This document shows positions 1-64,000 of a stretch of DNA of 64,000 nucleotides, one piece after another (the first letter of the stretch is position 1; the number at the start of each line of letters is the position of its first letter). The DNA comes from an archaeon (GTDB lineage: Archaea; EX4484-52; WAPT01). The notes under the pieces are model-generated. The model was not told the origin of the DNA, searched no databases, and was given only the letters and a program-made list of their open reading frames with translations. The stretch covers positions 22,564 through 86,563 of the forward strand of contig JAPDKB010000009.1 in NCBI GenBank assembly GCA_029258795.1. The letters are read 5' to 3'. Both the position numbers and the translations under genes were made by a program.

Positions 1-685
1 GTCCAACACTCAACGGAAGGTGAAAATCTCCTCGAAGCTTTACGAAAGCAGAGCCGAGGTCTCCCTTGAGCAGGTAAACCAGCGAGCTCCAGGCAGAAGC
101 ATGCCTGAAATAAGTGTTGCTTATGTGGAGGTGATCGGGATTGAGATGCTCCACCCATTCGTACACCTCGTGTTGTTTGTTTGCTTCAACAGCATAGAGA
201 AACATGTGGGGTATGTCAAGCGTAAATCCCAGCCCGTGTTTTCTTGCCATTTCCTCAACTTTAAAGGGGCTGGCAAGAGACGTGTTTTCGATGGTTATGG
301 TAATTGAATATTTGTCTGGCTTTACAGCAAGCACACCGTCTTCATCTTTTTTCTGGTGGAACACTATTTTAAGAGCGTTTATTTCCTCGGCAACTTCCAG
401 GCAAGCGTCGATCTTTCGCAGTTCTACATCTACAGGTTTATAAGGAAAGATGAGCGAGATGTCATCAAAGGAATGAGCAGTGAATTTGAAGTTATAAGAT
501 GATGCGAAATCCAAAAACCAGGAAAGCAGATTTTTATCGATCTTTCCATGAGGTGTGACAAAGCAATAGACGGGAATTTCCAGAAGTTTGACCTTTCCAT
601 CAAGCACTCCGAACTTGTTCTCTACGTATTCCTTAGAAAATTTACGCCCTTCCACATCAAAGCCATAAAGAATGGTGGAGGACAT
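1..685 (-). CDS. Hypothetical protein, 3' truncated by the window edge. Possibly a sugar-phosphate isomerase/epimerase-like TIM-barrel enzyme.
   Basis: Open minus-strand frame from an ATG at 685..683 running to position 1 with no stop. It is absent from the ORF track because it is partial. It shows weak resemblance to xylose-isomerase-like TIM barrels. Confidence 0.4.
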   Translation of the reverse strand, partial: MSSTILYGFDVEGRKFSKEYVENKFGVLDGKVKLLEIPVYCFVTPHGKIDKNLLSWFLDFASSYNFKFTAHSFDDISLIFPYKPVDVELRKIDACLEVAEEINALKIVFHQKKDEDGVLAVKPDKYSITITIENTSLASPFKVEEMARKHGLGFTLDIPHMFLYAVEANKQHEVYEWVEHLNPDHLHISNTYFRHASAWSSLVYLLKGDLGSAFVKLRGDFHLPLSVG

Positions 686-721
686 ACTTTTCAATTGTTC
701 AGCACATTAAAAAATTTTGAA

Positions 722-847
722 TGGCGAGCCCGGGGGGATTTGAACCCCCGACCTACAGGTTAGAAGCCTGCCGCTCTTTCCGGACCGGAAAGCCGGAAAC
801 GCAGGAAAGCCCAGCTTTCCGAGGTGTCCAGGCTGAGCTACGGGCCC
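722..847 (-). tRNA. tRNA-Arg(UCU) with a ~47 nt non-canonical intron in the D-loop; CCA encoded
   Basis: Reverse complement folds as GGGCCCG-TA-GCTC-AGCCTGGA[intron]AAA-GAGC-G-GCAGG-CTTCTAA-CCTGT-AGGTC-GGGGG-TTCAAAT-CCCCC-CGGGCTC-G-CCA. The intron holds two hairpins, GGAAAGC..GCTTTCC and TTTCCGG..CCGGAAA. Confidence 0.65.
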
Positions 848-850
848 GCG

Positions 851-1006
851 CTACAGCAATCTGATGATTATTTCCAGTGCTGCTATGCCTGCTCCAGCAT
901 AAACAATATATTCTGGCTTGATCTGGAACTTTTCCTTATACTCATCGAAATACCTTACAAGCCCTGCCGTGCTCAAAGGCATGGAAACTTTCTTATCCTT
1001 TGCCAT
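851..1006 (-). CDS. Preprotein translocase subunit Sec61beta, 51 aa
   Basis: MAKDKKVSMPLSTAGLVRYFDEYKEKFQIKPEYIVYAGAGIAALEIIIRLL matches archaeal Sec61beta (STAGLVRYF motif, C-terminal TM). The track ORF 851-1198 extends N-terminally into RNase P RNA; that extension is an artefact. Confidence 0.8.
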   Translation of the reverse strand: MAKDKKVSMPLSTAGLVRYFDEYKEKFQIKPEYIVYAGAGIAALEIIIRLL

Positions 1007-1030
1007 GTTCTTTACCTCATTTGTTTTTGT

Positions 1031-1359
1031 TACGGGAGGGTGGAGTAAGCCCCCTTCTGTTACGCGCGTCATGGCAGCTCCACGAAATTGCTGGAAGGAG
1101 CCACCACCTGATGCGCGCGGAGCATTAGACTGAGCGGGCACAAAACCCTTGCACCTGAGGTGGCGCGTTTCACCCCGCATGAGTGACCTCAGCTCCATGC
1201 ATCATCGCATTTCCTCATGCGGGTGTCGTTTCTGCTCCACCCTCATGCCCTTCCGGCACGGCTCTCTCGAGCCAGCTAACCTGCCTTGTGGCAGGCGGTG
1301 GGGGGACTTTCCTCACGCAGCAGATAATGCTGCGCGATAGCTCCGCACACCCTCCCGCA
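1031..1359 (-). ncRNA. rnpB: RNase P RNA (type A-like)
   Basis: GC-rich segment, ~330 nt. The minus strand reads P1 CGGGAGGGTG...CACCCTCCCG, a P3 hairpin GCGCAGCattatctGCTGCGT, the P4 5' strand GAGGAAAGTCCCCC and the 3' ACAGAAGGGGGCTTAC (P4 pairing AGTCCCCC/GGGGGCTT), with a GGGTGAAAC CR-II-like motif. Confidence 0.75.
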
Positions 1360-1411
1360 AAATAGATATATTTGCTTTGGTTTTTTAAACTTTACTCTCA
1401 ATTCAGAAGCA

Positions 1412-1756
1412 TCAGTAAGCCGACTCAACGATTTTGTTGAATCTCCAGAGCGAGTATGCGATCAGGATACCTGAAGGCAGTACTGAGAAAACCGTCAGAA
1501 AAGAATACACAAAATAATTTGAGGAATAATAGAATGCTGCAAGAGTAAAAATTGCTATGATGATTGCACCGAGTCCCATAAGCATAAAGATATTTCTTCC
1601 TTGGTTGAACAGGGTTATCGCCCCGAGTTTGGGATTTATTTTTATTTTCTTGAGAAGTTCTCTAGTATAATAAGCACATATCACAGCCAGCATTGCATCA
1701 ATTAACAGCATTGCTGCTATGACGTTTGTATTTTGGATTATTCCTTCACCGAACAT
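1412..1756 (-). CDS. Hypothetical integral membrane protein, 114 aa
   Basis: ORF with 3-4 hydrophobic helices. Confidence 0.5.
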   Translation of the reverse strand: MFGEGIIQNTNVIAAMLLIDAMLAVICAYYTRELLKKIKINPKLGAITLFNQGRNIFMLMGLGAIIIAIFTLAAFYYSSNYFVYSFLTVFSVLPSGILIAYSLWRFNKIVESAY

Positions 1757-1759
1757 TTC

Positions 1760-2149
1760 TCACACCTTTTTGAGGTTTCTGCCTAAGGTTATGAAGCACA
1801 TGGCTATCAGGATTGTACTAGCCATCATGATGGGTACATACAGTATCATAACCCACAACGGAAAAACAGGGTTTATGAGATAAGCTGCTAGGAACTCAAT
1901 CATAAGAAAAATCACTGCAAGCACCATTCCCCAGAAAAGATAGTTGAAAGAGTTGAGCAGGATTTCTGGTTTATTAATGAGTGTCACGAGATACTCTTTT
2001 TTAACTGTAACTAGACGTATCGAATACCAAGTAATCAGAAGGAAAAATATCCCTACGAGTATGAAAGAAAATGTCTCCGGATTGATGGTGAACATTGCCA
2101 TAAACCAATATTTTGGGCCGTCCTTTATATTATTTATAGAAGAAAGCAC
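1760..2149 (-). CDS. Hypothetical integral membrane protein, 129 aa
   Basis: ORF with 4 hydrophobic helices. It lies 3 nt upstream of the previous ORF and is probably co-transcribed with it. Confidence 0.5.
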   Translation of the reverse strand: MLSSINNIKDGPKYWFMAMFTINPETFSFILVGIFFLLITWYSIRLVTVKKEYLVTLINKPEILLNSFNYLFWGMVLAVIFLMIEFLAAYLINPVFPLWVMILYVPIMMASTILIAMCFITLGRNLKKV

Positions 2150-2197
2150 ATATGTATTCGTTTTTTAACGACCCCAGAGGTACTGCCGTTTAGCATG

Positions 2198-5146
<2,949 letters not shown>

Positions 5147-5301
5147 ATTTTGCTGCGGCAGCACCTCTGGGGGATCATTGGGAAGCATGAAAAACTTCCC
5201 TACCCTCAGTCCCCGAGACGATGGCTCGGGAACATCATCTTGGTTTTATTTACCTGTTGAAAGGGAAAGTAAAGGAAGTGTTGTGTGGCCCTTAGATGGG
5301 A

Positions 5302-5375
5302 TGGACCCTGAGGGATTTGAACCCTCGGCCTCCGCCTTGCAAGGGCGGCGATCTTCCAGGCTGATCTAAGGGCCC
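5302..5375 (-). tRNA. tRNA-Ala(UGC) in the 16S-23S spacer, no intron, CCA not encoded
   Basis: GGGCCCT-TA-GATC-AGCCTGGAA-GATC-G-CCGCC-CTTGCAA-GGCGG-AGGCC-GAGGG-TTCAAAT-CCCTC-AGGGTCC-A. The G3:U70 identity pair is present. Confidence 0.9.
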
Positions 5376-5461
5376 TTAAAAATGGCGTTTATTTTTCATC
5401 GGGGAGAATTTAGTGCTCCGCCAGTGTCCGTGCCATGCCCGCCACTTTTTGACGGGCGTCG

Positions 5462-7044
<1,583 letters not shown>

Positions 7045-7267
7045 TGGCGGGGCGAGAGCACACGCTCTCGTCCCTGCTCCGGCACTGGAGCACTGGCGGA
7101 GTTTCACCATCTCCCCTCATTTAGACCTACTCATCCGAGCAGGTCCACATCGATTTGGGGTACGGTGGATAGCATCTATCATCGTTTGCGGAGCACGATT
7201 ATTTGCTCCGCATACTCGGATGCTAACGCCCCATACCCCGAAGGTTGATGCTCTACAGCTCGAGCAC

Positions 7268-7290
7268 CCGGTGCTTGCGCGCAAGCACCA
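7268..7290 (-). promoter_or_regulatory. Palindromic stem in the 16S 5' leader, candidate pre-rRNA processing helix
   Basis: GGTGCTTGCGCGCAAGCACC perfect palindrome ~225 nt upstream of the mature 16S 5' end. Confidence 0.35.
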
Positions 7291-7385
7291 CGTATCATGA
7301 ATCTCATCCAAAATAAGAATCGATTCACTCATCCGTGCAAGGTAACATAAATCATTACATAAAACATTTAAATACTTTGTGGTAG

Positions 7386-7502
7386 GGTGGGGGCCGGGAT
7401 TTTCGGGATGTGTGTTGATTTTGGTGAGGAATTTTACACTTTCGAACCCGGGTCAGAGGCTCCACAGGCCTCCATTCTAGACCAGGCTAAACTACCCCCA
7501 CC
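7386..7502 (-). tRNA. tRNA-His(GUG) with G-1 and a ~40 nt intron in the T-loop
   Basis: G(-1)-GTGGGGG-TA-GTTT-...-GAAT-G-GAGGC-CTGTGGA-GCCTC-TGAC-CCGGG-TTCGAA[intron ...CCCGAAAA]T-CCCGG-CCCCCAC-C. The extra 5' G pairs with discriminator C73. Confidence 0.65.
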
Positions 7503-7544
7503 ACAGAAACATAGTTTAAATTGGGAGGCATTTTTAAAAGTTTT

Positions 7545-8684
7545 TTAGGATTTTCTGATGACGAACTCGCAGAACTCATCACCCATGGCAATGCATTTCG
7601 TTTCTTCAGTGGAACATTCCTCACCGAAAAATAGATTGCCCCAACCCATCATGTAACCTCTAACGGCATCACAAACGGGCTTTGAAGTTTTCACACCCTT
7701 TTCAATATAAGTTTCAGCAAAGCCAGAATTGAAGAGACGTACTATTATTTCATTCTTATCCATGGTTATAATTTTTGCGATGCCGAAACCCCAGATTCTG
7801 GAATAATATTGATCAAGGAATTTCTGCCACATTTTTCGCTTAGTTGAAAAAGTTGTGAACTCTTTCAAAATGAAGATATATAGTTGGAGGAGTTTGGATA
7901 CTTTTTTGTACCATTCGGATGCCGATAATGAAATGATTCCTGTGATGGAATCACCCATGATTTTCTTTCCTTCCTCCCTTATTGTGAAGTAAAAGCTTGA
8001 CGGAACTATCAGCTCGGGCCAGCCCTTAAGCATATAAAATCCTTTATTGGTGTCCAGCTTCACCCCTCCGTAAGGCACCAAATTTCCTGATTGTTTTGGA
8101 TGCGGTTTCTCGTCAAAATCCCAATTGGATGGGCTATCCTCAATCTCAATTGAGAATCTGCATTTATCATCACCACGCGTAACGCATGAAATTTCCACAC
8201 ATCTGCTTTTCCGCCTAGTAGAGCGCTCAGCCAAACCCTCCAGCACACCTGCGATGTAATGACAGAATGGTGTTTTACGCTTTCCGAATTTTTTAACGAA
8301 CCCTGTGGAGAAAGGTGTCTCGCGCGCCTCTACTATTATCCTGTTCTTATTTTCCTTCTTTAAAGTATATTTTCCCAGCCCAAGCCATGTTAGGGATTCC
8401 ACACTACTTTCCAACGAGCCGTTTTCAACAGGAACTATGAGCGAGGCATCTTTACCTGCTTTGTGGAAGAGAAATCCAGCGGAGGCACCAACCAACCTTT
8501 CCATTTCTCTCTTCATGCTCTGAAAAATGTACGCATGCCTCAGCAGCACTCTGAATCCATTTACATATATCGCGCCCTTTTCCGGGTTGACTAGAATGTC
8601 CACGCTCATGGTTACCTTATCTAGGTTAAAGCCATATATAAAAATTTTCGTTTTTTGTCGAATAAAAACGGGTAGGTGGAACAA
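7545..8684 (-). CDS. Protein with two V4R-like domains (putative small-molecule-binding/regulatory)
   Basis: 379 aa. The C-terminal ~120 aa carry conserved Cys and aromatic residues in a V4R-like pattern, and the N-terminal half looks like a second divergent copy. Confidence 0.35.
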   Translation of the reverse strand: MFHLPVFIRQKTKIFIYGFNLDKVTMSVDILVNPEKGAIYVNGFRVLLRHAYIFQSMKREMERLVGASAGFLFHKAGKDASLIVPVENGSLESSVESLTWLGLGKYTLKKENKNRIIVEARETPFSTGFVKKFGKRKTPFCHYIAGVLEGLAERSTRRKSRCVEISCVTRGDDKCRFSIEIEDSPSNWDFDEKPHPKQSGNLVPYGGVKLDTNKGFYMLKGWPELIVPSSFYFTIREEGKKIMGDSITGIISLSASEWYKKVSKLLQLYIFILKEFTTFSTKRKMWQKFLDQYYSRIWGFGIAKIITMDKNEIIVRLFNSGFAETYIEKGVKTSKPVCDAVRGYMMGWGNLFFGEECSTEETKCIAMGDEFCEFVIRKS

Positions 8685-8701
8685 AACTATTTTTAGAATG
8701 A

Positions 8702-8836
8702 TGGTGCGGGGGGTGGGACTTTCAGCTGCGAAGCCTCCAGCAATTATTCAGCTTTCTCCGCAGCATTCGAACCCACGAAGGCACTGAGCCACGGGACCCT
8801 GAATCCCGCGCCTTTGGCCAGGCTCGGCAACCCCCG
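8702..8836 (-). tRNA. tRNA-Leu(CAG) with a ~47 nt intron in the T-loop; CCA encoded
   Basis: GCGGGGG-TT-GCC-G-AGCCTGGCCAAA-GGC-G-CGGGA-TTCAGGG-TCCCG-[long variable arm]-GTGGG-TTCGAA[TGCTGCGGAG...CGCAGCTGAAAG]T-CCCAC-CCCCCGC-A-CCA. Confidence 0.7.
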
Positions 8837-8862
8837 CACTTCAAGCAAAGAACATGAATTAA

Positions 8863-9393
8863 TTGCGCGCAAAAGTTAAAAATGATAGCACAAAGCTCCT
8901 TGATATGGGTGAGAGAAACGATAGAGAGCTCTTGCTAATTTCCGCCTGTCTTTTTGGTCTGGATACCAATTACAAAGGAGAGAACAAAAGGCTTGAGAAG
9001 CTAGAAGAACTGCTGAAAGATTATATTTTGATTCCTGTTTGTCCAGAGCAGCTTGGCGGGCTGGAAACTCCAAGAGTTAGCGCGGAAATAGAAACCGGTA
9101 AAATCGGAAATGATGTGCTTGAAGGTAAAGCAAGGGTGATGAGAGAAGATGGTAAGGATGTTACGGAAAACTTCGTGAGAGGGGCTCAGCAAACTTTGAC
9201 CATCTGTAAGATTCTTGGGATAAAAAAGGCATTGCTAAAAGAAAGGAGCCCATCCTGCGGTGTGAATGTAATCTATGATGGAACATTCAGCAGGAAGCTT
9301 AAGAAAGGAGAGGGTGTCACCACAGCGTTGCTCAGGCAACACAGCGTAGAGGTTTTCAGCGAGGAAGAGCTAGATAAACTCTTACGGTGTTGA
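8863..9393 (+). CDS. DUF523-like protein
   Basis: ACLFG...CPEQLGGLETPR...SPSCG pattern. The true start is probably the Met at 8905. Confidence 0.5.
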   Translation: MRAKVKNDSTKLLDMGERNDRELLLISACLFGLDTNYKGENKRLEKLEELLKDYILIPVCPEQLGGLETPRVSAEIETGKIGNDVLEGKARVMREDGKDVTENFVRGAQQTLTICKILGIKKALLKERSPSCGVNVIYDGTFSRKLKKGEGVTTALLRQHSVEVFSEEELDKLLRC

Positions 9394-10824
9394 AGCAGGA
9401 TTCGATATTTTCCTCCATCTTACACCGCGCGGCGTGTCGAAAACAAGCACACCTCTCTTTCTCAGCTCATCTCTTATCCTATCTGCTTCCTCAAACCTCC
9501 TTTCCTTTCTCAGCTTTTCCCTTTCTTCAATCATCTTCATTTCTTCCACGTCCAGCCCTTCACTCCTCTCAAAATCCTCAAAAATGCCGAGCACGCTTGC
9601 AAGCTTCAGGAACTGGTCAAGCATGTGCTCCATAGCTCTTCTACTTTTTCTTTCTTCAGAATTAACGTACTTGTTGATAAAGCTGGCGAATTCAACCAGC
9701 ACTCTTGTTGCTCTTGAGGCATCAAAATCATCATCCATAGCTTCCTCAAACTCCTTAACAAATCTGTCAACTTCCCTTATTGCATCTTCATCAACCCATC
9801 CATCATCTTCTGTTGCGTTAATTTCAGCATCGAGCATTTCCAAAGCGTTCTCAAGTTTTCTGTAAAGCTTCTCAGAGTCCTTTATTGCCTTTTCATCGAA
9901 ATCCACAGGGTCTCTGTAATGCACGCTTGCCAAGAAGAATCTCAGCACACGAGCATCATATTTCTGTAGGAGCTCCCTCATCGTCACTATGTTTCCCAAG
10001 CTCTTGCTCATTTTCTCTCCTTTTATTGTGACGAACTCGTTGTGCATCCAGTAACGCACAAAGGTCTTGCCCGTTGCTGCCTCGCTCTGAGCTATCTCAT
10101 TTTCGTGATGCGGGAAGATGAGGTCCTTTCCCCCGCCATGAATGTCCAGCGTCTCTCCTAGATACTTCATGCTCATGGCTGAACATTCTATATGCCATCC
10201 GGGCCTTCCCTTCCCCCAGGGCGAATCAAACACACTGCCAACTTTATAATCTTCATCCTTAGCGGCCTTCCACAAAGCAAAGTCCCTCACATCTCTTTTG
10301 CGCGAGTCTGGCTCTATTCTGTGGCGCTTCAGCTCTTCAAGATTCTGTTTGCTCAGCTTGCCATAGTCCTTGAAGGAAGGCACATGGAAATACACGGTGC
10401 CATCATCAAGCACGTAAGCGTGACCTCTCTCAATTATCTTTTCAATCAACTCAACGATCTCCTTTATGTGCTCCGTGACCTTCGGATAGTGATGCGCTTT
10501 CTTTATGTTCAGGGGCTCCACTATATCCTCAAAGAACGCCTTAATGAAGAATTCCGAAACTTCCTTGAAGCTTTTCCCCTCTTTCAGAGCACGATTTATT
10601 ATTTTATCATCCACATCAGTGAAGTTCTGCACAAAAACAACTTCGTATCCTCTGTATTCCAGCCATCTCCTTATAACATCGAATGCAACACAACTTCTAG
10701 CATGCCCTATGTGACTGTAGTCGTAAGGAGTTATACCACACACATACATCCTTACCTTTCCTCCCTCAAGCGGAACGAATTCTTCCTTCTTTCTCGTCAT
10801 GGTGTTATATATCTTAATGGGCAT
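9382..10824 (-). CDS. cysS: Cysteinyl-tRNA synthetase
   Basis: MPIKIYNTMTRKKEEF N-terminus, HIGH motif YDYSHIGHARS, KMSKS motif. The track ORF begins 33 codons upstream; that start is unlikely. Confidence 0.9.
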   Translation of the reverse strand: MPIKIYNTMTRKKEEFVPLEGGKVRMYVCGITPYDYSHIGHARSCVAFDVIRRWLEYRGYEVVFVQNFTDVDDKIINRALKEGKSFKEVSEFFIKAFFEDIVEPLNIKKAHHYPKVTEHIKEIVELIEKIIERGHAYVLDDGTVYFHVPSFKDYGKLSKQNLEELKRHRIEPDSRKRDVRDFALWKAAKDEDYKVGSVFDSPWGKGRPGWHIECSAMSMKYLGETLDIHGGGKDLIFPHHENEIAQSEAATGKTFVRYWMHNEFVTIKGEKMSKSLGNIVTMRELLQKYDARVLRFFLASVHYRDPVDFDEKAIKDSEKLYRKLENALEMLDAEINATEDDGWVDEDAIREVDRFVKEFEEAMDDDFDASRATRVLVEFASFINKYVNSEERKSRRAMEHMLDQFLKLASVLGIFEDFERSEGLDVEEMKMIEEREKLRKERRFEEADRIRDELRKRGVLVFDTPRGVRWRKISNPASTP

Positions 10825-10857
10825 AAAAGCTGATTTTGAAAGGAAATTATAAAAGAA

Positions 10858-11388
10858 TTGTTCTTCTCCACCTTCTCCATGGAGTTCTTCTCCCACATCT
10901 ATGAAAGCTGGCGCGAAATGCAATATGAAAAGTACGAAGCAATTTTTCGCGAGCTTGAGAGTGCTAACGCGAGTGTGCGGGGAAAAACCGTTGTGGATGT
11001 TGGATCTGCACAGGGCTTCCTAATCGATTTTATGAGGGGGCAGGGAATACAAACCAAGCTGTATGTGGGAGTGGATGTTGATAAAAGCGCGATACGAAAG
11101 CTGAATTCCCAGCTCAAAATTTTGGCGAGCGCGGAAGCATTGCCGTTTAAAGAAGAGGTGTTTGATGTGATGTTCTGTATAGATGTGATTCACCTTTTGA
11201 AGGATAAGCTTGATCTTTCTCCGGTGAAGGAGGATGGGGTGGTTGTGGTTGCTCTACCATCCAGACATGAGAGCAAGTTGCAGAGGTTTGTGGAAGATAT
11301 GAGCGCTGAAGGAATGGAAATGTTGAGCTCTTTTTCAATAGAAGGAAAAGAAAGGGAGTGTGTGGTGGTGCTGAGGAAGAAGCACTAG
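10858..11388 (+). CDS. Class I SAM-dependent methyltransferase
   Basis: Motif I VVDVGSAQGFLIDF, then a D/E acidic loop. Confidence 0.6.
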   Translation: MFFSTFSMEFFSHIYESWREMQYEKYEAIFRELESANASVRGKTVVDVGSAQGFLIDFMRGQGIQTKLYVGVDVDKSAIRKLNSQLKILASAEALPFKEEVFDVMFCIDVIHLLKDKLDLSPVKEDGVVVVALPSRHESKLQRFVEDMSAEGMEMLSSFSIEGKERECVVVLRKKH

Positions 11389-11696
11389 CATTGTTGCTGG
11401 AGTTTTGTTGCGATTTCTCTTAGCTCTGCAGGGCTGTAGCTCTCATTCCTGTCCAGAAGCCTGGAGTAAACCTCCTCCAGCCTGCTGACCACGCTGTGCT
11501 CGCCCCTGTAGAACGAGTTCCAGAGCTTACCCGCTTCCCTGTAGTTCTCCAGTGTGCGCTTCAGCTTTTCCACATCCACACCAACCCTCTCCAGAACATG
11601 TCCATCGTTTTCAAGCAGGGTTTCGATGCTGTTTAACAAGTCCGCGTACGAGAAAAAGCTATACTTCTTGGCTCTTTCCGAGGATAAATCCATCAC
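11385..11696 (-). CDS. Hypothetical protein, 103 aa
   Basis: ORF only. Confidence 0.4.
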   Translation of the reverse strand: MMDLSSERAKKYSFFSYADLLNSIETLLENDGHVLERVGVDVEKLKRTLENYREAGKLWNSFYRGEHSVVSRLEEVYSRLLDRNESYSPAELREIATKLQQQC

Positions 11697-11768
11697 CCTT
11701 CATCCCACTCACCCCCTCCAGATTTTCTCGACAGGTTGAGATGTTAGGAAAAAGAAGTTTATAAAGTT

Positions 11769-12194
11769 TTATCCACGCGCAAAAGGCAGATTCTTCATGA
11801 TGCATACGCATCTGTACAGCTGCTCCAGCAGGACTATTCTTGCAAGTTGATGTGAGAATGTTAATCTAGAGAGTGAAAGTGTGGAAGAGGCAAGCTCCTT
11901 TATACTTTCATCCACGCCGTGTTTACCACCTATGATGAATGTTATATCACTGTTCAGCTTTTCTTTCAAAAACTCGCAGAAGTCGTGAGAGTTGAACTCC
12001 TCACCCCTCTCATCCAGCAAAACAACATAACCTTTAAGGTATTTCTTTATTTTTTCCGCTTCCTCCTCCACACTCCTGCCTTCCTTGAGCTCAACGATTT
12101 CAATCTTGAGGTGGGGCTGGAGAAGCGCCAGATAATGTCCCTGAGCATCCCGAAAATGGGATTTTAACTTACCCACACAAACAATTCTGGTCAT
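11769..12194 (-). CDS. rlmH: rRNA methyltransferase RlmH-like (SPOUT, DUF163)
   Basis: 141 aa; ...FIIGGKHG...SLSRLTFSHQLARIVLLEQLYR pattern typical of RlmH. Confidence 0.7.
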   Translation of the reverse strand: MTRIVCVGKLKSHFRDAQGHYLALLQPHLKIEIVELKEGRSVEEEAEKIKKYLKGYVVLLDERGEEFNSHDFCEFLKEKLNSDITFIIGGKHGVDESIKELASSTLSLSRLTFSHQLARIVLLEQLYRCVCIMKNLPFARG

Positions 12195-12217
12195 TCAGAA
12201 ACACCACAAAAACTGTT

Positions 12218-12336
12218 TGGTGCCCCCGCCGGGATTTTCAGCCGCTTATTCTCTCTCGAAGTAGAGCATGACGGCATTTGAACCCGGGTCATCGGCTCGA
12301 GAGGCCGATATCCTTGCCTGGCTAGACTACGGGGGC
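12218..12336 (-). tRNA. tRNA-Glu(CUC) with a ~42 nt intron in the T-loop; CCA encoded
   Basis: GCCCCCG-TA-GTCT-..-GGAT-A-TCGGC-CTCTCGA-GCCGA-TGAC-CCGGG-TTCAAA[TGCCGTC...GGCTGAAAA]T-CCCGG-CGGGGGC-A-CCA. Confidence 0.65.
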
Positions 12337-12383
12337 ACAATAACTTGTATTAAAAAAGCAGGAGAATTTTAAATGTTTCGTCT

Positions 12384-12611
12384 TCACTTCTTACCTCTGC
12401 TCTCCGCCGGAAGCAAGAATCTGCGGTACAACGCTATCTCATCAATGAAGTCCTTATGGGTTATCATCAAACTTCTGCAGCAATACCTTGTTATTCCGAG
12501 TTCGTCCAGCACTTTAGAAGGATGCTTTCCCTTCTTGACTTCCTGCTGAAACTTTTCCCATTTGTCAGCAAGCACCTTCCCACAGGAGATGCATCTTATG
12601 GGTATGATCAC
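12384..12611 (-). CDS. rpoN: DNA-directed RNA polymerase subunit N (Rpo10)
   Basis: MIIPIRCISCGKVLADKWEKF...GITRYCCRSLMITH zinc-binding signature. Confidence 0.85.
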   Translation of the reverse strand: MIIPIRCISCGKVLADKWEKFQQEVKKGKHPSKVLDELGITRYCCRSLMITHKDFIDEIALYRRFLLPAESRGKK

Positions 12612-12664
12612 GATATCTCACCTCACAGATTAAAGGTGTAAATAGGGGGATGGAAATATCCCCA

Positions 12665-13072
12665 TCATCTGTAGCTGGTCTGTTTGATTCTTCTCGGACC
12701 CTTCTTTGACCTTGATGGTTTGTGGGGCTCTGTTCTTCTCGGATCGTAAACAAGCATACCCCTGTCATATTCGAGGAACTTCTTCTTCAAGCTCTCGCTT
12801 TTGGTCAGTCTGACCAAAGCCCTCGCTATCGCCATCCTTATCGCTTCAGCTTGAGCATTAATCCCACCGCCTTTCACCACAATATCCATGTCCACCTTCT
12901 TTATCTTATCCTCTCCAGCTATTATTATGGGCTCCATGATCTTCAGCTTCAGCATTTCGGGCTTGTAAATATCAAGCAACATCTTGTTTATTCTTATGGT
13001 TCCACTCCCCTCCCTAACATACGCTCTTGCTACAGCCGTCTTTCTCTTACCTGTTGTAACAAAAGGTTTCAT
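12665..13072 (-). CDS. rps9: 30S ribosomal protein S9 (uS9)
   Basis: VTTGKRKTAVARAYVREG ... C-terminal KKGPRRIKQTSYR. Confidence 0.85.
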   Translation of the reverse strand: MKPFVTTGKRKTAVARAYVREGSGTIRINKMLLDIYKPEMLKLKIMEPIIIAGEDKIKKVDMDIVVKGGGINAQAEAIRMAIARALVRLTKSESLKKKFLEYDRGMLVYDPRRTEPHKPSRSKKGPRRIKQTSYR

Positions 13073-13076
13073 AGTA

Positions 13077-13493
13077 TCACCACCTTGCACCCAACCATCT
13101 TGCAATGTCCTCAATTCTCACGAACTTCCTATCTCTGAGCTTGTCTGCGGTCCATTCGAGCTTGATCTTCTCAGCATCCTTATACTCGTCAGGTACGCCG
13201 ATAAAGACCTTCACCCTTTTATATGCCTCTTTGCCGCGTGTTGTTTTGTATGGAAGCATCCCGCGTATTGCTCTTCTCACAATCCTATCGGGCATTCTGG
13301 GGAAAAACGGACCCTTGTATCTGTCTCCCACATCCCTTCTGGTTTTGTACTTATCTTTTATGTTCTCTTCATTCCCGCTTATTATGGCTTTTTCAGCATT
13401 AACTATAACGATTGTCTCTCCCTCCAGAGCTTTCTTCGCCACAAATGATGCCATCCTTCCCAAAATGGTGTCTGTAGCGTCTATAACCATCAT
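13077..13493 (-). CDS. rpl13: 50S ribosomal protein L13 (uL13)
   Basis: MMVIDATDTILGRMASFVAKKALEGETIVIVNAEKAIISG. Confidence 0.85.
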   Translation of the reverse strand: MMVIDATDTILGRMASFVAKKALEGETIVIVNAEKAIISGNEENIKDKYKTRRDVGDRYKGPFFPRMPDRIVRRAIRGMLPYKTTRGKEAYKRVKVFIGVPDEYKDAEKIKLEWTADKLRDRKFVRIEDIARWLGARW

Positions 13494-13500
13494 TTTTCAT

Positions 13501-13869
13501 TCACCCTTTCATCAACCTTACTCCGCTTCCATTAGGGTTCTGTTCCAACAGGTCTCTTATAGGGAGCCACTTTCCTCCCGCTTCCTCAACTTTTTTTATG
13601 GCCGAAGGTGAAGCATCAAGTGATGCAACCACAAGTTTTTTGGTGAGATTCCCACCACCAAGCAGCTTGCCTGCCACAACAACAATCTCTCCTTCATTGC
13701 AGTACCTTTCCAGCTTTCCAACGTTTACGGGCTTCTTAATCCTTCTTGGCCTCTCAAGCTCATCTGCAAGCGCTCTCCACACCGGAGCTTTATTCTTCAC
13801 GCTTGCTTTCCTCAATACCCTTATCAGCTCCCTCAACACAGGGTTGGTAGGGCCGGTCGGTTTCATCAT
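13501..13869 (-). CDS. rpl18e: 50S ribosomal protein L18e
   Basis: PTNPVLRELIRVLRKAS...APVWRALADELERPRR...VVVAGKLLG. The start was moved to Met19 to avoid overlapping tRNA-Leu. Confidence 0.8.
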   Translation of the reverse strand: MMKPTGPTNPVLRELIRVLRKASVKNKAPVWRALADELERPRRIKKPVNVGKLERYCNEGEIVVVAGKLLGGGNLTKKLVVASLDASPSAIKKVEEAGGKWLPIRDLLEQNPNGSGVRLMKG

Positions 13870-13887
13870 GCCACCTCCATAGCTGTA

Positions 13888-14007
13888 TGGTGCAGGGGGT
13901 GGGATTTCCACGCTTCCGTGCAATTATCGGAAGCGGTTCGAACCCACGACGGGCCTGCGCCCACCGGATCTTAAGTCCGGCGCCTTTGACCTCTCGGCCA
14001 CCCCTGC
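13888..14007 (-). tRNA. tRNA-Leu(UAA) with a ~33 nt intron in the T-loop; CCA encoded
   Basis: GCAGGGG-TG-GCC-G-AGAGGTCAAA-GGC-G-CCGGA-CTTAAGA-TCCGG-[long variable arm]-GTGGG-TTCGAA[CCGCTTCCG...CGGAAGCGTGGAAA]T-CCCAC-CCCCTGC-A-CCA. Confidence 0.7.
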
Positions 14008-14048
14008 ACAGCCCAGCAATCTTCACTTTTTGTGTATGATTTTTAAAT

Positions 14049-14858
14049 TCATTTAAGCTGAGCTTTAACCTTCTCCTCAAACTCGTTTATTCTTTCAATC
14101 ACACCTTGCACAGCATTCATCACTATCTGTGCAGGGGTCAGGCCGGAAACGCTTTCAACGTTGAATATGATGTGTGAAGAGTCTCCACGCACCTTTATCT
14201 TGCCTTCCGATCTCTCCTCACACAGTCCGCAGAGATCACAGAGATAAGGATCTTTCAACACAGCTTTTCCGTCCTTGATTTCCAGAGCTCCTCTCGGGCA
14301 GAGCTTTTTAGCATCCACCTTTCCATCGAGCTTTTCGCTCTCCACAACAGGGAAGTACTGATAACCAACGACAGCGCTCTGCCATCTCGCATGTCTCGTT
14401 GCCTTGTCGAGTATTGCAACGGCTTCCAGCTCAATCTCCTGTCCTTCAAGCAGCTTGACTATTATCTCATCTCCATAGACGGGAGCAACATCCGGATTGT
14501 TCGACACAAGGTCTTTAGCATAGACCACACAGGGCCCCTTTTTCTTGAGCAGGAGCTTTGCGGTACATTTCATACAACCTTCTTCCTTGTTGCAATCACA
14601 CTTCTCTCTCGGCACGTAGCGAAGCGGATCGAATTTTAGAGGGATAAGTCCTATTCTGTGTGCAAGAAGCTCGTTGTAAAGAGCGGAAGTGTTCTTGATA
14701 ATGTCCACAAACTCCACTGCCATCACATAAACCTCGCTGTACATGGCTCTCCTTATAGCGTTCGCTATTGCAGGATTTATTCCCTTAACCTCAAACCTGA
14801 TCTTCTCACCATCATCCTCAAGAATTTTAACATCAAATCCGCTCTTGGCTTTTACCAT
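14049..14858 (-). CDS. rpoD: DNA-directed RNA polymerase subunit D (Rpo3) with an Fe-S domain
   Basis: 269 aa; Cys clusters CDCNKEEGCMKC and CDLCGLCEE; sits in the conserved S11-RpoD-L18e position. Confidence 0.85.
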   Translation of the reverse strand: MVKAKSGFDVKILEDDGEKIRFEVKGINPAIANAIRRAMYSEVYVMAVEFVDIIKNTSALYNELLAHRIGLIPLKFDPLRYVPREKCDCNKEEGCMKCTAKLLLKKKGPCVVYAKDLVSNNPDVAPVYGDEIIVKLLEGQEIELEAVAILDKATRHARWQSAVVGYQYFPVVESEKLDGKVDAKKLCPRGALEIKDGKAVLKDPYLCDLCGLCEERSEGKIKVRGDSSHIIFNVESVSGLTPAQIVMNAVQGVIERINEFEEKVKAQLK

Positions 14859-14863
14859 TCACA

Positions 14864-15277
14864 TCACACTCTCCTTCCTCTTCTTCCGCCGGGCTTTCTG
14901 GTTCTGTCGTGCGGAATGGGAGTCACATCCTCAATCTTACCGATCTTCAATCCTGCCTGAATAAGGGCTCTTATTGCTGGCTGAGCTCCCGGACCGGGTA
15001 TTTTGGAGAGATGGCCTCCCGGAGCCCTGACGCGCACGTGCACAGCAGTTATTCCCTTTTCAAGCGCTTCTTCAGCAGCCCTCTTGGCAGCGAGCATGGC
15101 CTGGTATGGTGCACCCTTCAACCTGCCCTTATCGGTAACAAATCCACCCGAAACACGGGAAATCGTGTATGCTCCAGTAATGTCGGTTATGTGAACTATG
15201 GTGTTGTTAAAGCTGCTGTAGATGTGAGCTATTCCCCACCTTTCCTGCTTTTCTTTTGTTGTCTTAGCTTTAGCCAT
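14864..15277 (-). CDS. rps11: 30S ribosomal protein S11 (uS11)
   Basis: [21 protein letters not shown]...APYQAMLAA. Confidence 0.9.
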
Positions 15278-15297
15278 CCACCATCACCACTTTTTCA

Positions 15298-15849
15298 TCA
15301 GCTGCCTTCTCCACCGGCTTGTTCACCACCGCTTTTCTGCTCCGCAAAAAGACCGAAACCCTTCTCATACATCTCCTTAACAGAGGAATTCGGATGGAAA
15401 TCTATCGAGTTTTCCTTATCTATGTTCACGATGTATCCCGGAGAGACAACACGCTGTCCATCCACAACTATGTGTCCATGAACTATGAACTGCCTTGCCT
15501 GCTTTATGGTTCTGGCAAGACCCTTTCTGTAAACAAGTGTCTGCAACCTTCTTTCAAGCAGGTCCTTGACGGTTATATCCAGAATGTCGTCAAGTGTTGC
15601 ATCCTCTTTTACAAGACCCATCTCATAAGCTTTCCTTATAAGAATCTTCTCTGCTTCCTCGTCAGGATTTGCGATGAGCTGCCTTGCTCTCCTTCTGAGC
15701 TTTCTCACTAGCTCTTCGGCTCTCCTTATCTCCTTCTTCCTTCTGAGCCCGTATATCCTCATCAACTTCCTTTCTTCTCTAATCCTTTCAGCATCCCATC
15801 TTTTGCGCGGGGATTTCCACTTTCTCTTCAGCTTGCGCGGATCACCCAT
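15298..15849 (-). CDS. rps4: 30S ribosomal protein S4 (uS4)
   Basis: [19 protein letters not shown]...[13 protein letters not shown]. Confidence 0.9.
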
Positions 15850-15863
15850 ATATCAACACCACA

Positions 15864-16328
15864 TCACTTCTTCTTTCTCTGCACACCAACAGTCATACCC
15901 TTCCTGAATCCGGTTCTCGTGCGCTGCCCTCTTACAGGCAGACCCATCTGGTGTCTCACTCCTCTGTAGCACTTAATTCTCATGAGTCGTGTTATGTCTT
16001 CCTTAACCCTCAGGTCGAGGTCAACTCCAACCAGATGCTCGTCCTTTCCTGTCTCTCTATCCTTCCTCCTGTTGAGCATCCATACGGGCATGCCATACTT
16101 GAGAGGGTCTTTAAGAGCATCCTCGATCTTCTTTATTTCCTCCTCGCTAAGCTCCTTCAGTTTCTTCTTCTCATCTATACCCAGAAGCCTGACCAACGCT
16201 CTTGCGAAATTGTAGCCAACACCCTTTATTCCCTGCAGAGCCATGTAAACATACCTATTTCCATCCAGATCCGTACCAGCAATACGTACGACCTCTTCAG
16301 CTCTTATTTCCTTTGCAGCCATCTTCAC
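15864..16328 (-). CDS. rps13: 30S ribosomal protein S13 (uS13)
   Basis: IRIAGTDLDGNRYVYMALQGIKGVG...RGQRTRT. Confidence 0.9.
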   Translation of the reverse strand: MKMAAKEIRAEEVVRIAGTDLDGNRYVYMALQGIKGVGYNFARALVRLLGIDEKKKLKELSEEEIKKIEDALKDPLKYGMPVWMLNRRKDRETGKDEHLVGVDLDLRVKEDITRLMRIKCYRGVRHQMGLPVRGQRTRTGFRKGMTVGVQRKKK

Positions 16329-16561
16329 ACCTCGCGAAACCCAACGAGTTCTTCCCGCCAGAAACGACCCGGATTTATGCCCCCGCAGCTTTTTCCCGGA
16401 GGCAACCGGGCCACGAAAATAACTTCCTCAATTTTAATTCAAAAACGTGACAATTTATACTCACATAAAATTTAAAAAGGTTTTCAAATGTTCAAGCTGA
16501 AATTCCGGACAGAGGATGTTTTTCTTTATTAATGCCTTATTAATGATAAAAGTTTAAAAAT

Positions 16562-17167
16562 ATGCCAATACAAATGTGCCGCATGAAACTTGCGCCTAAA
16601 AATTTTGATGATGTTGAAATTGTCAAGGAATGCTTGATCACGAGTTATAATCTTCACCATACCATCGAGATTGAGGGGAAAGCAGTAGGGGTTGCCGATT
16701 ATTGGCCCAATATCAGAGAAAACATAGAGAGATTTTCCAAGTTTCTTTTTGAAACGGATAGGGGCGAGGGAACTATAATTTCGTGTAGCGAGTTGTATGA
16801 TGGTGTGCGTGAGATAGTTATGCTCACAGAAATCAGGGAGATAACGGGTTTGACACCAAACTCAACCATTTATTTCGGAGGAAAAGCGGAGTTCCACCCA
16901 ACGTTGGAGAAAATTTCTGCATCCTATAATCCTTACCCTCCCACCGTGCCAAGATACTCGTGGTGCGTGCTGGAATACATAATCCCTCCGGCAGATTCAA
17001 CCTTCATCCTTACATCATCGAAAAAATTGGACGAAATTTCGGAGAAAGAGTTGGAAGGGTTTGAGCGACAGCTGGAAATAAAGGATGAATTGTTGAAAAA
17101 ACTCCAGGAAACATACATAAAAAAGAAGGAGCGCGTTAACTTTGAAATCAACAAACTTTATGTATAG
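16562..17167 (+). CDS. Hypothetical protein, 201 aa
   Basis: ORF only, with a coiled-coil-like C-terminus. Confidence 0.45.
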   Translation: MPIQMCRMKLAPKNFDDVEIVKECLITSYNLHHTIEIEGKAVGVADYWPNIRENIERFSKFLFETDRGEGTIISCSELYDGVREIVMLTEIREITGLTPNSTIYFGGKAEFHPTLEKISASYNPYPPTVPRYSWCVLEYIIPPADSTFILTSSKKLDEISEKELEGFERQLEIKDELLKKLQETYIKKKERVNFEINKLYV

Positions 17168-17289
17168 ATAAAAGTTTGGCACCGCGGGCAAACCCAAGGA
17201 ACCGCCAGCAGGGCCCCTCTCCCCATACGAGGTTTGCAATTTACTCTTTAGGTTCTAGGGCTGAAGAACTTTATAAAGTTTGTTCTGAG

Positions 17290-17847
17290 TCATAAATCTC
17301 CGAATCTAAAAACTTCCAACTTCCGTTCCTTCAGATCCATTAGAAAAAACTTGAAATCATCGGATATGGTGATTTCAAAGAGGGATTTGTTTCTGCGCAT
17401 CCAATCAACAAATTTCCTATCCGTTGTAAGAAACCCATCAAGCCGGTTAGATACTGCTGTCAGCAGATGAAGAAGATCGTAGGTTTTCACGTTCTTTGTT
17501 AGCATTCCGAGAATCTTTTTATTCGCGAAAAGAAACATCACATCACTCTCAACACCAACCCTTTCAAACCTGCTGAGGAAACTGGCAAATTCCTTTCCGA
17601 ATTTTCTGAAGAAGGCTTCCGCTCTTTTCTTGGGATCTTCTATTACATCTCCGCAGAATTTCTTTATTATTTCCTTCTCCTTTTTCTTATAAAGAATCGT
17701 GAAGAAGAACTCTTCAAGCGTGAAGGGAGAGATACAGAAGGCCACATCTGCTTCCTTACCGAGCTCTTTTTCGATAATCTTCCATCCTTCTTGGGAGAAG
17801 AGAGCCATAAAGCCAGAAGTATCCAGATAAACTCTCACACCGCTCAC
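17290..17847 (-). CDS. PIN-domain protein (VapC-like putative RNase)
   Basis: VYLDTSGFMALF N-terminal Asp motif and ...LLHLLTAVSNRLDGFLTTDRKF C-terminal T-x-D motif. It overlaps the upstream ORF by 4 nt. Confidence 0.55.
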   Translation of the reverse strand: MSGVRVYLDTSGFMALFSQEGWKIIEKELGKEADVAFCISPFTLEEFFFTILYKKKEKEIIKKFCGDVIEDPKKRAEAFFRKFGKEFASFLSRFERVGVESDVMFLFANKKILGMLTKNVKTYDLLHLLTAVSNRLDGFLTTDRKFVDWMRRNKSLFEITISDDFKFFLMDLKERKLEVFRFGDL

Positions 17848-18674
17848 CGTCCTACCATGACGGGGATCCTCTCAGCATATTCCTTAAGTTCAACTACACC
17901 TCCCCTTCCGGGAGAGAACAGGTGAATGAATGTATGGAATATTCCTGTCAGCCGAGAAAGCTGCATGAGATTCATTCTCCTGTAACCACGGAAAGCAAGG
18001 TATAAAGCTATTATCGGCGCTTCGAAGATTATTATCTTTTCAGGGAACTTCTCAAATCCTTCTTCTGCCAGGGACAGATATTTCTCCTTCTTCATTTTTC
18101 TCAGTAGTTCGTAATCCATTCTTATCATTTTCGGATACTCCTCGAGAACAGAGGCGAGATAGTATGATAGCGGATATATATCATCGGTTCTTCTGATCAT
18201 TCCCTCAATTTTCTTCAGCTTTTCCTCAAAATCCCTGAACTCCCTCTCAGAAATTTCAACTGCTTTTATTGCTGTGTAATTCTTCCTCATTTTTTCCATG
18301 GTTTCCTCAGCATACTCTCTGAGCATCCCCCTATAATCGGGAGAGTTCAGAATTTCGAATATTCTGGAGAGGTGAACCTCTATCTTATTCAGAGCCATTT
18401 CAGTTTCCTTAGATCTTCTTGCAGATTTCATATACCCAAGTCTGAATATCTCTGTGGGATACTCTCCCATTTTCTCTTTTAGCAAAGGCCTGTAAGCAAG
18501 AATCGAAGCAATTGCAACTTCTTGAACTTTCATCATGAATATTGTTAGGAACAAAAGTAATATATATGTATTTGGCAAATCCAAATTCTTGCTCTCATCG
18601 AAGAAGTTTATAATGTTTGGCATTTCTCGGTGGGAGGTCGAGCTACCATCATATAACTTCTTAATACCCTTCAA
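17844..18674 (-). CDS. Hypothetical protein, 276 aa, with one N-terminal TM; translationally coupled to the PIN gene
   Basis: ORF only; one hydrophobic helix near residue 40. Confidence 0.45.
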   Translation of the reverse strand: MKGIKKLYDGSSTSHREMPNIINFFDESKNLDLPNTYILLLFLTIFMMKVQEVAIASILAYRPLLKEKMGEYPTEIFRLGYMKSARRSKETEMALNKIEVHLSRIFEILNSPDYRGMLREYAEETMEKMRKNYTAIKAVEISEREFRDFEEKLKKIEGMIRRTDDIYPLSYYLASVLEEYPKMIRMDYELLRKMKKEKYLSLAEEGFEKFPEKIIIFEAPIIALYLAFRGYRRMNLMQLSRLTGIFHTFIHLFSPGRGGVVELKEYAERIPVMVGR

Positions 18675-18741
18675 TTTATCCTGAGTACGGTGTGTTCATA
18701 CCACCAAATCCAAAAACCTTTCCAAATAAATTATTATATTG

Positions 18742-18930
18742 TTAGAACTCTCTATCATGAAAAAAGCGTTCTTTTGAGCAAGGAAGAAATTTTATCTCCA
18801 GAATTTCTCCTATGAGCTGTTTGTTTCTTTCAGAAATGTTCGAACCCCTCAGAAGCTTGAGAGCATGTTCGTATCTTCTCCCGTATCCGTGAATGTCCTC
18901 GTTCATACATAATGGAGTTTCCCTGGTCAT
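18742..18930 (-). CDS. Possible small protein (~62 aa)
   Basis: Downstream part of track ORF 18742-19047. The upstream part overlaps tRNA-Ser, so only the Met40-onward portion is plausible. Confidence 0.2.
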   Translation of the reverse strand: MTRETPLCMNEDIHGYGRRYEHALKLLRGSNISERNKQLIGEILEIKFLPCSKERFFHDREF

Positions 18931-18949
18931 AGATTGGGGGAGGCTCCGC

Positions 18950-19080
18950 TGGTTGCAATTGGCGCCGCGGGCAGGATTTTCAGATGCGGGAAAATCAAAG
19001 TCCCACAACCTTCGAACCTGCGCGCCCTTACGGGCACCGGCTCTCAAGGCCGGCGCACTACCAGGCTATGCGACCGCGGC
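18950..19080 (-). tRNA. tRNA-Ser(UGA) with a ~34 nt intron in the T-loop; CCA encoded
   Basis: GCCGCGG-TC-GCAT-AGCCTGGTA-GTGC-G-CCGGC-CTTGAGA-GCCGG-[variable arm TGCCCGTAAGGGCGC]-GCAGG-TTCGAA[GGTTGTGGG...GCATCTGAAAA]T-CCTGC-CCGCGGC-G-CCA. Confidence 0.65.
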
Positions 19081-19134
19081 GCGGAAAAGACATGCTTGGC
19101 AGAGTTAAAAATAGCGCGAGAGCTTTTAAATTTT

Positions 19135-19740
19135 TTAGCCGAAGGGAGAATGCCTTAAATCCTTCTCTTTATATCCTAACCGTTTACCCACCTCGTTGGC
19201 TATAATCTCACCGCAAATGGTGGCTTTGAATTCGAAAGATGATCCCATGGACTTGTAGATTGGCGATTCTCCACTGTTGTTGTATTTATCGGAATGAGCT
19301 TTAAGCAAGAGATAAATGTCGGATAGCTCAGCCACAGGCGAATCAGGATTGCCCACTATGGAAGAGACGTAAATGTCGTGTTCTTTTGCTATGCGAATAT
19401 CTTCCACAACCTTCCTCGTTTTCCCGCTTCCTGAAACAGCCAGCATCACATCATTATCGCTCACTGGCGGATGGGTGTAAGTGTTATCCGATGTGACAAC
19501 AACTCTCTTACCCATCTGAGCTAAGCGCATACCACTATACTTACTACTTTCCAAACTTCTTCCCGTGGCGTTGAGCCAGATTGTATTTGCTTCATACATT
19601 TTATCCACAATCCTTCCAAAAACATCTGCCTGCCCTTCCAGTTCATGCTGCAGTTCATCTAGAATTTTTTTGTAAAAATTAATAGGTCCTGCTATGTCAA
19701 TTTTACAAGAAATCAGCGACTCTCTATTTAATAAGGGCAT
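19135..19740 (-). CDS. SIS-domain sugar-phosphate isomerase (6-phospho-3-hexuloisomerase-like)
   Basis: NATGRSL...VMLAVSGSGKTRKVVEDIRIAKEHDIYVSSIVGNPDSPVAE SIS motifs. Confidence 0.6.
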   Translation of the reverse strand: MPLLNRESLISCKIDIAGPINFYKKILDELQHELEGQADVFGRIVDKMYEANTIWLNATGRSLESSKYSGMRLAQMGKRVVVTSDNTYTHPPVSDNDVMLAVSGSGKTRKVVEDIRIAKEHDIYVSSIVGNPDSPVAELSDIYLLLKAHSDKYNNSGESPIYKSMGSSFEFKATICGEIIANEVGKRLGYKEKDLRHSPFG

Positions 19741-19791
19741 GATGCCCTACCACCCTCTAAAAAAAATTAGTACTCAAAATTTAAATTTCCT

Positions 19792-20007
19792 TCAAAGCTT
19801 GAGATTATGTTTAAAGTTGGCTTTTTCGGCTTTTTCCAGCTCCCATGCATCCTCAAGCAGCATATCAGGAACATCACCATCAAGCACCGGAAATGCAAGC
19901 CTGCAGTTCTCGCAAACTATGAACATGCCCTTCTCAACAACATCTCCCTTGCATTTGGGGCAAGCCAAAATTTCCAGCAGCTTTTTATCCACACCCATGT
20001 GCCGCAC
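19792..20007 (-). CDS. Trm112-like zinc-ribbon protein
   Basis: [15 protein letters not shown]...[26 protein letters not shown]. Confidence 0.65.
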
Positions 20008-20034
20008 CTCAAACTTTCATTCTTTCAAGGATTT

Positions 20035-20997
20035 TTATTTCTTTTTCTTCCAGAGCTTCGGATAAACGCCCTTTTCCATGACCACTCTGTTTATCGTGCA
20101 TGCAACACCGCTCCTTCTTCCAGCCATCTCTTCAGCATTCATTTCTGCCCTGCCCAAGGCAACGAGCTCGCCCTTCAAGCTCAGGATTGCCACAACGTCA
20201 CCTTTCTTTACACTCTTTTCCACCTTGGAAATCCCGCCCACATGAAGCTGCGCACCATAACAAATTGCTGAGATAGCACTGTCTTTCACCAAAACCTTCT
20301 TCACATCTTTGAGCAGGTATTCCACAGGCAGCACAACCTCCCTGAGCTTCGCATCTTTCCCTTCCTCTTTCCATATTGCATAAGCGTCAACAACATCTTG
20401 AAGGTAGCATGCTTTATCCTCAGTTATGCTGCCCACAGCGGTCCTCCTCAGCTCCTGAAGATGGGCATTCACACCCATGGCTCTACCCATATCCACACAC
20501 AGCTTTCTTATGTAGGTGCCTGCTTCACATCTAACGCGGAAGAGCACATATCTCCCCTCAATCTCCAACACCTCGATGGAATAAATCTTCCTTTTTCTCG
20601 GCTTTCTCGCAACAGCACTCCTCAAGGGTGGAACCTGCGTTATCGTGCCCTCAAAATTCTTCATCACTTCCCTTATCCTGCTTTCCTCAACATCCCCATG
20701 CAACTTCATTAACGCAACATATTCCTTATCGCTTCTCGCAAGAAGCTGGGTAAGCTTGGTGGCGTGGTTCAATAGGATGACAAGCACACCGGTGGCATTC
20801 GGGTCAAGCGTTCCGGTCTGACCCGCTTTCCTCACTTCCAGAATATCTTTAAGCCATGCCACCACCTGGTGACTTGTTGGGCCGCGCGGCTTATCAACGA
20901 TAACAGCGCCATACTTCAAAAGCTCTTCCACGGGTCTTTCGTGAGGATAATACCCATGTTCTGGAGAAGTTTCTGCCTCCTCTCTCACAATCCACAT
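20035..20997 (-). CDS. cbf5: tRNA/rRNA pseudouridine synthase Cbf5 (TruB + PUA)
   Basis: 320 aa, TruB catalytic core and a C-terminal PUA, in the conserved L14e-Cbf5 neighbourhood. Confidence 0.85.
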   Translation of the reverse strand: MWIVREEAETSPEHGYYPHERPVEELLKYGAVIVDKPRGPTSHQVVAWLKDILEVRKAGQTGTLDPNATGVLVILLNHATKLTQLLARSDKEYVALMKLHGDVEESRIREVMKNFEGTITQVPPLRSAVARKPRKRKIYSIEVLEIEGRYVLFRVRCEAGTYIRKLCVDMGRAMGVNAHLQELRRTAVGSITEDKACYLQDVVDAYAIWKEEGKDAKLREVVLPVEYLLKDVKKVLVKDSAISAICYGAQLHVGGISKVEKSVKKGDVVAILSLKGELVALGRAEMNAEEMAGRRSGVACTINRVVMEKGVYPKLWKKKK

Positions 20998-21033
20998 GGA
21001 AGAAAAAGTATGGGGGAGCTTTTAATAATCTTT

Positions 21034-21318
21034 TTACAGCTGAATTCCTACCCTCTTGCTCATAACCTCTTCAAGCTTGGCTTCCTTAATCGCATTGAGA
21101 ACTTCCTCATCGCTGGCATTCTTCTTTATCTTCACCTTGTGAGGTGTTGGCTCCAGGTGCTTAATGTTGCATTTTTTCCTCCTTGCTCCTGTCAAAGATT
21201 TTGGCCCGGTGACCATCACGAAATTGTCATCCAGCACATCTATCACAACACAAAAGCATCCTGCATCTCTTCCAGCATTTTTCACGCAGACCCTACCAAC
21301 TTCAAGCATCACGCTCAC
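21034..21318 (-). CDS. rpl14e: 50S ribosomal protein L14e
   Basis: LEVGRVCVKNAGRDAGCFCVVIDVLDDNFVMVTGP KOW-like. Confidence 0.8.
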   Translation of the reverse strand: MSVMLEVGRVCVKNAGRDAGCFCVVIDVLDDNFVMVTGPKSLTGARRKKCNIKHLEPTPHKVKIKKNASDEEVLNAIKEAKLEEVMSKRVGIQL

Positions 21319-21328
21319 CCCTTTACCA

Positions 21329-21595
21329 TCACTGCTTCATTTTCACCACAGCTTCTGCTATCTTTTTCCTCAAACATGAAGGGCAGAGCACACCACCATA
21401 CATCCTTTCAGGCCTTTTCTTTGTCTTCGCCATACTTTTAAGCTTGTAAGCTTTAACTCTGGGAACTCCAGCCAGTGGGGTTCCACACACTCCACACTTT
21501 GCAAAGTTGACTTTCTTCTCAACTTTATGGATAACAAGTTTGCCTCCCGGCGTTCTGACGCGCTTCCACTTCTTACCTCGCAACGATGGTCTCAT
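21329..21595 (-). CDS. rpl34e: 50S ribosomal protein L34e
   Basis: MRPSLRGKKWKRVRTPGGKLVIHKVEKK...CGVCG..C. Confidence 0.8.
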   Translation of the reverse strand: MRPSLRGKKWKRVRTPGGKLVIHKVEKKVNFAKCGVCGTPLAGVPRVKAYKLKSMAKTKKRPERMYGGVLCPSCLRKKIAEAVVKMKQ

Positions 21596-21605
21596 ACTCG
21601 TCACC

Positions 21606-22061
21606 TCAATCAACACGAAGCAGCTTCCTGAAAAAGATGGAAGCCGGAATGGAAATTATTATGTACAGGCCTATTATGCCAACGGTATCGCCAACAAAAG
21701 GCAATGGGAAGGGCAGCTTGAAAGTTGCGCCGTTGTAAAGCTTTTTGAGCAGCGGGAACATGATAAGGATTATGAGCATGGTGTAGATGAGCTGCTTCTG
21801 GGTTAGGGTCATCTGCTCCTTCAGCAGGTGCATATTCTTTTCCCATAAATCTTTTAATTCTTTCTCATCCCCTCGCTTTCTCGCATCGTCCATCCTTTTC
21901 TTGTATTCCTTCGCTTTTCTCCTGAGATGCTTGGCTTTCTCCACATCTATGGTGATGAGGTAAACCAGCGGGAAAAGGAATGCCATGAGGATTGAAAAAA
22001 GGGTCACACCTATCAGCGGATCAAGATTTGCGAGCATTTCAACAACCATGACTCCCACCAT
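21606..22061 (-). CDS. DUF106 membrane protein (archaeal Oxa1/YidC/EMC3-like insertase homologue)
   Basis: 151 aa: TM, then a basic coiled-coil, then TM, as in MJ0480-type proteins; sits directly downstream of secY. Confidence 0.65.
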   Translation of the reverse strand: MVGVMVVEMLANLDPLIGVTLFSILMAFLFPLVYLITIDVEKAKHLRRKAKEYKKRMDDARKRGDEKELKDLWEKNMHLLKEQMTLTQKQLIYTMLIILIMFPLLKKLYNGATFKLPFPLPFVGDTVGIIGLYIIISIPASIFFRKLLRVD

Positions 22062-22062
22062 A

Positions 22063-23445
22063 TCATCCTTTCATCTTACCCATGAGCTTCCTTACCATCG
22101 GATGCGCGTCCTCCAGCTGCTGTACTGCCAGCATCTCGTACATATTATATATGATCATCACCGCCAGAAGTATGGCTGTACCTCTAACCAACGCTCCCAG
22201 CAAATCGGCAAGAGCCGCAAGCAATCCTACAAAAGCCCCACCCATAATTGCAAGAGGAGTTATGTACCTCTCCAGTACCTTCTCAATGACACGCGGGTCC
22301 TTTCTGAATCCCGGAATTTGCAGGCTTGCTGACTGAATCTGTCTTGCAACGCTCTTGGCATCCATGCCTGCAGTTGTTACCCAGAAGAGGGAGAATATGG
22401 CTGTGCCCACAACCATCACTATCAGATAAGTTATGGCTCTCACCACCTCCCTTCCTGTGAGTCCTCCATAGAGCAAATAGTAGATGAAAGATCTTGGCGG
22501 GGTCATGTAGTAAACCAACCCGCTTTTGGGTCTGCCATCCGCGTCAAAACAACCAAGCACTCCACATTTAAGGTTGGTATCCACATCATGAGCTACCATC
22601 CTTCCTGCCATTTCTATGTTTATGATGAGGGCCGTCACCAAAATCACGGGGATGACGTTTGTGTAGATAAAGCGGAGAGGCCATTTTCTGCCGAAGCCGC
22701 GCAACGTTCCAAAAGCAAGAGGTATCTCAACACGCATCGATTGAGCATAAACAGCTATCACAAATATCACAATTGTGGTGATGATTGGTACGAGCATTTT
22801 CACATCTGGAGTGCCGTCCAAAACCGTTTGAATGAAAGCCAGCAACCTGCCAGCATAGTATTCTCCCGCTGTCTGGAAGTTGAAAAGCTGGATGAATATC
22901 TGCCTTGAGATTCCAGCAACTATGAACAGCGAGATGCCGCTACCAAAACCCCACTTGCTCACAACTTCATCCATGAAGATGACAAGCCACCCTCCAATAC
23001 AGAGCTGAAGCACCACGATGGCAACGTTGAAAAAAGAATAGGTAGCGGGCTGTATCGGACCAAAAAGAACCCATGCAACTGCCTGCACAAAAGTTATAAC
23101 AAACGCAAGGAATTTTTGAGCGCCCTGAAACATTATTCTGCCGTGCCTCGTGTTAAGATCCCAGTTTATTATTCTTGCACCCACAAGCATCTGCAGGATG
23201 ATGGATGCGGTGACTATCGGACCTATACCCAGCGTCATCAAGCTGCCGGTTTTTGCTCCCAGAAGCATTTCCCATTCAGCAAATCTGGCCGCAACCTCCT
23301 CCTTTATCCCGTAAACCCGTATCTCGGTCAAAATGTAATATAGAATCAGAATTATTCCCGTCCACTTCAACCTCTCATTTAGTGTTAGCCTTCTCTTTGG
23401 AGCTTCCACACCCGGCAGAAGCTCGAAAAACTTTTCCAGGTTCAT
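22063..23445 (-). CDS. secY: Protein translocase subunit SecY
   Basis: 10 TM segments, plug and NERLKWTGIILILYY region. The start is probably Met19 (MNLEKFFELLPGV) at 23445; the track ORF extends to 23499. Confidence 0.9.
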   Translation of the reverse strand: MNLEKFFELLPGVEAPKRRLTLNERLKWTGIILILYYILTEIRVYGIKEEVAARFAEWEMLLGAKTGSLMTLGIGPIVTASIILQMLVGARIINWDLNTRHGRIMFQGAQKFLAFVITFVQAVAWVLFGPIQPATYSFFNVAIVVLQLCIGGWLVIFMDEVVSKWGFGSGISLFIVAGISRQIFIQLFNFQTAGEYYAGRLLAFIQTVLDGTPDVKMLVPIITTIVIFVIAVYAQSMRVEIPLAFGTLRGFGRKWPLRFIYTNVIPVILVTALIINIEMAGRMVAHDVDTNLKCGVLGCFDADGRPKSGLVYYMTPPRSFIYYLLYGGLTGREVVRAITYLIVMVVGTAIFSLFWVTTAGMDAKSVARQIQSASLQIPGFRKDPRVIEKVLERYITPLAIMGGAFVGLLAALADLLGALVRGTAILLAVMIIYNMYEMLAVQQLEDAHPMVRKLMGKMKG

Positions 23446-23446
23446 T

Positions 23447-23929
23447 TTAACTGCCCTCCTCCGCTGCTGCAGCAGCCAAAACAACCTTTCCGCCAGCACT
23501 CTCTATCTTTTCAATTGCCTTTTGGGTGGCTTCAGCAACTCTAACCTCCACAGGCAGGTTTATTTTTCCGGCACCGAGCAGCTTATCGTAGCCGGCCTTC
23601 TCAAGATCAACAACGTAAGGCTTATCTTTCTTTTCCGCCACCCCCATCGCAACCCATCTTTCAATATAACGCTCAATATCTCCAACATTTATGCAATTTT
23701 TCTCTCTCACTATTGATTTGTGTCTTTTGAAACCCTTCCTTCCCCTTCCAAGAGGAAGTTTGCCTTCAGCATAAAGCATCGTTAGCTTCTGCTGTCCTCT
23801 CTTACCCATTCCTGCTTTACCCTTTCCACCTTTCGAACCCTTACCTCTGTGCTTCTTCTTAGAACCCCATCCGTAGGTTTTCGAACCCCTGAGCTTGTTG
23901 ACTTTCCTCTTCCTCTTTCTTACGACCAT
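23447..23929 (-). CDS. rpl15: 50S ribosomal protein L15 (uL15)
   Basis: KLRGSKTYGWGSKKKHRGKGSKGG. Confidence 0.9.
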   Translation of the reverse strand: MVVRKRKRKVNKLRGSKTYGWGSKKKHRGKGSKGGKGKAGMGKRGQQKLTMLYAEGKLPLGRGRKGFKRHKSIVREKNCINVGDIERYIERWVAMGVAEKKDKPYVVDLEKAGYDKLLGAGKINLPVEVRVAEATQKAIEKIESAGGKVVLAAAAAEEGS

Positions 23930-23940
23930 GACCTACACCT

Positions 23941-24375
23941 TCATATCATTCTTTTTATGAGGTCGTTGATCTTCTCTCCCCTGTAACCGAGTGCTCCTCC
24001 AACCGTGAAGTGCTTCTTTATACCTTTTCTCTCATAACCCTTTCTCGGAGGAGCAAGCCGAAACACGGGCTTCAATCCGGCTTTTTTAAGCCCCACTTCC
24101 TTGATTTTCTTCACATACTCATCGACTTTCTCTGCTGGTATTTTTCCACCACCTTCAAGCTCCCCTCTTTTTTCCACAAGAAGCTTGAGGACTTCATCAC
24201 TAACCTCTCCCCACGTAACATAATCCTTGACCTTGAAAATCATACCCTTGTATGAGTCATTTTCAGGCACAACCGTGCAGTGGTGTGGCTTGTTCAGATT
24301 CAGAAGTTTAAGTGTTCTTTCAACTTCCTCCCTTACACCAACAGTACCTCTTACTCTCACCACCGCGTACATCAC
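23941..24375 (-). CDS. rpl30: 50S ribosomal protein L30 (uL30)
   Basis: MMYAVVRVRGTVGVREEVERTLKLLNLNK. Confidence 0.85.
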   Translation of the reverse strand: MMYAVVRVRGTVGVREEVERTLKLLNLNKPHHCTVVPENDSYKGMIFKVKDYVTWGEVSDEVLKLLVEKRGELEGGGKIPAEKVDEYVKKIKEVGLKKAGLKPVFRLAPPRKGYERKGIKKHFTVGGALGYRGEKINDLIKRMI

Positions 24376-25082
24376 ACAGCACCCTGAACCATACCAGTTC
24401 TCTTGATTTCTTCCTCGCCAACCTTCATTTTGTTGAGGTTTCTGAAAGCATCAATGGCCGCTCCCACAAAATTAAGTCGGGTTCTCGTGTCTCCAAAGGA
24501 CTGAGACCACACATCCTTAATACCAGCCAGCCTCATAACTTTCTTTAGTTCCTCTCCAACCACGAGTCCCACTCCTTTCGGAGCGGGCATCAGCACAACT
24601 CTGACGCTACCCATCTTACCCATGACTCTGAAAGGTATGGAGTGATGACCCCTGCATCCACACTCCCAGGATCCACACCCTCTCCTTATGGGGAATATGT
24701 TCAGTTTGGCTTTTCTTATTGCTTTCTCTATAACCTCTCTGGCACTCTTACCTCTTGCCACACCAAATCCTATCAGCCCGTTCTCGTTTCCAACGATAGC
24801 AGCAGCATGAAGGGTCCTTCTCCTTCCTGACTTGTGCATCCTCACGGTGGATCTTATGGGTACTCTTCTCTTACCACCACCCTTACCGCTCACACCACCT
24901 ATGTTTATGAGCTCTTCCTTCAAATCGGGCACGAGATAATCAACTATTTCCGGCTCTTTTATAACATAACCTCTAGCAAAAATCTCCTCTATTGACTTTA
25001 TCTCTCCTTCTTTAACCATCCTTCCGAGTTCCGTCCTCGGTACCCAATCCTCCAGTGAGGTTTTCACGGCCATGTTAATCAC
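24372..25082 (-). CDS. rps5: 30S ribosomal protein S5 (uS5)
   Basis: GKGGGKRRVPIRSTVRMHKSGRRRTLHAAAIVGNENGLIGFGVARGKS. Confidence 0.9.
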   Translation of the reverse strand: MINMAVKTSLEDWVPRTELGRMVKEGEIKSIEEIFARGYVIKEPEIVDYLVPDLKEELINIGGVSGKGGGKRRVPIRSTVRMHKSGRRRTLHAAAIVGNENGLIGFGVARGKSAREVIEKAIRKAKLNIFPIRRGCGSWECGCRGHHSIPFRVMGKMGSVRVVLMPAPKGVGLVVGEELKKVMRLAGIKDVWSQSFGDTRTRLNFVGAAIDAFRNLNKMKVGEEEIKRTGMVQGAV

Positions 25083-25639
25083 TCATCATGGGATTTCTTC
25101 TTTTTACCGGATTTTTTGGATTCGCCACTTTTAGCAGAGAACACCTTATCAATATTTTCCTTAACCTTTTTGAAGGTTTCCACAACCTTCCTGCTTATGT
25201 GCTCACCCATTATCCTACTCTCATCCGGAACCTTGTCTGGAGAGTGAGGGATGTTCAATCCAGCATCCACCGCTCCTTTGAGCACAGCGAATATTCTGGC
25301 TCCTTTGGTTGAAGTGTGTCTCCCTATGTCGAGTATGGCTTCATTTATACCTTCTTTCAAGGCCATCTTGCCGATGAGGTATCCGGTTAGGTAAGCTGCG
25401 GGCGTGTTTTTGAAGGATGTGATATCCCATCCATACTCCGCAAGCTTTTTGGAAGTAACCATGACTTTAGTAACATCTCCCTTAGGGTTGAACTCTCTTA
25501 TGTGGGCTATTATCTGCGTGTTCGTCCTTCTGACAGTAAGTATTGGCTTGCCGCTCTTAACAAGAGCCAGCCTTTTCTTGTAATCAGTTTTTCCTTCCCT
25601 TCTCCTCCTGAATTTCATTAAGTAACCGCGTTTCCCCAT
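25079..25639 (-). CDS. rpl18: 50S ribosomal protein L18 (uL18)
   Basis: RRRREGKTDYKKRLALVKSGKPILTVRRTNTQIIAHI. Confidence 0.9.
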   Translation of the reverse strand: MGKRGYLMKFRRRREGKTDYKKRLALVKSGKPILTVRRTNTQIIAHIREFNPKGDVTKVMVTSKKLAEYGWDITSFKNTPAAYLTGYLIGKMALKEGINEAILDIGRHTSTKGARIFAVLKGAVDAGLNIPHSPDKVPDESRIMGEHISRKVVETFKKVKENIDKVFSAKSGESKKSGKKKKSHDE

Positions 25640-25645
25640 AATTCA

Positions 25646-26110
25646 TCACGTTTCTGCCTGTTTTTCTCTCATTTCCTTTAGCTTTTCAACCCTCTGAAGG
25701 AGGTGGGCTTTCGTTCTGAACATACCTCCTTTTGCATGAGCATAAAGCATTCTGTATTCTGTTTGAGTAATCTCTCCCTTATCACGCAGCTCTCTGAGCA
25801 GCTTTCGCAGAGCCCTTATCCTTATCATCCATGCAAGTTTCCTTGGCATCCTTGCCGTCTTTTTACCCTTCCTTGAGCCGTGGCCCTTTCTCCTTCCCTT
25901 CTTCTTCTGCATCTTTATGTGCTTGGCTCTCGCGGTGCTCACCCCAACCTTCGGGAGTACCGCTATCTTACCCTCCCTAATCAGCCTCCTTATATCCTCC
26001 CTGGTTATGGCTTGAGCTACCTCATCAACATGAGCAGGATCTATCCACACTCTGTGAACTCCGCATTTCAGTATCTGTGCGGCCATCCTTTTCTGGGTTC
26101 TTAAATTCAT
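25646..26110 (-). CDS. rpl19e: 50S ribosomal protein L19e
   Basis: MNLRTQKRMAAQILKCGVHRVWIDP. Confidence 0.9.
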   Translation of the reverse strand: MNLRTQKRMAAQILKCGVHRVWIDPAHVDEVAQAITREDIRRLIREGKIAVLPKVGVSTARAKHIKMQKKKGRRKGHGSRKGKKTARMPRKLAWMIRIRALRKLLRELRDKGEITQTEYRMLYAHAKGGMFRTKAHLLQRVEKLKEMREKQAET

Positions 26111-26122
26111 ATCCCATCACCG

Positions 26123-26305
26123 TTAATTGTTTGCAGGCAGTATCTCTTTTTGATGAGCTACGACCACAACCTCTCTGGTGTATTTCATTCCACACCTTTT
26201 ACAGGAATAAACTTTTATGCCCTGCACCTTCATGGTTTCGGCGCGAGCCCCGCACGCAGGGCATATTTCCTCATGAAAGTGAACAAATGGAACATCGATG
26301 AACAT
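26123..26305 (-). CDS. Small CxxC...CxxC zinc-ribbon protein (60 aa) embedded in the r-protein operon
   Basis: EEICPACGARAETMKVQGIKVYSCKRCGMKY. Tight spacing: 13 nt after L32e and 13 nt before L19e. Confidence 0.5.
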   Translation of the reverse strand: MFIDVPFVHFHEEICPACGARAETMKVQGIKVYSCKRCGMKYTREVVVVAHQKEILPANN

Positions 26306-26317
26306 AACTCATCCACC

Positions 26318-27010
26318 TTACTTTTTGCTTTTGGTGGTTGATTTTTTGGTGGTCTTGGAAGAGCTCTTACTTTTTGCTTTTGAACTGCCTGTGGCTTTTT
26401 TGGTTTTACCTTCCACTTTTTCCTTTTTCTTAACCTCTTTCTTCCTCTCATCACCCTTCTTCTCAGCCGTCTTCTTTTCCGCTTTTTTGGCTTTCTCCTT
26501 TACAGCTTTCTTCTCCTCAGCTTCCTCCTCTTCCTTTGTTTCCTCAACCTTCTTCTCTTCCTTCGCCTTTTCCTCCTTCTCTTTCTTTTTCTTCTCCTCT
26601 CTTGCCTTCAATTCAAGATATGAACGCCTCTTTATCCTTGGATTGAGCACTTTGATGCCAAGTTCTTCAGCTTTCTTCAGGATTTCAAGCTTCTTCTTTG
26701 TGCCCACACATGAAGCAACTCTAACAGCTTCCTCTTCCCTGTTAACCCTTTCAAGATCGGTAGGGTTGTAAACAATCACCTCCCTATAACCAGAAGGATG
26801 AAGGTGTCTCGCTTCTTTAGGACCGCCATATCCGGAGCAAGGCATTTTTGGCTTTCCGAATATTCTTTTCCTCATTTTGTTGTGAATTCCCTTCGGTTTT
26901 CTGTAGCCACTCCTGCTTATCTTCTTTATTCTATCTCCTAAATACCTCCTGAATTTGGGCTTCCTCTTCTTTACTTCCTCTCTGAGCTTTACAAGCTCCT
27001 TCATTGCCAT
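26318..27010 (-). CDS. rpl32e: 50S ribosomal protein L32e with a ~90 aa K/E-rich C-terminal tail
   Basis: KPKFRRYLGDRIKKISRSGYRKPKGIHNKMR core; lysine-rich tail. Confidence 0.85.
   Translation of the reverse strand: MAMKELVKLREEVKKRKPKFRRYLGDRIKKISRSGYRKPKGIHNKMRKRIFGKPKMPCSGYGGPKEARHLHPSGYREVIVYNPTDLERVNREEEAVRVASCVGTKKKLEILKKAEELGIKVLNPRIKRRSYLELKAREEKKKKEKEEKAKEEKKVEETKEEEEAEEKKAVKEKAKKAEKKTAEKKGDERKKEVKKKEKVEGKTKKATGSSKAKSKSSSKTTKKSTTKSKK
26430..26555 (-). repeat. ~110 nt segment in the L32e tail near-identical to a segment in the S3 tail (31712-31820)
   Basis: cctctttcttcctctcatcacccttcttctcagccgtcttcttttccgctttttt...ctcctttacagc is shared almost exactly. Both encode ...[29 protein letters not shown].... 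Confidence 0.8.
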
Positions 27011-27576
27011 AGATCCTCACTCCTCTTCGGCTTCTTGTAAATATAAATACCATCGAAGAATATTCGCGGATCTCTTCCTGCACGATATTTGCATGCTTGC
27101 TCCATGTTGGCTGCCGTTTGCCCCACATCTTCGATGTTTATGCCTTCCACCACAATCTCTTCCTTATCTATCTTGACCTTGACATCTCCCACTATCTTTG
27201 CCTTTCTAGCACCCTTCTCTCCCATGAAATTGCTTATGACTATGTAATCTCCTTCCTGCTTCACAGTCATCGGGAAGTGGGTGTAAACTATCTTTAACCG
27301 GGCTTCAAAGCCCCTGGCAACACCATACATCATGTTTTTGATGTGAGACACCCATGTACCGACTATGGCTTTATCCTTTCTCTTTTTGGACTCGGTCCTG
27401 ACTTTAACAACACCATCATCAACCATAACCTTCACGCGGGGGTGGGAGAACATTCTTCTTAACTCTCCCTTCTCTCCTTTAACAATGAGAGTATCGCCTT
27501 CCAAGCTTACCTCTATTCCTTCCGGAATCTTTACTTCCCTTTCAATCACCGTTTGCATCTGCTCTTGCTGGCTCAT
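27001..27576 (-). CDS. rpl6: 50S ribosomal protein L6 (uL6)
   Basis: Two uL6 repeats, EVKIPEGIEVSLEGDTLIVKGEKGEL. Confidence 0.9.
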   Translation of the reverse strand: MSQQEQMQTVIEREVKIPEGIEVSLEGDTLIVKGEKGELRRMFSHPRVKVMVDDGVVKVRTESKKRKDKAIVGTWVSHIKNMMYGVARGFEARLKIVYTHFPMTVKQEGDYIVISNFMGEKGARKAKIVGDVKVKIDKEEIVVEGINIEDVGQTAANMEQACKYRAGRDPRIFFDGIYIYKKPKRSEDLWQ

Positions 27577-27604
27577 CTCATCTCACCATCAAAAATCACG
27601 CAGT

Positions 27605-27988
27605 TCAGTAAACATAAGCAAGCAAAGCCCCACCCTTTCTTCCCTTAACTTTCGTGTGTGCGACCACACCTTCGTCGGTGGTGATTATGAGCAATCCGAC
27701 TCCTGCTGCAGGCAAATACTGCTTCTCCCACTCATCAAACTCATCCTTTTTAACATAAAATCTTGGCCTTATGGCGTTGCAGTTATTGATTCTGCCTTTA
27801 AGTTCTATTCTGAATTTTCCGCCCTTACCATCATCGATGTACTCGAAGTTTCCTATGTATCCGTACTCCTGCATAACCTTGAGCACATCCCTGACTAACC
27901 TTGAGGCGGGAACAACACACTCCTTCTTTCCAACCTTCTCAGCGTTCTTGATGATTGACATGACATCTGACAGCAAATCGTGCCTCAT
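27605..27988 (-). CDS. rps8: 30S ribosomal protein S8 (uS8)
   Basis: MRHDLLSDVMSIIKNAEKVGKKE...GVVAHTKVKG. Confidence 0.9.
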   Translation of the reverse strand: MRHDLLSDVMSIIKNAEKVGKKECVVPASRLVRDVLKVMQEYGYIGNFEYIDDGKGGKFRIELKGRINNCNAIRPRFYVKKDEFDEWEKQYLPAAGVGLLIITTDEGVVAHTKVKGRKGGALLAYVY

Positions 27989-27999
27989 GATTCACACCT

Positions 28000-28236
28000 T
28001 TATTCCAGCTTTTTCCACCCCATCTCTTTGGCTACCTCCCTGAAGCATCTTCTGCAGATGTTGAGATCATATTTCCTTATCAAGCTCCTGCCCATGTTGC
28101 CGCATCTTATGCATCTAACCTTTCCATATCCGGTCGTTCTCTCCTTCCTTGTATTGTGTTTTAACACCTTCTTCATCTTTCCCGGCTTGTTCTGGTATAT
28201 TTTCAGGGATTTTCTGAAGTCACCCATAACCATCAC
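28000..28236 (-). CDS. rps14: 30S ribosomal protein S14 type Z (zinc-binding)
   Basis: GYGKVRCIRCGNMGRSLIRKYDLNICRRCFREVAKEMGWKK. The start may be the internal Met21 at 28176. Confidence 0.8.
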   Translation of the reverse strand: MMVMGDFRKSLKIYQNKPGKMKKVLKHNTRKERTTGYGKVRCIRCGNMGRSLIRKYDLNICRRCFREVAKEMGWKKLE

Positions 28237-28796
28237 CCTTCCACAACCTCAACACCAAATTTCTCTTTCATGAATTGGATTGCCTCTTCTCTTTTTATTC
28301 TGTGGCTCCTGCCCACCTTCGTTTTTCTTAGCTTCCTTCTTTTGACCCTAAAACCGGGTCTTTCCAGTTGAATTGCCACATCCATACCAAAAATACCAAT
28401 GCTGGGATCATATTTTATGCCGGGAATGTCCAGATATTCCTTTATTCCAAAATTGACGTTACCTTCATTATCAAAACAGCTCATTCTTAACTTCTTATCC
28501 ACTGCCTGCAACAGCTTCTCGGCAAGCTCTTCAGCATCCTTGCCACGCAGAGTAACTTTAACACCGATCGGCAATCCTCGCCTTATACCAAAAGTTCTGG
28601 CCTTTCGTGTGGCTTTCGTCTTCACCGGCTTTTTACCTGTGAGCTTTTCAAGCAATCTGTATGCTTTTTCCACTTCAGCAACAGGATCCTTCGTGCCTAT
28701 ATTCAGGACTAGCTTACCTATTCTTATTTCCCTCATGGGATTTGTCTTCGCTTCCTTACCTTTCTGAGCTTGAGTTGTGTTCTCGGCCATCCACAC
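28233..28796 (-). CDS. rpl5: 50S ribosomal protein L5 (uL5)
   Basis: NPMREIRIGKLVLNIGTKD...GMDVAIQ. Confidence 0.9.
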   Translation of the reverse strand: MWMAENTTQAQKGKEAKTNPMREIRIGKLVLNIGTKDPVAEVEKAYRLLEKLTGKKPVKTKATRKARTFGIRRGLPIGVKVTLRGKDAEELAEKLLQAVDKKLRMSCFDNEGNVNFGIKEYLDIPGIKYDPSIGIFGMDVAIQLERPGFRVKRRKLRKTKVGRSHRIKREEAIQFMKEKFGVEVVEG

Positions 28797-28815
28797 TCAC
28801 CATCAAAAAGCATGA

Positions 28816-29538
28816 CTAATGTACGGTTATTTCGGGCGCGTCATCGCCCACCACAAAAACATAATCAGCAAGCGTAGTAACTTTCTTATCACCTACCTTC
28901 AGAGTTATTCTGTTGGGGTCAAAACCCTTTATTATCTCAATCTGCTCCACCTTACCGAGTTCGCCAGCCAACTTACCTCTGTAAATCTGTGCAACCTTTC
29001 CAACTTCCATCTTTATGTGCTTGAGGATCTTCTGATCAGGCAAGCTTATGAGCAGGGAGTCCATGGTTTTGTAAACATCCTCCTTCGGATTGCAGGGATC
29101 CTTAACCTTGATAAGTATGTTCCTGCCATCGTGAAGGTTGAGCTGGATGTGACCGCCCTTAACCACGGTCTTGTTCATTATCCTGCAGAGCTTCATGTTC
29201 GCTTCCTTTTCCGGGATTTCGACCAGCACAAACCTCTCCTTCTTTGGAACGACTCTGTAGTGCTTGCCAGCATCAGGTAGGGATATGACATCCATCACTC
29301 CGACTCCAAAGCGGTCATCCTTGCGCACAACACCATCCACAACAACCTTTCCGGCAGCCACAATTTTCTTGGCTTCTCTTGCGTTTCTTGCGTAACCGAG
29401 CATGTCTCGCAACACTATTCTTAAAGGTATTGCTCTATCATGCGGATGTCCGCCCCCCTTCACAACAGGAGCAAATTTGCTAACCTTGACTGGTATGCTG
29501 TAAACCTTTGGTGCAGCATATCTTTTTAGATGTGCCAT
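28816..29538 (-). CDS. rps4e: 30S ribosomal protein S4e
   Basis: [23 protein letters not shown]...KOW. Confidence 0.9.
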   Translation of the reverse strand: MAHLKRYAAPKVYSIPVKVSKFAPVVKGGGHPHDRAIPLRIVLRDMLGYARNAREAKKIVAAGKVVVDGVVRKDDRFGVGVMDVISLPDAGKHYRVVPKKERFVLVEIPEKEANMKLCRIMNKTVVKGGHIQLNLHDGRNILIKVKDPCNPKEDVYKTMDSLLISLPDQKILKHIKMEVGKVAQIYRGKLAGELGKVEQIEIIKGFDPNRITLKVGDKKVTTLADYVFVVGDDAPEITVH

Positions 29539-29957
29539 CAGCTGCTCACCTCTTCTTTAGCAGATTCACCACTTTTTCTTGCAATCTTTTTAATTCTTTT
29601 CTCATCTTCCGTGTTCAACTCCACGATCTGAAGGTTGGATGGGTGGAGGGGTACAAGCACCTCACTACCATCCGTCTTCTTCCTCTTGACATTTTCAACA
29701 TAAACGCGTCCTTTCTTTAGATTAACTCTTGTAACCTTACCCTCAACACCCTTAAATGAACCCCTCAACACCCGTACGACATCTCCTGTTCTTACAACAA
29801 CATTTCTCCTTCCGTATTTCTTTCGTAGCTCTTTTGAGAGGTTGACTGAGAGGAATTTCCTCCTTATGTGGAGAGGAGCATTAGCTATGTATTTCCTCTG
29901 TTTTCTCGGGCTTTTGCTGCGCACCCAGTTCCTTGAAAACTTGACCTTCATAACCAT
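29538..29957 (-). CDS. rpl24: 50S ribosomal protein L24 (uL24)
   Basis: KOW motif [20 protein letters not shown]. Confidence 0.85.
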
Positions 29958-29965
29958 TCACCCCT

Positions 29966-30373
29966 TCACATCACTATGCTTGCTATTTTACCCACAGCCG
30001 GAAACCTTTCCACCGCCTCTTTTGCTACAACACCCTTTATTTCCCTTCCTCTTGGCTCCATCCTTTCATTTATGAGCACCGCAGCATTATCCTCAAAACA
30101 GACAAACATACCGTTTCTTCTCCTGTATTTTCTTCTCTGCCTGACCACCACCGCATGCACAACTTCATTCCTTATCTTTTCATTACCCTTTATAACGGTG
30201 CAGATCACAACATCTCCCACTCCTGCTCTTGCAATCCTCCTTCTCGTGCCTTTGTAACCCTTGACACCTATCACTTTGAGTAGCTTAGCTCCAGTATTAT
30301 CTATACATTTCAGTACTGTACCTATCTGCACGGCTTTTATCGGTTTGACGCTTATGGCTTTCATATGCGGCAC
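29966..30373 (-). CDS. rpl14: 50S ribosomal protein L14 (uL14)
   Basis: AVQIGTVLKCIDNTGAKLLKVIGVKG... Confidence 0.9.
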   Translation of the reverse strand: MPHMKAISVKPIKAVQIGTVLKCIDNTGAKLLKVIGVKGYKGTRRRIARAGVGDVVICTVIKGNEKIRNEVVHAVVVRQRRKYRRRNGMFVCFEDNAAVLINERMEPRGREIKGVVAKEAVERFPAVGKIASIVM

Positions 30374-30376
30374 CCG

Positions 30377-30793
30377 TTACGCTTCTTTCACCACTTCTAT
30401 CACAACAAAGCTCTTGGTTTTGCTTAGCGGCTTACACTCCGCAATTCTAACGATATCTCCTTCTTTAGCGTTTATGCATGGCGGGTTGTGTGCAGCCACT
30501 TTCGTTCTGCAGCGCATGTATCTCTTCAGCTTTTTGATTTTTCTCAAGTATTCCCAACCAACAACAACTGTCTTATCCATTTTGGCTGAAAGCACCACAC
30601 CCTGAAAAATCTTACCCCTTATCTTGAGGTGACCATGATAAGGACATTTTTCATCATTACAAACCTTCTTTGGCGGGTTTTTAACCTCAATACCTATATC
30701 CCTTATTTTTATTTTCACTTCTTTTTTCTTCTCAGCAGTCTTCTTACCACTACTTTCGCTCTTCTTTCCTTTTTGGGCTGTTTTCTCAGCCAT
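30377..30793 (-). CDS. rps17: 30S ribosomal protein S17 (uS17) with a ~30 aa K-rich N-terminal extension
   Basis: CNDEKCPYHGHLKIRGKIFQGVVLSAKMDKTVVV; the N-terminus carries a KKTAEKKKEVKIK motif. Confidence 0.85.
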   Translation of the reverse strand: MAEKTAQKGKKSESSGKKTAEKKKEVKIKIRDIGIEVKNPPKKVCNDEKCPYHGHLKIRGKIFQGVVLSAKMDKTVVVGWEYLRKIKKLKRYMRCRTKVAAHNPPCINAKEGDIVRIAECKPLSKTKSFVVIEVVKEA

Positions 30794-31091
30794 TCAATCC
30801 ACCCCATATTTTTCGTGGAAACCTTTTCTTTATCCTATCTTCGGGCCTGCCCTGAATCACCTTACCATCCACTTCCACCACGCTCCCATCCGGAAGCGTG
30901 AAGTGGAACACACAGTTCTTCTTTTCAACCCTGATCTCCCTGCCATCTCGCTTTCTTATCACAAGCGTGTTTTTCGTTTCATTTATGACTTGCCCTTCAA
31001 CCCCCACAAGCGTGGGGTCACTGCTTTTTACTATTTTAACATCGAGGCCTATGAGCTCATGCCTGACGAGGTTCTCTGGCTTTATTGGCAT
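30786..31091 (-). CDS. rnp1: RNase P protein component 1 (Rpp29/Pop4-like)
   Basis: 101 aa between SUI1 and S17, the conserved archaeal position; HELIGLDVKIVKSSDPTLVGVEGQVINETKNTLVI. Confidence 0.75.
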   Translation of the reverse strand: MPIKPENLVRHELIGLDVKIVKSSDPTLVGVEGQVINETKNTLVIRKRDGREIRVEKKNCVFHFTLPDGSVVEVDGKVIQGRPEDRIKKRFPRKIWGGLNG

Positions 31092-31095
31092 CGGC

Positions 31096-31401
31096 TCACT
31101 CCACTATCGAGCTTTCCGGAAAGCCCTCCTCGATGAGCATCTTTTTGACCTTCAGGCGATGATCTCCCTGCAGTTCTATCTTACCGTCCTTGTAGGTACC
31201 ACCACATGCAAGTTTTTTCTTGAACTTCTTGAGCAGTGATTTGATGTCTATGCTCTTTTCATCAAGCCCTTCTATAATCGTTATGGTTTTGCCGAATTTC
31301 CTCTTTTCCACATAAATTTTAATTTTCTGCTTTTCCCTCGCTATGGTTTCGCAGATGCACAGGTCTTTTGGAAGACCACAAACATTACATATCTCCGTCA
31401 T
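31096..31401 (-). CDS. eif1: Translation initiation factor SUI1/eIF1-like
   Basis: [20 protein letters not shown]...KLACGGT...IELQGDHRL. Confidence 0.8.
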
Positions 31402-31616
31402 TTCTTACTAAGCACCTCTTTTTCCCTTTTTATGGTCAATATCCTTGCTATAGTTCTTTTTATCTCTCTGACCTTACCTGGATTGTCCGGCACGCCTCCC
31501 ACCTTTGCCTTTGCTCTTTCTTTCATCAGCTCCATTCTCAAATCTGCGAGTTTCTTCTCAAGTTCTTCGTCACTCATGTCTCTTATCTGTGTTGCCTTGA
31601 GTATTGCCATGATCAT
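31398..31616 (-). CDS. rpl29: 50S ribosomal protein L29 (uL29)
   Basis: [17 protein letters not shown]. Confidence 0.85.
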
Positions 31617-32503
31617 TCACCACTTTTCTTTTCCTCATTTTTCTTCACAGAGCCCGAAGCATCAGCATCGGATTTCTTTCCCTTATCCATACCTTCCTTT
31701 TTCTTGACCTCTTTCTTCCTCTCATCACCCTTCTTCTCAGCCGTCTTCTTTTCCGCTTTTTTTGCCTTCTCCTTTACAGCGTTCTTCTCATCACTCCCTT
31801 CCTTTGTTTCCTCAACCTTTTCCTCCTCCTTCTCAGCTTCCTCCTCTTCCTTATCCTCTTCTTTCTTTACCGCGAACTTCTTAATGATGTCCTCACTTAT
31901 TTCTACTTCTCCCCGCGCAACTCTCTTTTCAAGTTCCATCTCAGGAGGCATAAAAGGCATTATTTCGACCTTTACTCCGATAACTCCCGGCTTGAGCACG
32001 GCTTGTTCCTTCGCAACATCCACGTATTCCTGAGCTGGATGTCCGCATTTCATGACATAACCAGCAACATACTTTTCTGTTCTGTGTCTCTCTCCCGTGA
32101 GCTTCCCGCTTACATCTATTTCAACACCAACCGCTCCAGCTTCCATGATCCTGTTGAGATACATGGTGACTACGCGCTTATAGTGCAAGCCCCTTTCAAG
32201 AGCGAATTTTATGCGTTTGGCAACCACCTTTGCATCAAGATAAGGATTATCAACACCTTTAACCTCTATCTGCGGGTTCTCTATGCCAAACTCCTCCTTC
32301 ATTTTTTCCTGAATCTTGGCTATTCTTTCTCCACCCCTACCTATGACAAGTGCGGGTCTTCCAGCATATATAACTATTCTGGTTGCCAGAGGAGTCCTCT
32401 TAATCTCACACCGGCTGTACTCCGCTCTATCCAGCTCTTTATCCAAAAATTCAGCTATCTTCATGTTCACTATTCCTTCCTGAACGAACTTTCTCTCTAT
32501 CAT
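31613..32503 (-). CDS. rps3: 30S ribosomal protein S3 (uS3) with a ~90 aa K/E-rich C-terminal tail
   Basis: KH domain at the N-terminus, then [20 protein letters not shown]; lysine-rich tail. Confidence 0.9.
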
Positions 32504-32510
32504 CCTTCCT

Positions 32511-32942
32511 TCACCTTTGCTCCAAAACTACTGAGATGTGCACGCTCTTTCTTTTCTGCCCTCTGAGGGGTGAGCGCCTTGGCCTGTAAAATGTGGGGGC
32601 TTTCATCACCAAAAATGATTTGATGAAGAGCTTTGAAACATCAAGTCCCTGATTCTCAGCGTTTTTCACAGCACTGTTGATGAGATCAAGTATTTCCTTT
32701 GCAGCGTTAACTGGATACCTTCCAGCCCCGATACCTGGCTTGTGAGCCACATCTCTGTTGAACCTGCCGAATGGCACAGCTCTCTTCATCTCAATGACAT
32801 CCTGAAGGAAGCGCCTTGCTTTCTCAACGTTCATTCCCTTTATAGCTTTTCCTATTTCCACAGAGGCTTTCCATGAAATCCTTACATACCTTTTGCATGC
32901 TCTTGCCATTCTTGAAGGATCGTAATCCTGCACGTTATACAT
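32511..32942 (-). CDS. rpl22: 50S ribosomal protein L22 (uL22)
   Basis: VRISWKASVEIGKAIKGMNVEKARRFL. Confidence 0.85.
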   Translation of the reverse strand: MYNVQDYDPSRMARACKRYVRISWKASVEIGKAIKGMNVEKARRFLQDVIEMKRAVPFGRFNRDVAHKPGIGAGRYPVNAAKEILDLINSAVKNAENQGLDVSKLFIKSFLVMKAPTFYRPRRSPLRGQKRKSVHISVVLEQR

Positions 32943-32954
32943 CTCGGCTCACCT

Positions 32955-33344
32955 TCACTTCCTACCTACGTGCTTTGTTGATTTGGATGCACCTATACCT
33001 GGACCGCTGTGCTGCACGGGCTTTCTGGTTAGAGCAAATTCTCCCAACCTGTGCCCTATCATTTCAGCGGTTATGGTGACGGGCACAAACTCTTTACCAT
33101 TGTGGACGCCTATAGTGCGCCCCACCATTTCGGGCAGGATGATCATGTCTCTGCAGTGAGTTTTTATGAACTTGTCCTTGGAGGTTTTCCTTATTTTTTG
33201 AAGCAGCTTCTTCTCAGCTTCAGTGAGCCCTCTCTTCAAGTGTCTCCTAGCCCTTGCTGTCAGTAATTCAGCTAACTCTTCCAAGCTCATCTTCTGCAAT
33301 TCTTCAAGCGTGTAACCTCTGAACCTGAACTCCTTTCGAGCCAT
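32955..33344 (-). CDS. rps19: 30S ribosomal protein S19 (uS19)
   Basis: [26 protein letters not shown]...[13 protein letters not shown]. Confidence 0.9.
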
Positions 33345-33351
33345 TTACCAT

Positions 33352-34065
33352 TCACCTCTTCCTTCTACCGGTTCTTCTCGCGGCTATGCTACCCACCTTT
33401 CTGCCGGGCGGTGCACGCCTGCTAACAGTTTTGGGCACACCAAAGCTCTTACCACCGAACTTGTGATCACATGCGTTCATGGCTTTAGCCCTCGTTCTCG
33501 GGTACTTCTTACCTCTCGCATGCATCGCGTGCCACTTATTGCCAGCTTTCACAAATGGCTTTTTCGGCCTCTCTCCACCTGCAACTATACCTATTGTGGC
33601 TCTGCAGTTCGGATTGAGCCCCTTGGTTTTTCTTGATGGGAATTGCACTGTGACTTTATCAACATCTCTTGAAAGGACTATGGCATAACCACCGCTTGCC
33701 CTCACGAGCTTTCCACCATCGCCAGGAACAACCTCTATGTTAAACACGGGTGTACCTTCAGGTATGTCTTTAAGGGGCAGCACATTCCCTATCTTTAGCT
33801 GTGCTCCCTCTCCAACTTCCACAACGTCTCCCGTCTTCACACCTTCACTTGCAATGAAATACCATTTCTCACTCGTGCCATCGAATTTAACGAGTGCAAG
33901 AGGAGCTGTTCTGCCTGGATCATCCACTATATCTATTATCTTACCTTTAAGGTTGCCCTTCTGAAGGGGAGGATATTTAACATCAGCAACGTAGTTGAAG
34001 CTTGGCACTAAGTAGGTTTTGGATACGCCCCTTCCACGGCGCTGAGCGATTATTCTTGTACCCAT
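33352..34065 (-). CDS. rpl2: 50S ribosomal protein L2 (uL2)
   Basis: ASEGVKTGDVVEVGEGAQLKIGNVLPLKDIPEGTPV...GGERPKKPF. Confidence 0.9.
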   Translation of the reverse strand: MGTRIIAQRRGRGVSKTYLVPSFNYVADVKYPPLQKGNLKGKIIDIVDDPGRTAPLALVKFDGTSEKWYFIASEGVKTGDVVEVGEGAQLKIGNVLPLKDIPEGTPVFNIEVVPGDGGKLVRASGGYAIVLSRDVDKVTVQFPSRKTKGLNPNCRATIGIVAGGERPKKPFVKAGNKWHAMHARGKKYPRTRAKAMNACDHKFGGKSFGVPKTVSRRAPPGRKVGSIAARRTGRRKR

Positions 34066-34080
34066 ACATCACCACCATCA

Positions 34081-34359
34081 TCAGATTATGCCTAATTTAG
34101 CAGCTATGTCTGTAGCATTGTAATCCTTGCTTACGGCTATGTATGCCTTCTTCCTGCCCTTCGCATCTATCAACGTTCTAACCTTTCTGACCTTAACCTT
34201 AAACATGTTTTCAAAAGCTTTCTTTATCTTTTCCTTGTTAGCTCTTCTATCCACTATAAATGTTATGGTGTTCTCCCTCTCTATGAGAGAGATTGCCTTT
34301 TCTGTAAGCACGGGATAAAGCAACACTTCAAATGGGTCGTTAACCTTAACTTCAGCCAT
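34081..34359 (-). CDS. rpl23: 50S ribosomal protein L23 (uL23)
   Basis: LLYPVLTEKAISLIERENTITFIVDRRANKEKIKKAFE. Confidence 0.85.
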   Translation of the reverse strand: MAEVKVNDPFEVLLYPVLTEKAISLIERENTITFIVDRRANKEKIKKAFENMFKVKVRKVRTLIDAKGRKKAYIAVSKDYNATDIAAKLGII

Positions 34360-34360
34360 T

Positions 34361-35188
34361 TCAGCTCACCGCGAAAAGCTTTTTCTCCTCCAGCTCTTTT
34401 ATGGCATTCTCACTCCAGATGCTCAACCTTCCTGCATGACCACCCGGAGCCAGCATCTCCACGTTGAGATCCTTCACAAGGCAGACATCAACACCGGGTA
34501 TGTTTCTTGCTGCCTTGAATATTCCATCATCCTTACTCACCACTATGAGGGGGCCTTTCCTCTTCTTGTATCTCCTTCCTCTCATCTTACCCTTTCCGGC
34601 CCTGTATCTTTTCTCGCGCACCCTTTCCAGCTCTTCCTCCAGACCCAGCTTTTTGAGCAGGTTTTCAAGCTCTTTTGTCTTCTTCACACTTTCAAGCTCG
34701 CTAACAACGACTATTGGTAGCTTTTCAACTTTATCCGCTCTGTGTCCTCTCTTAAGCACGAGGGTTTTCCTTGCAAGAGCGGCTATGGCAGCAAGTATAG
34801 CTTTCCTCCTCTCCTTCTTGTTTATCTTCTGCTCCCACTTCTTCTCAGCTTTTGGTGGATGAGCTTTCCTACCCTTGACAGCATGTGGCACAAACCTCAC
34901 AACTCCGGTCATGTGGCCTGAACCAACTCTTATGCGTGGCAGCCTCGCTATACCTCTGTTTATCCAGGCCCCGTAAGCGCCTCTTCTTCCTCTGTAATCA
35001 GCACTAGTTCTCTTTCCTGCCAGAGGATCAGCTCCATAGGGCTGCCTCCTGTGGCTCATGATGGCAAGGAAAGCTCTGATTATGAGATCATGCCTTACCT
35101 CCTCGCTGAAGTGCTCGGGGAGAGTGATCTCGCCCTTCTTGCTTCCGTCCAGACCATAAACAGGAACTTTCAACTCAGCCATAGCCAT
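34361..35188 (-). CDS. rpl4: 50S ribosomal protein L4 (uL4, L1e family)
   Basis: 275 aa in the conserved L3-L4-L23 position. Confidence 0.85.
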   Translation of the reverse strand: MAMAELKVPVYGLDGSKKGEITLPEHFSEEVRHDLIIRAFLAIMSHRRQPYGADPLAGKRTSADYRGRRGAYGAWINRGIARLPRIRVGSGHMTGVVRFVPHAVKGRKAHPPKAEKKWEQKINKKERRKAILAAIAALARKTLVLKRGHRADKVEKLPIVVVSELESVKKTKELENLLKKLGLEEELERVREKRYRAGKGKMRGRRYKKRKGPLIVVSKDDGIFKAARNIPGVDVCLVKDLNVEMLAPGGHAGRLSIWSENAIKELEEKKLFAVS

Positions 35189-35189
35189 T

Positions 35190-36203
35190 TCACCATATCA
35201 GCTGCTTGATCTCGGGAGGTTCTGTTGGGGGCTCATGAGACCTTATAGCATATCTTATCCTCACCAATCTCTTTGATGGCCCAGGAACAGAACCATGGAT
35301 AATTATATAATCTGATTTCACAACACCATAGTGTTTCCAGCCACCGGGTCTTGCAACACGGGAAGCGTCATTTCCAACCTCCATAATCCACTTGTTGTAC
35401 TCGGTCCTTGTGTGATACCCCATCTGACCCATCTGAGGAACGGTCCACATAGTTCTTGCAGGGTGCCATGGACCGAGAGTTCCAGCTTTTCTCCTTACCT
35501 TCCTTGCCTTGTGGTGCAGAAGCTTCACACCAAATCTCTTTACGGAGCCCTGGAATCCCTTACCCTTGGTAACGGCCGTGACATCAACAAAAACACCGGG
35601 AGAAAAGACATCGGAAATGCGAAGTTCCTTGCCGAGAAGGGAGGAAACCTCATCGAGAACAGCAGAAAGGGAATCAGAAGCAGAATCGGAAGAAGCGTCG
35701 TTTACCCAGTTTGTGGGGAAATAGTGAATCTCAAAGATCTCAGGTGTCTTCTTTCCTATTCCTGCAAGCTTCGGCTGCGTTGCAACAATCAGCTTAACCT
35801 TATCAAAACCATTTTTGACCTTATCAAGCACAGCATTTTTATCCTTGTTCGGCTTTATTCCGGTTATTTTTCGTGCAACCTCCTTGTCTATCTTCTCACT
35901 CCACAGTTCTGTTATTGCTTCGTATCCATATGGTGTCTTTTTATAGAAGCGAGCAGCAAGAACCTTGAGAGGTGGTGTTTCTATCAGGGTTGCGGGCTCC
36001 ACAATTTCCTTGTTCTTGAACATACCCTCCCTTTTTTCTATGTAATCAACCTGAAGCATCCCTACTTTGTATCCGGCAAATTCCACCACATTCTTGCCAT
36101 CAACAGCAGGAACATGCCTGACTCTAGCATAAATGCGCTTAGCCCTAACTCTGGGGGAAAACTGCAATGATCCTCTCCTCGGGTGGTAATAGCTCATTTC
36201 CAC
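35190..36203 (-). CDS. rpl3: 50S ribosomal protein L3 (uL3)
   Basis: 337 aa; FAGYKVGMLQV...; first gene of the operon. Confidence 0.9.
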   Translation of the reverse strand: MEMSYYHPRRGSLQFSPRVRAKRIYARVRHVPAVDGKNVVEFAGYKVGMLQVDYIEKREGMFKNKEIVEPATLIETPPLKVLAARFYKKTPYGYEAITELWSEKIDKEVARKITGIKPNKDKNAVLDKVKNGFDKVKLIVATQPKLAGIGKKTPEIFEIHYFPTNWVNDASSDSASDSLSAVLDEVSSLLGKELRISDVFSPGVFVDVTAVTKGKGFQGSVKRFGVKLLHHKARKVRRKAGTLGPWHPARTMWTVPQMGQMGYHTRTEYNKWIMEVGNDASRVARPGGWKHYGVVKSDYIIIHGSVPGPSKRLVRIRYAIRSHEPPTEPPEIKQLIW

Positions 36204-36440
36204 ACACCACGCAGCATATTCATGGCTCGTAGCTTGTGTTCACAAGATTTGTAATCATGAAAATGATAACATTTAAATATTTTGGTGATATCTGGCTGGA
36301 GGCAACAACCTATACATACCCTCATACAAAAAAAGCGACAGCTTTTAATCAAACACCAAAATTTTTAAACGTTGTTATTCTCGCCTTCACGACTTTAAAG
36401 AAAAAATATTTTTAAAGTAGCGTCGGCAATAAAATACCCA

Positions 36441-37040
36441 ATGACTGAAAAACTCAGCGAAAAGGTGAAGAAATTCCTTGTAGTGAAAAAGAAAGTAAAA
36501 CTGGAGGAAATATCCAGCTATAAAACTCAGATTCTCATAATAGGGTCAACGATTTCCTTCCTTCTCGGAGGTTTTGACCTCTTACTTCCTTTTCTTCTTG
36601 CATGGTTTTCATACTTTATATTTGAGAGTTACGCATGGGAATTTGGTTTGGATAATCTTGGGGTGGAGCTCATAACACTGGCATGTGTGCTCGTGGGGAT
36701 GAAATTCGAACCAGCATTTTCCTTCATTTACGCGTATGTTACAATAGGCACAATGTCATCCATAGCAAAGTTTGTTGATCCCGACTCCGATGAGATATCA
36801 AATCCATTCGGAAGCTATGCTTTTGGGTATGGTGTTGCTGCGCTTTCAGCATCTTATCTAGCAGGCAACCTACCTTTCCCAGAACTTCTGGTTGCTTCTG
36901 CCATACTTGCCAATCTCGCGAGATTTGCTTTTGACCTCTTGGTTTACAGAAGTATTGATGATATTATATGGAGGGTGGGTAATATTTTCTTTAACTGCAT
37001 TATTGCAATGTTCTTTTCATTTCTCAGCATGGTTATCTAG
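36441..37040 (+). CDS. Hypothetical integral membrane protein, 199 aa
   Basis: 5-6 hydrophobic helices. Confidence 0.5.
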   Translation: MTEKLSEKVKKFLVVKKKVKLEEISSYKTQILIIGSTISFLLGGFDLLLPFLLAWFSYFIFESYAWEFGLDNLGVELITLACVLVGMKFEPAFSFIYAYVTIGTMSSIAKFVDPDSDEISNPFGSYAFGYGVAALSASYLAGNLPFPELLVASAILANLARFAFDLLVYRSIDDIIWRVGNIFFNCIIAMFFSFLSMVI

Positions 37041-37517
37041 GGTTTTTCGCAATCTTGTGTAGATGGGCGTGTATTTTCGTTTCTCGTAAAATCTGATCGA
37101 GTTGTGATTTCCAACGTAAGCGTCAAGCTCAACAATTTTGATGTCCATCTCATGCGCTTTCTTCTCGGCTGCTGAAAGCAATGCACTCCCCACCCCTTTG
37201 GAACGCCACTCTTCAACCACATAGATATTATCTACATACAACACCTTTTCCCGCCTATAGATTCCAGCATAAGTTATGACTCTCCCGCTCACCACACCGA
37301 TAATCTTCCCATCCTCACTCTCAGCCACGAGCAACAATTTCGTACCCTTTTTCATACCTCTAATACAAGAGTTAACGTAGTTCTTCAGGCTACCCTCACA
37401 ATCATCTCCACTTTTGAGAAGGGGATCGTAATACCTCTCCTCTTCCTGCATCAGCTTGAAAAGTCGCAGTATATGGTCCGAGTCATCATCTTCGGCTTCC
37501 CTTATTTCCGCATGCAT
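37017..37517 (-). CDS. GNAT family N-acetyltransferase
   Basis: RSKGVGSALLSAAEKKAHEMDIKIVELDAYVGNHNSIRFYEKRKY motif A/B. Confidence 0.65.
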   Translation of the reverse strand: MHAEIREAEDDDSDHILRLFKLMQEEERYYDPLLKSGDDCEGSLKNYVNSCIRGMKKGTKLLLVAESEDGKIIGVVSGRVITYAGIYRREKVLYVDNIYVVEEWRSKGVGSALLSAAEKKAHEMDIKIVELDAYVGNHNSIRFYEKRKYTPIYTRLRKTLDNHAEK

Positions 37518-37547
37518 GAAGGGATCACACCATCAAACAAAAATCTA

Positions 37548-37665
37548 TGGGCCGGCCAGGATTTTCAGCTGCGGAGTTCCAGCATATTCAGCTTTGCTCC
37601 GCAGCAATCGAACCTGGGACCTCTCCCGCGTCAGGGGAGCGTCATAACCCCTAGACCACCGGCCC
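37548..37665 (-). tRNA. tRNA-Val(GAC) with a ~44 nt intron in the T-loop; CCA not encoded
   Basis: GGGCCGG-TG-GTCT-AGGGGTTA-TGAC-G-CTCCC-CTGACGC-GGGAG-AGGTC-CCAGG-TTCGAT[TGCTGCGGAGC...CCGCAGCTGAAAA]T-CCTGG-CCGGCCC-A. Confidence 0.7.
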
Positions 37666-37793
37666 GTGAAATGCAAAAATGATTGGTGGAATAATTTTTT
37701 AACTTTTTGGAGCTGCACGGAATTGAAAGAAATATGTGAAAATAATAAGGTTGTATTTCGAAATTTCATTACTTCGATCTAATTAATCATCAT

Positions 37794-38498
37794 GTGATGA
37801 TAAAATTTAAAAAATTAAAGTATAAATATAATTGCATGACATATTATTCTTGGATCGGATATAATCGAAAGTTTGAAAAGGTATCGAAAAGCATAAATAG
37901 AACGTTAGAAATTTGGAATTTTATAGAAAAATTGGAAAAATCTGGTGTTTCATCTGAAGAAATTAGAGAAATTAAGGAGTTAGCCAAACTATATGAAGAA
38001 ATTGAAACTGAAGCCGAGGAACTTAGAACTAAATTTTATGAGACTGTGGAGGAGTGGGGCTTATATTTGGGAGGTATCCGCTATATTCCTTCATATGATT
38101 CCTTGTGGTTTGAGATTTGGTCAGAACAAAACGCACACAACCCCAGTACGTTGGTTCCTCTGTATGACGTTTTAAGGCAAAAGGAATTATACCATGATGA
38201 GGAAACAGGTGTCAGGAAAGGTTTGGGTCATGTGAATCCCATTAGCGATGGTTATCTAGGATGGTGGAAATTCATACACGAAGTGATAAGGAATGGATAC
38301 GATGGTAACAAAAAGGACATAGAAATTGTGAGAGAATTTTTCCAAAAAAATCCAGATTTCAATGAAAAATTCAAAACACAAAGATATGGGAGCGGGTGGA
38401 GCCCACATACTTCGTTCATATTTGACTTACCTTTGGAGTTAGAGGAACCTGTGAAGAATCATTTTGAGAGTGTAGATAAGTATCTCGAGAAATCTTAA
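37794..38498 (+). CDS. Hypothetical protein, 234 aa, in an AT-rich segment directly downstream of tRNA-Val
   Basis: The ORF has visibly lower GC (~30%) than its neighbours, and no recognisable motifs. Confidence 0.5.
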   Translation: MMIKFKKLKYKYNCMTYYSWIGYNRKFEKVSKSINRTLEIWNFIEKLEKSGVSSEEIREIKELAKLYEEIETEAEELRTKFYETVEEWGLYLGGIRYIPSYDSLWFEIWSEQNAHNPSTLVPLYDVLRQKELYHDEETGVRKGLGHVNPISDGYLGWWKFIHEVIRNGYDGNKKDIEIVREFFQKNPDFNEKFKTQRYGSGWSPHTSFIFDLPLELEEPVKNHFESVDKYLEKS

Positions 38499-38532
38499 AC
38501 ACAATTTAAATTTTTGAAAAATTTCCTTTCTA

Positions 38533-40155
38533 TCAGAACAGCTCAACCTTCTCAATCTTTCTTAGAAGGATCTCAGGTCTCTTTATTTCATGTCCCTCCT
38601 CCAGCTTTCTTCCACACAGTTTCCAGCTAATCTCGTTTATGTTCATGATGTCAAGCGCTTTTCCACATGTGTGGGGTATAACTGGGTAGAGCATCAGGCA
38701 TATGTCCTTAGCGAGGTTTAGAGAGTGAGATAGCACCTTATGTGCCATCTTTTTATCTTCCTTCACGAGCTTCCACGGCTCGTGCTGCTGGAAGTAGGAG
38801 TTACCTATTGAAGCCAGCTTATCTATGGTCTCTACAGCACCTTTAATGTTCCACTTTTCATAACTTTCCCTCGCTTTTTCAATAAGTCCCATTACTTCCC
38901 TGAACTCCTCCTGTTCGTACGTCTCCACTCCTATCGTTTTACCCTCAAAATTCTTGTGAAGGAAGCTCAACACACGATAAACGAAGTTAATCATGTTACC
39001 CACAAGCACGTTGTTTATGGCAGCCATGAAAGCTTCCCTGCTCAGATCTATGTCCGTTATGTTATTTGATGTGTGGTAAGCAAAATAAAACCTCAGATAT
39101 TCCGGATTCCCAACCTTTTCCAGATAATCCTTGGCGGTTATGAAGGTGCCCCTGCTTTTACTCATCTTTTCTCCTTCAACCGTAAGGAAACCGTGAGTGT
39201 GAAGGTAATCTGGCAGTCTAAAGCCAGATGCCATCAGCATGGCAGGCCAGAAGAGGTAATGGAAATAGATTATATCCTTTCCTATCACATGCACAATTGA
39301 ATGGCTTTCACCTTTCCATATTTTTTTCCAATCACACCCAGCTTTTTTGCAGTAGTTTGCGGTTGAGGCAATGTATCCTATTGGCGCGTCCCACCACACG
39401 TAAAAATACTTGTTTTCCTCCTCCGGAATCTTGAATCCGAAGTAAGGTCCATCTCTCGATATGCACCAGTCCTCAAGCCCCTTTTCCAACCATTCCTTGA
39501 TGTAGTTCTTGACCTCTTCTTGGAGGGGGGCTTCCTCCATCCAGTGCTTTAGCTTCTCCTCAAACGCGCTGAGCTTGAAGAAATAATGCTTGCTTTTTTT
39601 CACCACAGGCATGCTTCCACATATTGCGCATCTCGGGTTTTTGAGGTTGAAGGGCGTGTATGTTGCACCACACTTTTCACACACATCCCCGTACTGGTCT
39701 TCTGCTCCACACTTAGGACATGTGCCCTTAACATACCTGTCCGGCAGAAATCTCTCGCATTTCTCACAGTAAAGAAGCTCTACTTCCTTCGTGTAAATGT
39801 ATCCCTTTTCCCTTGCATTTTCAAACATCTCTACCGCTATCTTTTCATTCTCATCGCTGTGTGTGATGTGGTAGTTGTCAACGCTTATCATGAACTCGTC
39901 CAGCACCTTTTTGAACTTCTCATGGTTTTCCATCACGAAGCTCAGCGGGTCTTTTCCCGCTTTTCTCGCGTTGATTTCTATGGGGGTGCCGTGCGCATCT
40001 GTAGCACAAACATAAATGACGCGCTTCCCAACCATTCTGTAGAACCTAGCTATTATGTCTGTTATTATGAACTCGTACAAGTGACCGAAGTGCGGTTCGC
40101 CATTTCCGTAGGGAAGAGCCGATGTCATGAGCAAGTTTTCTTTGAGTTTCATCAC
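38533..40155 (-). CDS. metG: Methionyl-tRNA synthetase
   Basis: SALPYGNGEPHFGHL (HIGH-type), zinc knuckle CEKCERF...CPKCG, KMSKS. Confidence 0.9.
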   Translation of the reverse strand: MMKLKENLLMTSALPYGNGEPHFGHLYEFIITDIIARFYRMVGKRVIYVCATDAHGTPIEINARKAGKDPLSFVMENHEKFKKVLDEFMISVDNYHITHSDENEKIAVEMFENAREKGYIYTKEVELLYCEKCERFLPDRYVKGTCPKCGAEDQYGDVCEKCGATYTPFNLKNPRCAICGSMPVVKKSKHYFFKLSAFEEKLKHWMEEAPLQEEVKNYIKEWLEKGLEDWCISRDGPYFGFKIPEEENKYFYVWWDAPIGYIASTANYCKKAGCDWKKIWKGESHSIVHVIGKDIIYFHYLFWPAMLMASGFRLPDYLHTHGFLTVEGEKMSKSRGTFITAKDYLEKVGNPEYLRFYFAYHTSNNITDIDLSREAFMAAINNVLVGNMINFVYRVLSFLHKNFEGKTIGVETYEQEEFREVMGLIEKARESYEKWNIKGAVETIDKLASIGNSYFQQHEPWKLVKEDKKMAHKVLSHSLNLAKDICLMLYPVIPHTCGKALDIMNINEISWKLCGRKLEEGHEIKRPEILLRKIEKVELF

Positions 40156-41317
40156 CCTTCACCAGAGTTTTTCTTGTGGTTGTGGCAACATCTTTTATGA
40201 ATGATTCGGCACTTTTTAATATGTTTTCTACCTTGTTCAGGGAGCGCACACCCTTTGGCAGGAAAGATGGTTTGTTTATCTCCCCGTTTTCCATCAACAT
40301 CTTCACCACTTCAAAATATTGGTGCGTGACTCTTCCGGCATAAAGCACGTGTAATGATTTCCCTTTCTTTGCAACTTTTTGAATCTCCATGAAACCCTTG
40401 AGGTAAAGGTAATCTTTGGTGAATCCGCCCCCTCTGAAGCTCCTGAAGGTTAGAGTCCATGCCATCTCATCATCAAACCCCCATTCCTTCATTTTATGAA
40501 AAACTTCGGAAAAACTCAGCCCTTCAAGCATGTAATGGATGCTCAGAACACGACCGGCATAATCTCTCAGCTTGTCGCTCTCTAACATACCCGTGAGCTT
40601 TTCCATGTACACAGCCAGACCCTCTTCCGTTTCTGTGTTGCGCGGAAATCCGGAAAGAAATATATCAAGTGGTTGGGTATGGCCATTCTGCGCTCTTAAG
40701 ACATGCACACCTATTTCATGCACAACAAGCCGTTTCATTTCATTCCTGCTAAATGTTCTGTTGGCAGGAACCAGAATTTTCCTTTCGATGGGCATGACTG
40801 TGGTCAGAGTTTTGGTGGAATATTCAACCACCCATCCCTTTATACCATAGCTTTCCAGCGCCTTTTCAAACACGGCTTTTGCTTCACGCTCCGTCATTCC
40901 CGCAACTTGTGTTTTTCTTTTGCTTCCCTTATAGCGTTTGAGGATTCTTTCCGCTTCACCGATCAAGCTTGAGGATGGTCTTCCATAAACTTTCAAACTG
41001 TACTCGATCACCTCATCTTTTCCTCTGTTGGCTATTATGTGCGCAATGTTTGCAAGCTCTTCAACCTTCTGGTGGTAGAGATCATAAAGCTCGCCTTCAG
41101 GAATTTGGAGGGATGCAAGACTTTTCGCAATCTCCTTTGGGCTGAAAAAAACCACAGGGTAACGAAATTTCGGTTCCTTACCTTCACGAAAGAACCTTTC
41201 CTTCTCTTCTTTTAAATTGACAGGTTCTATTGCTCGAAGCACACCCACACTCAATTTTCTGTGTTCCTTCAATGCCAAATCAACCGCCCTGTACTTCTCA
41301 ACCACACTGCCCTTCAT
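40046..41317 (-). CDS. DUF1704-like protein (QEGLA-motif family, putative metallopeptidase)
   Basis: VVHEIGVHVLR plus TEEGLAVYME motifs; 423 aa. The last ~30 codons overlap the metG start. Confidence 0.5.
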   Translation of the reverse strand: MKGSVVEKYRAVDLALKEHRKLSVGVLRAIEPVNLKEEKERFFREGKEPKFRYPVVFFSPKEIAKSLASLQIPEGELYDLYHQKVEELANIAHIIANRGKDEVIEYSLKVYGRPSSSLIGEAERILKRYKGSKRKTQVAGMTEREAKAVFEKALESYGIKGWVVEYSTKTLTTVMPIERKILVPANRTFSRNEMKRLVVHEIGVHVLRAQNGHTQPLDIFLSGFPRNTETEEGLAVYMEKLTGMLESDKLRDYAGRVLSIHYMLEGLSFSEVFHKMKEWGFDDEMAWTLTFRSFRGGGFTKDYLYLKGFMEIQKVAKKGKSLHVLYAGRVTHQYFEVVKMLMENGEINKPSFLPKGVRSLNKVENILKSAESFIKDVATTTRKTLVKGDETQRKLAHDIGSSLRKWRTALRSLVRVHNNRHNS

Positions 41318-41318
41318 T

Positions 41319-42053
41319 CTACTCCCTCACAATTTTCATGAACCTTAGCGCGTCATCATACATCTCGTAGTTGTTGAACATAACGTACGCGCTTTTATCC
41401 CCCTTAATTTTCTCCATAACCTTTTCTTTTAGAATTGCCAGCTCATCATCACTGAACTTGTAGTCGTACATTCTTTTACCAAGCCCGTGAAGCCGGTAAT
41501 AAATTAGGGCAGTATTGTGATAGCTCTCCTGACGGAAAGGGTCTACCGCGTGCTCAACTTTAATATTGGAGAACAAATTTTTTACCACATCTTCTGTCCA
41601 CACGTTCTGCCATCTCACCTCCCACACAAAAATAAAATCATTTCTTTCCACCTCCTCAAAAAACTCCACAACCCTCCTTAGATTTTCCTCCGTCGGTTTG
41701 AAGCTTGCAGGCGTCTGAAACACAATGACCTTTGCTTCAAGAGCTTCCGCCACCTCTTTCACCCTCTCAAAAACATCCAAGCTTTCCCTTCCGAATTTGA
41801 GCTTGTGCGTTATGTCCTGATGTGTTTTGACCGTGAACTCAAAATCTTCATTGACCTCTCTCGCCTCTTCCTTCCATTTTTCAGCCGTGCTCACCTTTGG
41901 TATGCGATAAAAGGTGGAGTTGACCTCCACAACATCAAAAAGCGAAGCATACGCCTGCAGCGTGCTCTTATATCTCTCCTTCCAGTTCTCATCAACAAAC
42001 CTCTTGGGGTTAAAGAATCCCCAGCCACAACATCCTACTTTAATTTTCCCCAT
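41319..42053 (-). CDS. DUF72 family protein
   Basis: KVGCCGWGF...FYRIP... pattern typical of DUF72/UPF0759. Confidence 0.55.
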   Translation of the reverse strand: MGKIKVGCCGWGFFNPKRFVDENWKERYKSTLQAYASLFDVVEVNSTFYRIPKVSTAEKWKEEAREVNEDFEFTVKTHQDITHKLKFGRESLDVFERVKEVAEALEAKVIVFQTPASFKPTEENLRRVVEFFEEVERNDFIFVWEVRWQNVWTEDVVKNLFSNIKVEHAVDPFRQESYHNTALIYYRLHGLGKRMYDYKFSDDELAILKEKVMEKIKGDKSAYVMFNNYEMYDDALRFMKIVRE

Positions 42054-42095
42054 AAGAATTGGAAGAGAATCCGAGGTTAAAATAATTTTCCCGAG

Positions 42096-42977
42096 TTAAT
42101 TTTTGATTTCCCGTTCAACAAATTCAGCAAGCATTTTGGCTATGTTTTTGTCTGTGGCTTTCATCAAACCTCTTATACCTGGGTTTACATTCACCTCGAT
42201 GACGTAAGGTGTGCCTTCATCATCCACTATGATGTCAACGGCCAGAATTCTTGCCTCAAGCGCTTCCGCAGTTTTTATGGCAAGCTCCTTCACATCCTCA
42301 CTTGGATCATGCGCTACAGCTCTTCCTCCACTCGAAACGTTTGCCCTTTTTTCCCCTTCCGCTGCCAGCCTTTTCATTGCCGCAGCAACCTCGTAGCCGA
42401 GGAGAAGAACTCTCATGTCCTCTCCTTTGTTTGGTATGAATTCCTGCACCACTATCTCCTGTTTCAACGATTCCATCGAGCTGACCATGGCTTTGAGCTC
42501 CTCCTCAGTATTGGCGAACATCACACCCTTGCCTCCCGAGCCGGATACCAGCTTCACCACCACAGGAAACTCGAGCTTGTTTGTGAGCTTCTCTATGTTT
42601 TTGGAGGATTTGAGAGCGTAAGTGGTGGGCACATTTATGCCATTAGAGCCGAGAACTGTGGTTGTGAGGAATTTATCATGCGCTATTTTAAGCGTCTCAG
42701 CGGGGTATGGGTGTTTTATGCCTAGCACATCAAAAGCTTTAACCACATTATAACCGTGGAGCATGCGCTTTCCATCTATTCTGGGTAGAAAGTAATCAAA
42801 GTCGTGCAATAGCTCTCCGTTTGTTCTGACCTCAACGCCATCAGAGGATGCACACACGATTATGTCATCAAGAGGTACATTCACAACATCGAAAATCTTG
42901 TTCATTTCTTCCAAAATCAACTCAGTGGTTCTGGATTTAGCTCTGGGATGTGTTATCAGAACCTTTCTCTTGCTCAT
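42096..42977 (-). CDS. RimK-like ATP-grasp peptide ligase (alpha-L-glutamate ligase family)
   Basis: FPVVVKLVSGSGGKGVMFANTEEE...EFIPNKGEDMRVLLLG...YVIEVNVNPG ATP-grasp motifs. Confidence 0.7.
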   Translation of the reverse strand: MSKRKVLITHPRAKSRTTELILEEMNKIFDVVNVPLDDIIVCASSDGVEVRTNGELLHDFDYFLPRIDGKRMLHGYNVVKAFDVLGIKHPYPAETLKIAHDKFLTTTVLGSNGINVPTTYALKSSKNIEKLTNKLEFPVVVKLVSGSGGKGVMFANTEEELKAMVSSMESLKQEIVVQEFIPNKGEDMRVLLLGYEVAAAMKRLAAEGEKRANVSSGGRAVAHDPSEDVKELAIKTAEALEARILAVDIIVDDEGTPYVIEVNVNPGIRGLMKATDKNIAKMLAEFVEREIKN

Positions 42978-43896
42978 ATTTCCTCTTACCCCCGAGAGTG
43001 TATGCTTTAGCCACGCTCTTAAACGTGTCCACCATTCTATCTATTAAATTAAGCAGCGTATACCTCCTGTAATGCTCACTGCAACCTTTGTGCAGATAAT
43101 TTATTAACTCTTGGGTTATATCCTTGCCGAAATGTTCCTCAAACTTATCAACACGCAGCGATGTCTTTAATTTCTTTATAAGGATGGTGCTGTTTTCAAC
43201 ACTGAGCGATGCCTGGAAAACACTTGTGTGGAGAGCACTGGAAATTTTTGTCACAACCTCTTTAACTTTATTGGGAGTTTTTCTAAGTGGCTTTCCATTT
43301 TTGATGGAGTGAATGCGCGTGCCTATGACAAGAACATCAATGTCTTCCACATTTTTTCCTATTTCTTCAATCATTATTGGCTGAGAGAACAGTTCCATCG
43401 TGTCCAGAAATGTTTTGAGTGAGCTCTCAGATTCAAATATTGCGCTCCCTCCCTTTTTCATTTCAGGCATGTAAACCCTGACCGGATACCGAAGCTTCGG
43501 AAGCACAGCGTTTAACGCATCCCTTGATGTTGAAAGATAAATTCCAGAAGGGCTTTCAATTTCCATAATTTCAGCATTCAGCAAAAACGTCATGAACGGG
43601 TTTGAAGCATAACTTAAATACAAGCTGCTAACGGGCGTGAAAATCCTGTATTTTTCCAGAATGGTGCTGATTGTGTAACCGAAGTTGAGAAGCCTTGGCG
43701 GAACCATCAAAAACACCACATCAAAATCGAGGAGAGATGCAGATTTATAGTAGGGTAGGAAGTCATCACCATTCTTTTCTATCCTCACCCCTGAAAGTGG
43801 GGCATAGAGTACTTTACCAAACTTGTACTTAGATATCTCGATAAGACGTAGATGGAAATCCTTTTTCTTTTCTGGGCCAAGAATGCAAAGCTTCAT
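42937..43896 (-). CDS. Divergent RimK-like ATP-grasp paralogue with a ~100 aa C-terminal extension
   Basis: Shares the N-terminal pre-ATP-grasp layout but lacks clear catalytic motifs; overlaps the downstream RimK gene by 41 nt. Confidence 0.45.
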   Translation of the reverse strand: MKLCILGPEKKKDFHLRLIEISKYKFGKVLYAPLSGVRIEKNGDDFLPYYKSASLLDFDVVFLMVPPRLLNFGYTISTILEKYRIFTPVSSLYLSYASNPFMTFLLNAEIMEIESPSGIYLSTSRDALNAVLPKLRYPVRVYMPEMKKGGSAIFESESSLKTFLDTMELFSQPIMIEEIGKNVEDIDVLVIGTRIHSIKNGKPLRKTPNKVKEVVTKISSALHTSVFQASLSVENSTILIKKLKTSLRVDKFEEHFGKDITQELINYLHKGCSEHYRRYTLLNLIDRMVDTFKSVAKAYTLGGKRKYEQEKGSDNTSQS

Positions 43897-43908
43897 ACAA
43901 CCTCCTCT

Positions 43909-44313
43909 TTACTTTTTCATATCCTTCAGTTTGTTGGAGAAATGTGTTTTGGTGGTATCTATTATAAAGTTTCCGTGAATTATATCTCTTCCTATCAGCA
44001 CAGGACACATCATGTTGGAACGATCAGCAACGTTGGCATCAACATTGAACTTCCTTCCGTTAATCTCTATTTCAGCAGAATAAATTCCTCGCCTCACATA
44101 ACCCTGTTCAGTGGTTTTTGATTTAACCTTAACTTTTTTGTTCTTTTTCTCAAGTCCAAGTTCCTTTGCAATGTTTTTATCTATAGATGTTCTTGTAGCT
44201 CCCGTATCGAACAGTGCAAGAACTTCTTTCTCCCCTTCCCTACCCCTGACCTTGACCTTCGCAACCAGCCCAACTACCTCTTTTTTATGATGTGTATCTT
44301 CTTCTTCCATCAC
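43909..44313 (-). CDS. Retropepsin-like aspartic peptidase (RimK-associated DUF785/COG4067-type)
   Basis: VLALFDTGATRTSID DTG active-site motif and ...VLIGRDII flap-like region; 134 aa. Confidence 0.6.
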   Translation of the reverse strand: MMEEEDTHHKKEVVGLVAKVKVRGREGEKEVLALFDTGATRTSIDKNIAKELGLEKKNKKVKVKSKTTEQGYVRRGIYSAEIEINGRKFNVDANVADRSNMMCPVLIGRDIIHGNFIIDTTKTHFSNKLKDMKK

Positions 44314-44351
44314 CCGTGATATTGTGACATGGAGATATTAATTTTTTTCTT

Positions 44352-45269
44352 TTGTGTGGCATAAATTTCAGCATGGAGGTGTTGGGGTATTATCTTGCTG
44401 TTCGGGATGGGAAAAAGAAAGCGCGGTTTTTGAGCGCGAATCTGGATGAGAAGGTGGAGGAAGCGTTCAGGTTGTTTGAGAAGTGCGAGTTGTGTGAGCA
44501 TAAATGCAGAGTTGACAGGATTAAAGGTCAGCTTGGGGTATGCAGAGCCCCTCCTTACATTTTACTGAGCAGCGAATTTTTACATTACGGGGAGGAGAGC
44601 TTTCTCGTGCCATCCCACACCATTTTCTTCATGGGATGCAACTTTGCATGCGTTTACTGCCAGAACTACACCATCTCCAACTGGCTGGAGCTTGGAGTCA
44701 AGCTGAGCGAGGAGGAGCTTGCAGATATGATCGTGGCGCGGAAGAAGCAGGGTGCAAAAAACGTTAACTTTGTGGGGGGAGAGCCCACACCTTATTTGCC
44801 ATTCATTCTGAAGGTGCTCCGGATTCTTAAGGAAAGGGAAGTTAGCGTTCCCGTTGTCTGGAACTCCAACTTTTATATGAGCAGGAAAGCAATGAATTTG
44901 CTTAAGGGTGTGGTTGATCTCTACCTTCCTGATTTTAAGTATGGAAATGATGAATGTGCCCTGCGCTTATCGAAAGTGAGGAATTATTTTGCAACCGTCA
45001 CAAGAAACTTGAAGGAAGCGGCAGGAGATGCTGACGTCTGCATAAGACACCTTGTCCTGCCGAATCATTTTGAATGCTGCACAAAGCCGATACTGGAATG
45101 GATTGCAAGCAACATAAACGGGAAGAATGTTGTGGTGAACATCATGCCGCAATACAGGCCGGAGTGGAAAGCGCAGGAATATGAGGAGATAAGCCGTCCG
45201 TTAAAGGTGGAGGAGTGGGAAAAAGCGGTGAGGTATGCTGAGGAGCTTGGATTGAATGTTATGGACTAG
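44352..45269 (+). CDS. Radical SAM protein, PflX-like (pyruvate formate-lyase activase-related)
   Basis: N-terminal CELCEHKCRVDR cysteine motif and radical SAM CNFACVYCQN. Confidence 0.6.
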   Translation: MCGINFSMEVLGYYLAVRDGKKKARFLSANLDEKVEEAFRLFEKCELCEHKCRVDRIKGQLGVCRAPPYILLSSEFLHYGEESFLVPSHTIFFMGCNFACVYCQNYTISNWLELGVKLSEEELADMIVARKKQGAKNVNFVGGEPTPYLPFILKVLRILKEREVSVPVVWNSNFYMSRKAMNLLKGVVDLYLPDFKYGNDECALRLSKVRNYFATVTRNLKEAAGDADVCIRHLVLPNHFECCTKPILEWIASNINGKNVVVNIMPQYRPEWKAQEYEEISRPLKVEEWEKAVRYAEELGLNVMD

Positions 45270-45667
45270 GTTCCAGTAGGAGGCGTCGGAGGGAGTTCAG
45301 AACCCAGATAAAACAGATGGCTTTTGCATTTGCAGTCCGAGCACCCAAATTTAGGAATTGATTCAAACCTTTCCGCAAGCTTTCCAGCTATTTCACACTC
45401 CTCCTTTTTGTTGCTTTCCTTGATCAGCACATCCACGACTTCAGCATACTCGCTTGCCAGCAGATAATCTATGTGCCAGAAAAGTTTCTTGCCAGTTTTG
45501 CGGAGGTGTCTGCGTACCCTTGCTTCTATTGAGTTCATGGCCGAGCCGACATAGGCATAGTAGCCGGGTTTGAATTCAAGCGTGCCGAGTTTGCCGACTT
45601 TTATTTTTGTGGGAGTGGTGAGTCTGATAATGAGGATGTAAGAACCTTTCATATCGGATTCCTCCAA
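45266..45667 (-). CDS. GIY-YIG domain protein (DUF123-like)
   Basis: GSYILIIRL...GYYAYVGSAMNSIEARVRRH. Confidence 0.5.
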   Translation of the reverse strand: MEESDMKGSYILIIRLTTPTKIKVGKLGTLEFKPGYYAYVGSAMNSIEARVRRHLRKTGKKLFWHIDYLLASEYAEVVDVLIKESNKKEECEIAGKLAERFESIPKFGCSDCKCKSHLFYLGSELPPTPPTGT

Positions 45668-45716
45668 TAATATCCAAATATTGAATTCGTTTTATAAAGA
45701 TAGTTTTTAAAACTCA

Positions 45717-46967
45717 TCATCGGTTTGATCGAGGAAAGTCATTCCATTCCCACAGCGCAGTGCAACTTCTACACTCCATTAAGAACGCACACTTCTTACA
45801 TTTTTCAGGTAACGTCTTAAAATTTCTGTGTTTTTGAAGATACGGGTGTTCCTTCCAGATTTTCTCTATGCTATCGTAGAAGATATTTCCAAGGACAACG
45901 CGTGAGGAATCACATAATCTTATACTGCCGTCTGGGCCGATCATACACCAGTTTATGCCACCATCACACTTACCTCCATATTTTTTGACAATATCCCTCA
46001 AGCTTGTCATACAGAAAAACACGGGGGAAGCAAAACCAAAATTTAGACCGTATTCGTTTACTTTCTCGTCAATAATGTTAAGTAGCCAGTCTATTTCTTT
46101 TGATGAGAGGGAGAGGTGTTCTAGATTTTTGAAACCCTCCCCTACTGGCATAAATATTGTAGGGGCGCAATTATCCACACCCCGCTTGGCAGCAAATTCT
46201 AAGATTTCAGGATAGTCACGATAATTAAGTTTGGTAAGTGTTGTGTTTATCCCAACTTTAATGTCACAATCTATGGCATACTTGACATTCTTCAAAACCT
46301 TTTCAAGCGCATTACTTCCTGTCATAATCTTGTATTTTTCTCTATTCAAGGTGTGGATGGAAAACTGTATTCTCCCGATTCCGTATGATGCCAATTTCTC
46401 AACTTTTTCTCCGTTAAGAAGTGTGCCATTTGTCACCATCCCTGCCCATAGACCTTTCTCCACAAGGATGTAATGTGCTATTTTCATGAAATCATCTCTG
46501 AGCGTCGGCTCACCCCCGGTTAGATTTACATTGTATATTTCCTCCTCTACAAGCCTATCCACGAGCTCTTTCACTTTGCTAAAAGAAAGTTCAGTAAGGT
46601 GTTGAGAACCAGGACCTTTCCACACATTATAGCAGAATATACACCTGTGATTGCAGCGGGATGTAAGCTCAATTCCAACAACATACGGTTTTCTTGGAAT
46701 TACCTCTCTTTTATCTTTCACACCAGTTTTTGATGAAATTTCCAAAATCTCCTCAATCGGCTCTAAGCCTTCTATTTCAACTATTCCCGCAAGAGCTAAA
46801 AAACGGAAAACTGGTTTGAAAGTTTTTTCCATTTCTTCTTTAGACATACCTTTTCTCTTAAAGTACTTGAACGTCTCTTTTAGATTTTCTGTCTCGACAA
46901 GCTTTTTCCAGAACTCGGCATTCAAACCAAAGAGAGATATCCTTTTTCCTCTGAAAAAAAACAACAC
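45717..46967 (-). CDS. Radical SAM/SPASM-domain peptide maturase candidate, with a possible N-terminal RRE/PqqD-like region
   Basis: CNHRCIFCYN (CxxxCxxC) at ~residue 105. C-terminal Cys clusters CDGGINWCMIGPDGSIRLCD and CKKCAFLMECRSC typical of SPASM/twitch. ~95 aa precede the radical SAM core. Confidence 0.65.
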   Translation of the reverse strand: MLFFFRGKRISLFGLNAEFWKKLVETENLKETFKYFKRKGMSKEEMEKTFKPVFRFLALAGIVEIEGLEPIEEILEISSKTGVKDKREVIPRKPYVVGIELTSRCNHRCIFCYNVWKGPGSQHLTELSFSKVKELVDRLVEEEIYNVNLTGGEPTLRDDFMKIAHYILVEKGLWAGMVTNGTLLNGEKVEKLASYGIGRIQFSIHTLNREKYKIMTGSNALEKVLKNVKYAIDCDIKVGINTTLTKLNYRDYPEILEFAAKRGVDNCAPTIFMPVGEGFKNLEHLSLSSKEIDWLLNIIDEKVNEYGLNFGFASPVFFCMTSLRDIVKKYGGKCDGGINWCMIGPDGSIRLCDSSRVVLGNIFYDSIEKIWKEHPYLQKHRNFKTLPEKCKKCAFLMECRSCTALWEWNDFPRSNR

Positions 46968-47048
46968 ACCCGAATTCTTCTTCTCTCCACCTAACTTTGG
47001 GATTAATTTTCATAACCAACACTTTCACTGTCTTCTAGACACCCAAAT

Positions 47049-47309
47049 CTAATCCTCCAATCCTTCAGAGAAATAATCATCTATTCTACGGTACTTTTTC
47101 TCAATTTTTTTAAGCACTTTTTGTACATCTTCCTTTCCAAAATCAAGATTTATTCCATAAGGGGGAGTGATACAAGCAAGTTTGCAGGAAACTTCATTCT
47201 CATGAGTCACACAAGCAAGTTTGCAAGAGGGTTCAGTAGTATCTATATAAATCGGAGAAAAAATTGAATCGTTCTCTTTATTTTTATTTGGGCTGTCTTT
47301 TTCACCCAT
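47049..47309 (-). CDS. Small Cys-repeat peptide (86 aa), candidate RiPP precursor
   Basis: Contains a tandem repeat EPSCKLACVTHENEV-SCKLACITPP, from an 18 nt direct DNA repeat acaagcaagtttgcaNga. It lies immediately upstream of the radical SAM/SPASM gene on the same strand. Confidence 0.45.
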   Translation of the reverse strand: MGEKDSPNKNKENDSIFSPIYIDTTEPSCKLACVTHENEVSCKLACITPPYGINLDFGKEDVQKVLKKIEKKYRRIDDYFSEGLED

Positions 47310-47395
47310 ATAAACTCGTAATTATTGACGAAAATATTTAAAGTTAACTTGCAGTATTTTCACCTCCACGAAATTACACCGATGAGTAGTTTCTA

Positions 47396-47809
47396 TTACA
47401 TCCTTTCAAACAGATCCAGCATTGCCGGCTCGAGATTTCCATGCTCTTTCATTTCAGACAGGCTGAGAAAGATCAGGTTGTTGATTTCGTTTTTCGCTCT
47501 TACTTTTAGCTCGTCTTTGTTCTTAACCTCACACTCAAAATAAAGAATTACACGCGATACCTCAATACCGCTATCTTTGAATTTTATAGTGTCCTGTCCG
47601 AAACCAAGGAACCTTACAATATTAATGTTCAGATTGAGCTCTTCCTTAATTTCTCTTTTCAGCGCATCCTCGACTCTCTCACCGAATCTCAACTTCCCGC
47701 CCGGAACGCGGTAGAATCCGAAGCGAGGATCTTTCACAAGCAAGTATTTATCACCAAATCTGAGAAATGCGGAAACCACAACGACCGGCAACTGTTGGTA
47801 TTTTCTCAT
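47396..47809 (-). CDS. NUDIX hydrolase
   Basis: Nudix box GGKLRFGERVEDALKREIKEELNL. Confidence 0.7.
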   Translation of the reverse strand: MRKYQQLPVVVVSAFLRFGDKYLLVKDPRFGFYRVPGGKLRFGERVEDALKREIKEELNLNINIVRFLGFGQDTIKFKDSGIEVSRVILYFECEVKNKDELKVRAKNEINNLIFLSLSEMKEHGNLEPAMLDLFERM

Positions 47810-47864
47810 AAATTCAATAGTGCTTCTTTAATTTATAAAAGCTTCACCCATAAAAATCACAATA

Positions 47865-48152
47865 ATGCTGAAATATCACCGAGAAATTCTAAAGGAATTT
47901 GAGCCGATAAAAAGACGCGCGAAAGTGATACTGTTTGGTTCAGTTGCCCGGGGTGACTACACAACGGATTCAGATATAGATCTTGCGATCATTACGGATG
48001 ACGAAAAAATAAAGCGGATGGCCAGAGAGATAGCGGACAAAGTGATGGTTGAGTACGGAAAGGTCGTATCCCTGAAGTTCGTATCTCCTCAGGATTTTGA
48101 AAAGAAACAGGACCCGTTCCTTAAGGAGATAAAAAGGGGTGTTGAGATATGA
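47865..48152 (+). CDS. Minimal nucleotidyltransferase (MNT) of a HEPN/MNT pair
   Basis: ILFGSVARGDYTTDSDIDLAI. Confidence 0.7.
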   Translation: MLKYHREILKEFEPIKRRAKVILFGSVARGDYTTDSDIDLAIITDDEKIKRMAREIADKVMVEYGKVVSLKFVSPQDFEKKQDPFLKEIKRGVEI

Positions 48153-48544
48153 GTGAAAACTTGAAAGATGTTGTTAGAGAGGAGATCGAATTTGCAAGAA
48201 ACAGGTTAAAGGCAGCTAAACTACTCCTGGAGCAAAATTTACTAGCTGATGCCGTAAACAGGGCTTATTATGCAGCATTTTATGCTGCCCGTGCGATGCT
48301 GCATGTATCGGGCCATGATGCGAGAACCCATGCAGGCGTGCTTTCTGAGTTTGGTTTGAAAATTGTTAGGCAAAATCTTGCTCCAGAAAAGTACGCGAAA
48401 GTGCTTAGGCGTGCATTTGAATTAAGGGAAACAAGCGATTACGTGCTGGGTGCGGTTTTTGGGAAGGAAGAAGTCGAGACCTTGATTAGGGAGGTTGAAG
48501 ATTTTCTGAACTTTGCCGAAAAATTTGTGCAGGAAAGGTTATAA
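48149..48544 (+). CDS. HEPN domain protein
   Basis: RAYYAAFYAARAMLHVSG...; overlaps the MNT stop by 4 nt. Confidence 0.65.
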   Translation: MSENLKDVVREEIEFARNRLKAAKLLLEQNLLADAVNRAYYAAFYAARAMLHVSGHDARTHAGVLSEFGLKIVRQNLAPEKYAKVLRRAFELRETSDYVLGAVFGKEEVETLIREVEDFLNFAEKFVQERL

Positions 48545-49342
48545 GATGATTTTGAAACCCTCGTGATGTGTTACGATTCCAGCAATGTTAACATGGCTTT
48601 TCGCCAGCACTGTCTTTACATGGTTCACCTGCTTGCGCAGCTCATCACGATTCATCATCTTCTCGTAACATTCAGGAAAGTTATTTTTCAACCATTCAAC
48701 AAATTTCCGCCCCGCAGCCCTCAAATTCAGAAATTCGACAAAATAATGGTGTACAAAGCTCTTCGTTTCTTTTACGATAGCTTCCGGATCCACAAGTTCA
48801 GGGATGAGGGGCGAGATGAAAGCGTAGTTTCTAATGCCGCTTTCGTGCAACATCTCGAGAGCATCAATCCGCTTCTCATGTTTCGGAGCCCTCGGTTCTA
48901 AAACTTTTCTTATTCTTTCATCAAGTCCATTCACGGTCAATCCAACTTCAATACATTCAAATCTCTCGAAAATGTCAATATCTCTCGTGACAAGGTCGGA
49001 TTTGGTGAGGATTGAGAGATCTGTTCTTTTATCCATGTTTTCCAGCACTCTCCTCGTGAGCATGAGCTTTTTCTCGACTGGCTGGTAAGCATCGCTTACA
49101 CTTGACATGCAGACTTTACTCCTCACATGTTTCCCTTTCACGAGCTCCGGAGCGTTTTCCTTAACCTCAACCCAGCTCCCCCACCTACCATGATTTTTCC
49201 ATTTGCACAAGAACTTCGCATAACAATAGAGGCAGGCATGCTCGCATCCAACGTAGGGGTTGAGAACAAAGCTGCAAGAAGGAATCTTGGTTTTCGTGAA
49301 TATGGATTTCGCTTTGGTGAATATCACACGCACCTTAACCAC
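48539..49342 (-). CDS. Radical SAM protein, SplB-like (DNA repair photolyase family)
   Basis: LNPYVGCEHACLYCYA motif. Confidence 0.55.
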   Translation of the reverse strand: MVKVRVIFTKAKSIFTKTKIPSCSFVLNPYVGCEHACLYCYAKFLCKWKNHGRWGSWVEVKENAPELVKGKHVRSKVCMSSVSDAYQPVEKKLMLTRRVLENMDKRTDLSILTKSDLVTRDIDIFERFECIEVGLTVNGLDERIRKVLEPRAPKHEKRIDALEMLHESGIRNYAFISPLIPELVDPEAIVKETKSFVHHYFVEFLNLRAAGRKFVEWLKNNFPECYEKMMNRDELRKQVNHVKTVLAKSHVNIAGIVTHHEGFKIIL

Positions 49343-49401
49343 TTCTTACATGTTTTTGCAAGTTATTTCATATAACTTGCAATATCTTTAAATGCGAAAA
49401 A

Positions 49402-50241
49402 TCACAGTCCCTCGTAAGTTTCCTTCATTAACAAAGCATCCCCTTCTATGTTCGGGCTTTCGGAGATGACCACGCCCTTAACATTAAACTCCTTCAGGAC
49501 GCGCAGCAGCTCCACATAATCCAGATCGCTTTCCTCCAGATTTAGATGGTTTCTCTCCCCTTTCTCGCCGTAGTTTATTCCGGAAATGTGGATGTGCATG
49601 TTGTCCAATGCTTCCCTACCAAGCCCTTCCTCAATCTTTTCCAGCAGCTCCACCCACTCTTGCCTAGTGTTGTAAGCTCCGTTGTATCTGGCATGGAGAT
49701 GAGCAAAGTCAATGCATGGCAGAACCATCTCAACCTCCTGCGCAAGCTTGATGAGCTCATCAACATCTCCAAATTGCGTTGGCTTTCCTGTCAGCTCAGG
49801 CCTGATCCATATCTCAATCCCATCATTTTGCAGAATTTGCACAATATCTTCAATAGCTTCTTTCACCCTGCTGTAAACCGTCTTTTTTTCCATCCCCATG
49901 TAGTAAGCTGCATGAAAAACAACGCTCCACGCTCCACAAAGATGTGCTATTCTCGCAGAGTTTATTATGCGAACTTTACTTGCTTCAACCTTTTCTTTCT
50001 CCTTCGCATTCAGGTTTATGAAGTAGGGCGCATGGCAGGTAAGCACAACCGCGTTTCTTTCCGCAACCTCCTTCACGATTGGAGCTTTGTCCTTGCTTAC
50101 ATTTATACTTCTTACAAATTCGAGCTCCATCGCATCTAAGTTGAGCTCTCTAACGCGCTCTATACCTCTCTCGGTGGTTGGCTTTTCAGTGCTTAAAGGT
50201 ATTCCAGCCGTACCAAAAAGCAGCTTTCCAATTCGCTTCAT
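49402..50241 (-). CDS. nfo: Endonuclease IV (AP endonuclease family 2, xylose-isomerase-like TIM barrel)
   Basis: TCHAPYFINLNA...HLCGAWSVVFHAAYY...IDFAHLHAR metal-binding His/Glu pattern. Confidence 0.65.
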   Translation of the reverse strand: MKRIGKLLFGTAGIPLSTEKPTTERGIERVRELNLDAMELEFVRSINVSKDKAPIVKEVAERNAVVLTCHAPYFINLNAKEKEKVEASKVRIINSARIAHLCGAWSVVFHAAYYMGMEKKTVYSRVKEAIEDIVQILQNDGIEIWIRPELTGKPTQFGDVDELIKLAQEVEMVLPCIDFAHLHARYNGAYNTRQEWVELLEKIEEGLGREALDNMHIHISGINYGEKGERNHLNLEESDLDYVELLRVLKEFNVKGVVISESPNIEGDALLMKETYEGL

Positions 50242-50296
50242 AACTATAAACTTGTCCTGAAAACTTTTTATCTTCCACCATCCACAAAATGAAAAG

Positions 50297-51142
50297 ATGG
50301 GGAGAAAAATTCAGGCGTATGTGGAGATAATCCGGCTGAGTGTTTGCGGGCTTACCTTACTTGCATTTCTTGCAGGAGCAGCAATATCCACAATCTACGA
50401 ACTAGTTAGCATGGAAAAGATCATTCTCGGCTTGATAGCAGCGTTTTTAATTTGCGCATCAGGCAATGTGATAAACGATTATTTTGACGTGGAGATGGAT
50501 AAGATCAACCGTCCCACCAGACCGATTCCCTCGGGAAGAATAAAACCAAATGAAGCAATGATATTCTATGTTCTTCTGATCATTGTTGGTAACCTTCTTG
50601 CCTATTATGCAGGGACTTATTTCTTCATTCTCGCGGTTTTTAACACTTTCGTAGCATTTATCTATGCTTGGAAGTTGAAAAAGACCGCGCTTGTGGGCAA
50701 TATGATGGATTCATATCTCGCGGCATCGGTCTTCATAGCCCCGCTTTTCCTTCTCGAAAACTTCAGCATTCGTATGCTTGTTGAAAGCCCCGCCTTCATA
50801 CTTGGCGTCATAGCGTTTTTTGGCAACATGGGTCGTGAAATCTTAAAGGATGTGGAGGATATGGAAGGTGATAAAAGAGCGGGGGCCAGAACTCTGCCAG
50901 TGGTGGCTGGCACAAGAAAATCGAAGGCATTTGCTTACATTTTCATTACCACAGGAATTGTAATGGCGTGGTTGCCAGCATTGAGCGGAGTGCTTACCAC
51001 CCTTTACCTGCCGTTTTTATTGATTTCCTCACTGCTGGTTGTTGTGAGTTTTATAAAACACAAAAACGTATCTTTAGCTCAAAGAATTCTGAAAATTGTC
51101 ATGTATTTGGTCATTGCGGGTTTCATAGCGGGTAGCGTTTAA
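50297..51142 (+). CDS. UbiA-family prenyltransferase, likely digeranylgeranylglyceryl phosphate synthase
   Basis: ASGNVINDYFDVEMDKINRPTRPIPSG and a second Asp-rich motif DVEDMEGDKRAG; 8-9 TM. Confidence 0.6.
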   Translation: MGRKIQAYVEIIRLSVCGLTLLAFLAGAAISTIYELVSMEKIILGLIAAFLICASGNVINDYFDVEMDKINRPTRPIPSGRIKPNEAMIFYVLLIIVGNLLAYYAGTYFFILAVFNTFVAFIYAWKLKKTALVGNMMDSYLAASVFIAPLFLLENFSIRMLVESPAFILGVIAFFGNMGREILKDVEDMEGDKRAGARTLPVVAGTRKSKAFAYIFITTGIVMAWLPALSGVLTTLYLPFLLISSLLVVVSFIKHKNVSLAQRILKIVMYLVIAGFIAGSV

Positions 51143-51192
51143 ACGACAAATAACGAGTTAAATGTTCTGTTTTTAACGAAAAGTTTATATAG

Positions 51193-52044
51193 GTGAACCA
51201 CCAATATTTCAGGTTCATGCAGGGTGAAGAGGAACAATATTTGAATTGTTTGAAAAGAAGTTTCGCAAAAGAAATGAAGAGAAAGGTCAAGGAGATAGTA
51301 GATATCAACGATAGCTATTTACAACTTCTAAAGGCGTGCGGTCAAAAAATAGGAAGCGTCAGTTCAAAAGCGTTTTCTCATGGATTGAGCCACGGAGTCA
51401 ACACAGCTTACAATTTGATTGAGCTGGATGAAAAGTACGATTTGAATATAAGCAACAATGGTTATGATATCATTGCAGCGGCAATTCTGCACGATATAAA
51501 CAGGCCTTACGAGGTGCATGAGAACAACGGCATAGTTCCTAACGGGGAGCTTAGTGCTGAAGAAGCTTATCTTTTACTTTCATCCATTTATGGAGAGGAG
51601 AAAGCGAAAAATGTTGCTGAAGTGATAAAGTACCATGATGATCCTTCCTTGGCATCCCATGATGGAGGTCTGATGGAAGCCACCACTATTCTTAGGGCTG
51701 CGGATGTCCTTGATGCTGATATAACCAGAGTTTTGGCATGCGCTTACGAGTACTCGCAGCTGAAAGGCACTATGCTTTCACCCCGAGAAATAGCGAGAAG
51801 ATGGAAGAGGAAAGTGGATTACGATTTGGACGCGTTAAGGGATCTGGATGAGAGAATAATGAAGGAAGTGGAGGAACACTATCGACACACAACAAATCAG
51901 CTGGAGCAGATAATCGCTCTGGAGGGTTTGGAGGATTTAAGGAATGGAGAGGGATTAAGCCCGTTGGAAATTGCTCTTAAAGATTCGGCTCTTGTAGAAA
52001 GAGCAAAAGAAGAGGCATGCAGAGAAGTTGTTTCACGACTGTAA
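51193..52044 (+). CDS. HD-domain phosphohydrolase-like protein
   Basis: AAILHDINRP...H...D metal-binding pattern. Confidence 0.4.
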   Translation: MNHQYFRFMQGEEEQYLNCLKRSFAKEMKRKVKEIVDINDSYLQLLKACGQKIGSVSSKAFSHGLSHGVNTAYNLIELDEKYDLNISNNGYDIIAAAILHDINRPYEVHENNGIVPNGELSAEEAYLLLSSIYGEEKAKNVAEVIKYHDDPSLASHDGGLMEATTILRAADVLDADITRVLACAYEYSQLKGTMLSPREIARRWKRKVDYDLDALRDLDERIMKEVEEHYRHTTNQLEQIIALEGLEDLRNGEGLSPLEIALKDSALVERAKEEACREVVSRL

Positions 52045-52115
52045 AAAATTATGCGGTTATTTTCGTCTTTACACAACAGTTATATTTAAATTCTGGTTAA
52101 ACCACAACAATTCTT

Positions 52116-53408
52116 ATGCATCAGCTCAGCTCATCACCACAGGGAGGGATTGCGGATAGGTATGAGAAACAGATAAAATTCAAGCATATCGGCAAGGAGG
52201 AGCAGGAAGAACTAGCAAGAAAGAAAGTTGCCGTCGTTGGGCTTGGCGGACTCGGAAGCATGGAAGCCCAGCTTCTTGCAAGAGCTGGGGTTGGCACGCT
52301 TGTGCTCGTTGATCCCGATTATGTGGAGATTACCAATCTTCACAGACAGCTTCTTTATGATGAGGGCGATGTTGACAAGCTCAAAGCTGTTGTGGCTAGA
52401 GAAAAGCTGAGCAGAATAAACTCCTCATGCAAGTATGTGGCACATATAACGCCCATAACTTCAGATAATGTGGATGAGATATTGCACGATGTGGATGTGG
52501 TGGTGGATGGTCTGGATGACATGCATGCCAGATACATTCTGAATGATTATTGTGTGAAAGCTGGAAAACCCCTCGTTCATGCGGCCGTGGCTGGAAGCAT
52601 AGGAGTGGTGTTCAACATATTGCCCAGAAGAACGCCTTGCCTGCAGTGCCTCTATCCAAAAGAGCTGGTGGAGAAAGAGCTCCAGACCTATGATATTGAT
52701 ACTGCAGGAGCGCTCAACATGGCCATAGCCACTGTAGGGGCTATAGCTGCATGCGAAGCTCTGAAAATCCTGCTGAATAAAAACATTTCGGAAGAGTTGA
52801 TTTATGTTGATTTGTGGAAGCAGGAGTTCCAGAAGGTGAAGATTGAAAAGGATGCTTCATGCCCTGCATGCAGAGGCAGGTATGTTTTCCTTGAGGAAGG
52901 GAGGGGAAGGAGAGTTGTGAAGCTCAGCAAAAACAAGTTTTTCGTGTTCCATGAGAGGAGCTTTGATTTTGAGAAAGCTATTGACTCGCTCAAAAGCATG
53001 GGCTATGCCGTGAGACACGATAACTTTGTTGCGCACGTTGCGGAGAGCGGAGCCATAGTGTCATTCTTGAGGAATGGAGATGCACTTGTCAAGAATGTTT
53101 CGAGTGAGGGGGAAGCCCTTAGAATATACGAGACCTTGATTGAAAGAGCGAGCTCAAGTGTAATGCATACCCAACCCACTCAACTCCATGATGAGGAAGA
53201 AAATAAAGATAAGCATGAGGATATTCAACTGGAGTTTTTCAGAGATGTTTCTGAAGGAAACGAAACAGAAAGTGATGAAAAGGAATTTGAAAGGCATGAA
53301 CGTGATGACGCGGGAAACGAGGAAACAACGTTTTTACCCTCTAAAAATGAGAGTGAAGAAAAGAAGGAAGAAGATGATGACCTATTCTTCCCCAATCCGT
53401 TTCAGTAA
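52116..53408 (+). CDS. E1-like ThiF/MoeB/UbaA-family adenylyltransferase with a ~170 aa uncharacterised C-terminal extension and acidic tail
   Basis: VAVVGLGGLGSMEAQLLARAGVGTLVLVDPDYVEITNLHRQ; zinc motifs CLQC...CPAC; the extension ends EEKKEEDDDLFFPNPFQ. Confidence 0.7.
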   Translation: MHQLSSSPQGGIADRYEKQIKFKHIGKEEQEELARKKVAVVGLGGLGSMEAQLLARAGVGTLVLVDPDYVEITNLHRQLLYDEGDVDKLKAVVAREKLSRINSSCKYVAHITPITSDNVDEILHDVDVVVDGLDDMHARYILNDYCVKAGKPLVHAAVAGSIGVVFNILPRRTPCLQCLYPKELVEKELQTYDIDTAGALNMAIATVGAIAACEALKILLNKNISEELIYVDLWKQEFQKVKIEKDASCPACRGRYVFLEEGRGRRVVKLSKNKFFVFHERSFDFEKAIDSLKSMGYAVRHDNFVAHVAESGAIVSFLRNGDALVKNVSSEGEALRIYETLIERASSSVMHTQPTQLHDEEENKDKHEDIQLEFFRDVSEGNETESDEKEFERHERDDAGNEETTFLPSKNESEEKKEEDDDLFFPNPFQ

Positions 53409-54323
53409 TATACAAGCTTTACATGTTCTCTGAGAGGTGGGCTCACCACACCTACTGCAACGTCTTATCCTGTCCATCTCCACCAAGCTTCTCAGCGCTG
53501 GTTGAATTCTGTCGAATGTTCTCACTATGCTGTACTTTATGCCAGGATACTTGTCCTCAAGCATGTTTATGATATCTCTCACATCCCCCCTAAACGCATC
53601 CGTAACATAGGGACATTCTGCCAGCGAAAAAGGGAGCTCAAGCAGCATGGCAGCCAGCGTGGTCTCCTTTTCCGGAATGTCCCTCAATGGCTTGATGCGC
53701 ACCACGAACTTTTCATCCTCCACAAAATACGGCACGTATCCTATTCTCACCGCTCTGAGCAAATCACCTCTTAGATAGTTAGCAAGGATGGCCTGTGCTT
53801 CATCATCCAGATTGTGGGCTATTGCAAGCTTATCGGCTCTTAGCTCTCTTGCGCCCTTGTTGAGAAGGTACCTCCTGAAAGTTCCACAATAAGTGCAGGC
53901 ATGCACCTCGTATCCGTACTTTTCCTTTTCAAGTTTCACCATTTCATCCAGAGTTTTGCCAAAGCTCTTCTTGAAGCTGTACTCATAATAAGGAACGTCC
54001 AACCGCTCGCACAGCTCTTTTGCATACTTTTTCGTTTTGTCCCTGTAACCCGCTATCCCCTCATCAATCAGCAATGCTTCCAGCTCGAAATGCCCCTGCT
54101 TTTTCTGCTTGTCTCTCAAAAGTTTGAGGAGGAGAGCAGAGTCCTTTCCCCCGGAAATGCCGACAACAACCCTGTCATTGCGCTTTATCATTCCGTATTT
54201 TCGGATGGTTCTGTTAACTTTAAAACGCACATCCCGTATGAAGTGATGCTTGCAAAGAGCTTTTCCCTCAAATTTCCTGTAAATAACCGCGGGATTACCA
54301 CATTTGCTGCACTTCAGTACCAT
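53382..54323 (-). CDS. ttuA: tRNA 2-thiolation protein TtuA/NcsA-like (PP-loop ATPase with zinc fingers and Fe-S Cys)
   Basis: N-terminal CSKCG...C..HH, PP-loop SGGKDS, CTYCGTFRR, C-terminal CSRCG...CKAC. Confidence 0.7.
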   Translation of the reverse strand: MVLKCSKCGNPAVIYRKFEGKALCKHHFIRDVRFKVNRTIRKYGMIKRNDRVVVGISGGKDSALLLKLLRDKQKKQGHFELEALLIDEGIAGYRDKTKKYAKELCERLDVPYYEYSFKKSFGKTLDEMVKLEKEKYGYEVHACTYCGTFRRYLLNKGARELRADKLAIAHNLDDEAQAILANYLRGDLLRAVRIGYVPYFVEDEKFVVRIKPLRDIPEKETTLAAMLLELPFSLAECPYVTDAFRGDVRDIINMLEDKYPGIKYSIVRTFDRIQPALRSLVEMDRIRRCSRCGEPTSQRTCKACILLKRIGEE

Positions 54324-54434
54324 GAAGCCAGTTTTATGAGGGAGAGTTAAATTTCTTTCACTGGCTTACAAACCGCGCCCTGTTATCCGTGATAGCCATA
54401 GATTATTTATATCTCAATATACCAAAATTGAATC

Positions 54435-57400
54435 ATGCAAAAAGCGCAAAATGCAATTTCAAACATACTCATCATTATATTCTTCTTACTCTTCATTCCA
54501 GCCATCGCTCAAGCCATGGAAATCATGAATGTGACCGATTATCCTGACCCGCTTAAAGCCAATTCCACTTACATAACCATAAAATTCAACGTAACCACAG
54601 ATATGAATCAAACGATAGATAAAGCGCTGATATTTCTCACCGGACCGAATCTGGCTTTCGAGGATGTGCTTGAGCCGGTGTCGAACAAAACGTACACGGT
54701 TGTGGTGCAGACCAATCAAAGCGGAAATCTGACCAACACAACCACCAACATAACCGAATTCACCTTCACCTACTGGCCGGAGATTGAGGGCACATACTGG
54801 TACAGGGCTTTTGTTAACGACACGAACGGAAACTCAACTTACTCATCCTATTACAGCTTTTCAGCATTGCGTTATCCTTTAATTCACGCTGTCCATATAA
54901 CCACTCCTGTAAACTACACTGATGACGTGCTCATCAACATCACCGCCTATATCCTTCCTTGGGACGGTGAAACGATAACAAATGTAACGGCTGAAATAAT
55001 AAGTCCCAACGGCACAGCTTTCAATTTGACCATGAACTTTTCACACTTTGATGGTACCTATTACGTTTACAACGCTTCGTTCCATCCAGATGTCTATGCT
55101 ATCTATGTTATCGACCACTGGGAAAGGGAATACAGAATAAGGGTGTTCGCCACTGATAACACATCAAGCACATCCGTATCTGATTTCTACACGGCAAGAG
55201 CGGAGGACTACGTGCCAGAGGTGGTGGATGTTGCGGCATATCCACCGGCACAGGAATTCTTGGGTGTGGCGTTTTACATACCGACTAACAATACCCTCGT
55301 GATAAATATAACAACACACGATGTAACGTCAGCCACAAATTTAACGAGCAATATTAACAAATCACAACTCATACTCACAAGCAGTTACCTTGGCTTATAT
55401 GAGGTGTATAACCTAACCCTGATCGACTCCAACGAAAGTTACAAGGTCTATAATTGGAGTTTTAATTACACAACCCCCCACATCCTGTATGAGTTCAGGA
55501 TCTACTTGGAAGATACTCACGGAAACAAATATCTTTCACAACCTTACTTCTTCTCAGATGACATCATGACGTACAGGATAGTACCTCTAGAGTTAAATGT
55601 CAGTGAAGCTTGCTGTTTGCTGCCGGTGGTTATAGTCTCCCCGAAGGTCATGTACGAGGGGCAAACGTTCACCATATATACCTATGTGGAGAACTGTGGC
55701 AGTGTGCCAGTAAATGTGAGCGGAGGTGTGGACATATACAAGATAAGGGGTAAGGATTGGATACATTATGAAACCGTGGCAGAGCAGGATGAATATGCTT
55801 TTTACAATCTAAAACCGGGGGAAATAGCCGGCACATATTATGTCAGGAGCAGCGCTGACTATGATGAAGGAAACTACAGCGCTGTGCTGGATGTGAACTA
55901 CTATGCTGATGTGTGCTTCAACAGAACAAACGGCACGGATTTCTTTGAAATCAAGAAGTTTGGCGGACATGGACCGATGGACTTGATAGTGATAAGGGAA
56001 ATGCCATCAAGCATCACCCAGCCGAAGGAATGCGAAACAAATCCAGACGCGTGTAACACCTTACAGATAAGACTTTTCCTTTACAACAGAGGTGCCCAAA
56101 ACATAACCAACGTTACTTTCACAGACACCATCCAGCTGAACATATCATTAGCGCATCCGAATCCAGAGGTGGGCGCTCCTGTAAAGGTGGTGTGTAATTC
56201 TACATATGCTTACAACTGCAGCGTGAAGATGAAAAAGTACACCCCCTATGATCCAACTGTGGCTATAATTCATGTTAACCTTACCCAACCCATTCTTCCC
56301 AGAAACTACGTTATGGTAAGTTATAACTTAACACCCGCATCCAACCTTACAGTATATAACGAGACCTATGAAACAAAATACACATTCATAGTCCAAGGTA
56401 CATTTACCGATTCTAAGGGTCAGACACAGATATTTTTGGAGAGGATGCCTTATTTCAATCCACCGGAATCCTATACTTTAGAGCTGGTGGATGAGAAATC
56501 ATTCGACTACAACATTTTCGTTAACAACAATTCGCAGACCAACTTAACGCACCTTCGTTCCTTCTATGCTCTCAAGCCGGCTACACTCGAAATAGTGGCA
56601 AAATCAATATCCGGAGATCACGAAATGAACGGAAATTATTTTGTTAATGTTTCGATTCCGCCCATTTGGAAGATAAATGGTGTGGTGGATTATGGGGATT
56701 GCGATGCCATAACCTATCAGAATTATGATTTAACGCATGCACAACCATACATATTGTGTAACTCATCCAAACCCCTGAAAAACAACGATGCCATCACATT
56801 TTCCGTTAACGTGACCAGCTTCATAGATGAAATGTTTTTGCTTCCTGCTGAGGGTACAAATTTCTTTGACCTGAAATCTCCATACATACCCGGTTTCTTC
56901 CTTGTAGCAATGCGCCCCCAGAATGAAACTCCCACACCGAAGCCAGTGCCTCAACCAGTTCCTAAGCCAGTGCCTCAACCAGTACCCCAACCCGTACCTC
57001 AACCAACCCCAAAGCCGAAAATAGAAATAGTGTTAACGCCAATAAAGGACGAGTATACTGCGTATCAAGATCAGTTAATTCCAACATATTTCTCAGTTGA
57101 GAACATAGGTAATGCCACAGCATACAACATATCCATCGAGCCTGAACTCCCCTCTCCTGAGTGGAGATTCTCACCAACCTACGTGGATGTTCTGAGACCG
57201 GGAGAGAAGGTCAACAGAACGCTGATGATCGCGCCAGGCATAGATACTCCTCCTGGGCTTTACGTCATACCTGTAAAAGCAGTAGTCGATGGGGAGGTGG
57301 CTGATCTCGCCTACATAAAGGTTCACGTGCTCTTCGGGAAGCATCTTGCCAAAATAGAAATAGTGGAGGCTCCAACGGAGGTTGAAATAGACGAGTTCTC

Positions 57401-57884
57401 AAACCTAACAATCCCTGTACTCCTAAAAAACATTGGCAGGAAAAAGCTGCACAACGTAACCATGAGGTTGGAAAACGTGGAGGAGTGTATTTCCTTCCAG
57501 AATTCAAGCATGCATGAACTGGATGTTAATGAAACGGTGAGTGCAACCCTTTTCATCACGGCAAAAGATGCTCCCAAGAAGTGCAGGGCTGTGCTTATAG
57601 TCTCTTCAAAGGAGGAAGCGTATGCCTTTGCACCGGTGCTGATAAAGGTTAATCCCAGACCACCACTCATGCCACTGCAGTGGAAGTGGGCACCCTATCT
57701 TGCTTTGGGATGGACTGCTATTTTTGTAACATATGGTGTGATAAGAAAAAGAAAGGCGAGAAGGGGTGAAAGACCAAGAACGATATGGCCACGAGTTTTC
57801 ATTTATACACTTTTAATGGGAGAGATTTTGATAATTATTTACGTGATGCTCTGGATTTTCGGTTATATCGCTTCGATGATTTAA
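54435..57884 (+). CDS. Large secreted surface protein (1149 aa), candidate S-layer/surface glycoprotein
   Basis: Signal peptide, very many N-x-S/T sequons, a Pro-rich linker TPTPKPVPQPVPKPVPQPVPQPVPQPTPKPK, and a C-terminal TM followed by a basic stretch (IRKRKARRGERPR) and a second TM. Confidence 0.65.
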   Translation: MQKAQNAISNILIIIFFLLFIPAIAQAMEIMNVTDYPDPLKANSTYITIKFNVTTDMNQTIDKALIFLTGPNLAFEDVLEPVSNKTYTVVVQTNQSGNLTNTTTNITEFTFTYWPEIEGTYWYRAFVNDTNGNSTYSSYYSFSALRYPLIHAVHITTPVNYTDDVLINITAYILPWDGETITNVTAEIISPNGTAFNLTMNFSHFDGTYYVYNASFHPDVYAIYVIDHWEREYRIRVFATDNTSSTSVSDFYTARAEDYVPEVVDVAAYPPAQEFLGVAFYIPTNNTLVINITTHDVTSATNLTSNINKSQLILTSSYLGLYEVYNLTLIDSNESYKVYNWSFNYTTPHILYEFRIYLEDTHGNKYLSQPYFFSDDIMTYRIVPLELNVSEACCLLPVVIVSPKVMYEGQTFTIYTYVENCGSVPVNVSGGVDIYKIRGKDWIHYETVAEQDEYAFYNLKPGEIAGTYYVRSSADYDEGNYSAVLDVNYYADVCFNRTNGTDFFEIKKFGGHGPMDLIVIREMPSSITQPKECETNPDACNTLQIRLFLYNRGAQNITNVTFTDTIQLNISLAHPNPEVGAPVKVVCNSTYAYNCSVKMKKYTPYDPTVAIIHVNLTQPILPRNYVMVSYNLTPASNLTVYNETYETKYTFIVQGTFTDSKGQTQIFLERMPYFNPPESYTLELVDEKSFDYNIFVNNNSQTNLTHLRSFYALKPATLEIVAKSISGDHEMNGNYFVNVSIPPIWKINGVVDYGDCDAITYQNYDLTHAQPYILCNSSKPLKNNDAITFSVNVTSFIDEMFLLPAEGTNFFDLKSPYIPGFFLVAMRPQNETPTPKPVPQPVPKPVPQPVPQPVPQPTPKPKIEIVLTPIKDEYTAYQDQLIPTYFSVENIGNATAYNISIEPELPSPEWRFSPTYVDVLRPGEKVNRTLMIAPGIDTPPGLYVIPVKAVVDGEVADLAYIKVHVLFGKHLAKIEIVEAPTEVEIDEFSNLTIPVLLKNIGRKKLHNVTMRLENVEECISFQNSSMHELDVNETVSATLFITAKDAPKKCRAVLIVSSKEEAYAFAPVLIKVNPRPPLMPLQWKWAPYLALGWTAIFVTYGVIRKRKARRGERPRTIWPRVFIYTLLMGEILIIIYVMLWIFGYIASMI
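56935..57010 (+). repeat. Tandem 12-nt coding repeat (5-6 units) encoding a (P-V-P-Q/K) linker
   Basis: ccagtgcctcaa / ccagttcctaag / ccagtgcctcaa / ccagtaccccaa / cccgtacctcaa. Confidence 0.7.
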
Positions 57885-58530
57885 ACACAATGTTCTTTAT
57901 TTTTTCAACATTTTTTATTAACCATACTGTAAGTTTCTCTTCGGTTTCATGTTCTTCGTACCACTCATCTTTATTTTCTTCCCATTCCAGAATGAAGAGA
58001 TGCAGATCATGATAAAGGCTAATGCCAAGTATTAAGAGCATGAACCCTAGTATGCTTAGACCAGTGAGCTTTACCACCGGCATGAAATTCTGGTCCAACC
58101 CTACTGCTTGTAAGGCATACATGATATCTCCATTATTTTGAAAGAAGTACACAGAAGTATTGAGAAAAAACGACATGGCTAGAGCAACGGAGAGAAGCGC
58201 CGCATTAACCCTTCTTTTTCTCGTCAGCACGATATCAATCACCATCAAGATGAAACCCAATACAAATGTAAGAATCACACCACCAAGATATACTGAAAGT
58301 TGCTGAACCTTCGTAAGTTCACAGACCTCATAAATTTTTCCATAAAAGCTTTTGAGTATTACGATATCCAGATGAGCAACATATTTACAGCCATAATATT
58401 TTAACATAAGGATGTGTCCCATTTCATGAATCACCGGTGCAATGATGTAAAATCCAAAAAGGAAAAGTAGGGCACCCACTACAATGATGCCGTACTCCTT
58501 CGGGTGAGAATTCAGAGTGTCATCCGTCAT
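57835..58530 (-). CDS. Polytopic membrane protein with an HExxH motif (M50B/DUF3267-like putative metalloprotease)
   Basis: IHEMGHILM in the first TM region; 6 TM segments. Confidence 0.4.
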   Translation of the reverse strand: MTDDTLNSHPKEYGIIVVGALLFLFGFYIIAPVIHEMGHILMLKYYGCKYVAHLDIVILKSFYGKIYEVCELTKVQQLSVYLGGVILTFVLGFILMVIDIVLTRKRRVNAALLSVALAMSFFLNTSVYFFQNNGDIMYALQAVGLDQNFMPVVKLTGLSILGFMLLILGISLYHDLHLFILEWEENKDEWYEEHETEEKLTVWLIKNVEKIKNIVFKSSKRYNRKSRASRK

Positions 58531-58533
58531 TCA

Positions 58534-60318
58534 TCACACACCGAAAAATTCGTTTATTTTCTGGAAGAGACTCTTTTTATCTCGTTCTTTTCGTTCAACA
58601 TTTTCACTCTTTTTTGACACATTATCTATCGTATTTTTCCCCTCCTTTACCTCCTCATTAGGTGGCTCTTCACTTGCGGTTTTTTGCTCTTCACTTCGAA
58701 TCTCGCTATACTCATCTTCACTTTTTTCTTCAACCTTTTTCTCTTCTTTTTTTCCTTCTTCTTTAGCTACGCTTTTCTTGAGATCAGTGAAAATGAGATG
58801 TAATGTATCCTTACATCCTTCATACACTTCATGCACATCATCATCACTTATCTTTCCCTGATATTCCTTCGCCATCATCTTCTCAAAGAAAGTGGCGAGC
58901 TTCATTTTAGTTTCAGAATCTATTCTTTCATCACTCTTTATTTTTTCTACAACCTGCGCGTGTGTGAGCTCCTCATTTATACCAAGGATATTCTCTACCT
59001 CTCTCTTTACTAACAGCACCATCTTAGGGATAGCATCCCTGCCTTCATTTTTAGCGTAAATCTCCTCAAGCTCTTTTATAGCTTGCCTGTATCTGTCATC
59101 TTTAACGCTCTTCTTTTTGGAGAATAATTTTTTGAGTATGGATTCTTTCTCTTCAGTTTTCTCTTTCTTTCTATTGGCAATCTTTTCCTCGTGTTTGGAG
59201 AGTTTTTCGAGTTCATTTTCAGCGTCTTCAATCTCCTTCTTTATGCGATTAAGAAATGAGTTAAGCACAAGCTCTATCTCATCCACCACGAGATCATAGG
59301 TGGCAAGTTTATCTTCAATAATCTTTCTTTTTTTATTGTAAAGTTCCTCGTTAACCACGCCCTGATCATAAAGTTTCTGAAGAGCTTGCAGGTAAAGTTT
59401 AAGCTTTTCTTTTTCCTTTTTTACACCCTCTTCCTCCATGAATTCATCAATGAGTTTACTCATACGTTCTTTAAGTTTGATTATGGTGAGTTTTTGAGCT
59501 TCTTTATGTAAGAGTAAATCTGCAAGTTCCAGCTTCTTTACCAGAAGCTCTCTGCTTTTCTTATAATCTTCATCCTCTATAAAACCAGCTTCCTTCAATT
59601 TTTCAAGCGCTTTTATTCCATCTTCTATTTCCTTTTTCAAAGCCACGTACTTTTTAGTATTATCTCCCGAGATGATAACTGCCTCCCTAAGTTTTTTCTC
59701 TTCGCTTTTTTGAGATTCGGATGTTTCGGGTTCACTGGTATCCGCATCAGCCTCATGGGTCTCCACATTTTCCCTGAATTCTTTTTTATCTTTCTCCTTT
59801 TCTTTGCTCTTTTCCAGTCCTTTTTTGATGGTGTTTTTGAGCTCTTTAATAGCTTTCAATTTCTCCTTCAGAGTATCAGAACTCTCTTCATCTTCTTTTT
59901 CTGACACCTCTTTCTTTCTTTGAGAGGGTGGTGCCGGCGCTACAGTTTTCTCGGCCTCATCGCTCTTTTCGGAAGGAGATTCGTTAAAGAAATGTGAATA
60001 TTCTTTTCCAACGCTCGTCGATGTTCCCTGAATCTTTGGCTGGGCGCTTTTCACTTCCTCTGGCTCTGAATTGCGGTAGACGTCCCCTTTTTCTTCCTGA
60101 GATTCTTCTTGAGGTTTTGATGAGGGGGGAGAAGTATTTTTACTTCCACCAAGTATGGATTTGAGCTGGGATATCATTTCCTGTGCTTGCTGGAGGGAAT
60201 CATTTTCTTCAGTATCCTTTTGCGGTAGAATAGCGTTAATATTGTCGTCTGGCTGTTTTTTTTCACTAACTTTTACATTCTCTTGGATCACTTTCTCGGT
60301 AATGACACTGTTTCCCAT
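58534..60318 (-). CDS. Hypothetical highly charged K/E-rich coiled-coil protein, 594 aa
   Basis: Long low-complexity Lys/Glu composition with heptad-like spacing. Confidence 0.5.
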   Translation of the reverse strand: MGNSVITEKVIQENVKVSEKKQPDDNINAILPQKDTEENDSLQQAQEMISQLKSILGGSKNTSPPSSKPQEESQEEKGDVYRNSEPEEVKSAQPKIQGTSTSVGKEYSHFFNESPSEKSDEAEKTVAPAPPSQRKKEVSEKEDEESSDTLKEKLKAIKELKNTIKKGLEKSKEKEKDKKEFRENVETHEADADTSEPETSESQKSEEKKLREAVIISGDNTKKYVALKKEIEDGIKALEKLKEAGFIEDEDYKKSRELLVKKLELADLLLHKEAQKLTIIKLKERMSKLIDEFMEEEGVKKEKEKLKLYLQALQKLYDQGVVNEELYNKKRKIIEDKLATYDLVVDEIELVLNSFLNRIKKEIEDAENELEKLSKHEEKIANRKKEKTEEKESILKKLFSKKKSVKDDRYRQAIKELEEIYAKNEGRDAIPKMVLLVKREVENILGINEELTHAQVVEKIKSDERIDSETKMKLATFFEKMMAKEYQGKISDDDVHEVYEGCKDTLHLIFTDLKKSVAKEEGKKEEKKVEEKSEDEYSEIRSEEQKTASEEPPNEEVKEGKNTIDNVSKKSENVERKERDKKSLFQKINEFFGV

Positions 60319-60423
60319 GGTGGTGCACCACCCATCCGTCTAAACATTTATTAGGAGATTAAACCTATATATAGATATTTCGGTGTATTCGTTACGATAA
60401 CACCCCGTTCAGGGTAGAAAAAT

Positions 60424-61428
60424 ATGCCCGTAGGTTCAGAAAAAAAGGAACTGGAACTCAGAATAGAGATGTGGAAGGAGAAGATAGAACAGTTCAAAGA
60501 TGAGGTTAGAAAAACCTTTATAGGACAGGATGAAGTTTTGAAAACAGCGATTCTTGGGATACTGTCGAGAGGACATGTGTTGCTGGAAGGTGCGCCCGGA
60601 CTGGCAAAAACATTGCTTGTGATGACTATAGCTAAAACGGTTCGAAACGCCAAGTTCCAGCGTATTCAGTTCACTCCTGATCTGCTACCTAGCGATCTAA
60701 CTGGCGTGACTGCTTACGACCCAAAGAGGAGTGAGTTTTATGTAATTAAGGGGCCTGTCTTTGCAAATTTCATTCTGGGAGATGAAATCAACAGAGCCCC
60801 GCCAAAAGTTCAGAGTGCTATGCTCTCGGTCATGCAGGAGAGACAGGTGGTTATAGGTAAGGAGATATATGATCTGGAGGAGCCATTTTTTGTTATGGCA
60901 ACCCAGAATCCTATAGAACAGCAGGGTACTTACCCCTTACCGGAAGCACAGGTGGACAGATTTCTGTTTAAAGTGCTGGTGGACTATCCTAAAAAAGATG
61001 AGGAGTTAGCGATACTGGATAGGAACACGATGATAAGAGAGTTTGAGGAAGCAGGTGTGCAGGCTGTGCTCGATAAACAAGAGATTTTGGAGATGCAGGC
61101 TGACGTCAAGAGAGTTTATTCTTCCGAAGAGATCAAAAATTATATAGTGGATATAGTCCTGGCAACCAGAGACCCGGAAGCTTATGAGATAAAGAGTGGA
61201 AAGTATATTGCATGGGGAGCATCACCAAGAGCATCCATAGCGCTTTACATAGCGTCAAAAGCTCACGCCTTTATAGAAGGAAGAACTTTTGTCATTCCGG
61301 AAGATGTCAGAGCTGTCGCACATGATGTGCTGAGGCACAGGATTATATTGAATTATGAAGGTAAAGCGCTGGAAATAACTACTGATGAGATTATAGACGA
61401 AATTTTAAAAAAGGTGCCCGTACCCTGA
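60424..61428 (+). CDS. MoxR-family AAA+ ATPase
   Basis: Walker A GAPGLAKT, DEINRAPPKVQSAMLSVMQE, ATQNPIEQQGTYPLPEAQVDRF. Confidence 0.8.
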   Translation: MPVGSEKKELELRIEMWKEKIEQFKDEVRKTFIGQDEVLKTAILGILSRGHVLLEGAPGLAKTLLVMTIAKTVRNAKFQRIQFTPDLLPSDLTGVTAYDPKRSEFYVIKGPVFANFILGDEINRAPPKVQSAMLSVMQERQVVIGKEIYDLEEPFFVMATQNPIEQQGTYPLPEAQVDRFLFKVLVDYPKKDEELAILDRNTMIREFEEAGVQAVLDKQEILEMQADVKRVYSSEEIKNYIVDIVLATRDPEAYEIKSGKYIAWGASPRASIALYIASKAHAFIEGRTFVIPEDVRAVAHDVLRHRIILNYEGKALEITTDEIIDEILKKVPVP

Positions 61429-63876
61429 TCAAAACCTTCTCTTTCCAAATGGAAGAACTCTGCTTCTCAGCTTCAATTTCTTCCTTTTCTTTACTGATGC
61501 TGCCAGAAAGATCATGAACACGAAGAAGATGGATAAGTAGAAATTCGTTTTTTCCGCACCTTCCAAAGCAAAGTACCCAGAAATACTATCTATTTCTGGA
61601 AGATCAAAGCTCCAACCTTCGTCAGCACTTTCTGCCTGTTGCTGCGCACTGCTATTGGTCTCTTCAACCTCCTCCTCCAGCTTCAGAGTGAATGAAACGG
61701 TATCCTTTGCTTCTTTACCGCTGAATGTGATCTTCGGGAAATAATATTTCTCACAACGGTCATTTATACAATCTTCTGCAGGTATGTTTATGTACATTTT
61801 AATAACTTTACTCTCTCCGGCTTTGATAACGTTTATGGATTTCGGAACAATTGCAAACCAGTCATAGTTCAGGTTTGTAACATCAACCACAATGTTCGTT
61901 ACATCAACCTGCCCTGTGTTTTGGAGCGTTATCTCCACTACCTTACTCTGTCCCGGGACAACACTTACAACATCTGGAGCAATGGATTTCAATTCGATTT
62001 TTCTCTCAACATGAATAACGAATGTCTTCTCAATAGAAATGTACGGGTTTTTTTCGGCTTTGGTCACAATTTCGTAACTGCCGTCTTCTTGAGGCGCGCT
62101 TATAACTGCAGAGAACTTCCCACCCAAATCGGTGGTTGTGGTTGTTGTCGCTTCCATCCCCTTTATGCTCACTGTAATTCGAACATCTTTGACGGGGTCT
62201 CCTTTGCTGTTTTTGACCACTCCGCTCACTTCCACATTCTCTCCAGCATAATAATCTTTCTGTACCTCATCAAGCTCTATTATGAGGGGCTCGCGTTCTC
62301 CAACCACGAAAGCCCCGAGCTTGGTCGTATTTACCTTCACCACATTAGACACTATATTGACTTCCGAGGAAACAGCTTCCCACTCACCCACACACTCCCT
62401 CCTCCCAAAATTCCAGTCAGTACATCTATAAACCTCCAATCCTTTTTCGTTCCTAACGGAAGCATCGTTGTAAGGTATTGTGAGATATGCTGTTTTGAAG
62501 AGGGGTGCGAACTCCAGAACCACGAGTTTTACAGCTTTGAACCCCTCTATCTGTATGTTTTTTATGAATCTATCATACCTTATTCCATTTACCACGGGTT
62601 CGTTAATCTCAACCTGTTTTATAACTGCGGTTACTTCCGGAAACCGTATCTCGAAATCGTATGTGCCCGAAGGTAATGAGGTTTGGTATCTTCCCAGATT
62701 ATCGGTTCGCATCAAAATTTCCTCCGTGTTTTCACCTCTTATCTTTATGATTCCATTCACAACATTACCTGCAGGATCTATCAGCTGACCCGACACAGGT
62801 ATGACGAAATAAACCGGAACCTTGGATGAGACTGCAGGGGTGTAACCATCATATACGACTTTGATATAGAGTTCGTAGGGTTCGTTGGAAGATTCTAATT
62901 TGGGTATCTGCACAAGCAACTTGTATCTCTGTGTGTTGGCATCATACCAAACATTTAGGATTGGAATTCTCTTATCAATTCCATTACCCTCAATATAAGC
63001 TTCGAAATTATCCACAGTAAGATCATTTGCGGGCACGCCCTTTTCCAGAACTTGAATGGTTATGTTTTTGTTGGTGGTGTCTGCCAGCCTTATCTCGGTG
63101 GATGGGTTGGGATCTATCAGCACAGCGACCAGAGCATCATTTATTCTGACAGCATCATAAGCAACATCAATTGCAGTTCTTTTCGACCCGTCCATGGTCA
63201 GTGATCCTCTCACCTCCAGGTCATAAATGCCCGGTGGCGTGTTCTGGTTGAAAGAAACTACTTGAATGCTCCAGATTTTTGTTCCGGGGTCAAATATGAT
63301 GCTATCTACATTCAATGGGATTTTGGTATTACCTTCCTTAATGGACACGGAAAACTCCGGAGCGAGACCCGTGTCTACATACTGGTTATTGATTTTAAAT
63401 TTCAATTTTACGGTGAACGATGATCCTGCATATACATCATATAGGCTACCGGTTGCGGGTTCAACTATCTCAATCGTTGGCTTTTTTACAACAAAAGATA
63501 GAGTTTCAGTATCTTTTCCAGAGGAATCCTCGCAAGTTACGGTTGCCTCATAATTTCCGTAGAAAGTTGCAGTGTAATGCGCTTCATACATCCCACTCTC
63601 ATCCTCTCCAAAATTCAGCGGTGCTTCCTTACCATCTGGAAGTGTAACAACTCCAAAGATGGAAGATGAGTTACTACTCTCATTCAAACTGCAATTGAGA
63701 TGAAACGCGATTTCAACAGCATTTTGGTCGTAATTCATCCATATGGGGGATGAGGGTTCCATGTAAAGCTCTACTATCTTAGCAGCATTAGTGCAGGAAG
63801 GCACTATAACAATGCCCATCACCAACAGGTACAGAATTAATATTCTATTTACTGCTTGCATTCGCGAAACACCCAC
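61429..63876 (-). CDS. Large secreted Ig-like/CARDB-like domain surface protein (815 aa) with a C-terminal TM anchor
   Basis: Signal peptide, repeated beta-rich ~100 aa modules, C-terminal TM and a basic tail KKRKKLKLR. Confidence 0.6.
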   Translation of the reverse strand: MGVSRMQAVNRILILYLLVMGIVIVPSCTNAAKIVELYMEPSSPIWMNYDQNAVEIAFHLNCSLNESSNSSSIFGVVTLPDGKEAPLNFGEDESGMYEAHYTATFYGNYEATVTCEDSSGKDTETLSFVVKKPTIEIVEPATGSLYDVYAGSSFTVKLKFKINNQYVDTGLAPEFSVSIKEGNTKIPLNVDSIIFDPGTKIWSIQVVSFNQNTPPGIYDLEVRGSLTMDGSKRTAIDVAYDAVRINDALVAVLIDPNPSTEIRLADTTNKNITIQVLEKGVPANDLTVDNFEAYIEGNGIDKRIPILNVWYDANTQRYKLLVQIPKLESSNEPYELYIKVVYDGYTPAVSSKVPVYFVIPVSGQLIDPAGNVVNGIIKIRGENTEEILMRTDNLGRYQTSLPSGTYDFEIRFPEVTAVIKQVEINEPVVNGIRYDRFIKNIQIEGFKAVKLVVLEFAPLFKTAYLTIPYNDASVRNEKGLEVYRCTDWNFGRRECVGEWEAVSSEVNIVSNVVKVNTTKLGAFVVGEREPLIIELDEVQKDYYAGENVEVSGVVKNSKGDPVKDVRITVSIKGMEATTTTTTDLGGKFSAVISAPQEDGSYEIVTKAEKNPYISIEKTFVIHVERKIELKSIAPDVVSVVPGQSKVVEITLQNTGQVDVTNIVVDVTNLNYDWFAIVPKSINVIKAGESKVIKMYINIPAEDCINDRCEKYYFPKITFSGKEAKDTVSFTLKLEEEVEETNSSAQQQAESADEGWSFDLPEIDSISGYFALEGAEKTNFYLSIFFVFMIFLAASVKKRKKLKLRSRVLPFGKRRF

Positions 63877-63882
63877 CTTCTC

Positions 63883-64000
63883 TCAAATCAAGCCCAGCAA
63901 TTTTCTTATTCCCAAAAATCTGGGCGGTTCATAAACCTTTCCTATCAGCTTGGCTGCAAGCTTTTTCATGGCTATGGATGAAGAGGTGTAAGGATCCATC
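63883..64000 (-). CDS. 3' end of a gene that begins beyond the window end
   Basis: Open minus-strand frame running in from the window edge and ending ...KLLGLI with a stop at 63883-63885. Confidence 0.25.
   Translation of the reverse strand, partial: MDPYTSSSIAMKKLAAKLIGKVYEPPRFLGIRKLLGLI

Follow-up and report, generated by a model that had tools for sequence, protein, structure and literature searches.

RESULTS

Seven of eight tRNA genes are interrupted

Six of the eight tRNA genes in the window (the whole stretch of archaeal DNA analyzed, 64,000 nt) carry an insert of 32 to 47 nt in the T-loop between positions 59 and 60 (His, Leu-CAG, Glu-CUC, Leu-UAA, Ser-UGA, and Val-GAC), and a seventh, Arg-UCU, carries one in the D-loop. 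These inserts are very probably protein-spliced bulge-helix-bulge (BHB) introns of the archaeal type, portable between tRNA genes and turning over in this lineage. The genes, all on the minus strand, are as follows:

722..847, minus, tRNA-Arg(UCU), D-loop intron 778-825 (48 nt) between 20a and 21
5302..5375, minus, tRNA-Ala(UGC) in the 16S-23S spacer, contiguous, without intron
7386..7502, minus, tRNA-His(GUG), G-1 included, intron 7400-7440 (41 nt) at 59/60
8702..8837, minus, tRNA-Leu(CAG), intron 8719-8765 (47 nt) at 59/60, strict hBHBh′
12218..12336, minus, tRNA-Glu(CUC), intron 12235-12276 (42 nt) at 59/60, strict hBHBh′
13888..14007, minus, tRNA-Leu(UAA), intron 13905-13936 (32 nt) at 59/60, strict hBHBh′
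18960..19080, minus, tRNA-Ser(UGA), intron 18977-19010 (34 nt) at 59/60, near-strict
37548..37665, minus, tRNA-Val(GAC), intron 37562-37606 (45 nt) at 59/60, strict hBHBh′

The six T-loop cases, which an initial annotation had read from the sequence alone, were found independently by a scan that removes BHB-bounded inserts and then runs ARAGORN. The coordinates of that annotation proved exact or nearly so, except that Leu(CAG) starts one base earlier and Ser(UGA) ends at 18960 rather than 18950. It was also right that no window tRNA gene has a canonical 37/38 intron and that Ala is the only one without an intron. The Arg insert, put at about 47 nt, measured 48 nt with a boundary ambiguous by one A (777-824 is equally valid), and the mature Arg D-loop, AGCCTGGACA, is fixed by an intron-less orthologue adjoining Sec61beta in the relative L021. 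The 16S rRNA of the same organism has a 47-nt insertion, without a BHB, that is unexplained.

Once the inserts were removed, each of the seven interrupted genes was recognized by ARAGORN as a full cloverleaf bearing the anticodon expected of it. The tRNAs are neither permuted nor split. The same pipeline returned a single false tRNA in total over five block-shuffled windows, compared with the seven real ones. Unaided, ARAGORN gave correct limits for one of the eight window tRNAs, and the Rfam tRNA model reached its threshold on two of the eight. In an independent Logan assembly (L001) from what looks like the same organism, the Leu-UAA gene is again present with its intron, as is the beginning of the Glu gene.

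The relatives found at 80 to 86% are deposited as "Nanobdellati archaeon," one of them being Ca. Marinivulcanus frater. The host is a DPANN archaeon related to that species (phylum EX4484-52/Terrarchaeota). It is an archaeon of hydrothermal vents, and its lineage is a DPANN family from hydrothermal deposits. The type MAG published for the sister species was listed with "tRNAs 15/20."

The junctions form BHB structures

At the 59/60 junctions, the outer helix of the pre-tRNA is the 5-bp T-stem, and a 4-bp central helix pairs T54-R57 (TTCR) with YGRR, the four intron bases before the last two. The 5′ bulge consists of nucleotides 58 and 59 and the first intron base, the 3′ bulge of the two final intron bases and nucleotide 60, and the inner helix of a hairpin internal to the intron. 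This geometry is the same as that of the canonical 37/38 intron (a 5-bp stem and a 7-nt loop cut between loop positions 6 and 7), so in each bulge EndA would cleave after the second base, and TTCRAN and Y would then be joined by an RtcB-type ligase into a normal T-loop. A Pfam scan of the 40 larger ORFs in the window revealed neither EndA nor RtcB.

Fifteen T-loop introns from six genomes (six from the window and nine from relatives) were examined in this fixed 3-4-3 register. Pairing was complete, in 135 of 135 cells, for the outer helix (the T-stem, 5 bp) and the central helix (TTCR:YGRR, 4 bp); the core alignment behind this count had been made to follow the register of that structure, which biases it toward the structure. 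The 3-nt 3′ bulge was fully formed at all 15 junctions, and the inner helix was paired in 72% of cells. Overall pairing reached 90%, versus 73% in shuffles, none of 500 of which attained 90%, and it was at most 57% when the partner was slid out of register. The pair between nucleotide 57 and the intron covaries over the 15 introns, being A:U, G:C, or G:U in five each, and comparison of orthologues revealed one compensatory change (C:G to U:A) in the Leu-CAG inner helix.

A BHB could be drawn at all six T-loop junctions of the window, and a relaxed one at Arg, so that every window intron has either the hBHBh′ motif or a recognized relaxed form. Four of the six are strict 3-4-3 hBHBh′ structures: Leu-CAG (with an inner helix of 9 bp), Glu-CUC (central helix TTCA:TGAA), Leu-UAA (TTCG:TGGA), and Val. 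Ser departs from the 3-4-3 BHB by a single U-U mismatch at inner-helix pair 2. Only His and Arg are clearly relaxed. The His junction (hBH) keeps the T-stem, the TTCG:CGAA helix, and the AA/T 3′ bulge intact, with its 5′ site within an internal loop; at Arg, the central helix (CTGG:CCGG) and the 3′ bulge (AAA) are formed, A14-C16 break the outer helix, and the 5′ site is within a helix extension or beside it. Several Leu-UAA and Glu junctions of relatives are likewise relaxed, with a 2-nt 5′ bulge or a 1-nt offset. At His, Arg, and these junctions of relatives, which are off the 3-4-3 register, cleavage depends on enzyme specificity. The density of introns at this one position had been taken to imply a relaxed BHB recognition; a 59/60 intron does not imply it by itself, given the four strict junctions, and in the window no more than two or three junctions would call for such recognition.

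The introns end in CTGAAAA/G in four of the six T-loop cases, as first described, and in CGAAAA and TGGAAA in the other two. The ending YGAAA(A) is common to the inserts because that strand pairs with the invariant T-loop and is followed by the two bulge bases; the "G/CGAAA(A)" element is no independent motif.

Filled and empty sites in related genomes

The spliced window genes were compared with intron-less orthologues. Spliced Val is identical to intron-less Val of L022 at 73/73 positions and to that of L016 at 72/73. Spliced Ser agrees with both L003 and L007 at 85/87, spliced Glu with an orthologue at 72/74, and spliced Arg with that of L021 at 70/76. Among the relatives, the Glu gene of L003 becomes the same, after splicing, as the contiguous Glu gene of L007.

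Introns at 59/60 were present in five other MAGs, and all 11 non-canonical introns in the relatives' loci lie at this position, as do six of the seven in the window. The His intron is also found in L005 (39 nt); in L016 and L022 the Leu-CAG orthologue has an intron of 50 nt that belongs to one family with that of the window; the Glu gene is interrupted in L003 (48 nt), L005 (102 nt), and L018, and intron-less in L007; and Leu-UAA has the intron in L003, L005, L007, and L018. At these four orthologous sites the position is kept and the intron sequences have diverged. Leu-UAA, which lies between rpoD and L18e in five genomes, has a canonical 37/38 intron in four relatives, which the window gene lacks.

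Similar introns in unrelated tRNA genes

In the window, the introns of Val and Leu-CAG are identical at 41 of 48 positions (85%; z = 10.4), while the window Leu-CAG intron agrees with its L016 orthologue at just 36 of 55 (65%), and the Val site, filled in the window, is empty in L016 and L022. A pattern for this intron family occurs in the window at only those two places, with none expected by chance; a search of JGI metagenomes with it gave no more copies, the one match being a chance hit in a coding region. The Glu intron of L003 is closer to the Leu-CAG family (34/48) than to the window Glu intron (about 27/47), and the His and Leu-UAA introns of L005 have a 5′ segment in common (z = 5).

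The likeness of the Val and Leu-CAG introns, together with the empty Val sites, suggests that an intron was recently copied from one tRNA gene to the corresponding site of another, although it could alternatively have come from gene conversion between pre-existing introns. Similar introns in non-orthologous tRNAs, presence or absence between genomes, and paralogous copies closer than orthologous ones, the marks of transposed introns, are all found here. The comparisons suggest that gain, copying, and loss of T-loop introns continue in the lineage, the direction of each change being read from informal comparison of few genomes.

Loss alone would be a rival history, in which all T-loop introns are ancient and certain genomes have precisely lost theirs (through recombination with cDNA of a spliced tRNA, for instance), with neither copying nor mobility. 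It is the simplest account of the Glu intron, present in the window and three relatives and absent from L007, and the canonical Leu-UAA intron, kept by four relatives, has apparently been lost in the window. However, loss alone predicts neither the closer match between paralogous than between orthologous introns, nor the empty Val site in two relatives, nor the affinity of the L003 Glu intron to the Leu-CAG family. We consider it unlikely as the whole explanation.

DISCUSSION

Why these inserts are best read as introns

The interrupted genes might instead be pseudogenes inactivated by insertion, with functional intron-less copies elsewhere in the genome. The present analysis covers the window, and second copies may lie outside it; yet the exons are intact, with almost no differences from functional-looking orthologues, the genes occupy conserved syntenic positions (such as that of Leu-UAA), and every insert keeps its BHB, with substitutions that preserve pairing. 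DPANN genomes are, moreover, small and typically hold single tRNA copies, and we regard this explanation as very improbable. That the inserts are T-loop expansions retained in the RNA, or assembly artefacts, is barely credible, since, although the insertion in the 16S rRNA offers a parallel that is not specific to these genes, an insert of 32 to 47 nt would abolish the T-loop/D-loop elbow, the interrupted Leu-UAA gene recurs in the independent assembly, five other MAGs have introns at 59/60, and the BHB geometry would be left unexplained.

For BHB introns at 59/60, pairing with the exon is needed only at the near-universal TTCR, and such an intron would therefore work in any tRNA without adaptation. 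We infer that this portability accounts both for the dominance of one position and for the occurrence of near-identical introns in tRNAs as unrelated as Val and Leu-CAG. The likeness to the canonical 37/38 hBHBh′ intron extends to the outer helix of 5 bp, the use of loop positions 1 to 4 in the central helix, the cut between positions 6 and 7, and presumably the enzymes. The 37/38 intron, however, pairs with anticodon-loop bases that vary by tRNA, whereas the 59/60 intron pairs with the near-invariant TTCR alone and would thus be transplantable between tRNAs.

Comparison with known non-canonical introns

Position 59/60 is a known but uncommon one, listed with 20/21 among non-canonical intron sites (PMC4090602), and both the position and intron transposition have already been described, in ARMAN-2 and the Thermoproteales. 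ARMAN-2 (Ca. Micrarchaeum), also a DPANN archaeon, has 59/60 introns in its Cys(GCA) and Pro(GGG) tRNAs, of which one is a relaxed hBH, like the window His, and one a strict hBHBh′, like the window Leu, Glu, and Val; the 59/60 hBH intron of its pre-tRNA-Cys is cut in vitro by its own epsilon2 EndA (PMC3239211). Its introns are shorter (13 nt in Cys) and lie at many positions (PMC3239211), whereas 59/60 dominates in the window and its relatives, and it differs in phylum from the Terrarchaeota/EX4484-52 host.

For the Thermoproteales, similar introns in different tRNAs have been reported (Sugahara 2008; Fujishima 2010; both summarized in PMC4090602 and PMC4033280). In the accounts given there, these archaea resemble the window in that a high fraction of their tRNA genes is disrupted, non-orthologous tRNAs contain near-identical introns, and portability depends on the BHB. 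The positions named for them include 3/4, 20/21, 25/26, 29/30, 45/46, 53/54, 56/57, and 59/60, among others, and their EndA is an (alpha-beta)2 enzyme with a Crenarchaea-specific loop, whereas in the DPANN lineage studied here the spread is essentially restricted to 59/60. The window Arg-UCU intron is comparable to the relaxed D-loop HBh′ intron of Methanopyrus kandleri pre-tRNA-Glu(UUC), which belongs to another tRNA and lineage, shares its tRNA with a canonical intron, and is cleaved with low efficiency by an EndA without the specific loop (PMC5829648).

Significance for intron gain in archaea

A more far-reaching proposal, that a family of short introns specialized for the universal T-loop as its docking site is actively spreading between Terrarchaeota tRNA genes by an uncharacterized route, seems to us distinctly unlikely as it stands. 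Such spread might proceed by reversal of the EndA and ligase reactions followed by fixation in DNA, or by conversion driven by T-arm microhomology, and the introns may be kept for a purpose, such as gating of T-loop modification (s2T54, m1A58) or disruption of sites at which integrating elements attach.

Most of the window tRNA genes escape standard tRNA finders, and the tRNA counts used for MAG quality in this phylum are therefore probably underestimates. Reviews treat the gain of archaeal tRNA introns as unresolved and call for "snapshots" of insertion events (PMC4033280). The lineage supplies matched filled and empty sites at single-nucleotide resolution for Val, Ser, Glu, and Arg, as well as an intron family whose copies within a genome are closer than orthologous ones, and, since one position with the same pairing partner is used in every tRNA, the idea of portability becomes directly testable. 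If active spread of T-loop introns is true, this lineage would be the best available system in which to catch the gain of archaeal tRNA introns.

Genomic setting and host

The archaeal window encodes a large ribosomal-protein cluster and rpoD, together with the following features:

2204-5143, minus strand: 23S rRNA, rRNA operon
5302-5375, minus strand: tRNA-Ala, in the rRNA operon
5462-7044, minus strand: 16S rRNA, rRNA operon
1034-1356, minus strand: archaeal RNase P RNA
Between the tRNA-His and tRNA-Leu(CAG) genes: V4R protein gene, with no hit by exact protein match

The RpoD protein has relatives at 80% and at 56%, and its nearest named matches, at about 48%, are from Aenigmatarchaeota. 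An alignment-based scan of the GTDB representative genomes yielded two relatives at 80%, one of which (GCA_015520605.1) serves as type for Ca. Marinivulcanus frater, an organism from hydrothermal deposits placed in the family Marinivulcanaceae of the phylum EX4484-52 (Terrarchaeota), DPANN cluster 2 (PMC13195033). A thermophilic host fits, because the G+C content is 60% in the rRNA versus about 44% elsewhere in the window and a TtuA-like gene is present, both of which are compatible with it.

Recovery of the interrupted tRNA genes

On the unspliced window, ARAGORN reported three tRNA genes, two of them with wrong boundaries, such that one of the eight was delimited correctly, and the Rfam tRNA model scored above threshold in two of the eight only (Ala and a fragment of Arg). 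In a purpose-written scan, every 4-bp helix that had a 3-nt bulge on either side and was adjoined by one or more 2-bp helices was listed, the implied intron was excised, and ARAGORN was asked for a tRNA across the junction. Under the strict criterion (both flanking helices), this recovered Leu(CAG), Glu(CUC), Leu(UAA), and Val(GAC), and the relaxed criteria added His and Ser(UGA), plus several alternative solutions for Arg(UCU). Run on five shuffled versions of the window with matched composition, the scan made a single false call altogether. All seven spliced sequences were read by ARAGORN as full tRNAs with the expected anticodons, and a second pass permitting a canonical intron on top of the T-loop intron found no additional tRNAs in the window.

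The inserts that the initial annotation had claimed at seven tRNA loci were borne out, the minus-strand reading being a 5′ part up to GGTTCRA, the insert, and then T, the 3′ T-stem strand, and the acceptor strand. Permuted or split tRNAs, an alternative raised in that annotation, were searched for in the window along with two-intron tRNAs, and none was found. A bulge-helix-bulge (BHB) could be drawn at all seven junctions, in strict, near-strict, or relaxed form. The insert observation is real and well delimited.

Structure of the T-loop junctions

In all T-loop cases, the 5′ half consists of the 5′ strand of the 5-bp T-stem, TTCR, two loop bases, the cut, one base, and the intron hairpin, while the 3′ half consists of YGRR, two bases, the cut, position 60 (T in every case), and the 3′ strand of the T-stem. 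The junction is a 3-4-3 BHB with the T-stem as outer helix, TTCR:YGRR as central helix, and the intron hairpin as inner helix. The shared intron ending G/CGAAA(A) that had been pointed out previously is present, but it is the central-helix strand plus two intron bases of the 3′ bulge, since the invariant T-loop forces it through central-helix pairing. From what is established for canonical archaeal introns, the 37/38 cut separates loop nucleotides 6 and 7 where a 5-bp stem closes a 7-nt loop; the 59/60 cut lies at the same place in such a loop, which makes the two sites exact counterparts.

Base pairs were counted over 15 T-loop introns (six of the window's own and nine belonging to relatives) in a core alignment of fixed register. 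The outer and central helices were paired in 100% of cells and the inner helix in 72%. Overall pairing was 90%, versus 73% in shuffles (0 of 500 reached 90%) and at most 57% with slid partners, the latter being the fairer comparison, as the alignment was set in the structure's own register and so favors the structure. Position 57 covaried with its intron partner (A:U, G:C, and G:U in five introns each).

Strict junctions (hBHBh′) were found in Leu(CAG), Glu, Leu(UAA), and Val. A single U-U mismatch interrupts the inner helix of the Ser junction, and the His junction is of the relaxed hBH form, with the 3′ half kept and the 5′ site within an internal loop. A reading of the intron CUGA as part of a C/D-box sRNA was rejected: box C is absent, and by sequence CUGA is the central helix together with the closing pair of the inner helix.

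The D-loop intron of tRNA-Arg(UCU)

778-825, minus strand: tRNA-Arg intron, 48 nt, between positions 20a and 21

The boundaries were set by an intron-less orthologue in L021, a locus from a more distant relative (CysRS 67%) with four contiguous tRNAs, in which Arg(UCU) stands beside Sec61beta, the same neighborhood as in the window. This orthologue reads ...GGACA|GAGC, ruling out the scan's own boundary (46 nt, 12-nt D-loop), and the spliced window tRNA matches it at 70 of 76 positions, with a 2-nt D-loop length difference. The insert forms a CTGG:CCGG central helix with a clean AAA 3′ bulge adjoining the D-stem. On the 5′ strand, three D-loop bases intervene between the D-stem and the central helix, and the helix is able to extend across the 5′ cut site; thus, the junction is relaxed.

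The tRNA-Arg gene directly follows the stop codon of a Sec61beta-like ORF (851-1180/1198, minus strand). This ORF and the RNase P RNA match (1034-1356) share about 150 nt, in the 3′ part of the latter, and a boundary of one or the other is probably in error.

Filled and empty sites in relatives

Comparison loci (L numbers) were drawn from six relative genomes.

Intron status of tRNA genes in the window and in relatives
Leu(UAA), between rpoD and L18e: 59/60 intron in 5 of 5 genomes (window 13888-14007; L003 10833-10973; L007 10815-10955; L005 3964-4093; L018 5659-5780); canonical 37/38 intron also in the four relatives, not in the window
Glu: 59/60 intron in the window (42 nt), L003 (48 nt), L005 (102 nt), and L018 (Glu-UUC, 24 nt); contiguous in L007
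Ser(UGA): contiguous in L003 and L007
Val(GAC): contiguous in L016 and L022
Leu(CAG): 50-nt 59/60 intron in L016 and L022
His: 39-nt 59/60 intron in L005

Over the intron-rich clade, 59/60 introns were seen in 16 of 25 tRNA genes. The canonical intron of the relatives' Leu(UAA) genes measures 13 to 22 nt, and the window gene looks like a case of its precise loss. Spliced window sequences agreed with contiguous orthologues at 73 of 73 positions for Val (L022), 85 of 87 for Ser, and 72 of 74 for Glu. Together with the Arg pair described above, these are natural empty-site/filled-site pairs, and they set the boundaries to within the 1- to 4-nt repeat made by the two bulges.

Similarity between introns of different tRNAs

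The Val and Leu(CAG) introns of the window were identical at 41 of 48 positions (z = 10.4 against shuffles), and the orthologous Leu(CAG) introns of the window and L016 at only 36 of 55. The pattern of this family had no other occurrence in the window, and a metagenome scan with it gave a single chance match, within a coding region. The Glu intron of L003 is a family member (identical to Val at 34 of 48 positions), and the one in the window's Glu gene falls outside the family (27/47). Between genomes, the inner helix of Leu(CAG) carries a compensatory C:G to U:A change.

Because Val is empty in two relatives, and given these identities, the simplest reading is that tRNA-Val acquired, on the window's branch, a copy of a Leu(CAG)-type intron at the corresponding T-loop position; the Glu site would then have turned over or been lost in other genomes. 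Since the intron contacts only TTCR of the exon, any tRNA would be a competent recipient, and we propose that this portability may account for the single-position bias.

A 5.4-kb integrated element (L003 12650-18133) adjoins tRNA-Glu and encodes a tyrosine integrase, a PIN protein, a methyltransferase fragment, and a 706-aa protein. Its flanking 28-nt direct att repeat comprises the acceptor 3′ strand of tRNA-Glu and the trailer only. Because the repeat covers only sequence 3′ of the T-loop intron, the element was ruled out as carrier of the Glu intron. In L005, the T-loop introns of Leu(UAA) (4055-4079) and His (11743-11781) have a common 5′ part, GGAGCT... (alignment z about 5), which hints at a second intron family inside that genome.

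Other features of the window

The 16S rRNA gene exceeds the archaeal model by about 105 nt. One insertion, of 47 nt (6347-6393, minus strand), sits in helix 23 at its apical loop (the 690 loop), and another, of 16 nt, is near the 5′ end. No BHB excising the 47-nt insert could be drawn, and the insertion may represent either an expansion that is retained or an intron of unusual type.

At 52116-54323, a ThiF-family protein adjoins a TtuA-like 2-thiouridine synthetase. In thermophiles, TtuA thiolates the T-loop nucleotide T54 of tRNAs, and in six pre-tRNAs of the window T54 is predicted to be paired with the intron until splicing.

A cluster at 40046-44313 encodes a MATCAP-like carboxypeptidase, a DUF72 protein, a RimK-type ATP-grasp ligase, a 319-aa protein (RimK_N in relatives), and a retropepsin-like aspartyl protease, and is conserved and syntenic in L016 and L022. 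For a DPANN genome, the association of a peptide-tail ligase and peptidases is unusual. Adjacent genes at 47865-48544 for a minimal nucleotidyltransferase and a HEPN protein look like a toxin-antitoxin module, and a similar pair occurs in L005 (9016-9689).

Precedents and significance

Both 59/60 and 20/21 are among the listed noncanonical intron sites (PMC4090602). In the DPANN archaeon ARMAN-2, which has position 59/60 and a DPANN host in common with the introns described here, pre-tRNA-Cys bears a 13-nt hBH intron at 59/60 that is cut in vitro by the epsilon2 splicing endonuclease (EndA), and tRNA-Pro bears strict BHB introns at 53/54 and 59/60 (PMC3239211). For Thermoproteales, resemblance between introns of different tRNAs has been described and interpreted as a sign of transposition (PMC4090602, PMC4033280), a likeness that the Val and Leu(CAG) introns of the window share. 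The kind of element, its position, and its evolutionary behavior all have precedents; what is new is the phylum of the host, an almost exclusive use of 59/60, and a clean set of sites in filled and empty state.

Efficient cleavage of relaxed motifs has been ascribed to (alpha-beta)2 or epsilon2 enzymes only, and a DPANN alpha4 EndA with an extra loop has been associated with more tRNA gene disruption, so that subunit type alone does not settle specificity (PMC5829648). The earlier proposal that the 59/60 position implies a relaxed-specificity endonuclease did not hold, as most junctions are strict, but such an enzyme is plausible for the His and Arg junctions and for some of those in relatives. 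A Pfam scan of 40 of the larger window ORFs, other than ribosomal-protein genes, found no EndA.

The interrupted genes are best explained by BHB introns that occupy the T-loop equivalent of the canonical position in a DPANN archaeon of the Terrarchaeota, with signs of recent intragenomic intron spread. T-loop introns of this kind hide genes from standard finders, which calls for caution with tRNA counts in metagenome-assembled genomes (MAGs). The type MAG of the sister species Ca. Marinivulcanus frater was listed with "tRNAs: 15/20" (PMC13195033), probably an undercount due to these introns. As a model for intron gain, the lineage of the window is moderately interesting.

Follow-up and report, generated by a model that had tools for sequence, protein, structure and literature searches.

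Background

The canonical intron of archaeal tRNA genes interrupts the anticodon arm, with its 5-bp stem and 7-nt loop, at position 37/38, i.e. between the sixth and the seventh base of the loop. Introns in the T-loop at position 59/60, which are the subject of this report, share with it this arm geometry and a 3-4-3 hBHBh' motif in which the cuts follow the second bulge base on either side. The two sites differ in the part of the motif that is supplied by the exons: at 37/38 it includes the anticodon and must therefore match its host, whereas at 59/60 it would consist of the near-universal T-arm and could render the intron portable. Group I introns and archaeal rRNA introns that home by means of an intron-encoded endonuclease likewise spread to an intronless allele or site at a defined position. 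The T-loop introns reported here differ from these in being 45-47 nt long without an open reading frame (ORF), in having no Rfam ribozyme match, and in their non-allelic target. The acquisition of non-canonical introns by archaeal tRNA genes has been the subject of one systematic study, in which transposition was deduced from clusters of similar sequences in the Thermoproteales.

To our knowledge the transposition of tRNA introns has so far been described only in the Thermoproteales. In this order similar introns in distinct tRNA genes have been read as large-scale intron transposition (Fujishima et al. 2010, via PMC4090602 and PMC4033280), and these reviews give the mechanism as unknown and supposed to operate at the DNA level. 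As described there, these transposed introns have several features in common with the pair found by us in the genes for tRNA-Leu(CAG) and tRNA-Val(GAC): within a single genome, short BHB-type introns with more than 70% similarity occur in evolutionarily distinct tRNA genes, the recipient site forms a BHB motif, and the intron has no ORF. They are interpreted as late gains, a reading that for the present pair is tentative. The present case differs from the account of these reviews in that the host lies outside the order, all copies occupy the single position 59/60 instead of many positions, and an intronless ortholog with identical exons exists in a close relative. The two introns agree in 41 of 48 alignment columns (>70% similar) and reside in distinct host genes; a late gain would agree with the absence of the intron from tRNA-Val(GAC) of four contigs of close relatives (L114, L115, L116, L118), while the unrelated introns at the same site in two more distant ones (L120, L122) would fit a replacement or re-gain as well. 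In its sequence features the Leu/Val case matches transposition of the Thermoproteales type in a different lineage, and does not form a new category.

Many disrupted tRNA genes have been reported for DPANN lineages (PMC5829648). In ARMAN-2 (Candidatus Micrarchaeum acidiphilum) the tRNA-Pro(GGG) gene has a strict hBHBh' intron at position 59/60 and the tRNA-Cys(GCA) gene a relaxed one, which the organism's own endonuclease cleaves in vitro (PMC3239211). ARMAN-2 resembles the probably DPANN-like host of the present introns in the insertion position and in being a DPANN-type archaeon with many disrupted tRNA genes (56% in ARMAN-2). It differs in that no sequence relationship is reported between introns of different tRNA genes, and also in intron length, with 13 nt for the ARMAN-2 tRNA-Cys intron as compared to 32-47 nt here (PMC3239211).

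Interrupted tRNA genes in the window

The 64-kb stretch of DNA that was analysed as a whole (the window) was scanned with a custom procedure for a T-stem together with a 7-bp acceptor stem, where an insert was permitted after TTCRA. Six tRNA genes on the minus strand were found to have a T-loop split between positions 59 and 60 (Table 1), and after in silico splicing ARAGORN called all six with the expected anticodons. Together with one gene that is interrupted in the D-loop, this brings the number of tRNA genes with non-canonical introns to seven of the eight in the window, leaving tRNA-Ala(TGC) inside the 16S-23S spacer as the only uninterrupted gene. The D-loop insert of about 48 nt belongs to tRNA-Arg(TCT) (726-847, minus strand), for which the ARAGORN call at 722-800 and the Rfam match at 729-796 represent a truncated or misfolded version.

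Three tRNA genes were found by ARAGORN in default mode and two by Rfam at gathering score, some of these calls being wrong, so that seven of the eight genes were missed or mis-called by standard tRNA finders. As such tools miss interrupted genes, the tRNA complements of metagenome-assembled genomes (MAGs) of this kind will look falsely incomplete.

All six T-loop introns possess a terminal hairpin and end in YGRAAR, since this stretch supplies both the pairing partner of T54-R57 and the 3' bulge. The first-pass annotation had placed the genes and their inserts where we find them, but both of its intron strings lack one T: for a splice site at 59/60 the first intron base is the T directly after TTCGAA in Leu and after TTCGAT in Val. 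Its location of the tRNA-Leu(CAG) gene likewise holds, except for the end coordinate 8836, which is one base short of 8837.

Table 1. tRNA genes of the window with a T-loop split at position 59/60, and the exons and introns of the Leu(CAG) and Val(GAC) genes.
Feature	Position in window	Strand	Remarks
tRNA-Leu(CAG) gene	8702-8837	-	encoded CCA included; custom scan; spliced form called tRNA-Leu(cag) by ARAGORN
tRNA-Leu(CAG) exons	5' 8766-8837, 3' 8702-8718	-	
Leu(CAG) intron	8719-8765	-	47 nt, T-loop 59/60, UGCUGCGGAGAAAGCUGAAUAAUUGCUGGAGGCUUCGCAGCUGAAAG; blastn self-match coordinates
tRNA-Val(GAC) gene	37548-37665	-	CCA not encoded; custom scan; spliced form called tRNA-Val(gac) by ARAGORN
tRNA-Val(GAC) exons	5' 37607-37665, 3' 37548-37561	-	
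Val(GAC) intron	37562-37606	-	45 nt, T-loop 59/60, UGCUGCGGAGCAAAGCUGAAUAUGCUGGAACUCCGCAGCUGAAAA; blastn self-match coordinates; paralogous copy of the Leu(CAG) intron
tRNA-His(GTG)	7387-7501	-	41-nt T-loop intron 7400-7440, unrelated to the Leu(CAG)/Val(GAC) pair
tRNA-Glu(CTC)	12222-12336	-	42-nt T-loop intron 12235-12276, unrelated to the Leu(CAG)/Val(GAC) pair
tRNA-Leu(TAA)	13892-14007	-	32-nt T-loop intron 13905-13936, unrelated to the Leu(CAG)/Val(GAC) pair
tRNA-Ser(TGA)	18964-19080	-	34-nt T-loop intron 18977-19010, unrelated to the Leu(CAG)/Val(GAC) pair

Homology of the Leu(CAG) and Val(GAC) introns

It had been proposed from the first inspection of the sequence that the introns of tRNA-Leu(CAG) and tRNA-Val(GAC) are homologous, and the alignment bears this out. 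Over 47-48 alignment columns both introns share 41 identities (85-87%); the differences amount to 2 mismatches and 3 small indels, and the identity covers the unpaired interior bases (AAAGCTGAATA, TGCTGGA) as well as the ends. The spliced exons of the two genes are 53% identical, the former being a class II and the latter a class I tRNA.

Since the 3' end of a 59/60 intron must pair with T54-R57, the first base and the last six bases of each intron were trimmed before the shuffle test. The trimmed introns yielded local-alignment z-scores of 16.5-18.4, and the observed score was reached by none of 300, 200 and 1000 shuffles, respectively. The similarity is thus not limited to the BHB-forming ends, as both the trimmed introns and their interior still match. 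An 18-base pattern taken from the intron occurs twice in the window where 0.00 occurrences are expected. The remaining four T-loop introns had been described as unrelated in sequence and prove to be so: compared with the Leu/Val pair and with one another they are 44-57% identical, which is the background level, and no z-score exceeds 4.

The homology ends one base or less from both splice sites. The base preceding the intron is A in Leu(CAG) and T in Val(GAC), the T being the native Val T-loop base of the intronless orthologs described below. We consider it very probable that the introns of Leu(CAG) and Val(GAC) are two copies from a single family, whose sequence was transferred between tRNA genes.

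The motif at the 3' junction (CAGCUGAAAR) recurs in the interior of both introns, where it reads AAAGCUGAAUA, and the introns can be described approximately as two tandem units of UGCUG...GAG...AGCUGAA.

Predicted splice motif

The hBHBh' structure was written by hand and compared with the minimum free energy (MFE) structure. Both precursors fit the strict motif at 1 kcal/mol above the MFE, and the MFE structure of both differs from it only by an open 4-bp UUCG:UGAA helix; the fold z-scores are -3.4 (Leu) and -5.1 (Val). The outer helix is the 5-bp T-stem of the tRNA, and the central helix of 4 bp is made by T54-G57 (UUCG) and a UGAA near the 3' end of the intron. The predicted cleavage sites lie in two bulges of 3 nt each, which read AAU or AUU (5' side) and AGU or AAU (3' side), and the inner helix is the intron's own 9-bp stem of GCUGCGGAG with CUYCGCAGC. 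A terminal stem common to both introns had been noted before and is retained here, with the exception of the 3' arm in Leu(CAG), which reads CTTCGCAGC with one G-U pair and not CTCCGCAGC. Pairing reaches 97% of the cells in an alignment of the four clear members of the family, as compared to 38-53% in slid-partner controls, and the intron helix contains one compensatory pair.

A cut after the second base of each bulge, followed by ligation, would restore a 7-nt T-loop. For Val(GAC) the restored loop is exactly the loop of the intronless orthologs, and the spliced sequence is that of the orthologs in L118 and L114. According to this structural model both inserts are predicted protein-spliced tRNA introns of the archaeal BHB type, with the splicing endonuclease (EndA) and an RtcB-type ligase as putative processing enzymes. 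A Pfam scan of 28 ORFs of the window gave no match to the splicing endonuclease (tRNA_int_endo).

Other types of insert were considered and discarded. A self-splicing group I or group II intron has no Rfam match at either locus up to E 10, and the inserts are far too short for it. The C/D box guide RNA borne by an intron, as in archaeal tRNA-Trp, would require the C motif RUGAUGA and the D motif CUGA in their proper arrangement; read directly from the Leu and Val intron sequences, CUGA occurs twice and UGAUGA is absent. A snoRNA-like Rfam match is found elsewhere in the window, far below threshold.

Presence and absence of the introns in close relatives

To locate syntenic loci of relatives, the CysRS and MetRS encoded nearby served as protein queries, followed by contig look-ups. 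The nearest relatives form two species groups with a CysRS that is 85-86% identical to that of the window (contigs L114, L115, L116 and L118). Variation of the intron among close relatives had been named beforehand as a point to be checked, and for tRNA-Val(GAC) it was found: the gene is intronless in all four contigs of the nearest groups, its exons being identical to those in the window or different by one base. The Leu(CAG) gene of these same contigs, among them L114 and L118, has a 50-nt intron at 59/60, which is clearly homologous to the one in the window.

The Leu and Val introns of the window are 85% identical, the window Val intron is 74-77% identical to the Leu introns of L118 and L114, and the window Leu intron is 65-69% identical to these same orthologs. 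As the value within the window exceeds the one between Leu orthologs, the two window copies share the most recent common ancestor. Judged by the aligned introns, the Val(GAC) copy has kept more ancestral states than the Leu(CAG) copy of the window.

The orthologous introns of tRNA-His and tRNA-Leu(TAA) cannot be aligned between the window and its relatives. A second difference in presence and absence concerns tRNA-Ser(TGA): contig L125 (14003-14085) has the gene without an intron, the window with a T-loop intron of 34 nt. A Logan assembly made independently (L127, 7370-7486) contains exactly the window sequence of this gene. Contig L125, with a SecY 78% identical to that of the window, was attributed by us to the species group of L114. 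Its tRNA-Glu(CTC) gene (18251-18371) has a 48-nt T-loop intron, TGCTGTGGAGCAGAGCT...GCTCCGCAGCTGGAAA, in which 15 of 17 bases match at the 5' end and the 3' arm is the one common to the Leu/Val family. Against the window Val intron it gives a z-score of 5.8, with 1 of 1000 shuffles reaching the score, and it is unrelated to the intron of the window's own tRNA-Glu(CTC). The L125 gene is a probable third host of the family, while one must keep in mind that the likeness lies mostly in two stem arms which are complementary to each other and do not count as independent evidence. A phage-type integrase gene lies directly beside tRNA-Glu(CTC) in L125 (18587-19384), and another beside tRNA-Leu(CAG) in the more distant contig L120 (11756-12556).

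The CCA end is not encoded by the Val(GAC) gene of the window (...GGCCCATAG, 37548-37561) and is encoded by its intronless orthologs (...GGCCCACCA; L114 8012-8089, L118 8014-8089). Retro-processing as a route of intron loss, to which this difference could point, was discarded, as several intron-bearing genes of the window encode CCA too; the difference is probably a coincidence. In L114 and L118 (8012-12113) the block of MetRS, tRNA-Val and GNAT adjoins that of CysRS and tRNA-Leu(CAG), with 3.9 kb between the Val and the Leu gene. The blocks are separate both in the window, where they are 29 kb apart (8702-37665), and in the outgroups, which argues that the adjacency in L114 and L118 is a derived rearrangement.

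More distant relatives and an inverted copy

In more distant MAGs, with a CysRS identity of 78% (contigs L119/L122 and L120/L123), the Val(GAC) genes of L120 and L122 have introns at the same 59/60 site, the sequence of which is unrelated to that of the window. In the L120 gene (1700-1852) the T-loop intron is accompanied by one in the D-loop. Leu(CAG) in L119 (8716-9014) and L120 (11518-11718) contains a D-loop intron and, in addition, a T-loop intron of 97-153 nt; these two long T-loop introns are partly alike (z 8-9). Four intronless tRNA genes were found in L128, a still more distant genome.

One of these genomes, GCA_053998655.1, has a 68-nt T-loop intron in tRNA-Val(GAC) (L122 16297-16364) and a 102-nt T-loop intron in tRNA-Glu(CTC) (L119 5740-5773), which have 33 of 34 bases in common in reverse-complement orientation (z 21-24, blastn E 1.3e-11). 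The common segment forms the 5' end of one intron and lies near the 3' end of the other. By its sequence this pair looks like an inverted intron copy between two tRNA genes, although it concerns another genome and another intron family than the Leu/Val pair of the window.

Taken over the contigs compared, the T-loop introns are a clade-specific and fast-evolving feature that is subject to gains, losses and replacements. As the Val(GAC) sites of L120 and L122 are occupied by unrelated introns, a fresh gain in the window lineage and a replacement or a loss with subsequent re-gain are both compatible with the distribution. The Val(GAC) site may have been occupied ancestrally and then have lost its intron in the group of L114 and L118. 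Likewise, the event in the window lineage may represent the replacement of an older intron, or a loss followed by re-gain, and not a first insertion.

Alternative explanations

Since introns at 59/60 are constrained by the pairing with the T-loop and by their terminal helix, two of them might become alike without common descent, and the shared YGRAAR end and the terminal hairpin of all six T-loop introns of the window agree with such convergence. Under the same constraint, however, the other four introns match at the background level only, whereas the Leu/Val pair retains its z-scores after removal of the constrained ends and is identical in the unpaired interior bases too. Convergence is thereby effectively refuted, both by the trimmed-end shuffles and by the four introns that occupy the same position with no relation in sequence, and we regard it as extremely improbable. 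Hardly more credible is vertical inheritance, either from one ancestral intron-bearing tRNA gene or in the form of two ancient introns retained side by side. The 59/60 site is indeed occupied in most tRNA genes of the clade, and a T-loop intron in Val(GAC) also exists in L120 and L122. Against this stand the 53% identity of the exons, which belong to different tRNA classes, the unrelated sequence of the L120 and L122 introns, and the intronless Val gene of the nearest relatives. Orthologous introns furthermore diverge fast, down to 65-69% for Leu and beyond alignment for His and Leu(TAA), so that an ancient Leu/Val pair could not have remained 85% alike.

The contig of the window derives from a metagenome assembly, and the Leu and Val loci were not found in a second assembly, which leaves room for the suspicion that the Val intron was mis-assembled or mis-binned from reads of the Leu locus. 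A chimeric join would give identical sequence, though, and 2 substitutions and 3 indels separate the two copies, each of which lies in its correct and distinct exon context. Both introns moreover form intact BHB motifs, and the T-loop intron of the neighbouring Ser(TGA) gene is reproduced exactly in the Logan assembly, so such an artefact has next to no probability. An unlikely explanation, if less remote than the preceding ones, is that Leu and Val each obtained their intron separately, with no donation from Leu(CAG) to Val(GAC), from a third donor, which could be an outside tRNA gene, a virus, a plasmid or an integrative element. It would be in line with the family's occurrence in tRNA-Glu(CTC) of L125, with the higher identity of the Val copy (74-77%, as compared to 65-69% for the window Leu copy) to the Leu introns of L114 and L118, with the integrase genes next to tRNA-Glu in L125 and tRNA-Leu(CAG) in L120, and with the fact that only 64 kb of the genome were read. 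It is opposed by the lack of any family copy outside tRNA T-loops in the window and in L114-L127, by the absence of matches in the viral collection and of att-like repeats near the integrases, and by the presence of the family in Leu(CAG) of each of the three subclade species, so that Leu(CAG) is the simplest reservoir.

Origin and possible route of transfer

Under the favored reading, a transfer between tRNA genes, the intron family would be ancestral in Leu(CAG) for the small clade of the window and its nearest relatives, and a Leu(CAG)-type sequence would have reached the same position of Val(GAC) in the window lineage after this had separated from the nearest relatives sampled. As one genome of the species was available and 64 kb of it were read, the actual donor might be a tRNA gene elsewhere in the genome.

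A hint towards a mechanistic aspect arises from the splice motif itself. Its exon half at 59/60 is composed of the T-stem and UUCR and should be the same in virtually every tRNA; with such a near-universal exon half, a T-loop intron might be spliced from any other T-loop without adaptation. This suggests a simple rule for the recurrent insertion at 59/60. As to the route, we lean slightly towards a copy made at the DNA level, by short-homology recombination or template switching, with GGTTCRA and TCC as the shared flanks. The main alternative, reverse splicing with subsequent reverse transcription, is in our view rather unlikely, although for the window pair it is still compatible with the limits of homology, which coincide with the splice sites. 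The inverted copy in GCA_053998655.1 can be taken as a hint of a DNA-level process, since reverse splicing cannot yield a reverse-complement segment; an invertible, hairpin-like DNA segment could give rise to such a copy. The first-pass annotation had suggested transposition or homing between tRNA genes. The movement between tRNA genes agrees with our results, while homing driven by an endonuclease is excluded, as 45-47 nt leave no room for an ORF.

Further copies of the family were searched for in several collections. Contigs of the genome collection, scanned with the pattern GCTGCGGAGN{0,2}AAAGCTGAA, gave 113 matches, none of which is a tRNA T-loop intron; the pattern is loose, the matches are mostly bacterial, and we judge them to be due to chance. 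The metagenome contigs contain no match to the T-loop/intron junction of the family and none to the 5' exon of tRNA-Val(GAC), and the viral contigs none to either intron family (Leu/Val and the inverted pair of GCA_053998655.1). An integrative element as vector was also considered and rejected: beside the integrases of L125 and L120 no att-like direct repeat was detected, apart from one 14-nt match in a coding region that we ascribe to chance.

The locus represents an unusually clean case, with Leu(CAG) as the likely donor, Val(GAC) as the recipient and an intronless ortholog with identical exons in L118. Going beyond this pair, one may speculate that the 59/60 BHB introns in this thermophilic, DPANN-like clade constitute a population of tiny non-autonomous mobile elements, which would be portable via the universal T-arm, would turn over by gain, loss and replacement within the time that species take to diverge, and would move at the DNA level and insert in either orientation. 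We put this forward tentatively and with more doubt than conviction. If true, it would be a regime distinct from the multi-position transposition of the Thermoproteales, and would provide natural before-and-after alleles for the study of tRNA intron gain in archaea.

Host and further features of the window

The host is probably an uncultured, DPANN-like thermophile, a weak placement derived from protein comparisons. The best named relatives are Candidatus Aenigmarchaeota and other DPANN archaea for SecY (about 54% identity), Woesearchaeota and Nanoarchaeota for MetRS (about 51%), and Archaeoglobus for CysRS (58%). Some of the close relatives come from hydrothermal samples, judging by the record names.

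An archaeal RNase P RNA gene adjoins the 16S-tRNA-Ala-23S rRNA operon in the window (1034-1356, 2204-5143, 5302-5375); the window yielded no 5S rRNA gene. The 16S rRNA gene (5462-7044, minus strand) is about 105 nt longer than the archaeal Rfam model, with inserts, which may be expansion segments or BHB-flanked introns, of 47 nt at about model position 636 and of 16 nt near position 70.

Follow-up and report, generated by a model that had tools for sequence, protein, structure and literature searches.

The minus strand of the 64-kb stretch of archaeal DNA analyzed here (the window) carries a 183-nt open reading frame at 26123–26305 that begins with ATG and encodes a 60-aa protein, MFIDVPFVHFHEEICPACGARAETMKVQGIKVYSCKRCGMKYTREVVVVAHQKEILPANN. 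Its four cysteines follow the pattern CPAC-x16-CKRC (C15-x2-C18-x16-C35-x2-C38); on the basis of the ORF, a six-member alignment, Pfam, and an AF2 model, we describe the product as a stand-alone C4 zinc-ribbon protein and refer to it as ZR. Its upstream neighbor is L32e (26318–27010, minus strand; 230 aa; Pfam PF01655, 125 bits over residues 17–123) and its downstream neighbor is L19e (25646–26110, minus strand; 154 aa; PF01280 and PF25476, 91 and 109 bits). The original prediction had placed just such an ORF between these two genes, tightly packed with 13-nt gaps on both sides; the ORF, its motif, its Pfam-confirmed neighbors, and the tight packing are all there, and each gap measures 12 nt, a trivial difference.

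Both spacers carry translation signals. The one that runs from the stop codon of L32e to the start codon of ZR (26306–26317, minus strand; GGTGGATGAGTT on the coding strand) contains a GGTG-type Shine–Dalgarno sequence complementary to the 16S 3′ end (...GATCACCTCC), and the one from the stop codon of ZR to the start codon of L19e (26111–26122, minus strand; CGGTGATGGGAT) contains a GGTGAT Shine–Dalgarno sequence serving L19e. Homologues show GGTG(A/G) ahead of ZR at the equivalent position, and in one of them (L003) the start codon of ZR and the stop codon of L32e overlap as ATGA. Across the loci, a Shine–Dalgarno sequence precedes every ZR start and every L19e start.

The spc operon around ZR is canonical, with S4e, L5, S14, S8, and L6 upstream and L18, S5, L30, L15, and SecY downstream. 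It belongs to one nearly continuous minus-strand super-cluster (~12384–36203) that holds S10-spc genes, secY, an EMC3-like gene, L34e, cbf5, alpha-operon genes (RpoD, S9, RpoN), and a probable L14e that has no Pfam match; a similar contiguous layout has been reported for DPANN AR10 (PMC10833476). Several embedded genes do not encode r-proteins—secY, the EMC3-like gene, cbf5, and two translation/RNA-processing factors, SUI1 (31096–31401) and an Rpp29-like ORF (30786–31091), both between L29 and S17—and SUI1 and Rpp29-like genes have been described within the archaeal operon (PMC10833476). Adjoining cbf5 is another small zinc protein, encoded by a Trm112-like ORF of 74 aa stop to stop (19792–20016, minus strand; PF03966, 41 bits).

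Other features of the window are recorded here in their own right. L32e ends in a lineage-specific, Lys/Glu-rich C-terminal tail of ~100 aa (26318–26635, minus strand; coding-strand purine content 0.80); the protein measures 193–241 aa across the window's lineage, ZR-less members included, and mostly 125–134 aa, up to 181 aa, in other archaeal loci. S14 (28000–28236, minus strand) has 78 aa, with an N-terminal extension of ~30 aa before its Pfam S14 match (residues 32–76), and its homologues in the lineage have 75–76 aa. The 16S rRNA (5462–7044, minus strand) matches, over 1583 nt, a model of 1478 positions, so that insertions of ~100 nt seem likely, and the RNase P RNA (1034–1356, minus strand) lies just downstream of the rRNA operon. 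The rRNA GC content of ~0.60, set against ~0.44 for the genome, suggests a thermophile.

How unusual is an interrupted L32e–L19e junction? We placed the two genes by tblastn in 90 fetched loci, of which 81 came from other archaea (L19e identity 41–61%) and formed an unbalanced background dominated by a few marine groups. In all 81 of these loci, the distance between the end of L32e and the start of L19e was −11 to +24 nt, and in most cases the two genes shared a 4-nt ATGA overlap; those loci of the window's lineage that carry ZR have a gap of 195–280 nt. The order L6-L32e-L19e-L18, canonical across archaea with DPANN AR10 included (PMC10833476), is therefore normally uninterrupted in this sample as well, as the original prediction had assumed.

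ZR is a real gene under purifying selection. An ORF occupies exactly the same position in the contigs from which the most similar L19e proteins come: homologues of 60 aa in L003 and L004, an identical protein encoded by two GTDB metagenome-assembled genomes (MAGs; L011 and L012), and homologues of 67 aa in L005 and in L006/L007. A profile search added two members of 66–67 aa (P0273 and P0275), which lie on contigs equal in size to those of the L19e proteins P0007 and P0005. Two independent assemblies, L001 (Logan) and L002 (ENA), reproduce the window sequence exactly. In the alignment, the six distinct proteins share the four cysteines and 12 other invariant positions: M1, P6, F10, P16, G19, A20, G29, Y33, R37, E45, and the C-terminal N59–N60. 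In Nei–Gojobori comparisons, pS and pN were 0.80 and 0.24 between the window and L003 and 0.82 and 0.19 between L005 and L006; among closer pairs, L003 and L012 differ by six synonymous and no nonsynonymous changes, and L006 and L007 by four synonymous and one nonsynonymous. Synonymous sites of the gene are saturated while its nonsynonymous sites are constrained.

These data bear directly on the reading of the ORF as spurious, or as a conserved noncoding regulatory RNA element. Its shortness and the lack of an annotated name in any source would fit such a reading, but frame, start, stop, and the four cysteines are kept across sequences that are only 33–57% identical, the two MAG-derived sequences differ at synonymous sites alone (6/6), and each copy has its own Shine–Dalgarno sequence. 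We regard a spurious or purely RNA-level origin as effectively refuted. The original prediction had named the lack of a homologue at this position in relatives, together with a lack of expression, as grounds for dismissal; instead, in-frame homologues of 60–67 aa occupy it. We also considered horizontal acquisition, which is unsupported: GC and GC3 of ZR match those of the neighboring genes, and we dropped it on that ground.

The distribution of ZR is very narrow. A profile search of 5.8 billion protein clusters returned six clusters, all from one lineage labeled "Nanobdellati archaeon" (DPANN); a word-indexed search with the single protein had returned only ZR itself. Among 185,579 GTDB species representatives, ZR occurs in one species group, represented by two MAGs, both labeled "Nanobdellati archaeon" (unclassified DPANN). 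Pattern scans with the profile found nothing in JGI metagenome contigs and nothing in viral contigs. ZR is thus clade-specific, confined to a small group of uncultured vent archaea.

Within this group, concatenated r-protein identities of ~70–73% define three roughly equidistant sublineages: {window, L003}, {L005, L006}, and {L008}. The first two carry ZR. In L008, the L32e–L19e spacer (2896–2962) is 61–67 nt long, exceeding the ≤24 nt of 81/81 background loci, and shows no similarity to ZR that we could detect. Complete erosion of a former copy could explain it, or it could be an unrelated sequence; as a remnant it gains no support, its alignment score equaling the mean of shuffled L013 sequences. 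L013 itself, a member of the window's own sublineage with an L19e 86% identical to that of the window, preserves a decayed copy in a 126-nt spacer (L013 976–1115). There, 60 nt at the 5′ end and 50 nt at the 3′ end can be aligned to the window gene (score 86.6; shuffled sequences, 33.5 ± 5.8). A 1-nt insertion (+1 frameshift) leads to a premature TGA after 11 codons, and ~80 nt, including most of the zinc-ribbon core, have been deleted. Because two sublineages carry ZR while L013 holds a decayed copy and L008 has none, we conclude that there was a single gain, that selection has maintained the gene in several branches, and that at least one loss followed, probably two. Being a pseudogene in L013 and absent from L008, it is dispensable, not essential.

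We then asked to which family ZR belongs. The only curated model whose cutoff it passed is PF13453 (Zn_ribbon_TFIIB, "Transcription factor zinc-finger"; 27.7 bits against a cutoff of 22, E = 1.8e-6), which 6/6 members match at E ≤ 0.1. Membership is limited to this generic ribbon domain and implies no shared function. Models for IS1595, Lar, the TnpB/Cas12f ribbon, the TiaS ribbon, L37ae, and others scored below their own cutoffs, PHROGs and PADLOC gave generic ribbon matches only, and two Haloferax families in NCBIfam, HVO_2142 and HVO_0649, were marginal (E 0.1–0.4). An unfiltered single-sequence phmmer search of 1.84 billion representatives returned 1138 matches at E ≤ 1e-3, swamped by multirepeat C2H2 arrays, with P0130 as the only true homologue in the top 150 matches. 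Residues 29–53 (26147–26221, minus strand) mimic one C2H2 finger (Y-x-C-x2-C-x12-H). ZR was rejected as a C2H2 zinc finger: the window protein has H51 as its only candidate histidine, with no second His, and these matches are a search artefact because H51 is not conserved in the family.

The nearest named relative is the ribbon of eL43 (L37ae). When the six-member profile was compared with all PDB sequences, the best nonrepeat match was eL43/L37ae (E = 8.5e-4), and further archaeal and eukaryotic eL43 chains followed at E 0.01–0.5, aligned over the ribbon only. The ribbon alignment pairs QeniCPvCGA...G.kvYsCkRC in ZR with QKHVCPVCGR...GIWQCKKCG in eL43; the PDB match covers chain residues 34–64 of 83, and the Pfam match profile positions 35–62 of 85. 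ZR shares the C4 ribbon, with four invariant cysteines, but falls short of the curated family thresholds: PF01780 gave 14.9 bits against a cutoff of 21.9, with weak matches in 3/6 members, and NCBIfam PRK03976 gave 20.4 bits (E = 3.6e-4) against a cutoff of 87. In place of the basic N-terminal arm of ~30 aa, ZR has 5–13 nonbasic or acidic residues before P-x3-F, and in place of the strongly basic character, a pI of 5.5–8.4 across the six members. COG2888/PRK14890 reached 14.6 bits (E = 0.025) against a cutoff of 61; for eS27 (S27e), the best PDB match had E = 0.55, and S27e is absent from the Pfam match lists shown for ZR. The original prediction had likened the unassigned protein to L37ae, S27e, or COG2888-like proteins and suggested that it could be a lineage-specific, ribosome-associated recruit to the operon. 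The resemblance to the L37ae ribbon holds, membership in any of the three families does not, and the profile searches, yielding six clusters in one lineage and no clear match to a known r-protein family, support the description as an unassigned, lineage-specific protein.

Structure prediction led to a similarly generic picture. The AF2 model built from the six-sequence alignment has a three-stranded ribbon and a short helix, with core pLDDT of 75–83; residues 1–9 and 49–60 fall below 50, although their sequence is conserved. Foldseek searches of the model against the PDB returned nonspecific ribbons only (ZifS, Rpb9/RPC10, aIF2-beta, and TFS4; best E 0.039), and the model superposes on PDB ribbons at 1.2–2.1 Å over ~30 residues.

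Two further properties set ZR apart from its operon neighbors. Its pI of 5.5–8.4 compares with 9.2–11.5 for every r-protein of the operon, and the 67-aa forms have acidic N termini. It is also the fastest-evolving gene of the operon, with homologues 57/37/33% identical to the window protein where neighboring genes mostly show 63–92%; the next most divergent, L32e, shows 50–71%. Position within the operon alone is no proof of a ribosomal role, and we therefore weighed several readings against these properties.

One of them sees ZR as a highly diverged, truncated eL43, either a paralogue or a relocated replacement, acting as a structural r-protein at the eL43 ribbon site or mimicking it. eL43 is indeed the most consistent named family, from the PDB profile matches and PRK03976 to the weak PF01780 hits, and no other eL43-like CxxC...CxxC ORF occurs in the 64-kb window, which is a small part of the genome, nor was eL43 found in the ~2.4 kb recovered beyond it. 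Against this, the subthreshold scores come from the ribbon alone, the C-terminal GGAY segment is missing along with the basic arm, the x16 spacing exceeds that of the aligned eL43 chains by two residues, the protein is near neutral, and the gene is dispensable in close relatives. Zinc-ribbon similarity of this size can also be convergent, and we consider a diverged eL43 improbable. More improbable still is a domesticated or decaying mobile-element ribbon, left behind by an insertion into the operon and derived, for instance, from IS1595 or from the C terminus of TnpB/Cas12f. The matches that would suggest it—Zn_ribbon_IS1595 (22.7 bits), Cas12f1-like_TNB (PF07282; 19.3 bits against 26.3), NCBIfam TnpB (18.1 against 425), and PADLOC Cas12f (E = 1.4e-4)—all score under curated cutoffs, and those of TnpB/Cas12f type occur in 2/6 members only. 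Nothing beside ZR recalls a RuvC domain, a transposase, or repeats, the flanks being just the 12-nt spacers; its composition is native, it is under strong purifying selection across two deep sublineages, and the pattern scan of viral contigs found no relatives.

A role outside the ribosome deserves more weight, though we still judge it unlikely. ZR would then be a small zinc-ribbon regulator or adaptor that profits from how strongly, and in step with growth, the spc operon is expressed; it might, for example, act on RNA polymerase as a TFB/TFIIB-type ribbon, or bind RNA and autoregulate the operon. That generic PF13453 is the sole curated model passed fits this reading, as do the structural neighbors (the Rpb9/RPC10, TFS4, and aIF2-beta ribbons and ZifS, a small bacterial zinc-finger protein) and the presence of the nonribosomal secY, EMC3-like gene, and cbf5 in the same super-cluster; accessory regulators, moreover, typically share its near-neutral charge, rapid evolution, and repeated loss. 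However, the fold matches are nonspecific (Foldseek E ≥ 0.04), our analysis found no DNA- or RNA-binding motif and no partner for ZR, and a mid-operon site with 12-nt coupled spacers between two large-subunit genes would be unusual for a regulator.

We tentatively prefer to see ZR as an orphan, nonessential, peripheral ribosome-associated protein, either an accessory large-subunit protein or an assembly/maturation factor. The presence of SUI1 and the Rpp29-like ORF as other non-r-protein genes inside the operon speaks for this reading, as do the sequence searches, whose nearest named matches were the ribbons of ribosomal eL43; the near-neutral pI, the fastest evolution in the operon, the decay in L013, the absence from L008, and the restriction of matches to generic ribbons speak against it. 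Because ZR combines near-neutral pI and fastest evolution with loss in close relatives, an accessory protein would fit better than a core structural r-protein. The analysis shows ZR to be a real and clade-specific gene that is subject to purifying selection, tightly coupled within the operon, and dispensable; zinc binding, high co-expression, and ribosome association we infer from sequence.

On the preferred reading as an accessory ribosome-associated protein, one insertion into the L32e–L19e junction would have occurred in the ancestor of a small thermophilic DPANN-labeled clade. The product is a lineage-restricted orphan of 60–67 aa with a single four-cysteine zinc ribbon at its center; on either side lies a short conserved tail, the N-terminal one carrying a P-[FL]-x-x-F motif and the C-terminal one closing with [IV]-E-x-x-N-N. 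The gene would now be co-transcribed and translationally coupled with large-subunit proteins, and because of this coupling its output would be expected to be roughly stoichiometric with ribosomes. ZR could dock through the ribbon and the conserved tails, mainly by protein–protein or surface contacts and not by basic rRNA-penetrating arms, and would act at the surface of the ribosome or of a pre-50S particle, with the tails folding on a partner. The AF2 tails, conserved but modeled at low confidence, are as would be expected of such segments. A bolder version, in which ZR is a new large-subunit component of one DPANN-labeled clade, possibly derived from eL43 or taking over its function, with its gene fixed within the otherwise invariant L32e–L19e junction and later lost in some descendants, we hold to be rather unlikely.

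ZR represents a new family of small proteins with a very narrow distribution, and its gene lies at an unusual place within an operon that is highly conserved. Few known gene arrangements are conserved as well as the S10-spc cluster, and in each of the 81 loci from other archaea L32e and L19e lie end to end or overlap. ZR provides an example of the recruitment of an accessory protein to the translation apparatus, and of its loss, in reduced DPANN-type genomes. A ribosomal role is plausible on present sequence evidence, and several properties would favor an optional accessory protein over a core r-protein. If ZR binds the ribosome, it adds a clade-specific archaeal ribosomal protein, and as a new ribosomal component it would offer a snapshot of r-protein gain and loss; if it does not, it shows operon position alone to be a poor predictor of ribosomal function. 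Either outcome would be an incremental result.

Among known systems, eL43 (L37ae) invites the closest comparison. The two proteins have in common the C4 ribbon, a CPxCG first knuckle, a G-[IV]-x-[IV]-[WY]-x-C-x-x-C second knuckle, and a location among ribosomal genes. They differ in that eL43 has the basic N-terminal arm and the C-terminal GGAY segment, neither of which is present in ZR, and in that ZR has the longer cysteine spacing, is near neutral, clade-restricted, and dispensable, and resides in a different operon; the eL43 gene normally lies in an exosome-associated cluster. Generic zinc beta-ribbons such as those of TFB/TFIIB, Rpb9/TFS, and aIF2-beta resemble ZR in ribbon fold and, through the PF13453 cutoff, in sequence, but ZR stands alone as a protein and has conserved motifs of its own at both termini. 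The Haloferax HVO_ families of NCBIfam are likewise C4 zinc-finger proteins of ~60 aa, mostly of undefined role, whereas the HVO_2142 and HVO_0649 genes, unlike ZR, are not embedded in the spc operon. A further parallel is offered by proteins such as aL45–aL47 and aS21, small clade-restricted peripheral components of archaeal ribosomes that proteomics or cryo-EM brought to light. Like ZR, they are small and confined to particular archaeal clades; unlike ZR, which is not basic and is known here from its sequence, they have been seen physically on ribosomes.

Follow-up and report, generated by a model that had tools for sequence, protein, structure and literature searches.

Which reactions could be served by an archaeal operon in which two RimK-like ATP-grasp proteins are encoded next to a retropepsin-like aspartic protease? 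This question is raised by a locus in a 64,000-nucleotide stretch of archaeal DNA, which is termed the window in the following. RimK/RimB is an emerging model of rapid post-translational proteome control in bacteria. Since the archaeal version is conserved in very small DPANN genomes, an important function is implied. The published surveys of RimK and RimB consulted here cover bacteria only, and the word 'archaea' is absent from PMC11957791 and from two further papers. RimK and DPANN are named together in two publications, no more than twice in either. In the literature we found no combination of MATCAP or KIAA0895 with RimK or ATP-grasp proteins, where an earlier mention in comparative-genomics work is possible. 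No prior description of the operon was found, and we regard it as an undescribed archaeal version of the bacterial protein-tagging system.

Gene layout and the two RimK-type proteins

Five genes are transcribed in the order retropepsin, pseudo-RimK, RimK, DUF72 and MATCAP-like (Table 1). The initial annotation had located the first three ORFs correctly and on one strand, but it placed the protease at the end of the trio, whereas its gene is transcribed first. The protease and paralogue genes are separated by 12 nt, and the 3' end of the latter overlaps the start of the RimK gene by 41 nt. Downstream of RimK the DUF72 gene follows after 42 nt, with 1 nt between it and the MATCAP-like gene. Two independent read-set assemblies give an identical 319-aa product. 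Hence, the long C-terminus of pseudo-RimK and the gene overlap, both of which had been recognized from the outset, are not assembly errors. The A/T-rich element aaaaattaatat is located about 25-36 nt upstream of the start codon of the protease. It is a possible archaeal promoter, which would yield a leaderless or nearly leaderless transcript.

Table 1. Features of the operon, with positions counted from the first nucleotide of the window.
Feature	Position	Strand	Remarks
TATA-like A/T-rich element aaaaattaatat	44335..44346	-	read straight off the sequence
RimB-like retropepsin (clan AA aspartic peptidase)	43909..44313	-	134 aa; operon gene 1
Pseudo-RimK, predicted dead RimK paralogue	42937..43896	-	319 aa; RimK homology and lost catalytic residues
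Active RimK-family alpha-L-glutamate ligase (ATP-grasp)	42096..42977	-	293 aa; PF08443, TIGR00768
DUF72 TIM-barrel protein	41319..42053	-	244 aa; PF01904, 129.3 bits
MATCAP/TMCP-family (former DUF1704, 'QEGLA') metallocarboxypeptidase homologue	40046..41317	-	423 aa; PF08014, TIGR02421

The ligase is a canonical RimK-type protein, as had been proposed: it scored 142.6 bits against PF08443 (threshold 21) in the Pfam profile search and 179.2 bits against TIGR00768 (curated cut-off 143.4) in the NCBIfam profile search. Its score against the S6--L-glutamate ligase equivalog NF007764 (139.7 bits) missed the cut-off of 331. The full ATP-grasp set is present, comprising K100, K141, the Gly-rich loop, E178, R189, R211/N213, G217/G218, D248, E260 and N262 (here and below, catalytic residues are numbered after E. 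coli RimK). Among the RimK partners K100, K141, R189, R211, N213, G217/G218, D248, E260 and N262 are kept in all 28 of the 28 alignable loci, and the Gly-rich loop is mostly kept. The only deviations in the 27 partners from other loci are scattered substitutions of E178 and of the first loop Gly. The closest solved structures are those of bacterial RimK (118 bits), followed by ArgX (72) and LysX (52).

For the 319-aa protein itself, no match was obtained in Pfam or NCBIfam. Its RimK fold and homology are established by BLASTP against the adjoining RimK (E 4e-10), by a search of the PDB with the profile of the paralogue family, which found E. coli RimK over nearly the full length (E 4.5e-7), and by Foldseek, where RimK (5zct) is the top match of an AF2 model of moderate quality (E 1.3e-14, pLDDT 65.5). 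This agrees with the initial view of a divergent ATP-grasp paralogue, to which we add its predicted loss of catalysis. In the window K100 is replaced by P, K141 by Y, R189 by D, D248 by S, E260 by K and N262 by K, the Gly-rich loop 145-150 is gone, and the R211/N213 loop is deleted. Most other paralogues retain K at position 141. The Gly-rich loop and E260 are lost in 27 of 27 HMM-classified paralogues as well as in a more divergent copy from a Diapherotrites MAG (L010). In the same set R189 is lost with two exceptions, and D248 and/or N262 are lost throughout, some members keeping one of the two.

The family nevertheless has 32 invariant residues and a conserved extra helix at the C-terminus, followed by a species-specific tail, which is the part that overlaps the start of RimK. 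Values of dN/dS of 0.06-0.14 indicate purifying selection comparable to that on RimK (0.02-0.11). An exhaustive search returned dead-like proteins that form about 60 distinct clusters at 50% identity, and the ORFs have remained intact in several DPANN phyla. Since the catalytic elements are lost yet purifying selection acts, we consider the paralogue a pseudoenzyme; judged by its residues, it is catalytically dead.

Protease, synteny and accessory genes

The retropepsin comprises 134 aa from a GTG start, or 133 aa if the ATG at 44310 is used. Its N-terminus is charged and has no signal peptide. The catalytic Asp is D36 within the motif ALFDTGATRTSID, and the DTGA motif is followed by a second signature, VLIGRDI (LIGRD). 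In the family alignment D36, T37, G38, A39, L106 and G108 are invariant and R109 and D110 nearly so. The initial assignment as a DTG retropepsin-like peptidase is borne out by matches to PF13975 (43.7 bits), PF13650 (41.7 bits), RVP and the RimB-like family PF05618. The last match reaches 30.3 bits, above the gathering score of 27, but covers profile positions 54-133 only and is outscored by PF13975 and PF13650, the generic models of clan AA. By sequence, membership in PF05618 is therefore marginal. A precomputed PF05618 match is present on nearly all family members. With an AF2 model of pLDDT 90.5, the best Foldseek matches were RloA (9g58/9g59; RloA and RloA2) and Lpg0085 (2pma, DUF785), followed by DDI1 and HIV protease, and a profile search of the PDB gave the same ranking. 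In sequence and fold the protease is closest to the RimB/RloA/DUF785 group.

Every checked locus with both genes complete on the contig holds a dead/active RimK pair. Beyond the window these are 24 distinct loci in unrelated genomic contexts, most of them of DPANN (Nanobdellati) origin. The synteny of the trio, a check of which had been suggested, extends to many genomes with otherwise different neighborhoods: besides the window, 18 of 26 further distinct loci have the retropepsin gene next to the RimK pair, and the surroundings of the loci with this adjacency have nothing else in common. The retropepsin is not obligatory, since the RimK pair occurs without it in seven loci.

The accessory genes depend on the lineage and encode MATCAP-like or M14-like carboxypeptidases, an M29 peptidase or MscS-like channels. 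The two genes downstream of RimK in the window had been noted as neighbors of the module; the neighborhood stands, but both genes are linked to the module in some lineages only. DUF72 and MATCAP are lineage-limited accessories outside the conserved core. DUF72 accompanies the module in the clade of the window only (L003, L006, L012); its literature consists of a computational prediction of an endonuclease-IV-like role in DNA repair, and we treat it as a probable passenger.

DUF1704 is more than the mere neighbor it had been taken for, since Pfam has renamed this family "MATCAP", a carboxypeptidase family. The window protein matches PF08014 with 244.7 bits (threshold 27). Against the TIGR02421 model ('QEGLA motif protein') it reaches 260.8 bits and misses the cut-off of 338.65, its motif reading EEGLA. 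HEIGVH and TEEGLA of the window protein align with HEIGTH and TEEGLA of human MATCAP (7z5g), and both the metal motif HExxxH and the third-ligand motif EEG are kept. These motifs have been described for MATCAP/TMCP, whose eukaryotic members remove C-terminal Glu, shorten poly-Glu chains and deglutamylate tubulin tails (PMC10499314). By analogy, the MATCAP-like protein probably trims C-terminal Glu residues. An independent linkage of such a gene to the RimK pair was observed in the Diapherotrites MAG L010. MATCAP-like genes frequently occur without linkage to RimK, and because no ligase was found in two MATCAP contexts (L035, L036), MATCAP is not a universal partner. Elsewhere, AstE/AspA M14-like carboxypeptidases are located beside RimK (L016, L017, L025, L029). 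Different lineages have thus independently recruited different glutamate-tail carboxypeptidases. As a separate observation, a bacterial FGase-MATCAP fusion adjoins an ATP-grasp ligase.

When the loci were screened for a co-encoded acceptor, neither a conserved small ORF nor a Glu-tailed protein was found to accompany the module, and a Glu-rich C-terminus is not consistently found on any module protein. The proteins ending in Glu within the window are uS3, uL18 and DUF72 only. The Glu tail of DUF72 was considered as an acceptor and rejected, as it is not conserved in the orthologues. To our knowledge, RimK has a single proven protein substrate, bacterial-type S6 (bS6), which is absent from archaea. 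For this reason the S6 C-terminus, which the initial annotation had named as a candidate substrate, is unsuitable here.

Possible roles of the module

In Pseudomonas, RimA, RimB and RimK reportedly serve the C-terminal polyglutamylation of RpsF (said to be the subject of Little 2016, Grenga 2020, Thompson 2022 and Little 2025). As in that system, the RimK-type ligase of the window shares an operon with a DTG retropepsin that is small, cytoplasmic and a member of the PF05618/DUF785 group, both catalytic sets are conserved, and the two proteins probably act as poly-alpha-Glu writer and as endopeptidase eraser/activator. In contrast to Pseudomonas, the hosts are archaeal (DPANN), RimA/EAL phosphodiesterase and c-di-GMP input are missing, and bS6 is absent. 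Furthermore, an obligate dead RimK paralogue sits between protease and ligase, and extra exopeptidases (MATCAP-like, M14-like) or MscS-like channels are added depending on the lineage. The pairing of bacterial RimK with DUF785/COG4067 peptidases had been invoked correctly from the start but can no longer be called uncharacterized: Pseudomonas RimB is a retropepsin-like endopeptidase that strips RpsF of poly-Glu (PMC11957791). It binds RimK (PMC11957791; PMC10092738) and stimulates RimK in making poly-alpha-Glu (PMC11957791). Cleavage of poly-alpha-Glu and stimulation of RimK are known only for Pseudomonas RimB and for the RimBK hybrid of D. psychrophila (PMC11957791).

With slightly better than even confidence we interpret the module as a DPANN-type archaeal Rim counterpart that builds and trims alpha-linked poly-glutamate, with the dead paralogue as a non-catalytic partner. 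The gene identities, the catalytic residues kept or lost, synteny and purifying selection form the observed basis of this interpretation; the glutamate substrate, the hetero-oligomer, the specificities of the peptidases and the nature of the acceptor are what we infer. Active RimK would use ATP to add L-glutamates one by one onto the C-terminal glutamate of an acceptor, the favored acceptor being the tail of a protein. Pseudo-RimK, which is strongly conserved and has lost ATP/Mg catalysis as well as the acceptor-binding arginines, would be the non-catalytic partner of RimK. Most probably it takes some of the places in the RimK tetramer and could thereby set activity, chain length or target choice. 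A dimer of the RimB-like retropepsin would cut within poly-Glu chains and may stimulate the ligase like Pseudomonas RimB. In the lineage of the window, a MATCAP-type metallocarboxypeptidase would take off the leftover C-terminal glutamates singly. Combined, these parts would form a reversible writer/eraser system. The obligate dead paralogue makes the module a clean case in which partnership between a pseudoenzyme and its active sibling can be tested.

Only tentatively do we extend this to a C-terminal polyglutamylation code of DPANN proteins, in which a RimK/pseudo-RimK hetero-complex, with the dead subunit as target selector, would tail a core protein, e.g. a ribosomal one, and the RimB-like and MATCAP-type enzymes would erase the tail. 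The eukaryotic tubulin tail cycle (TTL/TTLL against MATCAP/TMCP and CCP) likewise sets an ATP-grasp amino-acid ligase against a MATCAP-family HExxxH/EEG metallocarboxypeptidase, its M14-type carboxypeptidase has a parallel in other DPANN loci, and in both cases the chemistry would concern Glu residues of acidic C-terminal tails. The sole characterized members of the family recruited here are the eukaryotic tubulin tail carboxypeptidases/deglutamylases. However, RimK and TTL/TTLL belong to separate ATP-grasp families, the single TTL match being weak (24 bits, C-terminal 42 residues). RimK makes alpha-linked linear extensions, whereas the tubulin cycle makes gamma-branched side chains, and the archaeal loci lack tubulin and have the genes linked in an operon. 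If the code exists, it would be the first archaeal protein-glutamylation system and a prokaryotic precedent for the eukaryotic pairing of ligase and MATCAP on tubulin tails. The module thus bears on the origin of the eukaryotic tail-modification toolkit.

The same enzymology could operate without a protein target, which we rate as possible but improbable. Free poly-alpha-L-glutamate would then be made and degraded as a glutamate-pool and osmotic buffer: polymerization would cut the osmolyte count, endo- and exopeptidases would free glutamate again, and MscS-like channels would vent solutes. In six Nanohaloarchaea-type loci the gene immediately downstream of RimK is MscS-like, and in one Woesearchaeota locus an MscS-like gene immediately precedes that of the retropepsin, which points to glutamate/osmotic homeostasis as an alternative role. 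The channels of the two groups share only 25-31% identity and are arranged differently. In L010 an M29 aminopeptidase is encoded next to MATCAP, and an aminopeptidase is sensible only on free peptides. This peptidase and the in-operon channels are easier to reconcile with a free-peptide/osmotic role than with a protein tag. Free poly-alpha-Glu is a product of the RimK enzymes of E. coli and Pseudomonas, its synthesis is stimulated by RimB, and osmotic consequences have been discussed (PMC11957791). The related Rlo retropepsins are required for osmotic stress tolerance (PMC12239564). In the Pseudomonas RloA-RloB-RloC operon, a RimK-related ATP-grasp protein is paired with a retropepsin that belongs to the structural group of the window retropepsin, and the osmotic-stress link may be shared. 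Unlike the window retropepsin, however, RloA proteins bear signal peptides and act outside the cytoplasm, and the Rlo pseudoenzyme is an inactive transglutaminase rather than a ligase paralogue. Against a free polymer, the operon of the window has no channel gene, and MscS linkage is limited to two lineages. Moreover, polymer synthesis has no obvious need for a dead paralogue, and characterized MATCAP-family enzymes work on protein tails.

The archaeal RimK homologues characterized to date are cofactor ligases (mentioned in PMC11957791), and the RimK homologue might glutamylate a small-molecule cofactor like MptN (tetrahydromethanopterin) or CofF (F420), the peptidases being unrelated neighbors. 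We consider this quite unlikely. The models of MptN (139.3 bits, cut-off 350) and CofF (101.1 bits, cut-off 300) do respond, but far below their equivalog cut-offs, and the nearest structures are bacterial RimK. Chance is an unlikely reason for the vicinity of the peptidases, because most loci have the retropepsin next to the RimK pair and at least two lineages independently recruited carboxypeptidases beside it. Moreover, we know of no DPANN archaea that make the methanogenic cofactors H4MPT and F420.

Still less probable is a biosynthetic pathway that uses the amino-group carrier protein LysW, with the RimK homologue as its LysX/ArgX-type ligase. ArgX and LysX are the next-best structures after RimK, but the LysX model TIGR02144 scored 129.2 bits against a cut-off of 275.6, no LysW-like zinc-ribbon ORF ending in Glu was found near the module in any locus, and no LysY/Z/J/K genes were found in the Pfam-annotated neighborhoods. 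DPANN genomes are poor in biosynthetic pathways. Like LysX/ArgX-LysW and MptN/CofF, which are RimK-family systems characterized in archaea, the module belongs to the RimK/LysX ATP-grasp superfamily and would ligate to a carboxylate of glutamate. It differs from them in that all equivalog cut-offs are missed and that carrier protein and pathway genes are lacking, whereas those systems have neither an associated peptidase nor a dead paralogue.

Finally, decay of a tandem duplicate, with adjacency of no functional meaning, would fit the missing profile match and the lost catalytic residues of the 319-aa protein, but is effectively refuted by selection and conservation, i.e. by the low dN/dS, the invariant residues, the intact ORFs in several phyla, the many distinct dead-like clusters and the pairing with active RimK wherever both genes are complete on the contig.

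Organization of the operon and its catalytic genes

Five consecutive minus-strand genes extend from 44313 to 40046: the first two are 12 nt apart, the second and third overlap by 41 nt, and the remaining gaps measure 42 and 1 nt. The initial annotation had placed the first three ORFs exactly and had correctly noted DUF72 and DUF1704 (now MATCAP) genes beside this trio. The order it gave, with the protease after the ATP-grasp genes, has to be reversed, since the protease is transcribed first and RimK third. A putative A/T-rich TATA-like element was recognized in the sequence about 25–36 nt 5' of the protease start. Next after the 423-aa gene lies a putative MetRS ORF, whose orthologues in two loci of the window clade (L003 and L006) match PF09334 (tRNA-synt_1g). 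The longest MetRS ORF shares 110 nt (40046–40155) with the MATCAP-like ORF, and the true MetRS start is probably a downstream Met (MTSALPYGNG...), as in the relatives. The window is of archaeal origin and also carries an rRNA operon and an archaeal RNase P.

Coordinates of the operon and of other features mentioned in the text (L numbers denote compared loci from other genomes)
Feature	Position	Strand	Remark
134-aa retropepsin	44313..43909	-	gene 1 in transcription order
319-aa RimK paralogue	43896..42937	-	gene 2
293-aa RimK	42977..42096	-	gene 3
244-aa DUF72 protein	42053..41319	-	gene 4
423-aa MATCAP (PF08014) protein	41317..40046	-	gene 5
uS3	31613-32503	-	
uL18	25079-25639	-	
Radical SAM/SPASM enzyme	45717-46967	-	PF04055 108 bits, PF13186 37 bits
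86-aa ORF	47049-47309	-	repeated SCKLAC(V/I)T motif, no Pfam match; directly upstream of radical SAM gene
95-aa nucleotidyltransferase-like ORF, then 131-aa ORF	47865-48544	+	two-gene pair
16S rRNA match	5462-7044	-	
AstE/AspA-family (M14-like carboxypeptidase) gene	L016:2478-3533		overlaps RimK end
MscS-like channel genes	L021-L023, L026-L028 (e.g. L023:9751-10545)		downstream of RimK
MscS-like channel gene	L033:2244-3071		Woesearchaeota locus; upstream of, and overlapping, retropepsin start
MATCAP-FGase fusion locus	L037:4990-8022		bacterial

As had been proposed, the 134-aa protein proves to be a retropepsin (clan AA), with matches to PF13975, PF13650, PF05618 (30.3 bits, gathering score 27) and RVP. 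In the family alignment DTGA never varies, and the (L/I)IGRD signature is nearly as constant. AF2 models the protein with confidence (pLDDT 90.5), and structural comparison places Pseudomonas RloA peptidases and Legionella Lpg0085 (DUF785) at the top, with DDI1 and HIV protease ranking lower. Since the N-terminus is charged and has no signal peptide, the protein should be cytoplasmic like RimB, in contrast to RloA.

The assignment of the 293-aa protein as a canonical RimK-type ligase also holds (PF08443, 142.6 bits; TIGR00768, 179.2 bits with a cut-off of 143.4). Among solved structures bacterial RimK is closest (118 bits), with ArgX (72 bits) and LysX (52 bits) far behind. Key positions, in E. 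coli RimK numbering, were compared at 28 loci, in 28 active partners and as many paralogues. K100, K141, the GxGGxG loop, E178, D187, R189, R211, N213, G217/G218, D248, E260 and N262 are kept in almost every active partner, the exceptions being occasional replacements of E178 and of the loop's first Gly.

A RimK paralogue without catalytic residues

No Pfam or NCBIfam model matched the 319-aa protein. It is homologous to RimK over almost its whole length, as indicated by BLASTP against the neighbouring RimK (E 4e-10), by the match of the family profile to the PDB entry for E. coli RimK (E 4.5e-7) and by Foldseek with a moderate AF2 model (pLDDT 65.5), which returned RimK structures first (E 1e-14). 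Thus, the kinship of the divergent ATP-grasp paralogue is upheld, but its catalytic residues are gone, and judged by these positions it is a pseudoenzyme. Every one of the 28 paralogues lacks the Gly-rich loop, E260 and at least one of D248/N262. K100 is lost in all but one and R189 in nearly all, being kept in two; most have a deletion of about 14 residues that removes the R211-N213-G217-G218 loop. The position of P. aeruginosa RimK R64, an arginine contacting the poly-Glu chain, is not conserved, while 32 residues are invariant. The set includes the paralogue of a Diapherotrites MAG (L010), so diverged that our own HMMs scored it as a weak RimK match.

Only 199 matches came from an exhaustive HMM search covering 1.84 billion representative proteins; the 123 scorable matches listed (at least 250 aa) include 62 of the dead-like kind and 47 ordinary active RimKs. 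Together with the invariant residues and the dN/dS values given below, these counts indicate a small but real family under selection.

Distribution and accessory genes

Close relatives (paralogue identity 42–53%) possess all five genes, but they also have the whole surrounding neighbourhood in common and are therefore weak evidence of a functional link. Distant loci, found starting from retropepsin homologues, are stronger: in L008 the trio has rpS2 on one side and GluRS on the other, in L009 it follows a DHH protein, and in L010 the retropepsin diverges from an operon that comprises pseudo-RimK, RimK, MATCAP and an M29 peptidase. With our own HMMs the dead/active pair was found in all 24 further distinct loci with both genes complete, and the retropepsin was adjacent in 18 of the 26 further distinct loci, so that the proposed synteny extends well beyond near relatives. 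Three loci have the order retropepsin, RimK, paralogue; seven (L021–L024 and L026–L028) have no retropepsin. Only in this retropepsin-less clade does the dead paralogue end in a Glu (...WKS(H/D)E); at the other loci this terminus is basic.

When 185,579 species genomes were scanned for the pattern of the paralogue alignment, 24 loci came up, almost all labelled DPANN/Nanobdellati (Nanohalarchaeota, Nanohaloarchaea, Aenigmatarchaeota, Woesearchaeota); the closest relatives of the window are 'Nanobdellati archaeon' MAGs. Mis-binning probably explains the short contigs with a DPANN-type module in MAGs labelled Methanosarcinales, Campylobacterales and Bathyarchaeota (L015, L027, L029), all of one study series (SFP3_*); these contigs would be of DPANN origin.

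The 423-aa protein matches PF08014 with 244.7 bits. In this protein HEIGVH and TEEGLA line up with the corresponding catalytic motifs in human MATCAP (7z5g) and are instances of the HExxxH and EEG motifs known from the TMCP/MATCAP family. DUF72 and MATCAP occur together only in the window clade, and MATCAP recurs independently in L010. An AstE/AspA-type gene overlapping the RimK stop codon in L016, L017, L025 and L029 (PF24827, 111 bits) is a second, independent carboxypeptidase recruitment to the module. In six retropepsin-less loci an MscS-like channel gene (264–266 aa) starts at most 4 nt from the RimK stop; the Woesearchaeota channel has 25–31% identity to this group. The two in-operon arrangements hint at a link to osmotic or glutamate homeostasis. 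Fusion to an N-formylglutamate amidohydrolase (FGase) domain, in proteins of 662–673 aa, is common for bacterial MATCAP/DUF1704, as many other matches show. At L037, the only bacterial locus examined, the neighbours of such a fusion are an ATP-grasp ligase akin to glutathione synthetase and RimK, and a BshC-like gene. MATCAP genes that stand alone can also lack a linked ligase.

Proposed function and neighbouring features

The bacterial RimK/DUF785 system, formerly described as uncharacterised, is now characterised: RimB cleaves poly-Glu and stimulates RimK (PMC11957791). Pseudomonas RimK, a tetramer (PMC10092738), polyglutamylates the RpsF C-terminus and also makes free poly-alpha-Glu (PMC11957791). 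RimB is a retropepsin-like endopeptidase (catalytic D31 in the DTG motif) that requires about five consecutive Glu and removes the tails, and RimB-RimK fusions are known (PMC11957791; PMC10092738). Tolerance of osmotic stress has been linked to the related RloABC operon with its secreted retropepsins and ATP-grasp protein (PMC12239564). On tubulin, MATCAP/TMCP enzymes take off C-terminal Tyr and Glu and trim poly-Glu chains (PMC10499314). Archaea lie outside the scope of the bacterial RimK/RimB and Rlo studies; our literature search returned no paper combining MATCAP with RimK, and two papers that named RimK together with DPANN did so only in passing.

With this update the initial interpretation is supported, and we lean towards a module of the Rim kind for writing and erasing poly-alpha-glutamate. 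Writing would fall to the active RimK, and the dead paralogue would be a non-catalytic subunit or regulator, probably within a RimK-type tetramer. The retropepsin would act as endo-eraser, possibly also as activator, and in the window lineage the MATCAP homologue as exo-eraser. Compared with known Rim systems, three things are new: the host is archaeal (DPANN), an obligate dead RimK partner is present, and recruitment is lineage-specific, bringing in carboxypeptidases of the MATCAP or M14 type in some cases and MscS-like channels in others.

The main rival, the same chemistry on free poly-Glu for glutamate and osmotic homeostasis, is favoured by the MscS-like and M29 peptidase linkages, though we consider it rather improbable. 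Cofactor glutamylation and LysX-type biosynthesis are unlikely, because the 293-aa protein scores far under the equivalog cut-offs of MptN, CofF and LysX, as well as of S6 ligase. Decay of a duplicate is an unlikely origin of the paralogue given its dN/dS of 0.06–0.14, comparable to the 0.02–0.11 of active RimKs in the same genome pairs.

To our knowledge bS6 is absent from archaea. No candidate for a co-encoded acceptor was found at the module loci. Two ribosomal proteins in the window end in glutamate and are candidate acceptors of a RimK-type ligase, namely uS3, with a long C-terminal extension, and uL18 (...KKKKSHDE).

Elsewhere in the window, the 86-aa ORF and the radical SAM/SPASM enzyme look like a RiPP precursor with its maturase. 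The plus-strand two-gene pair is probably an MNT-HEPN toxin-antitoxin system; L006 and L007 have, in the same neighbourhood, HEPN/NTP_transf_2 pairs with products reported identical in length (95 and 133 aa). The 16S rRNA gene seems to carry an insertion of about 100 nt, its match covering 1583 nt where the model has 1478 positions. At about 60% G+C, versus about 43% for the remainder of the window, the rRNA hints at a thermophile.
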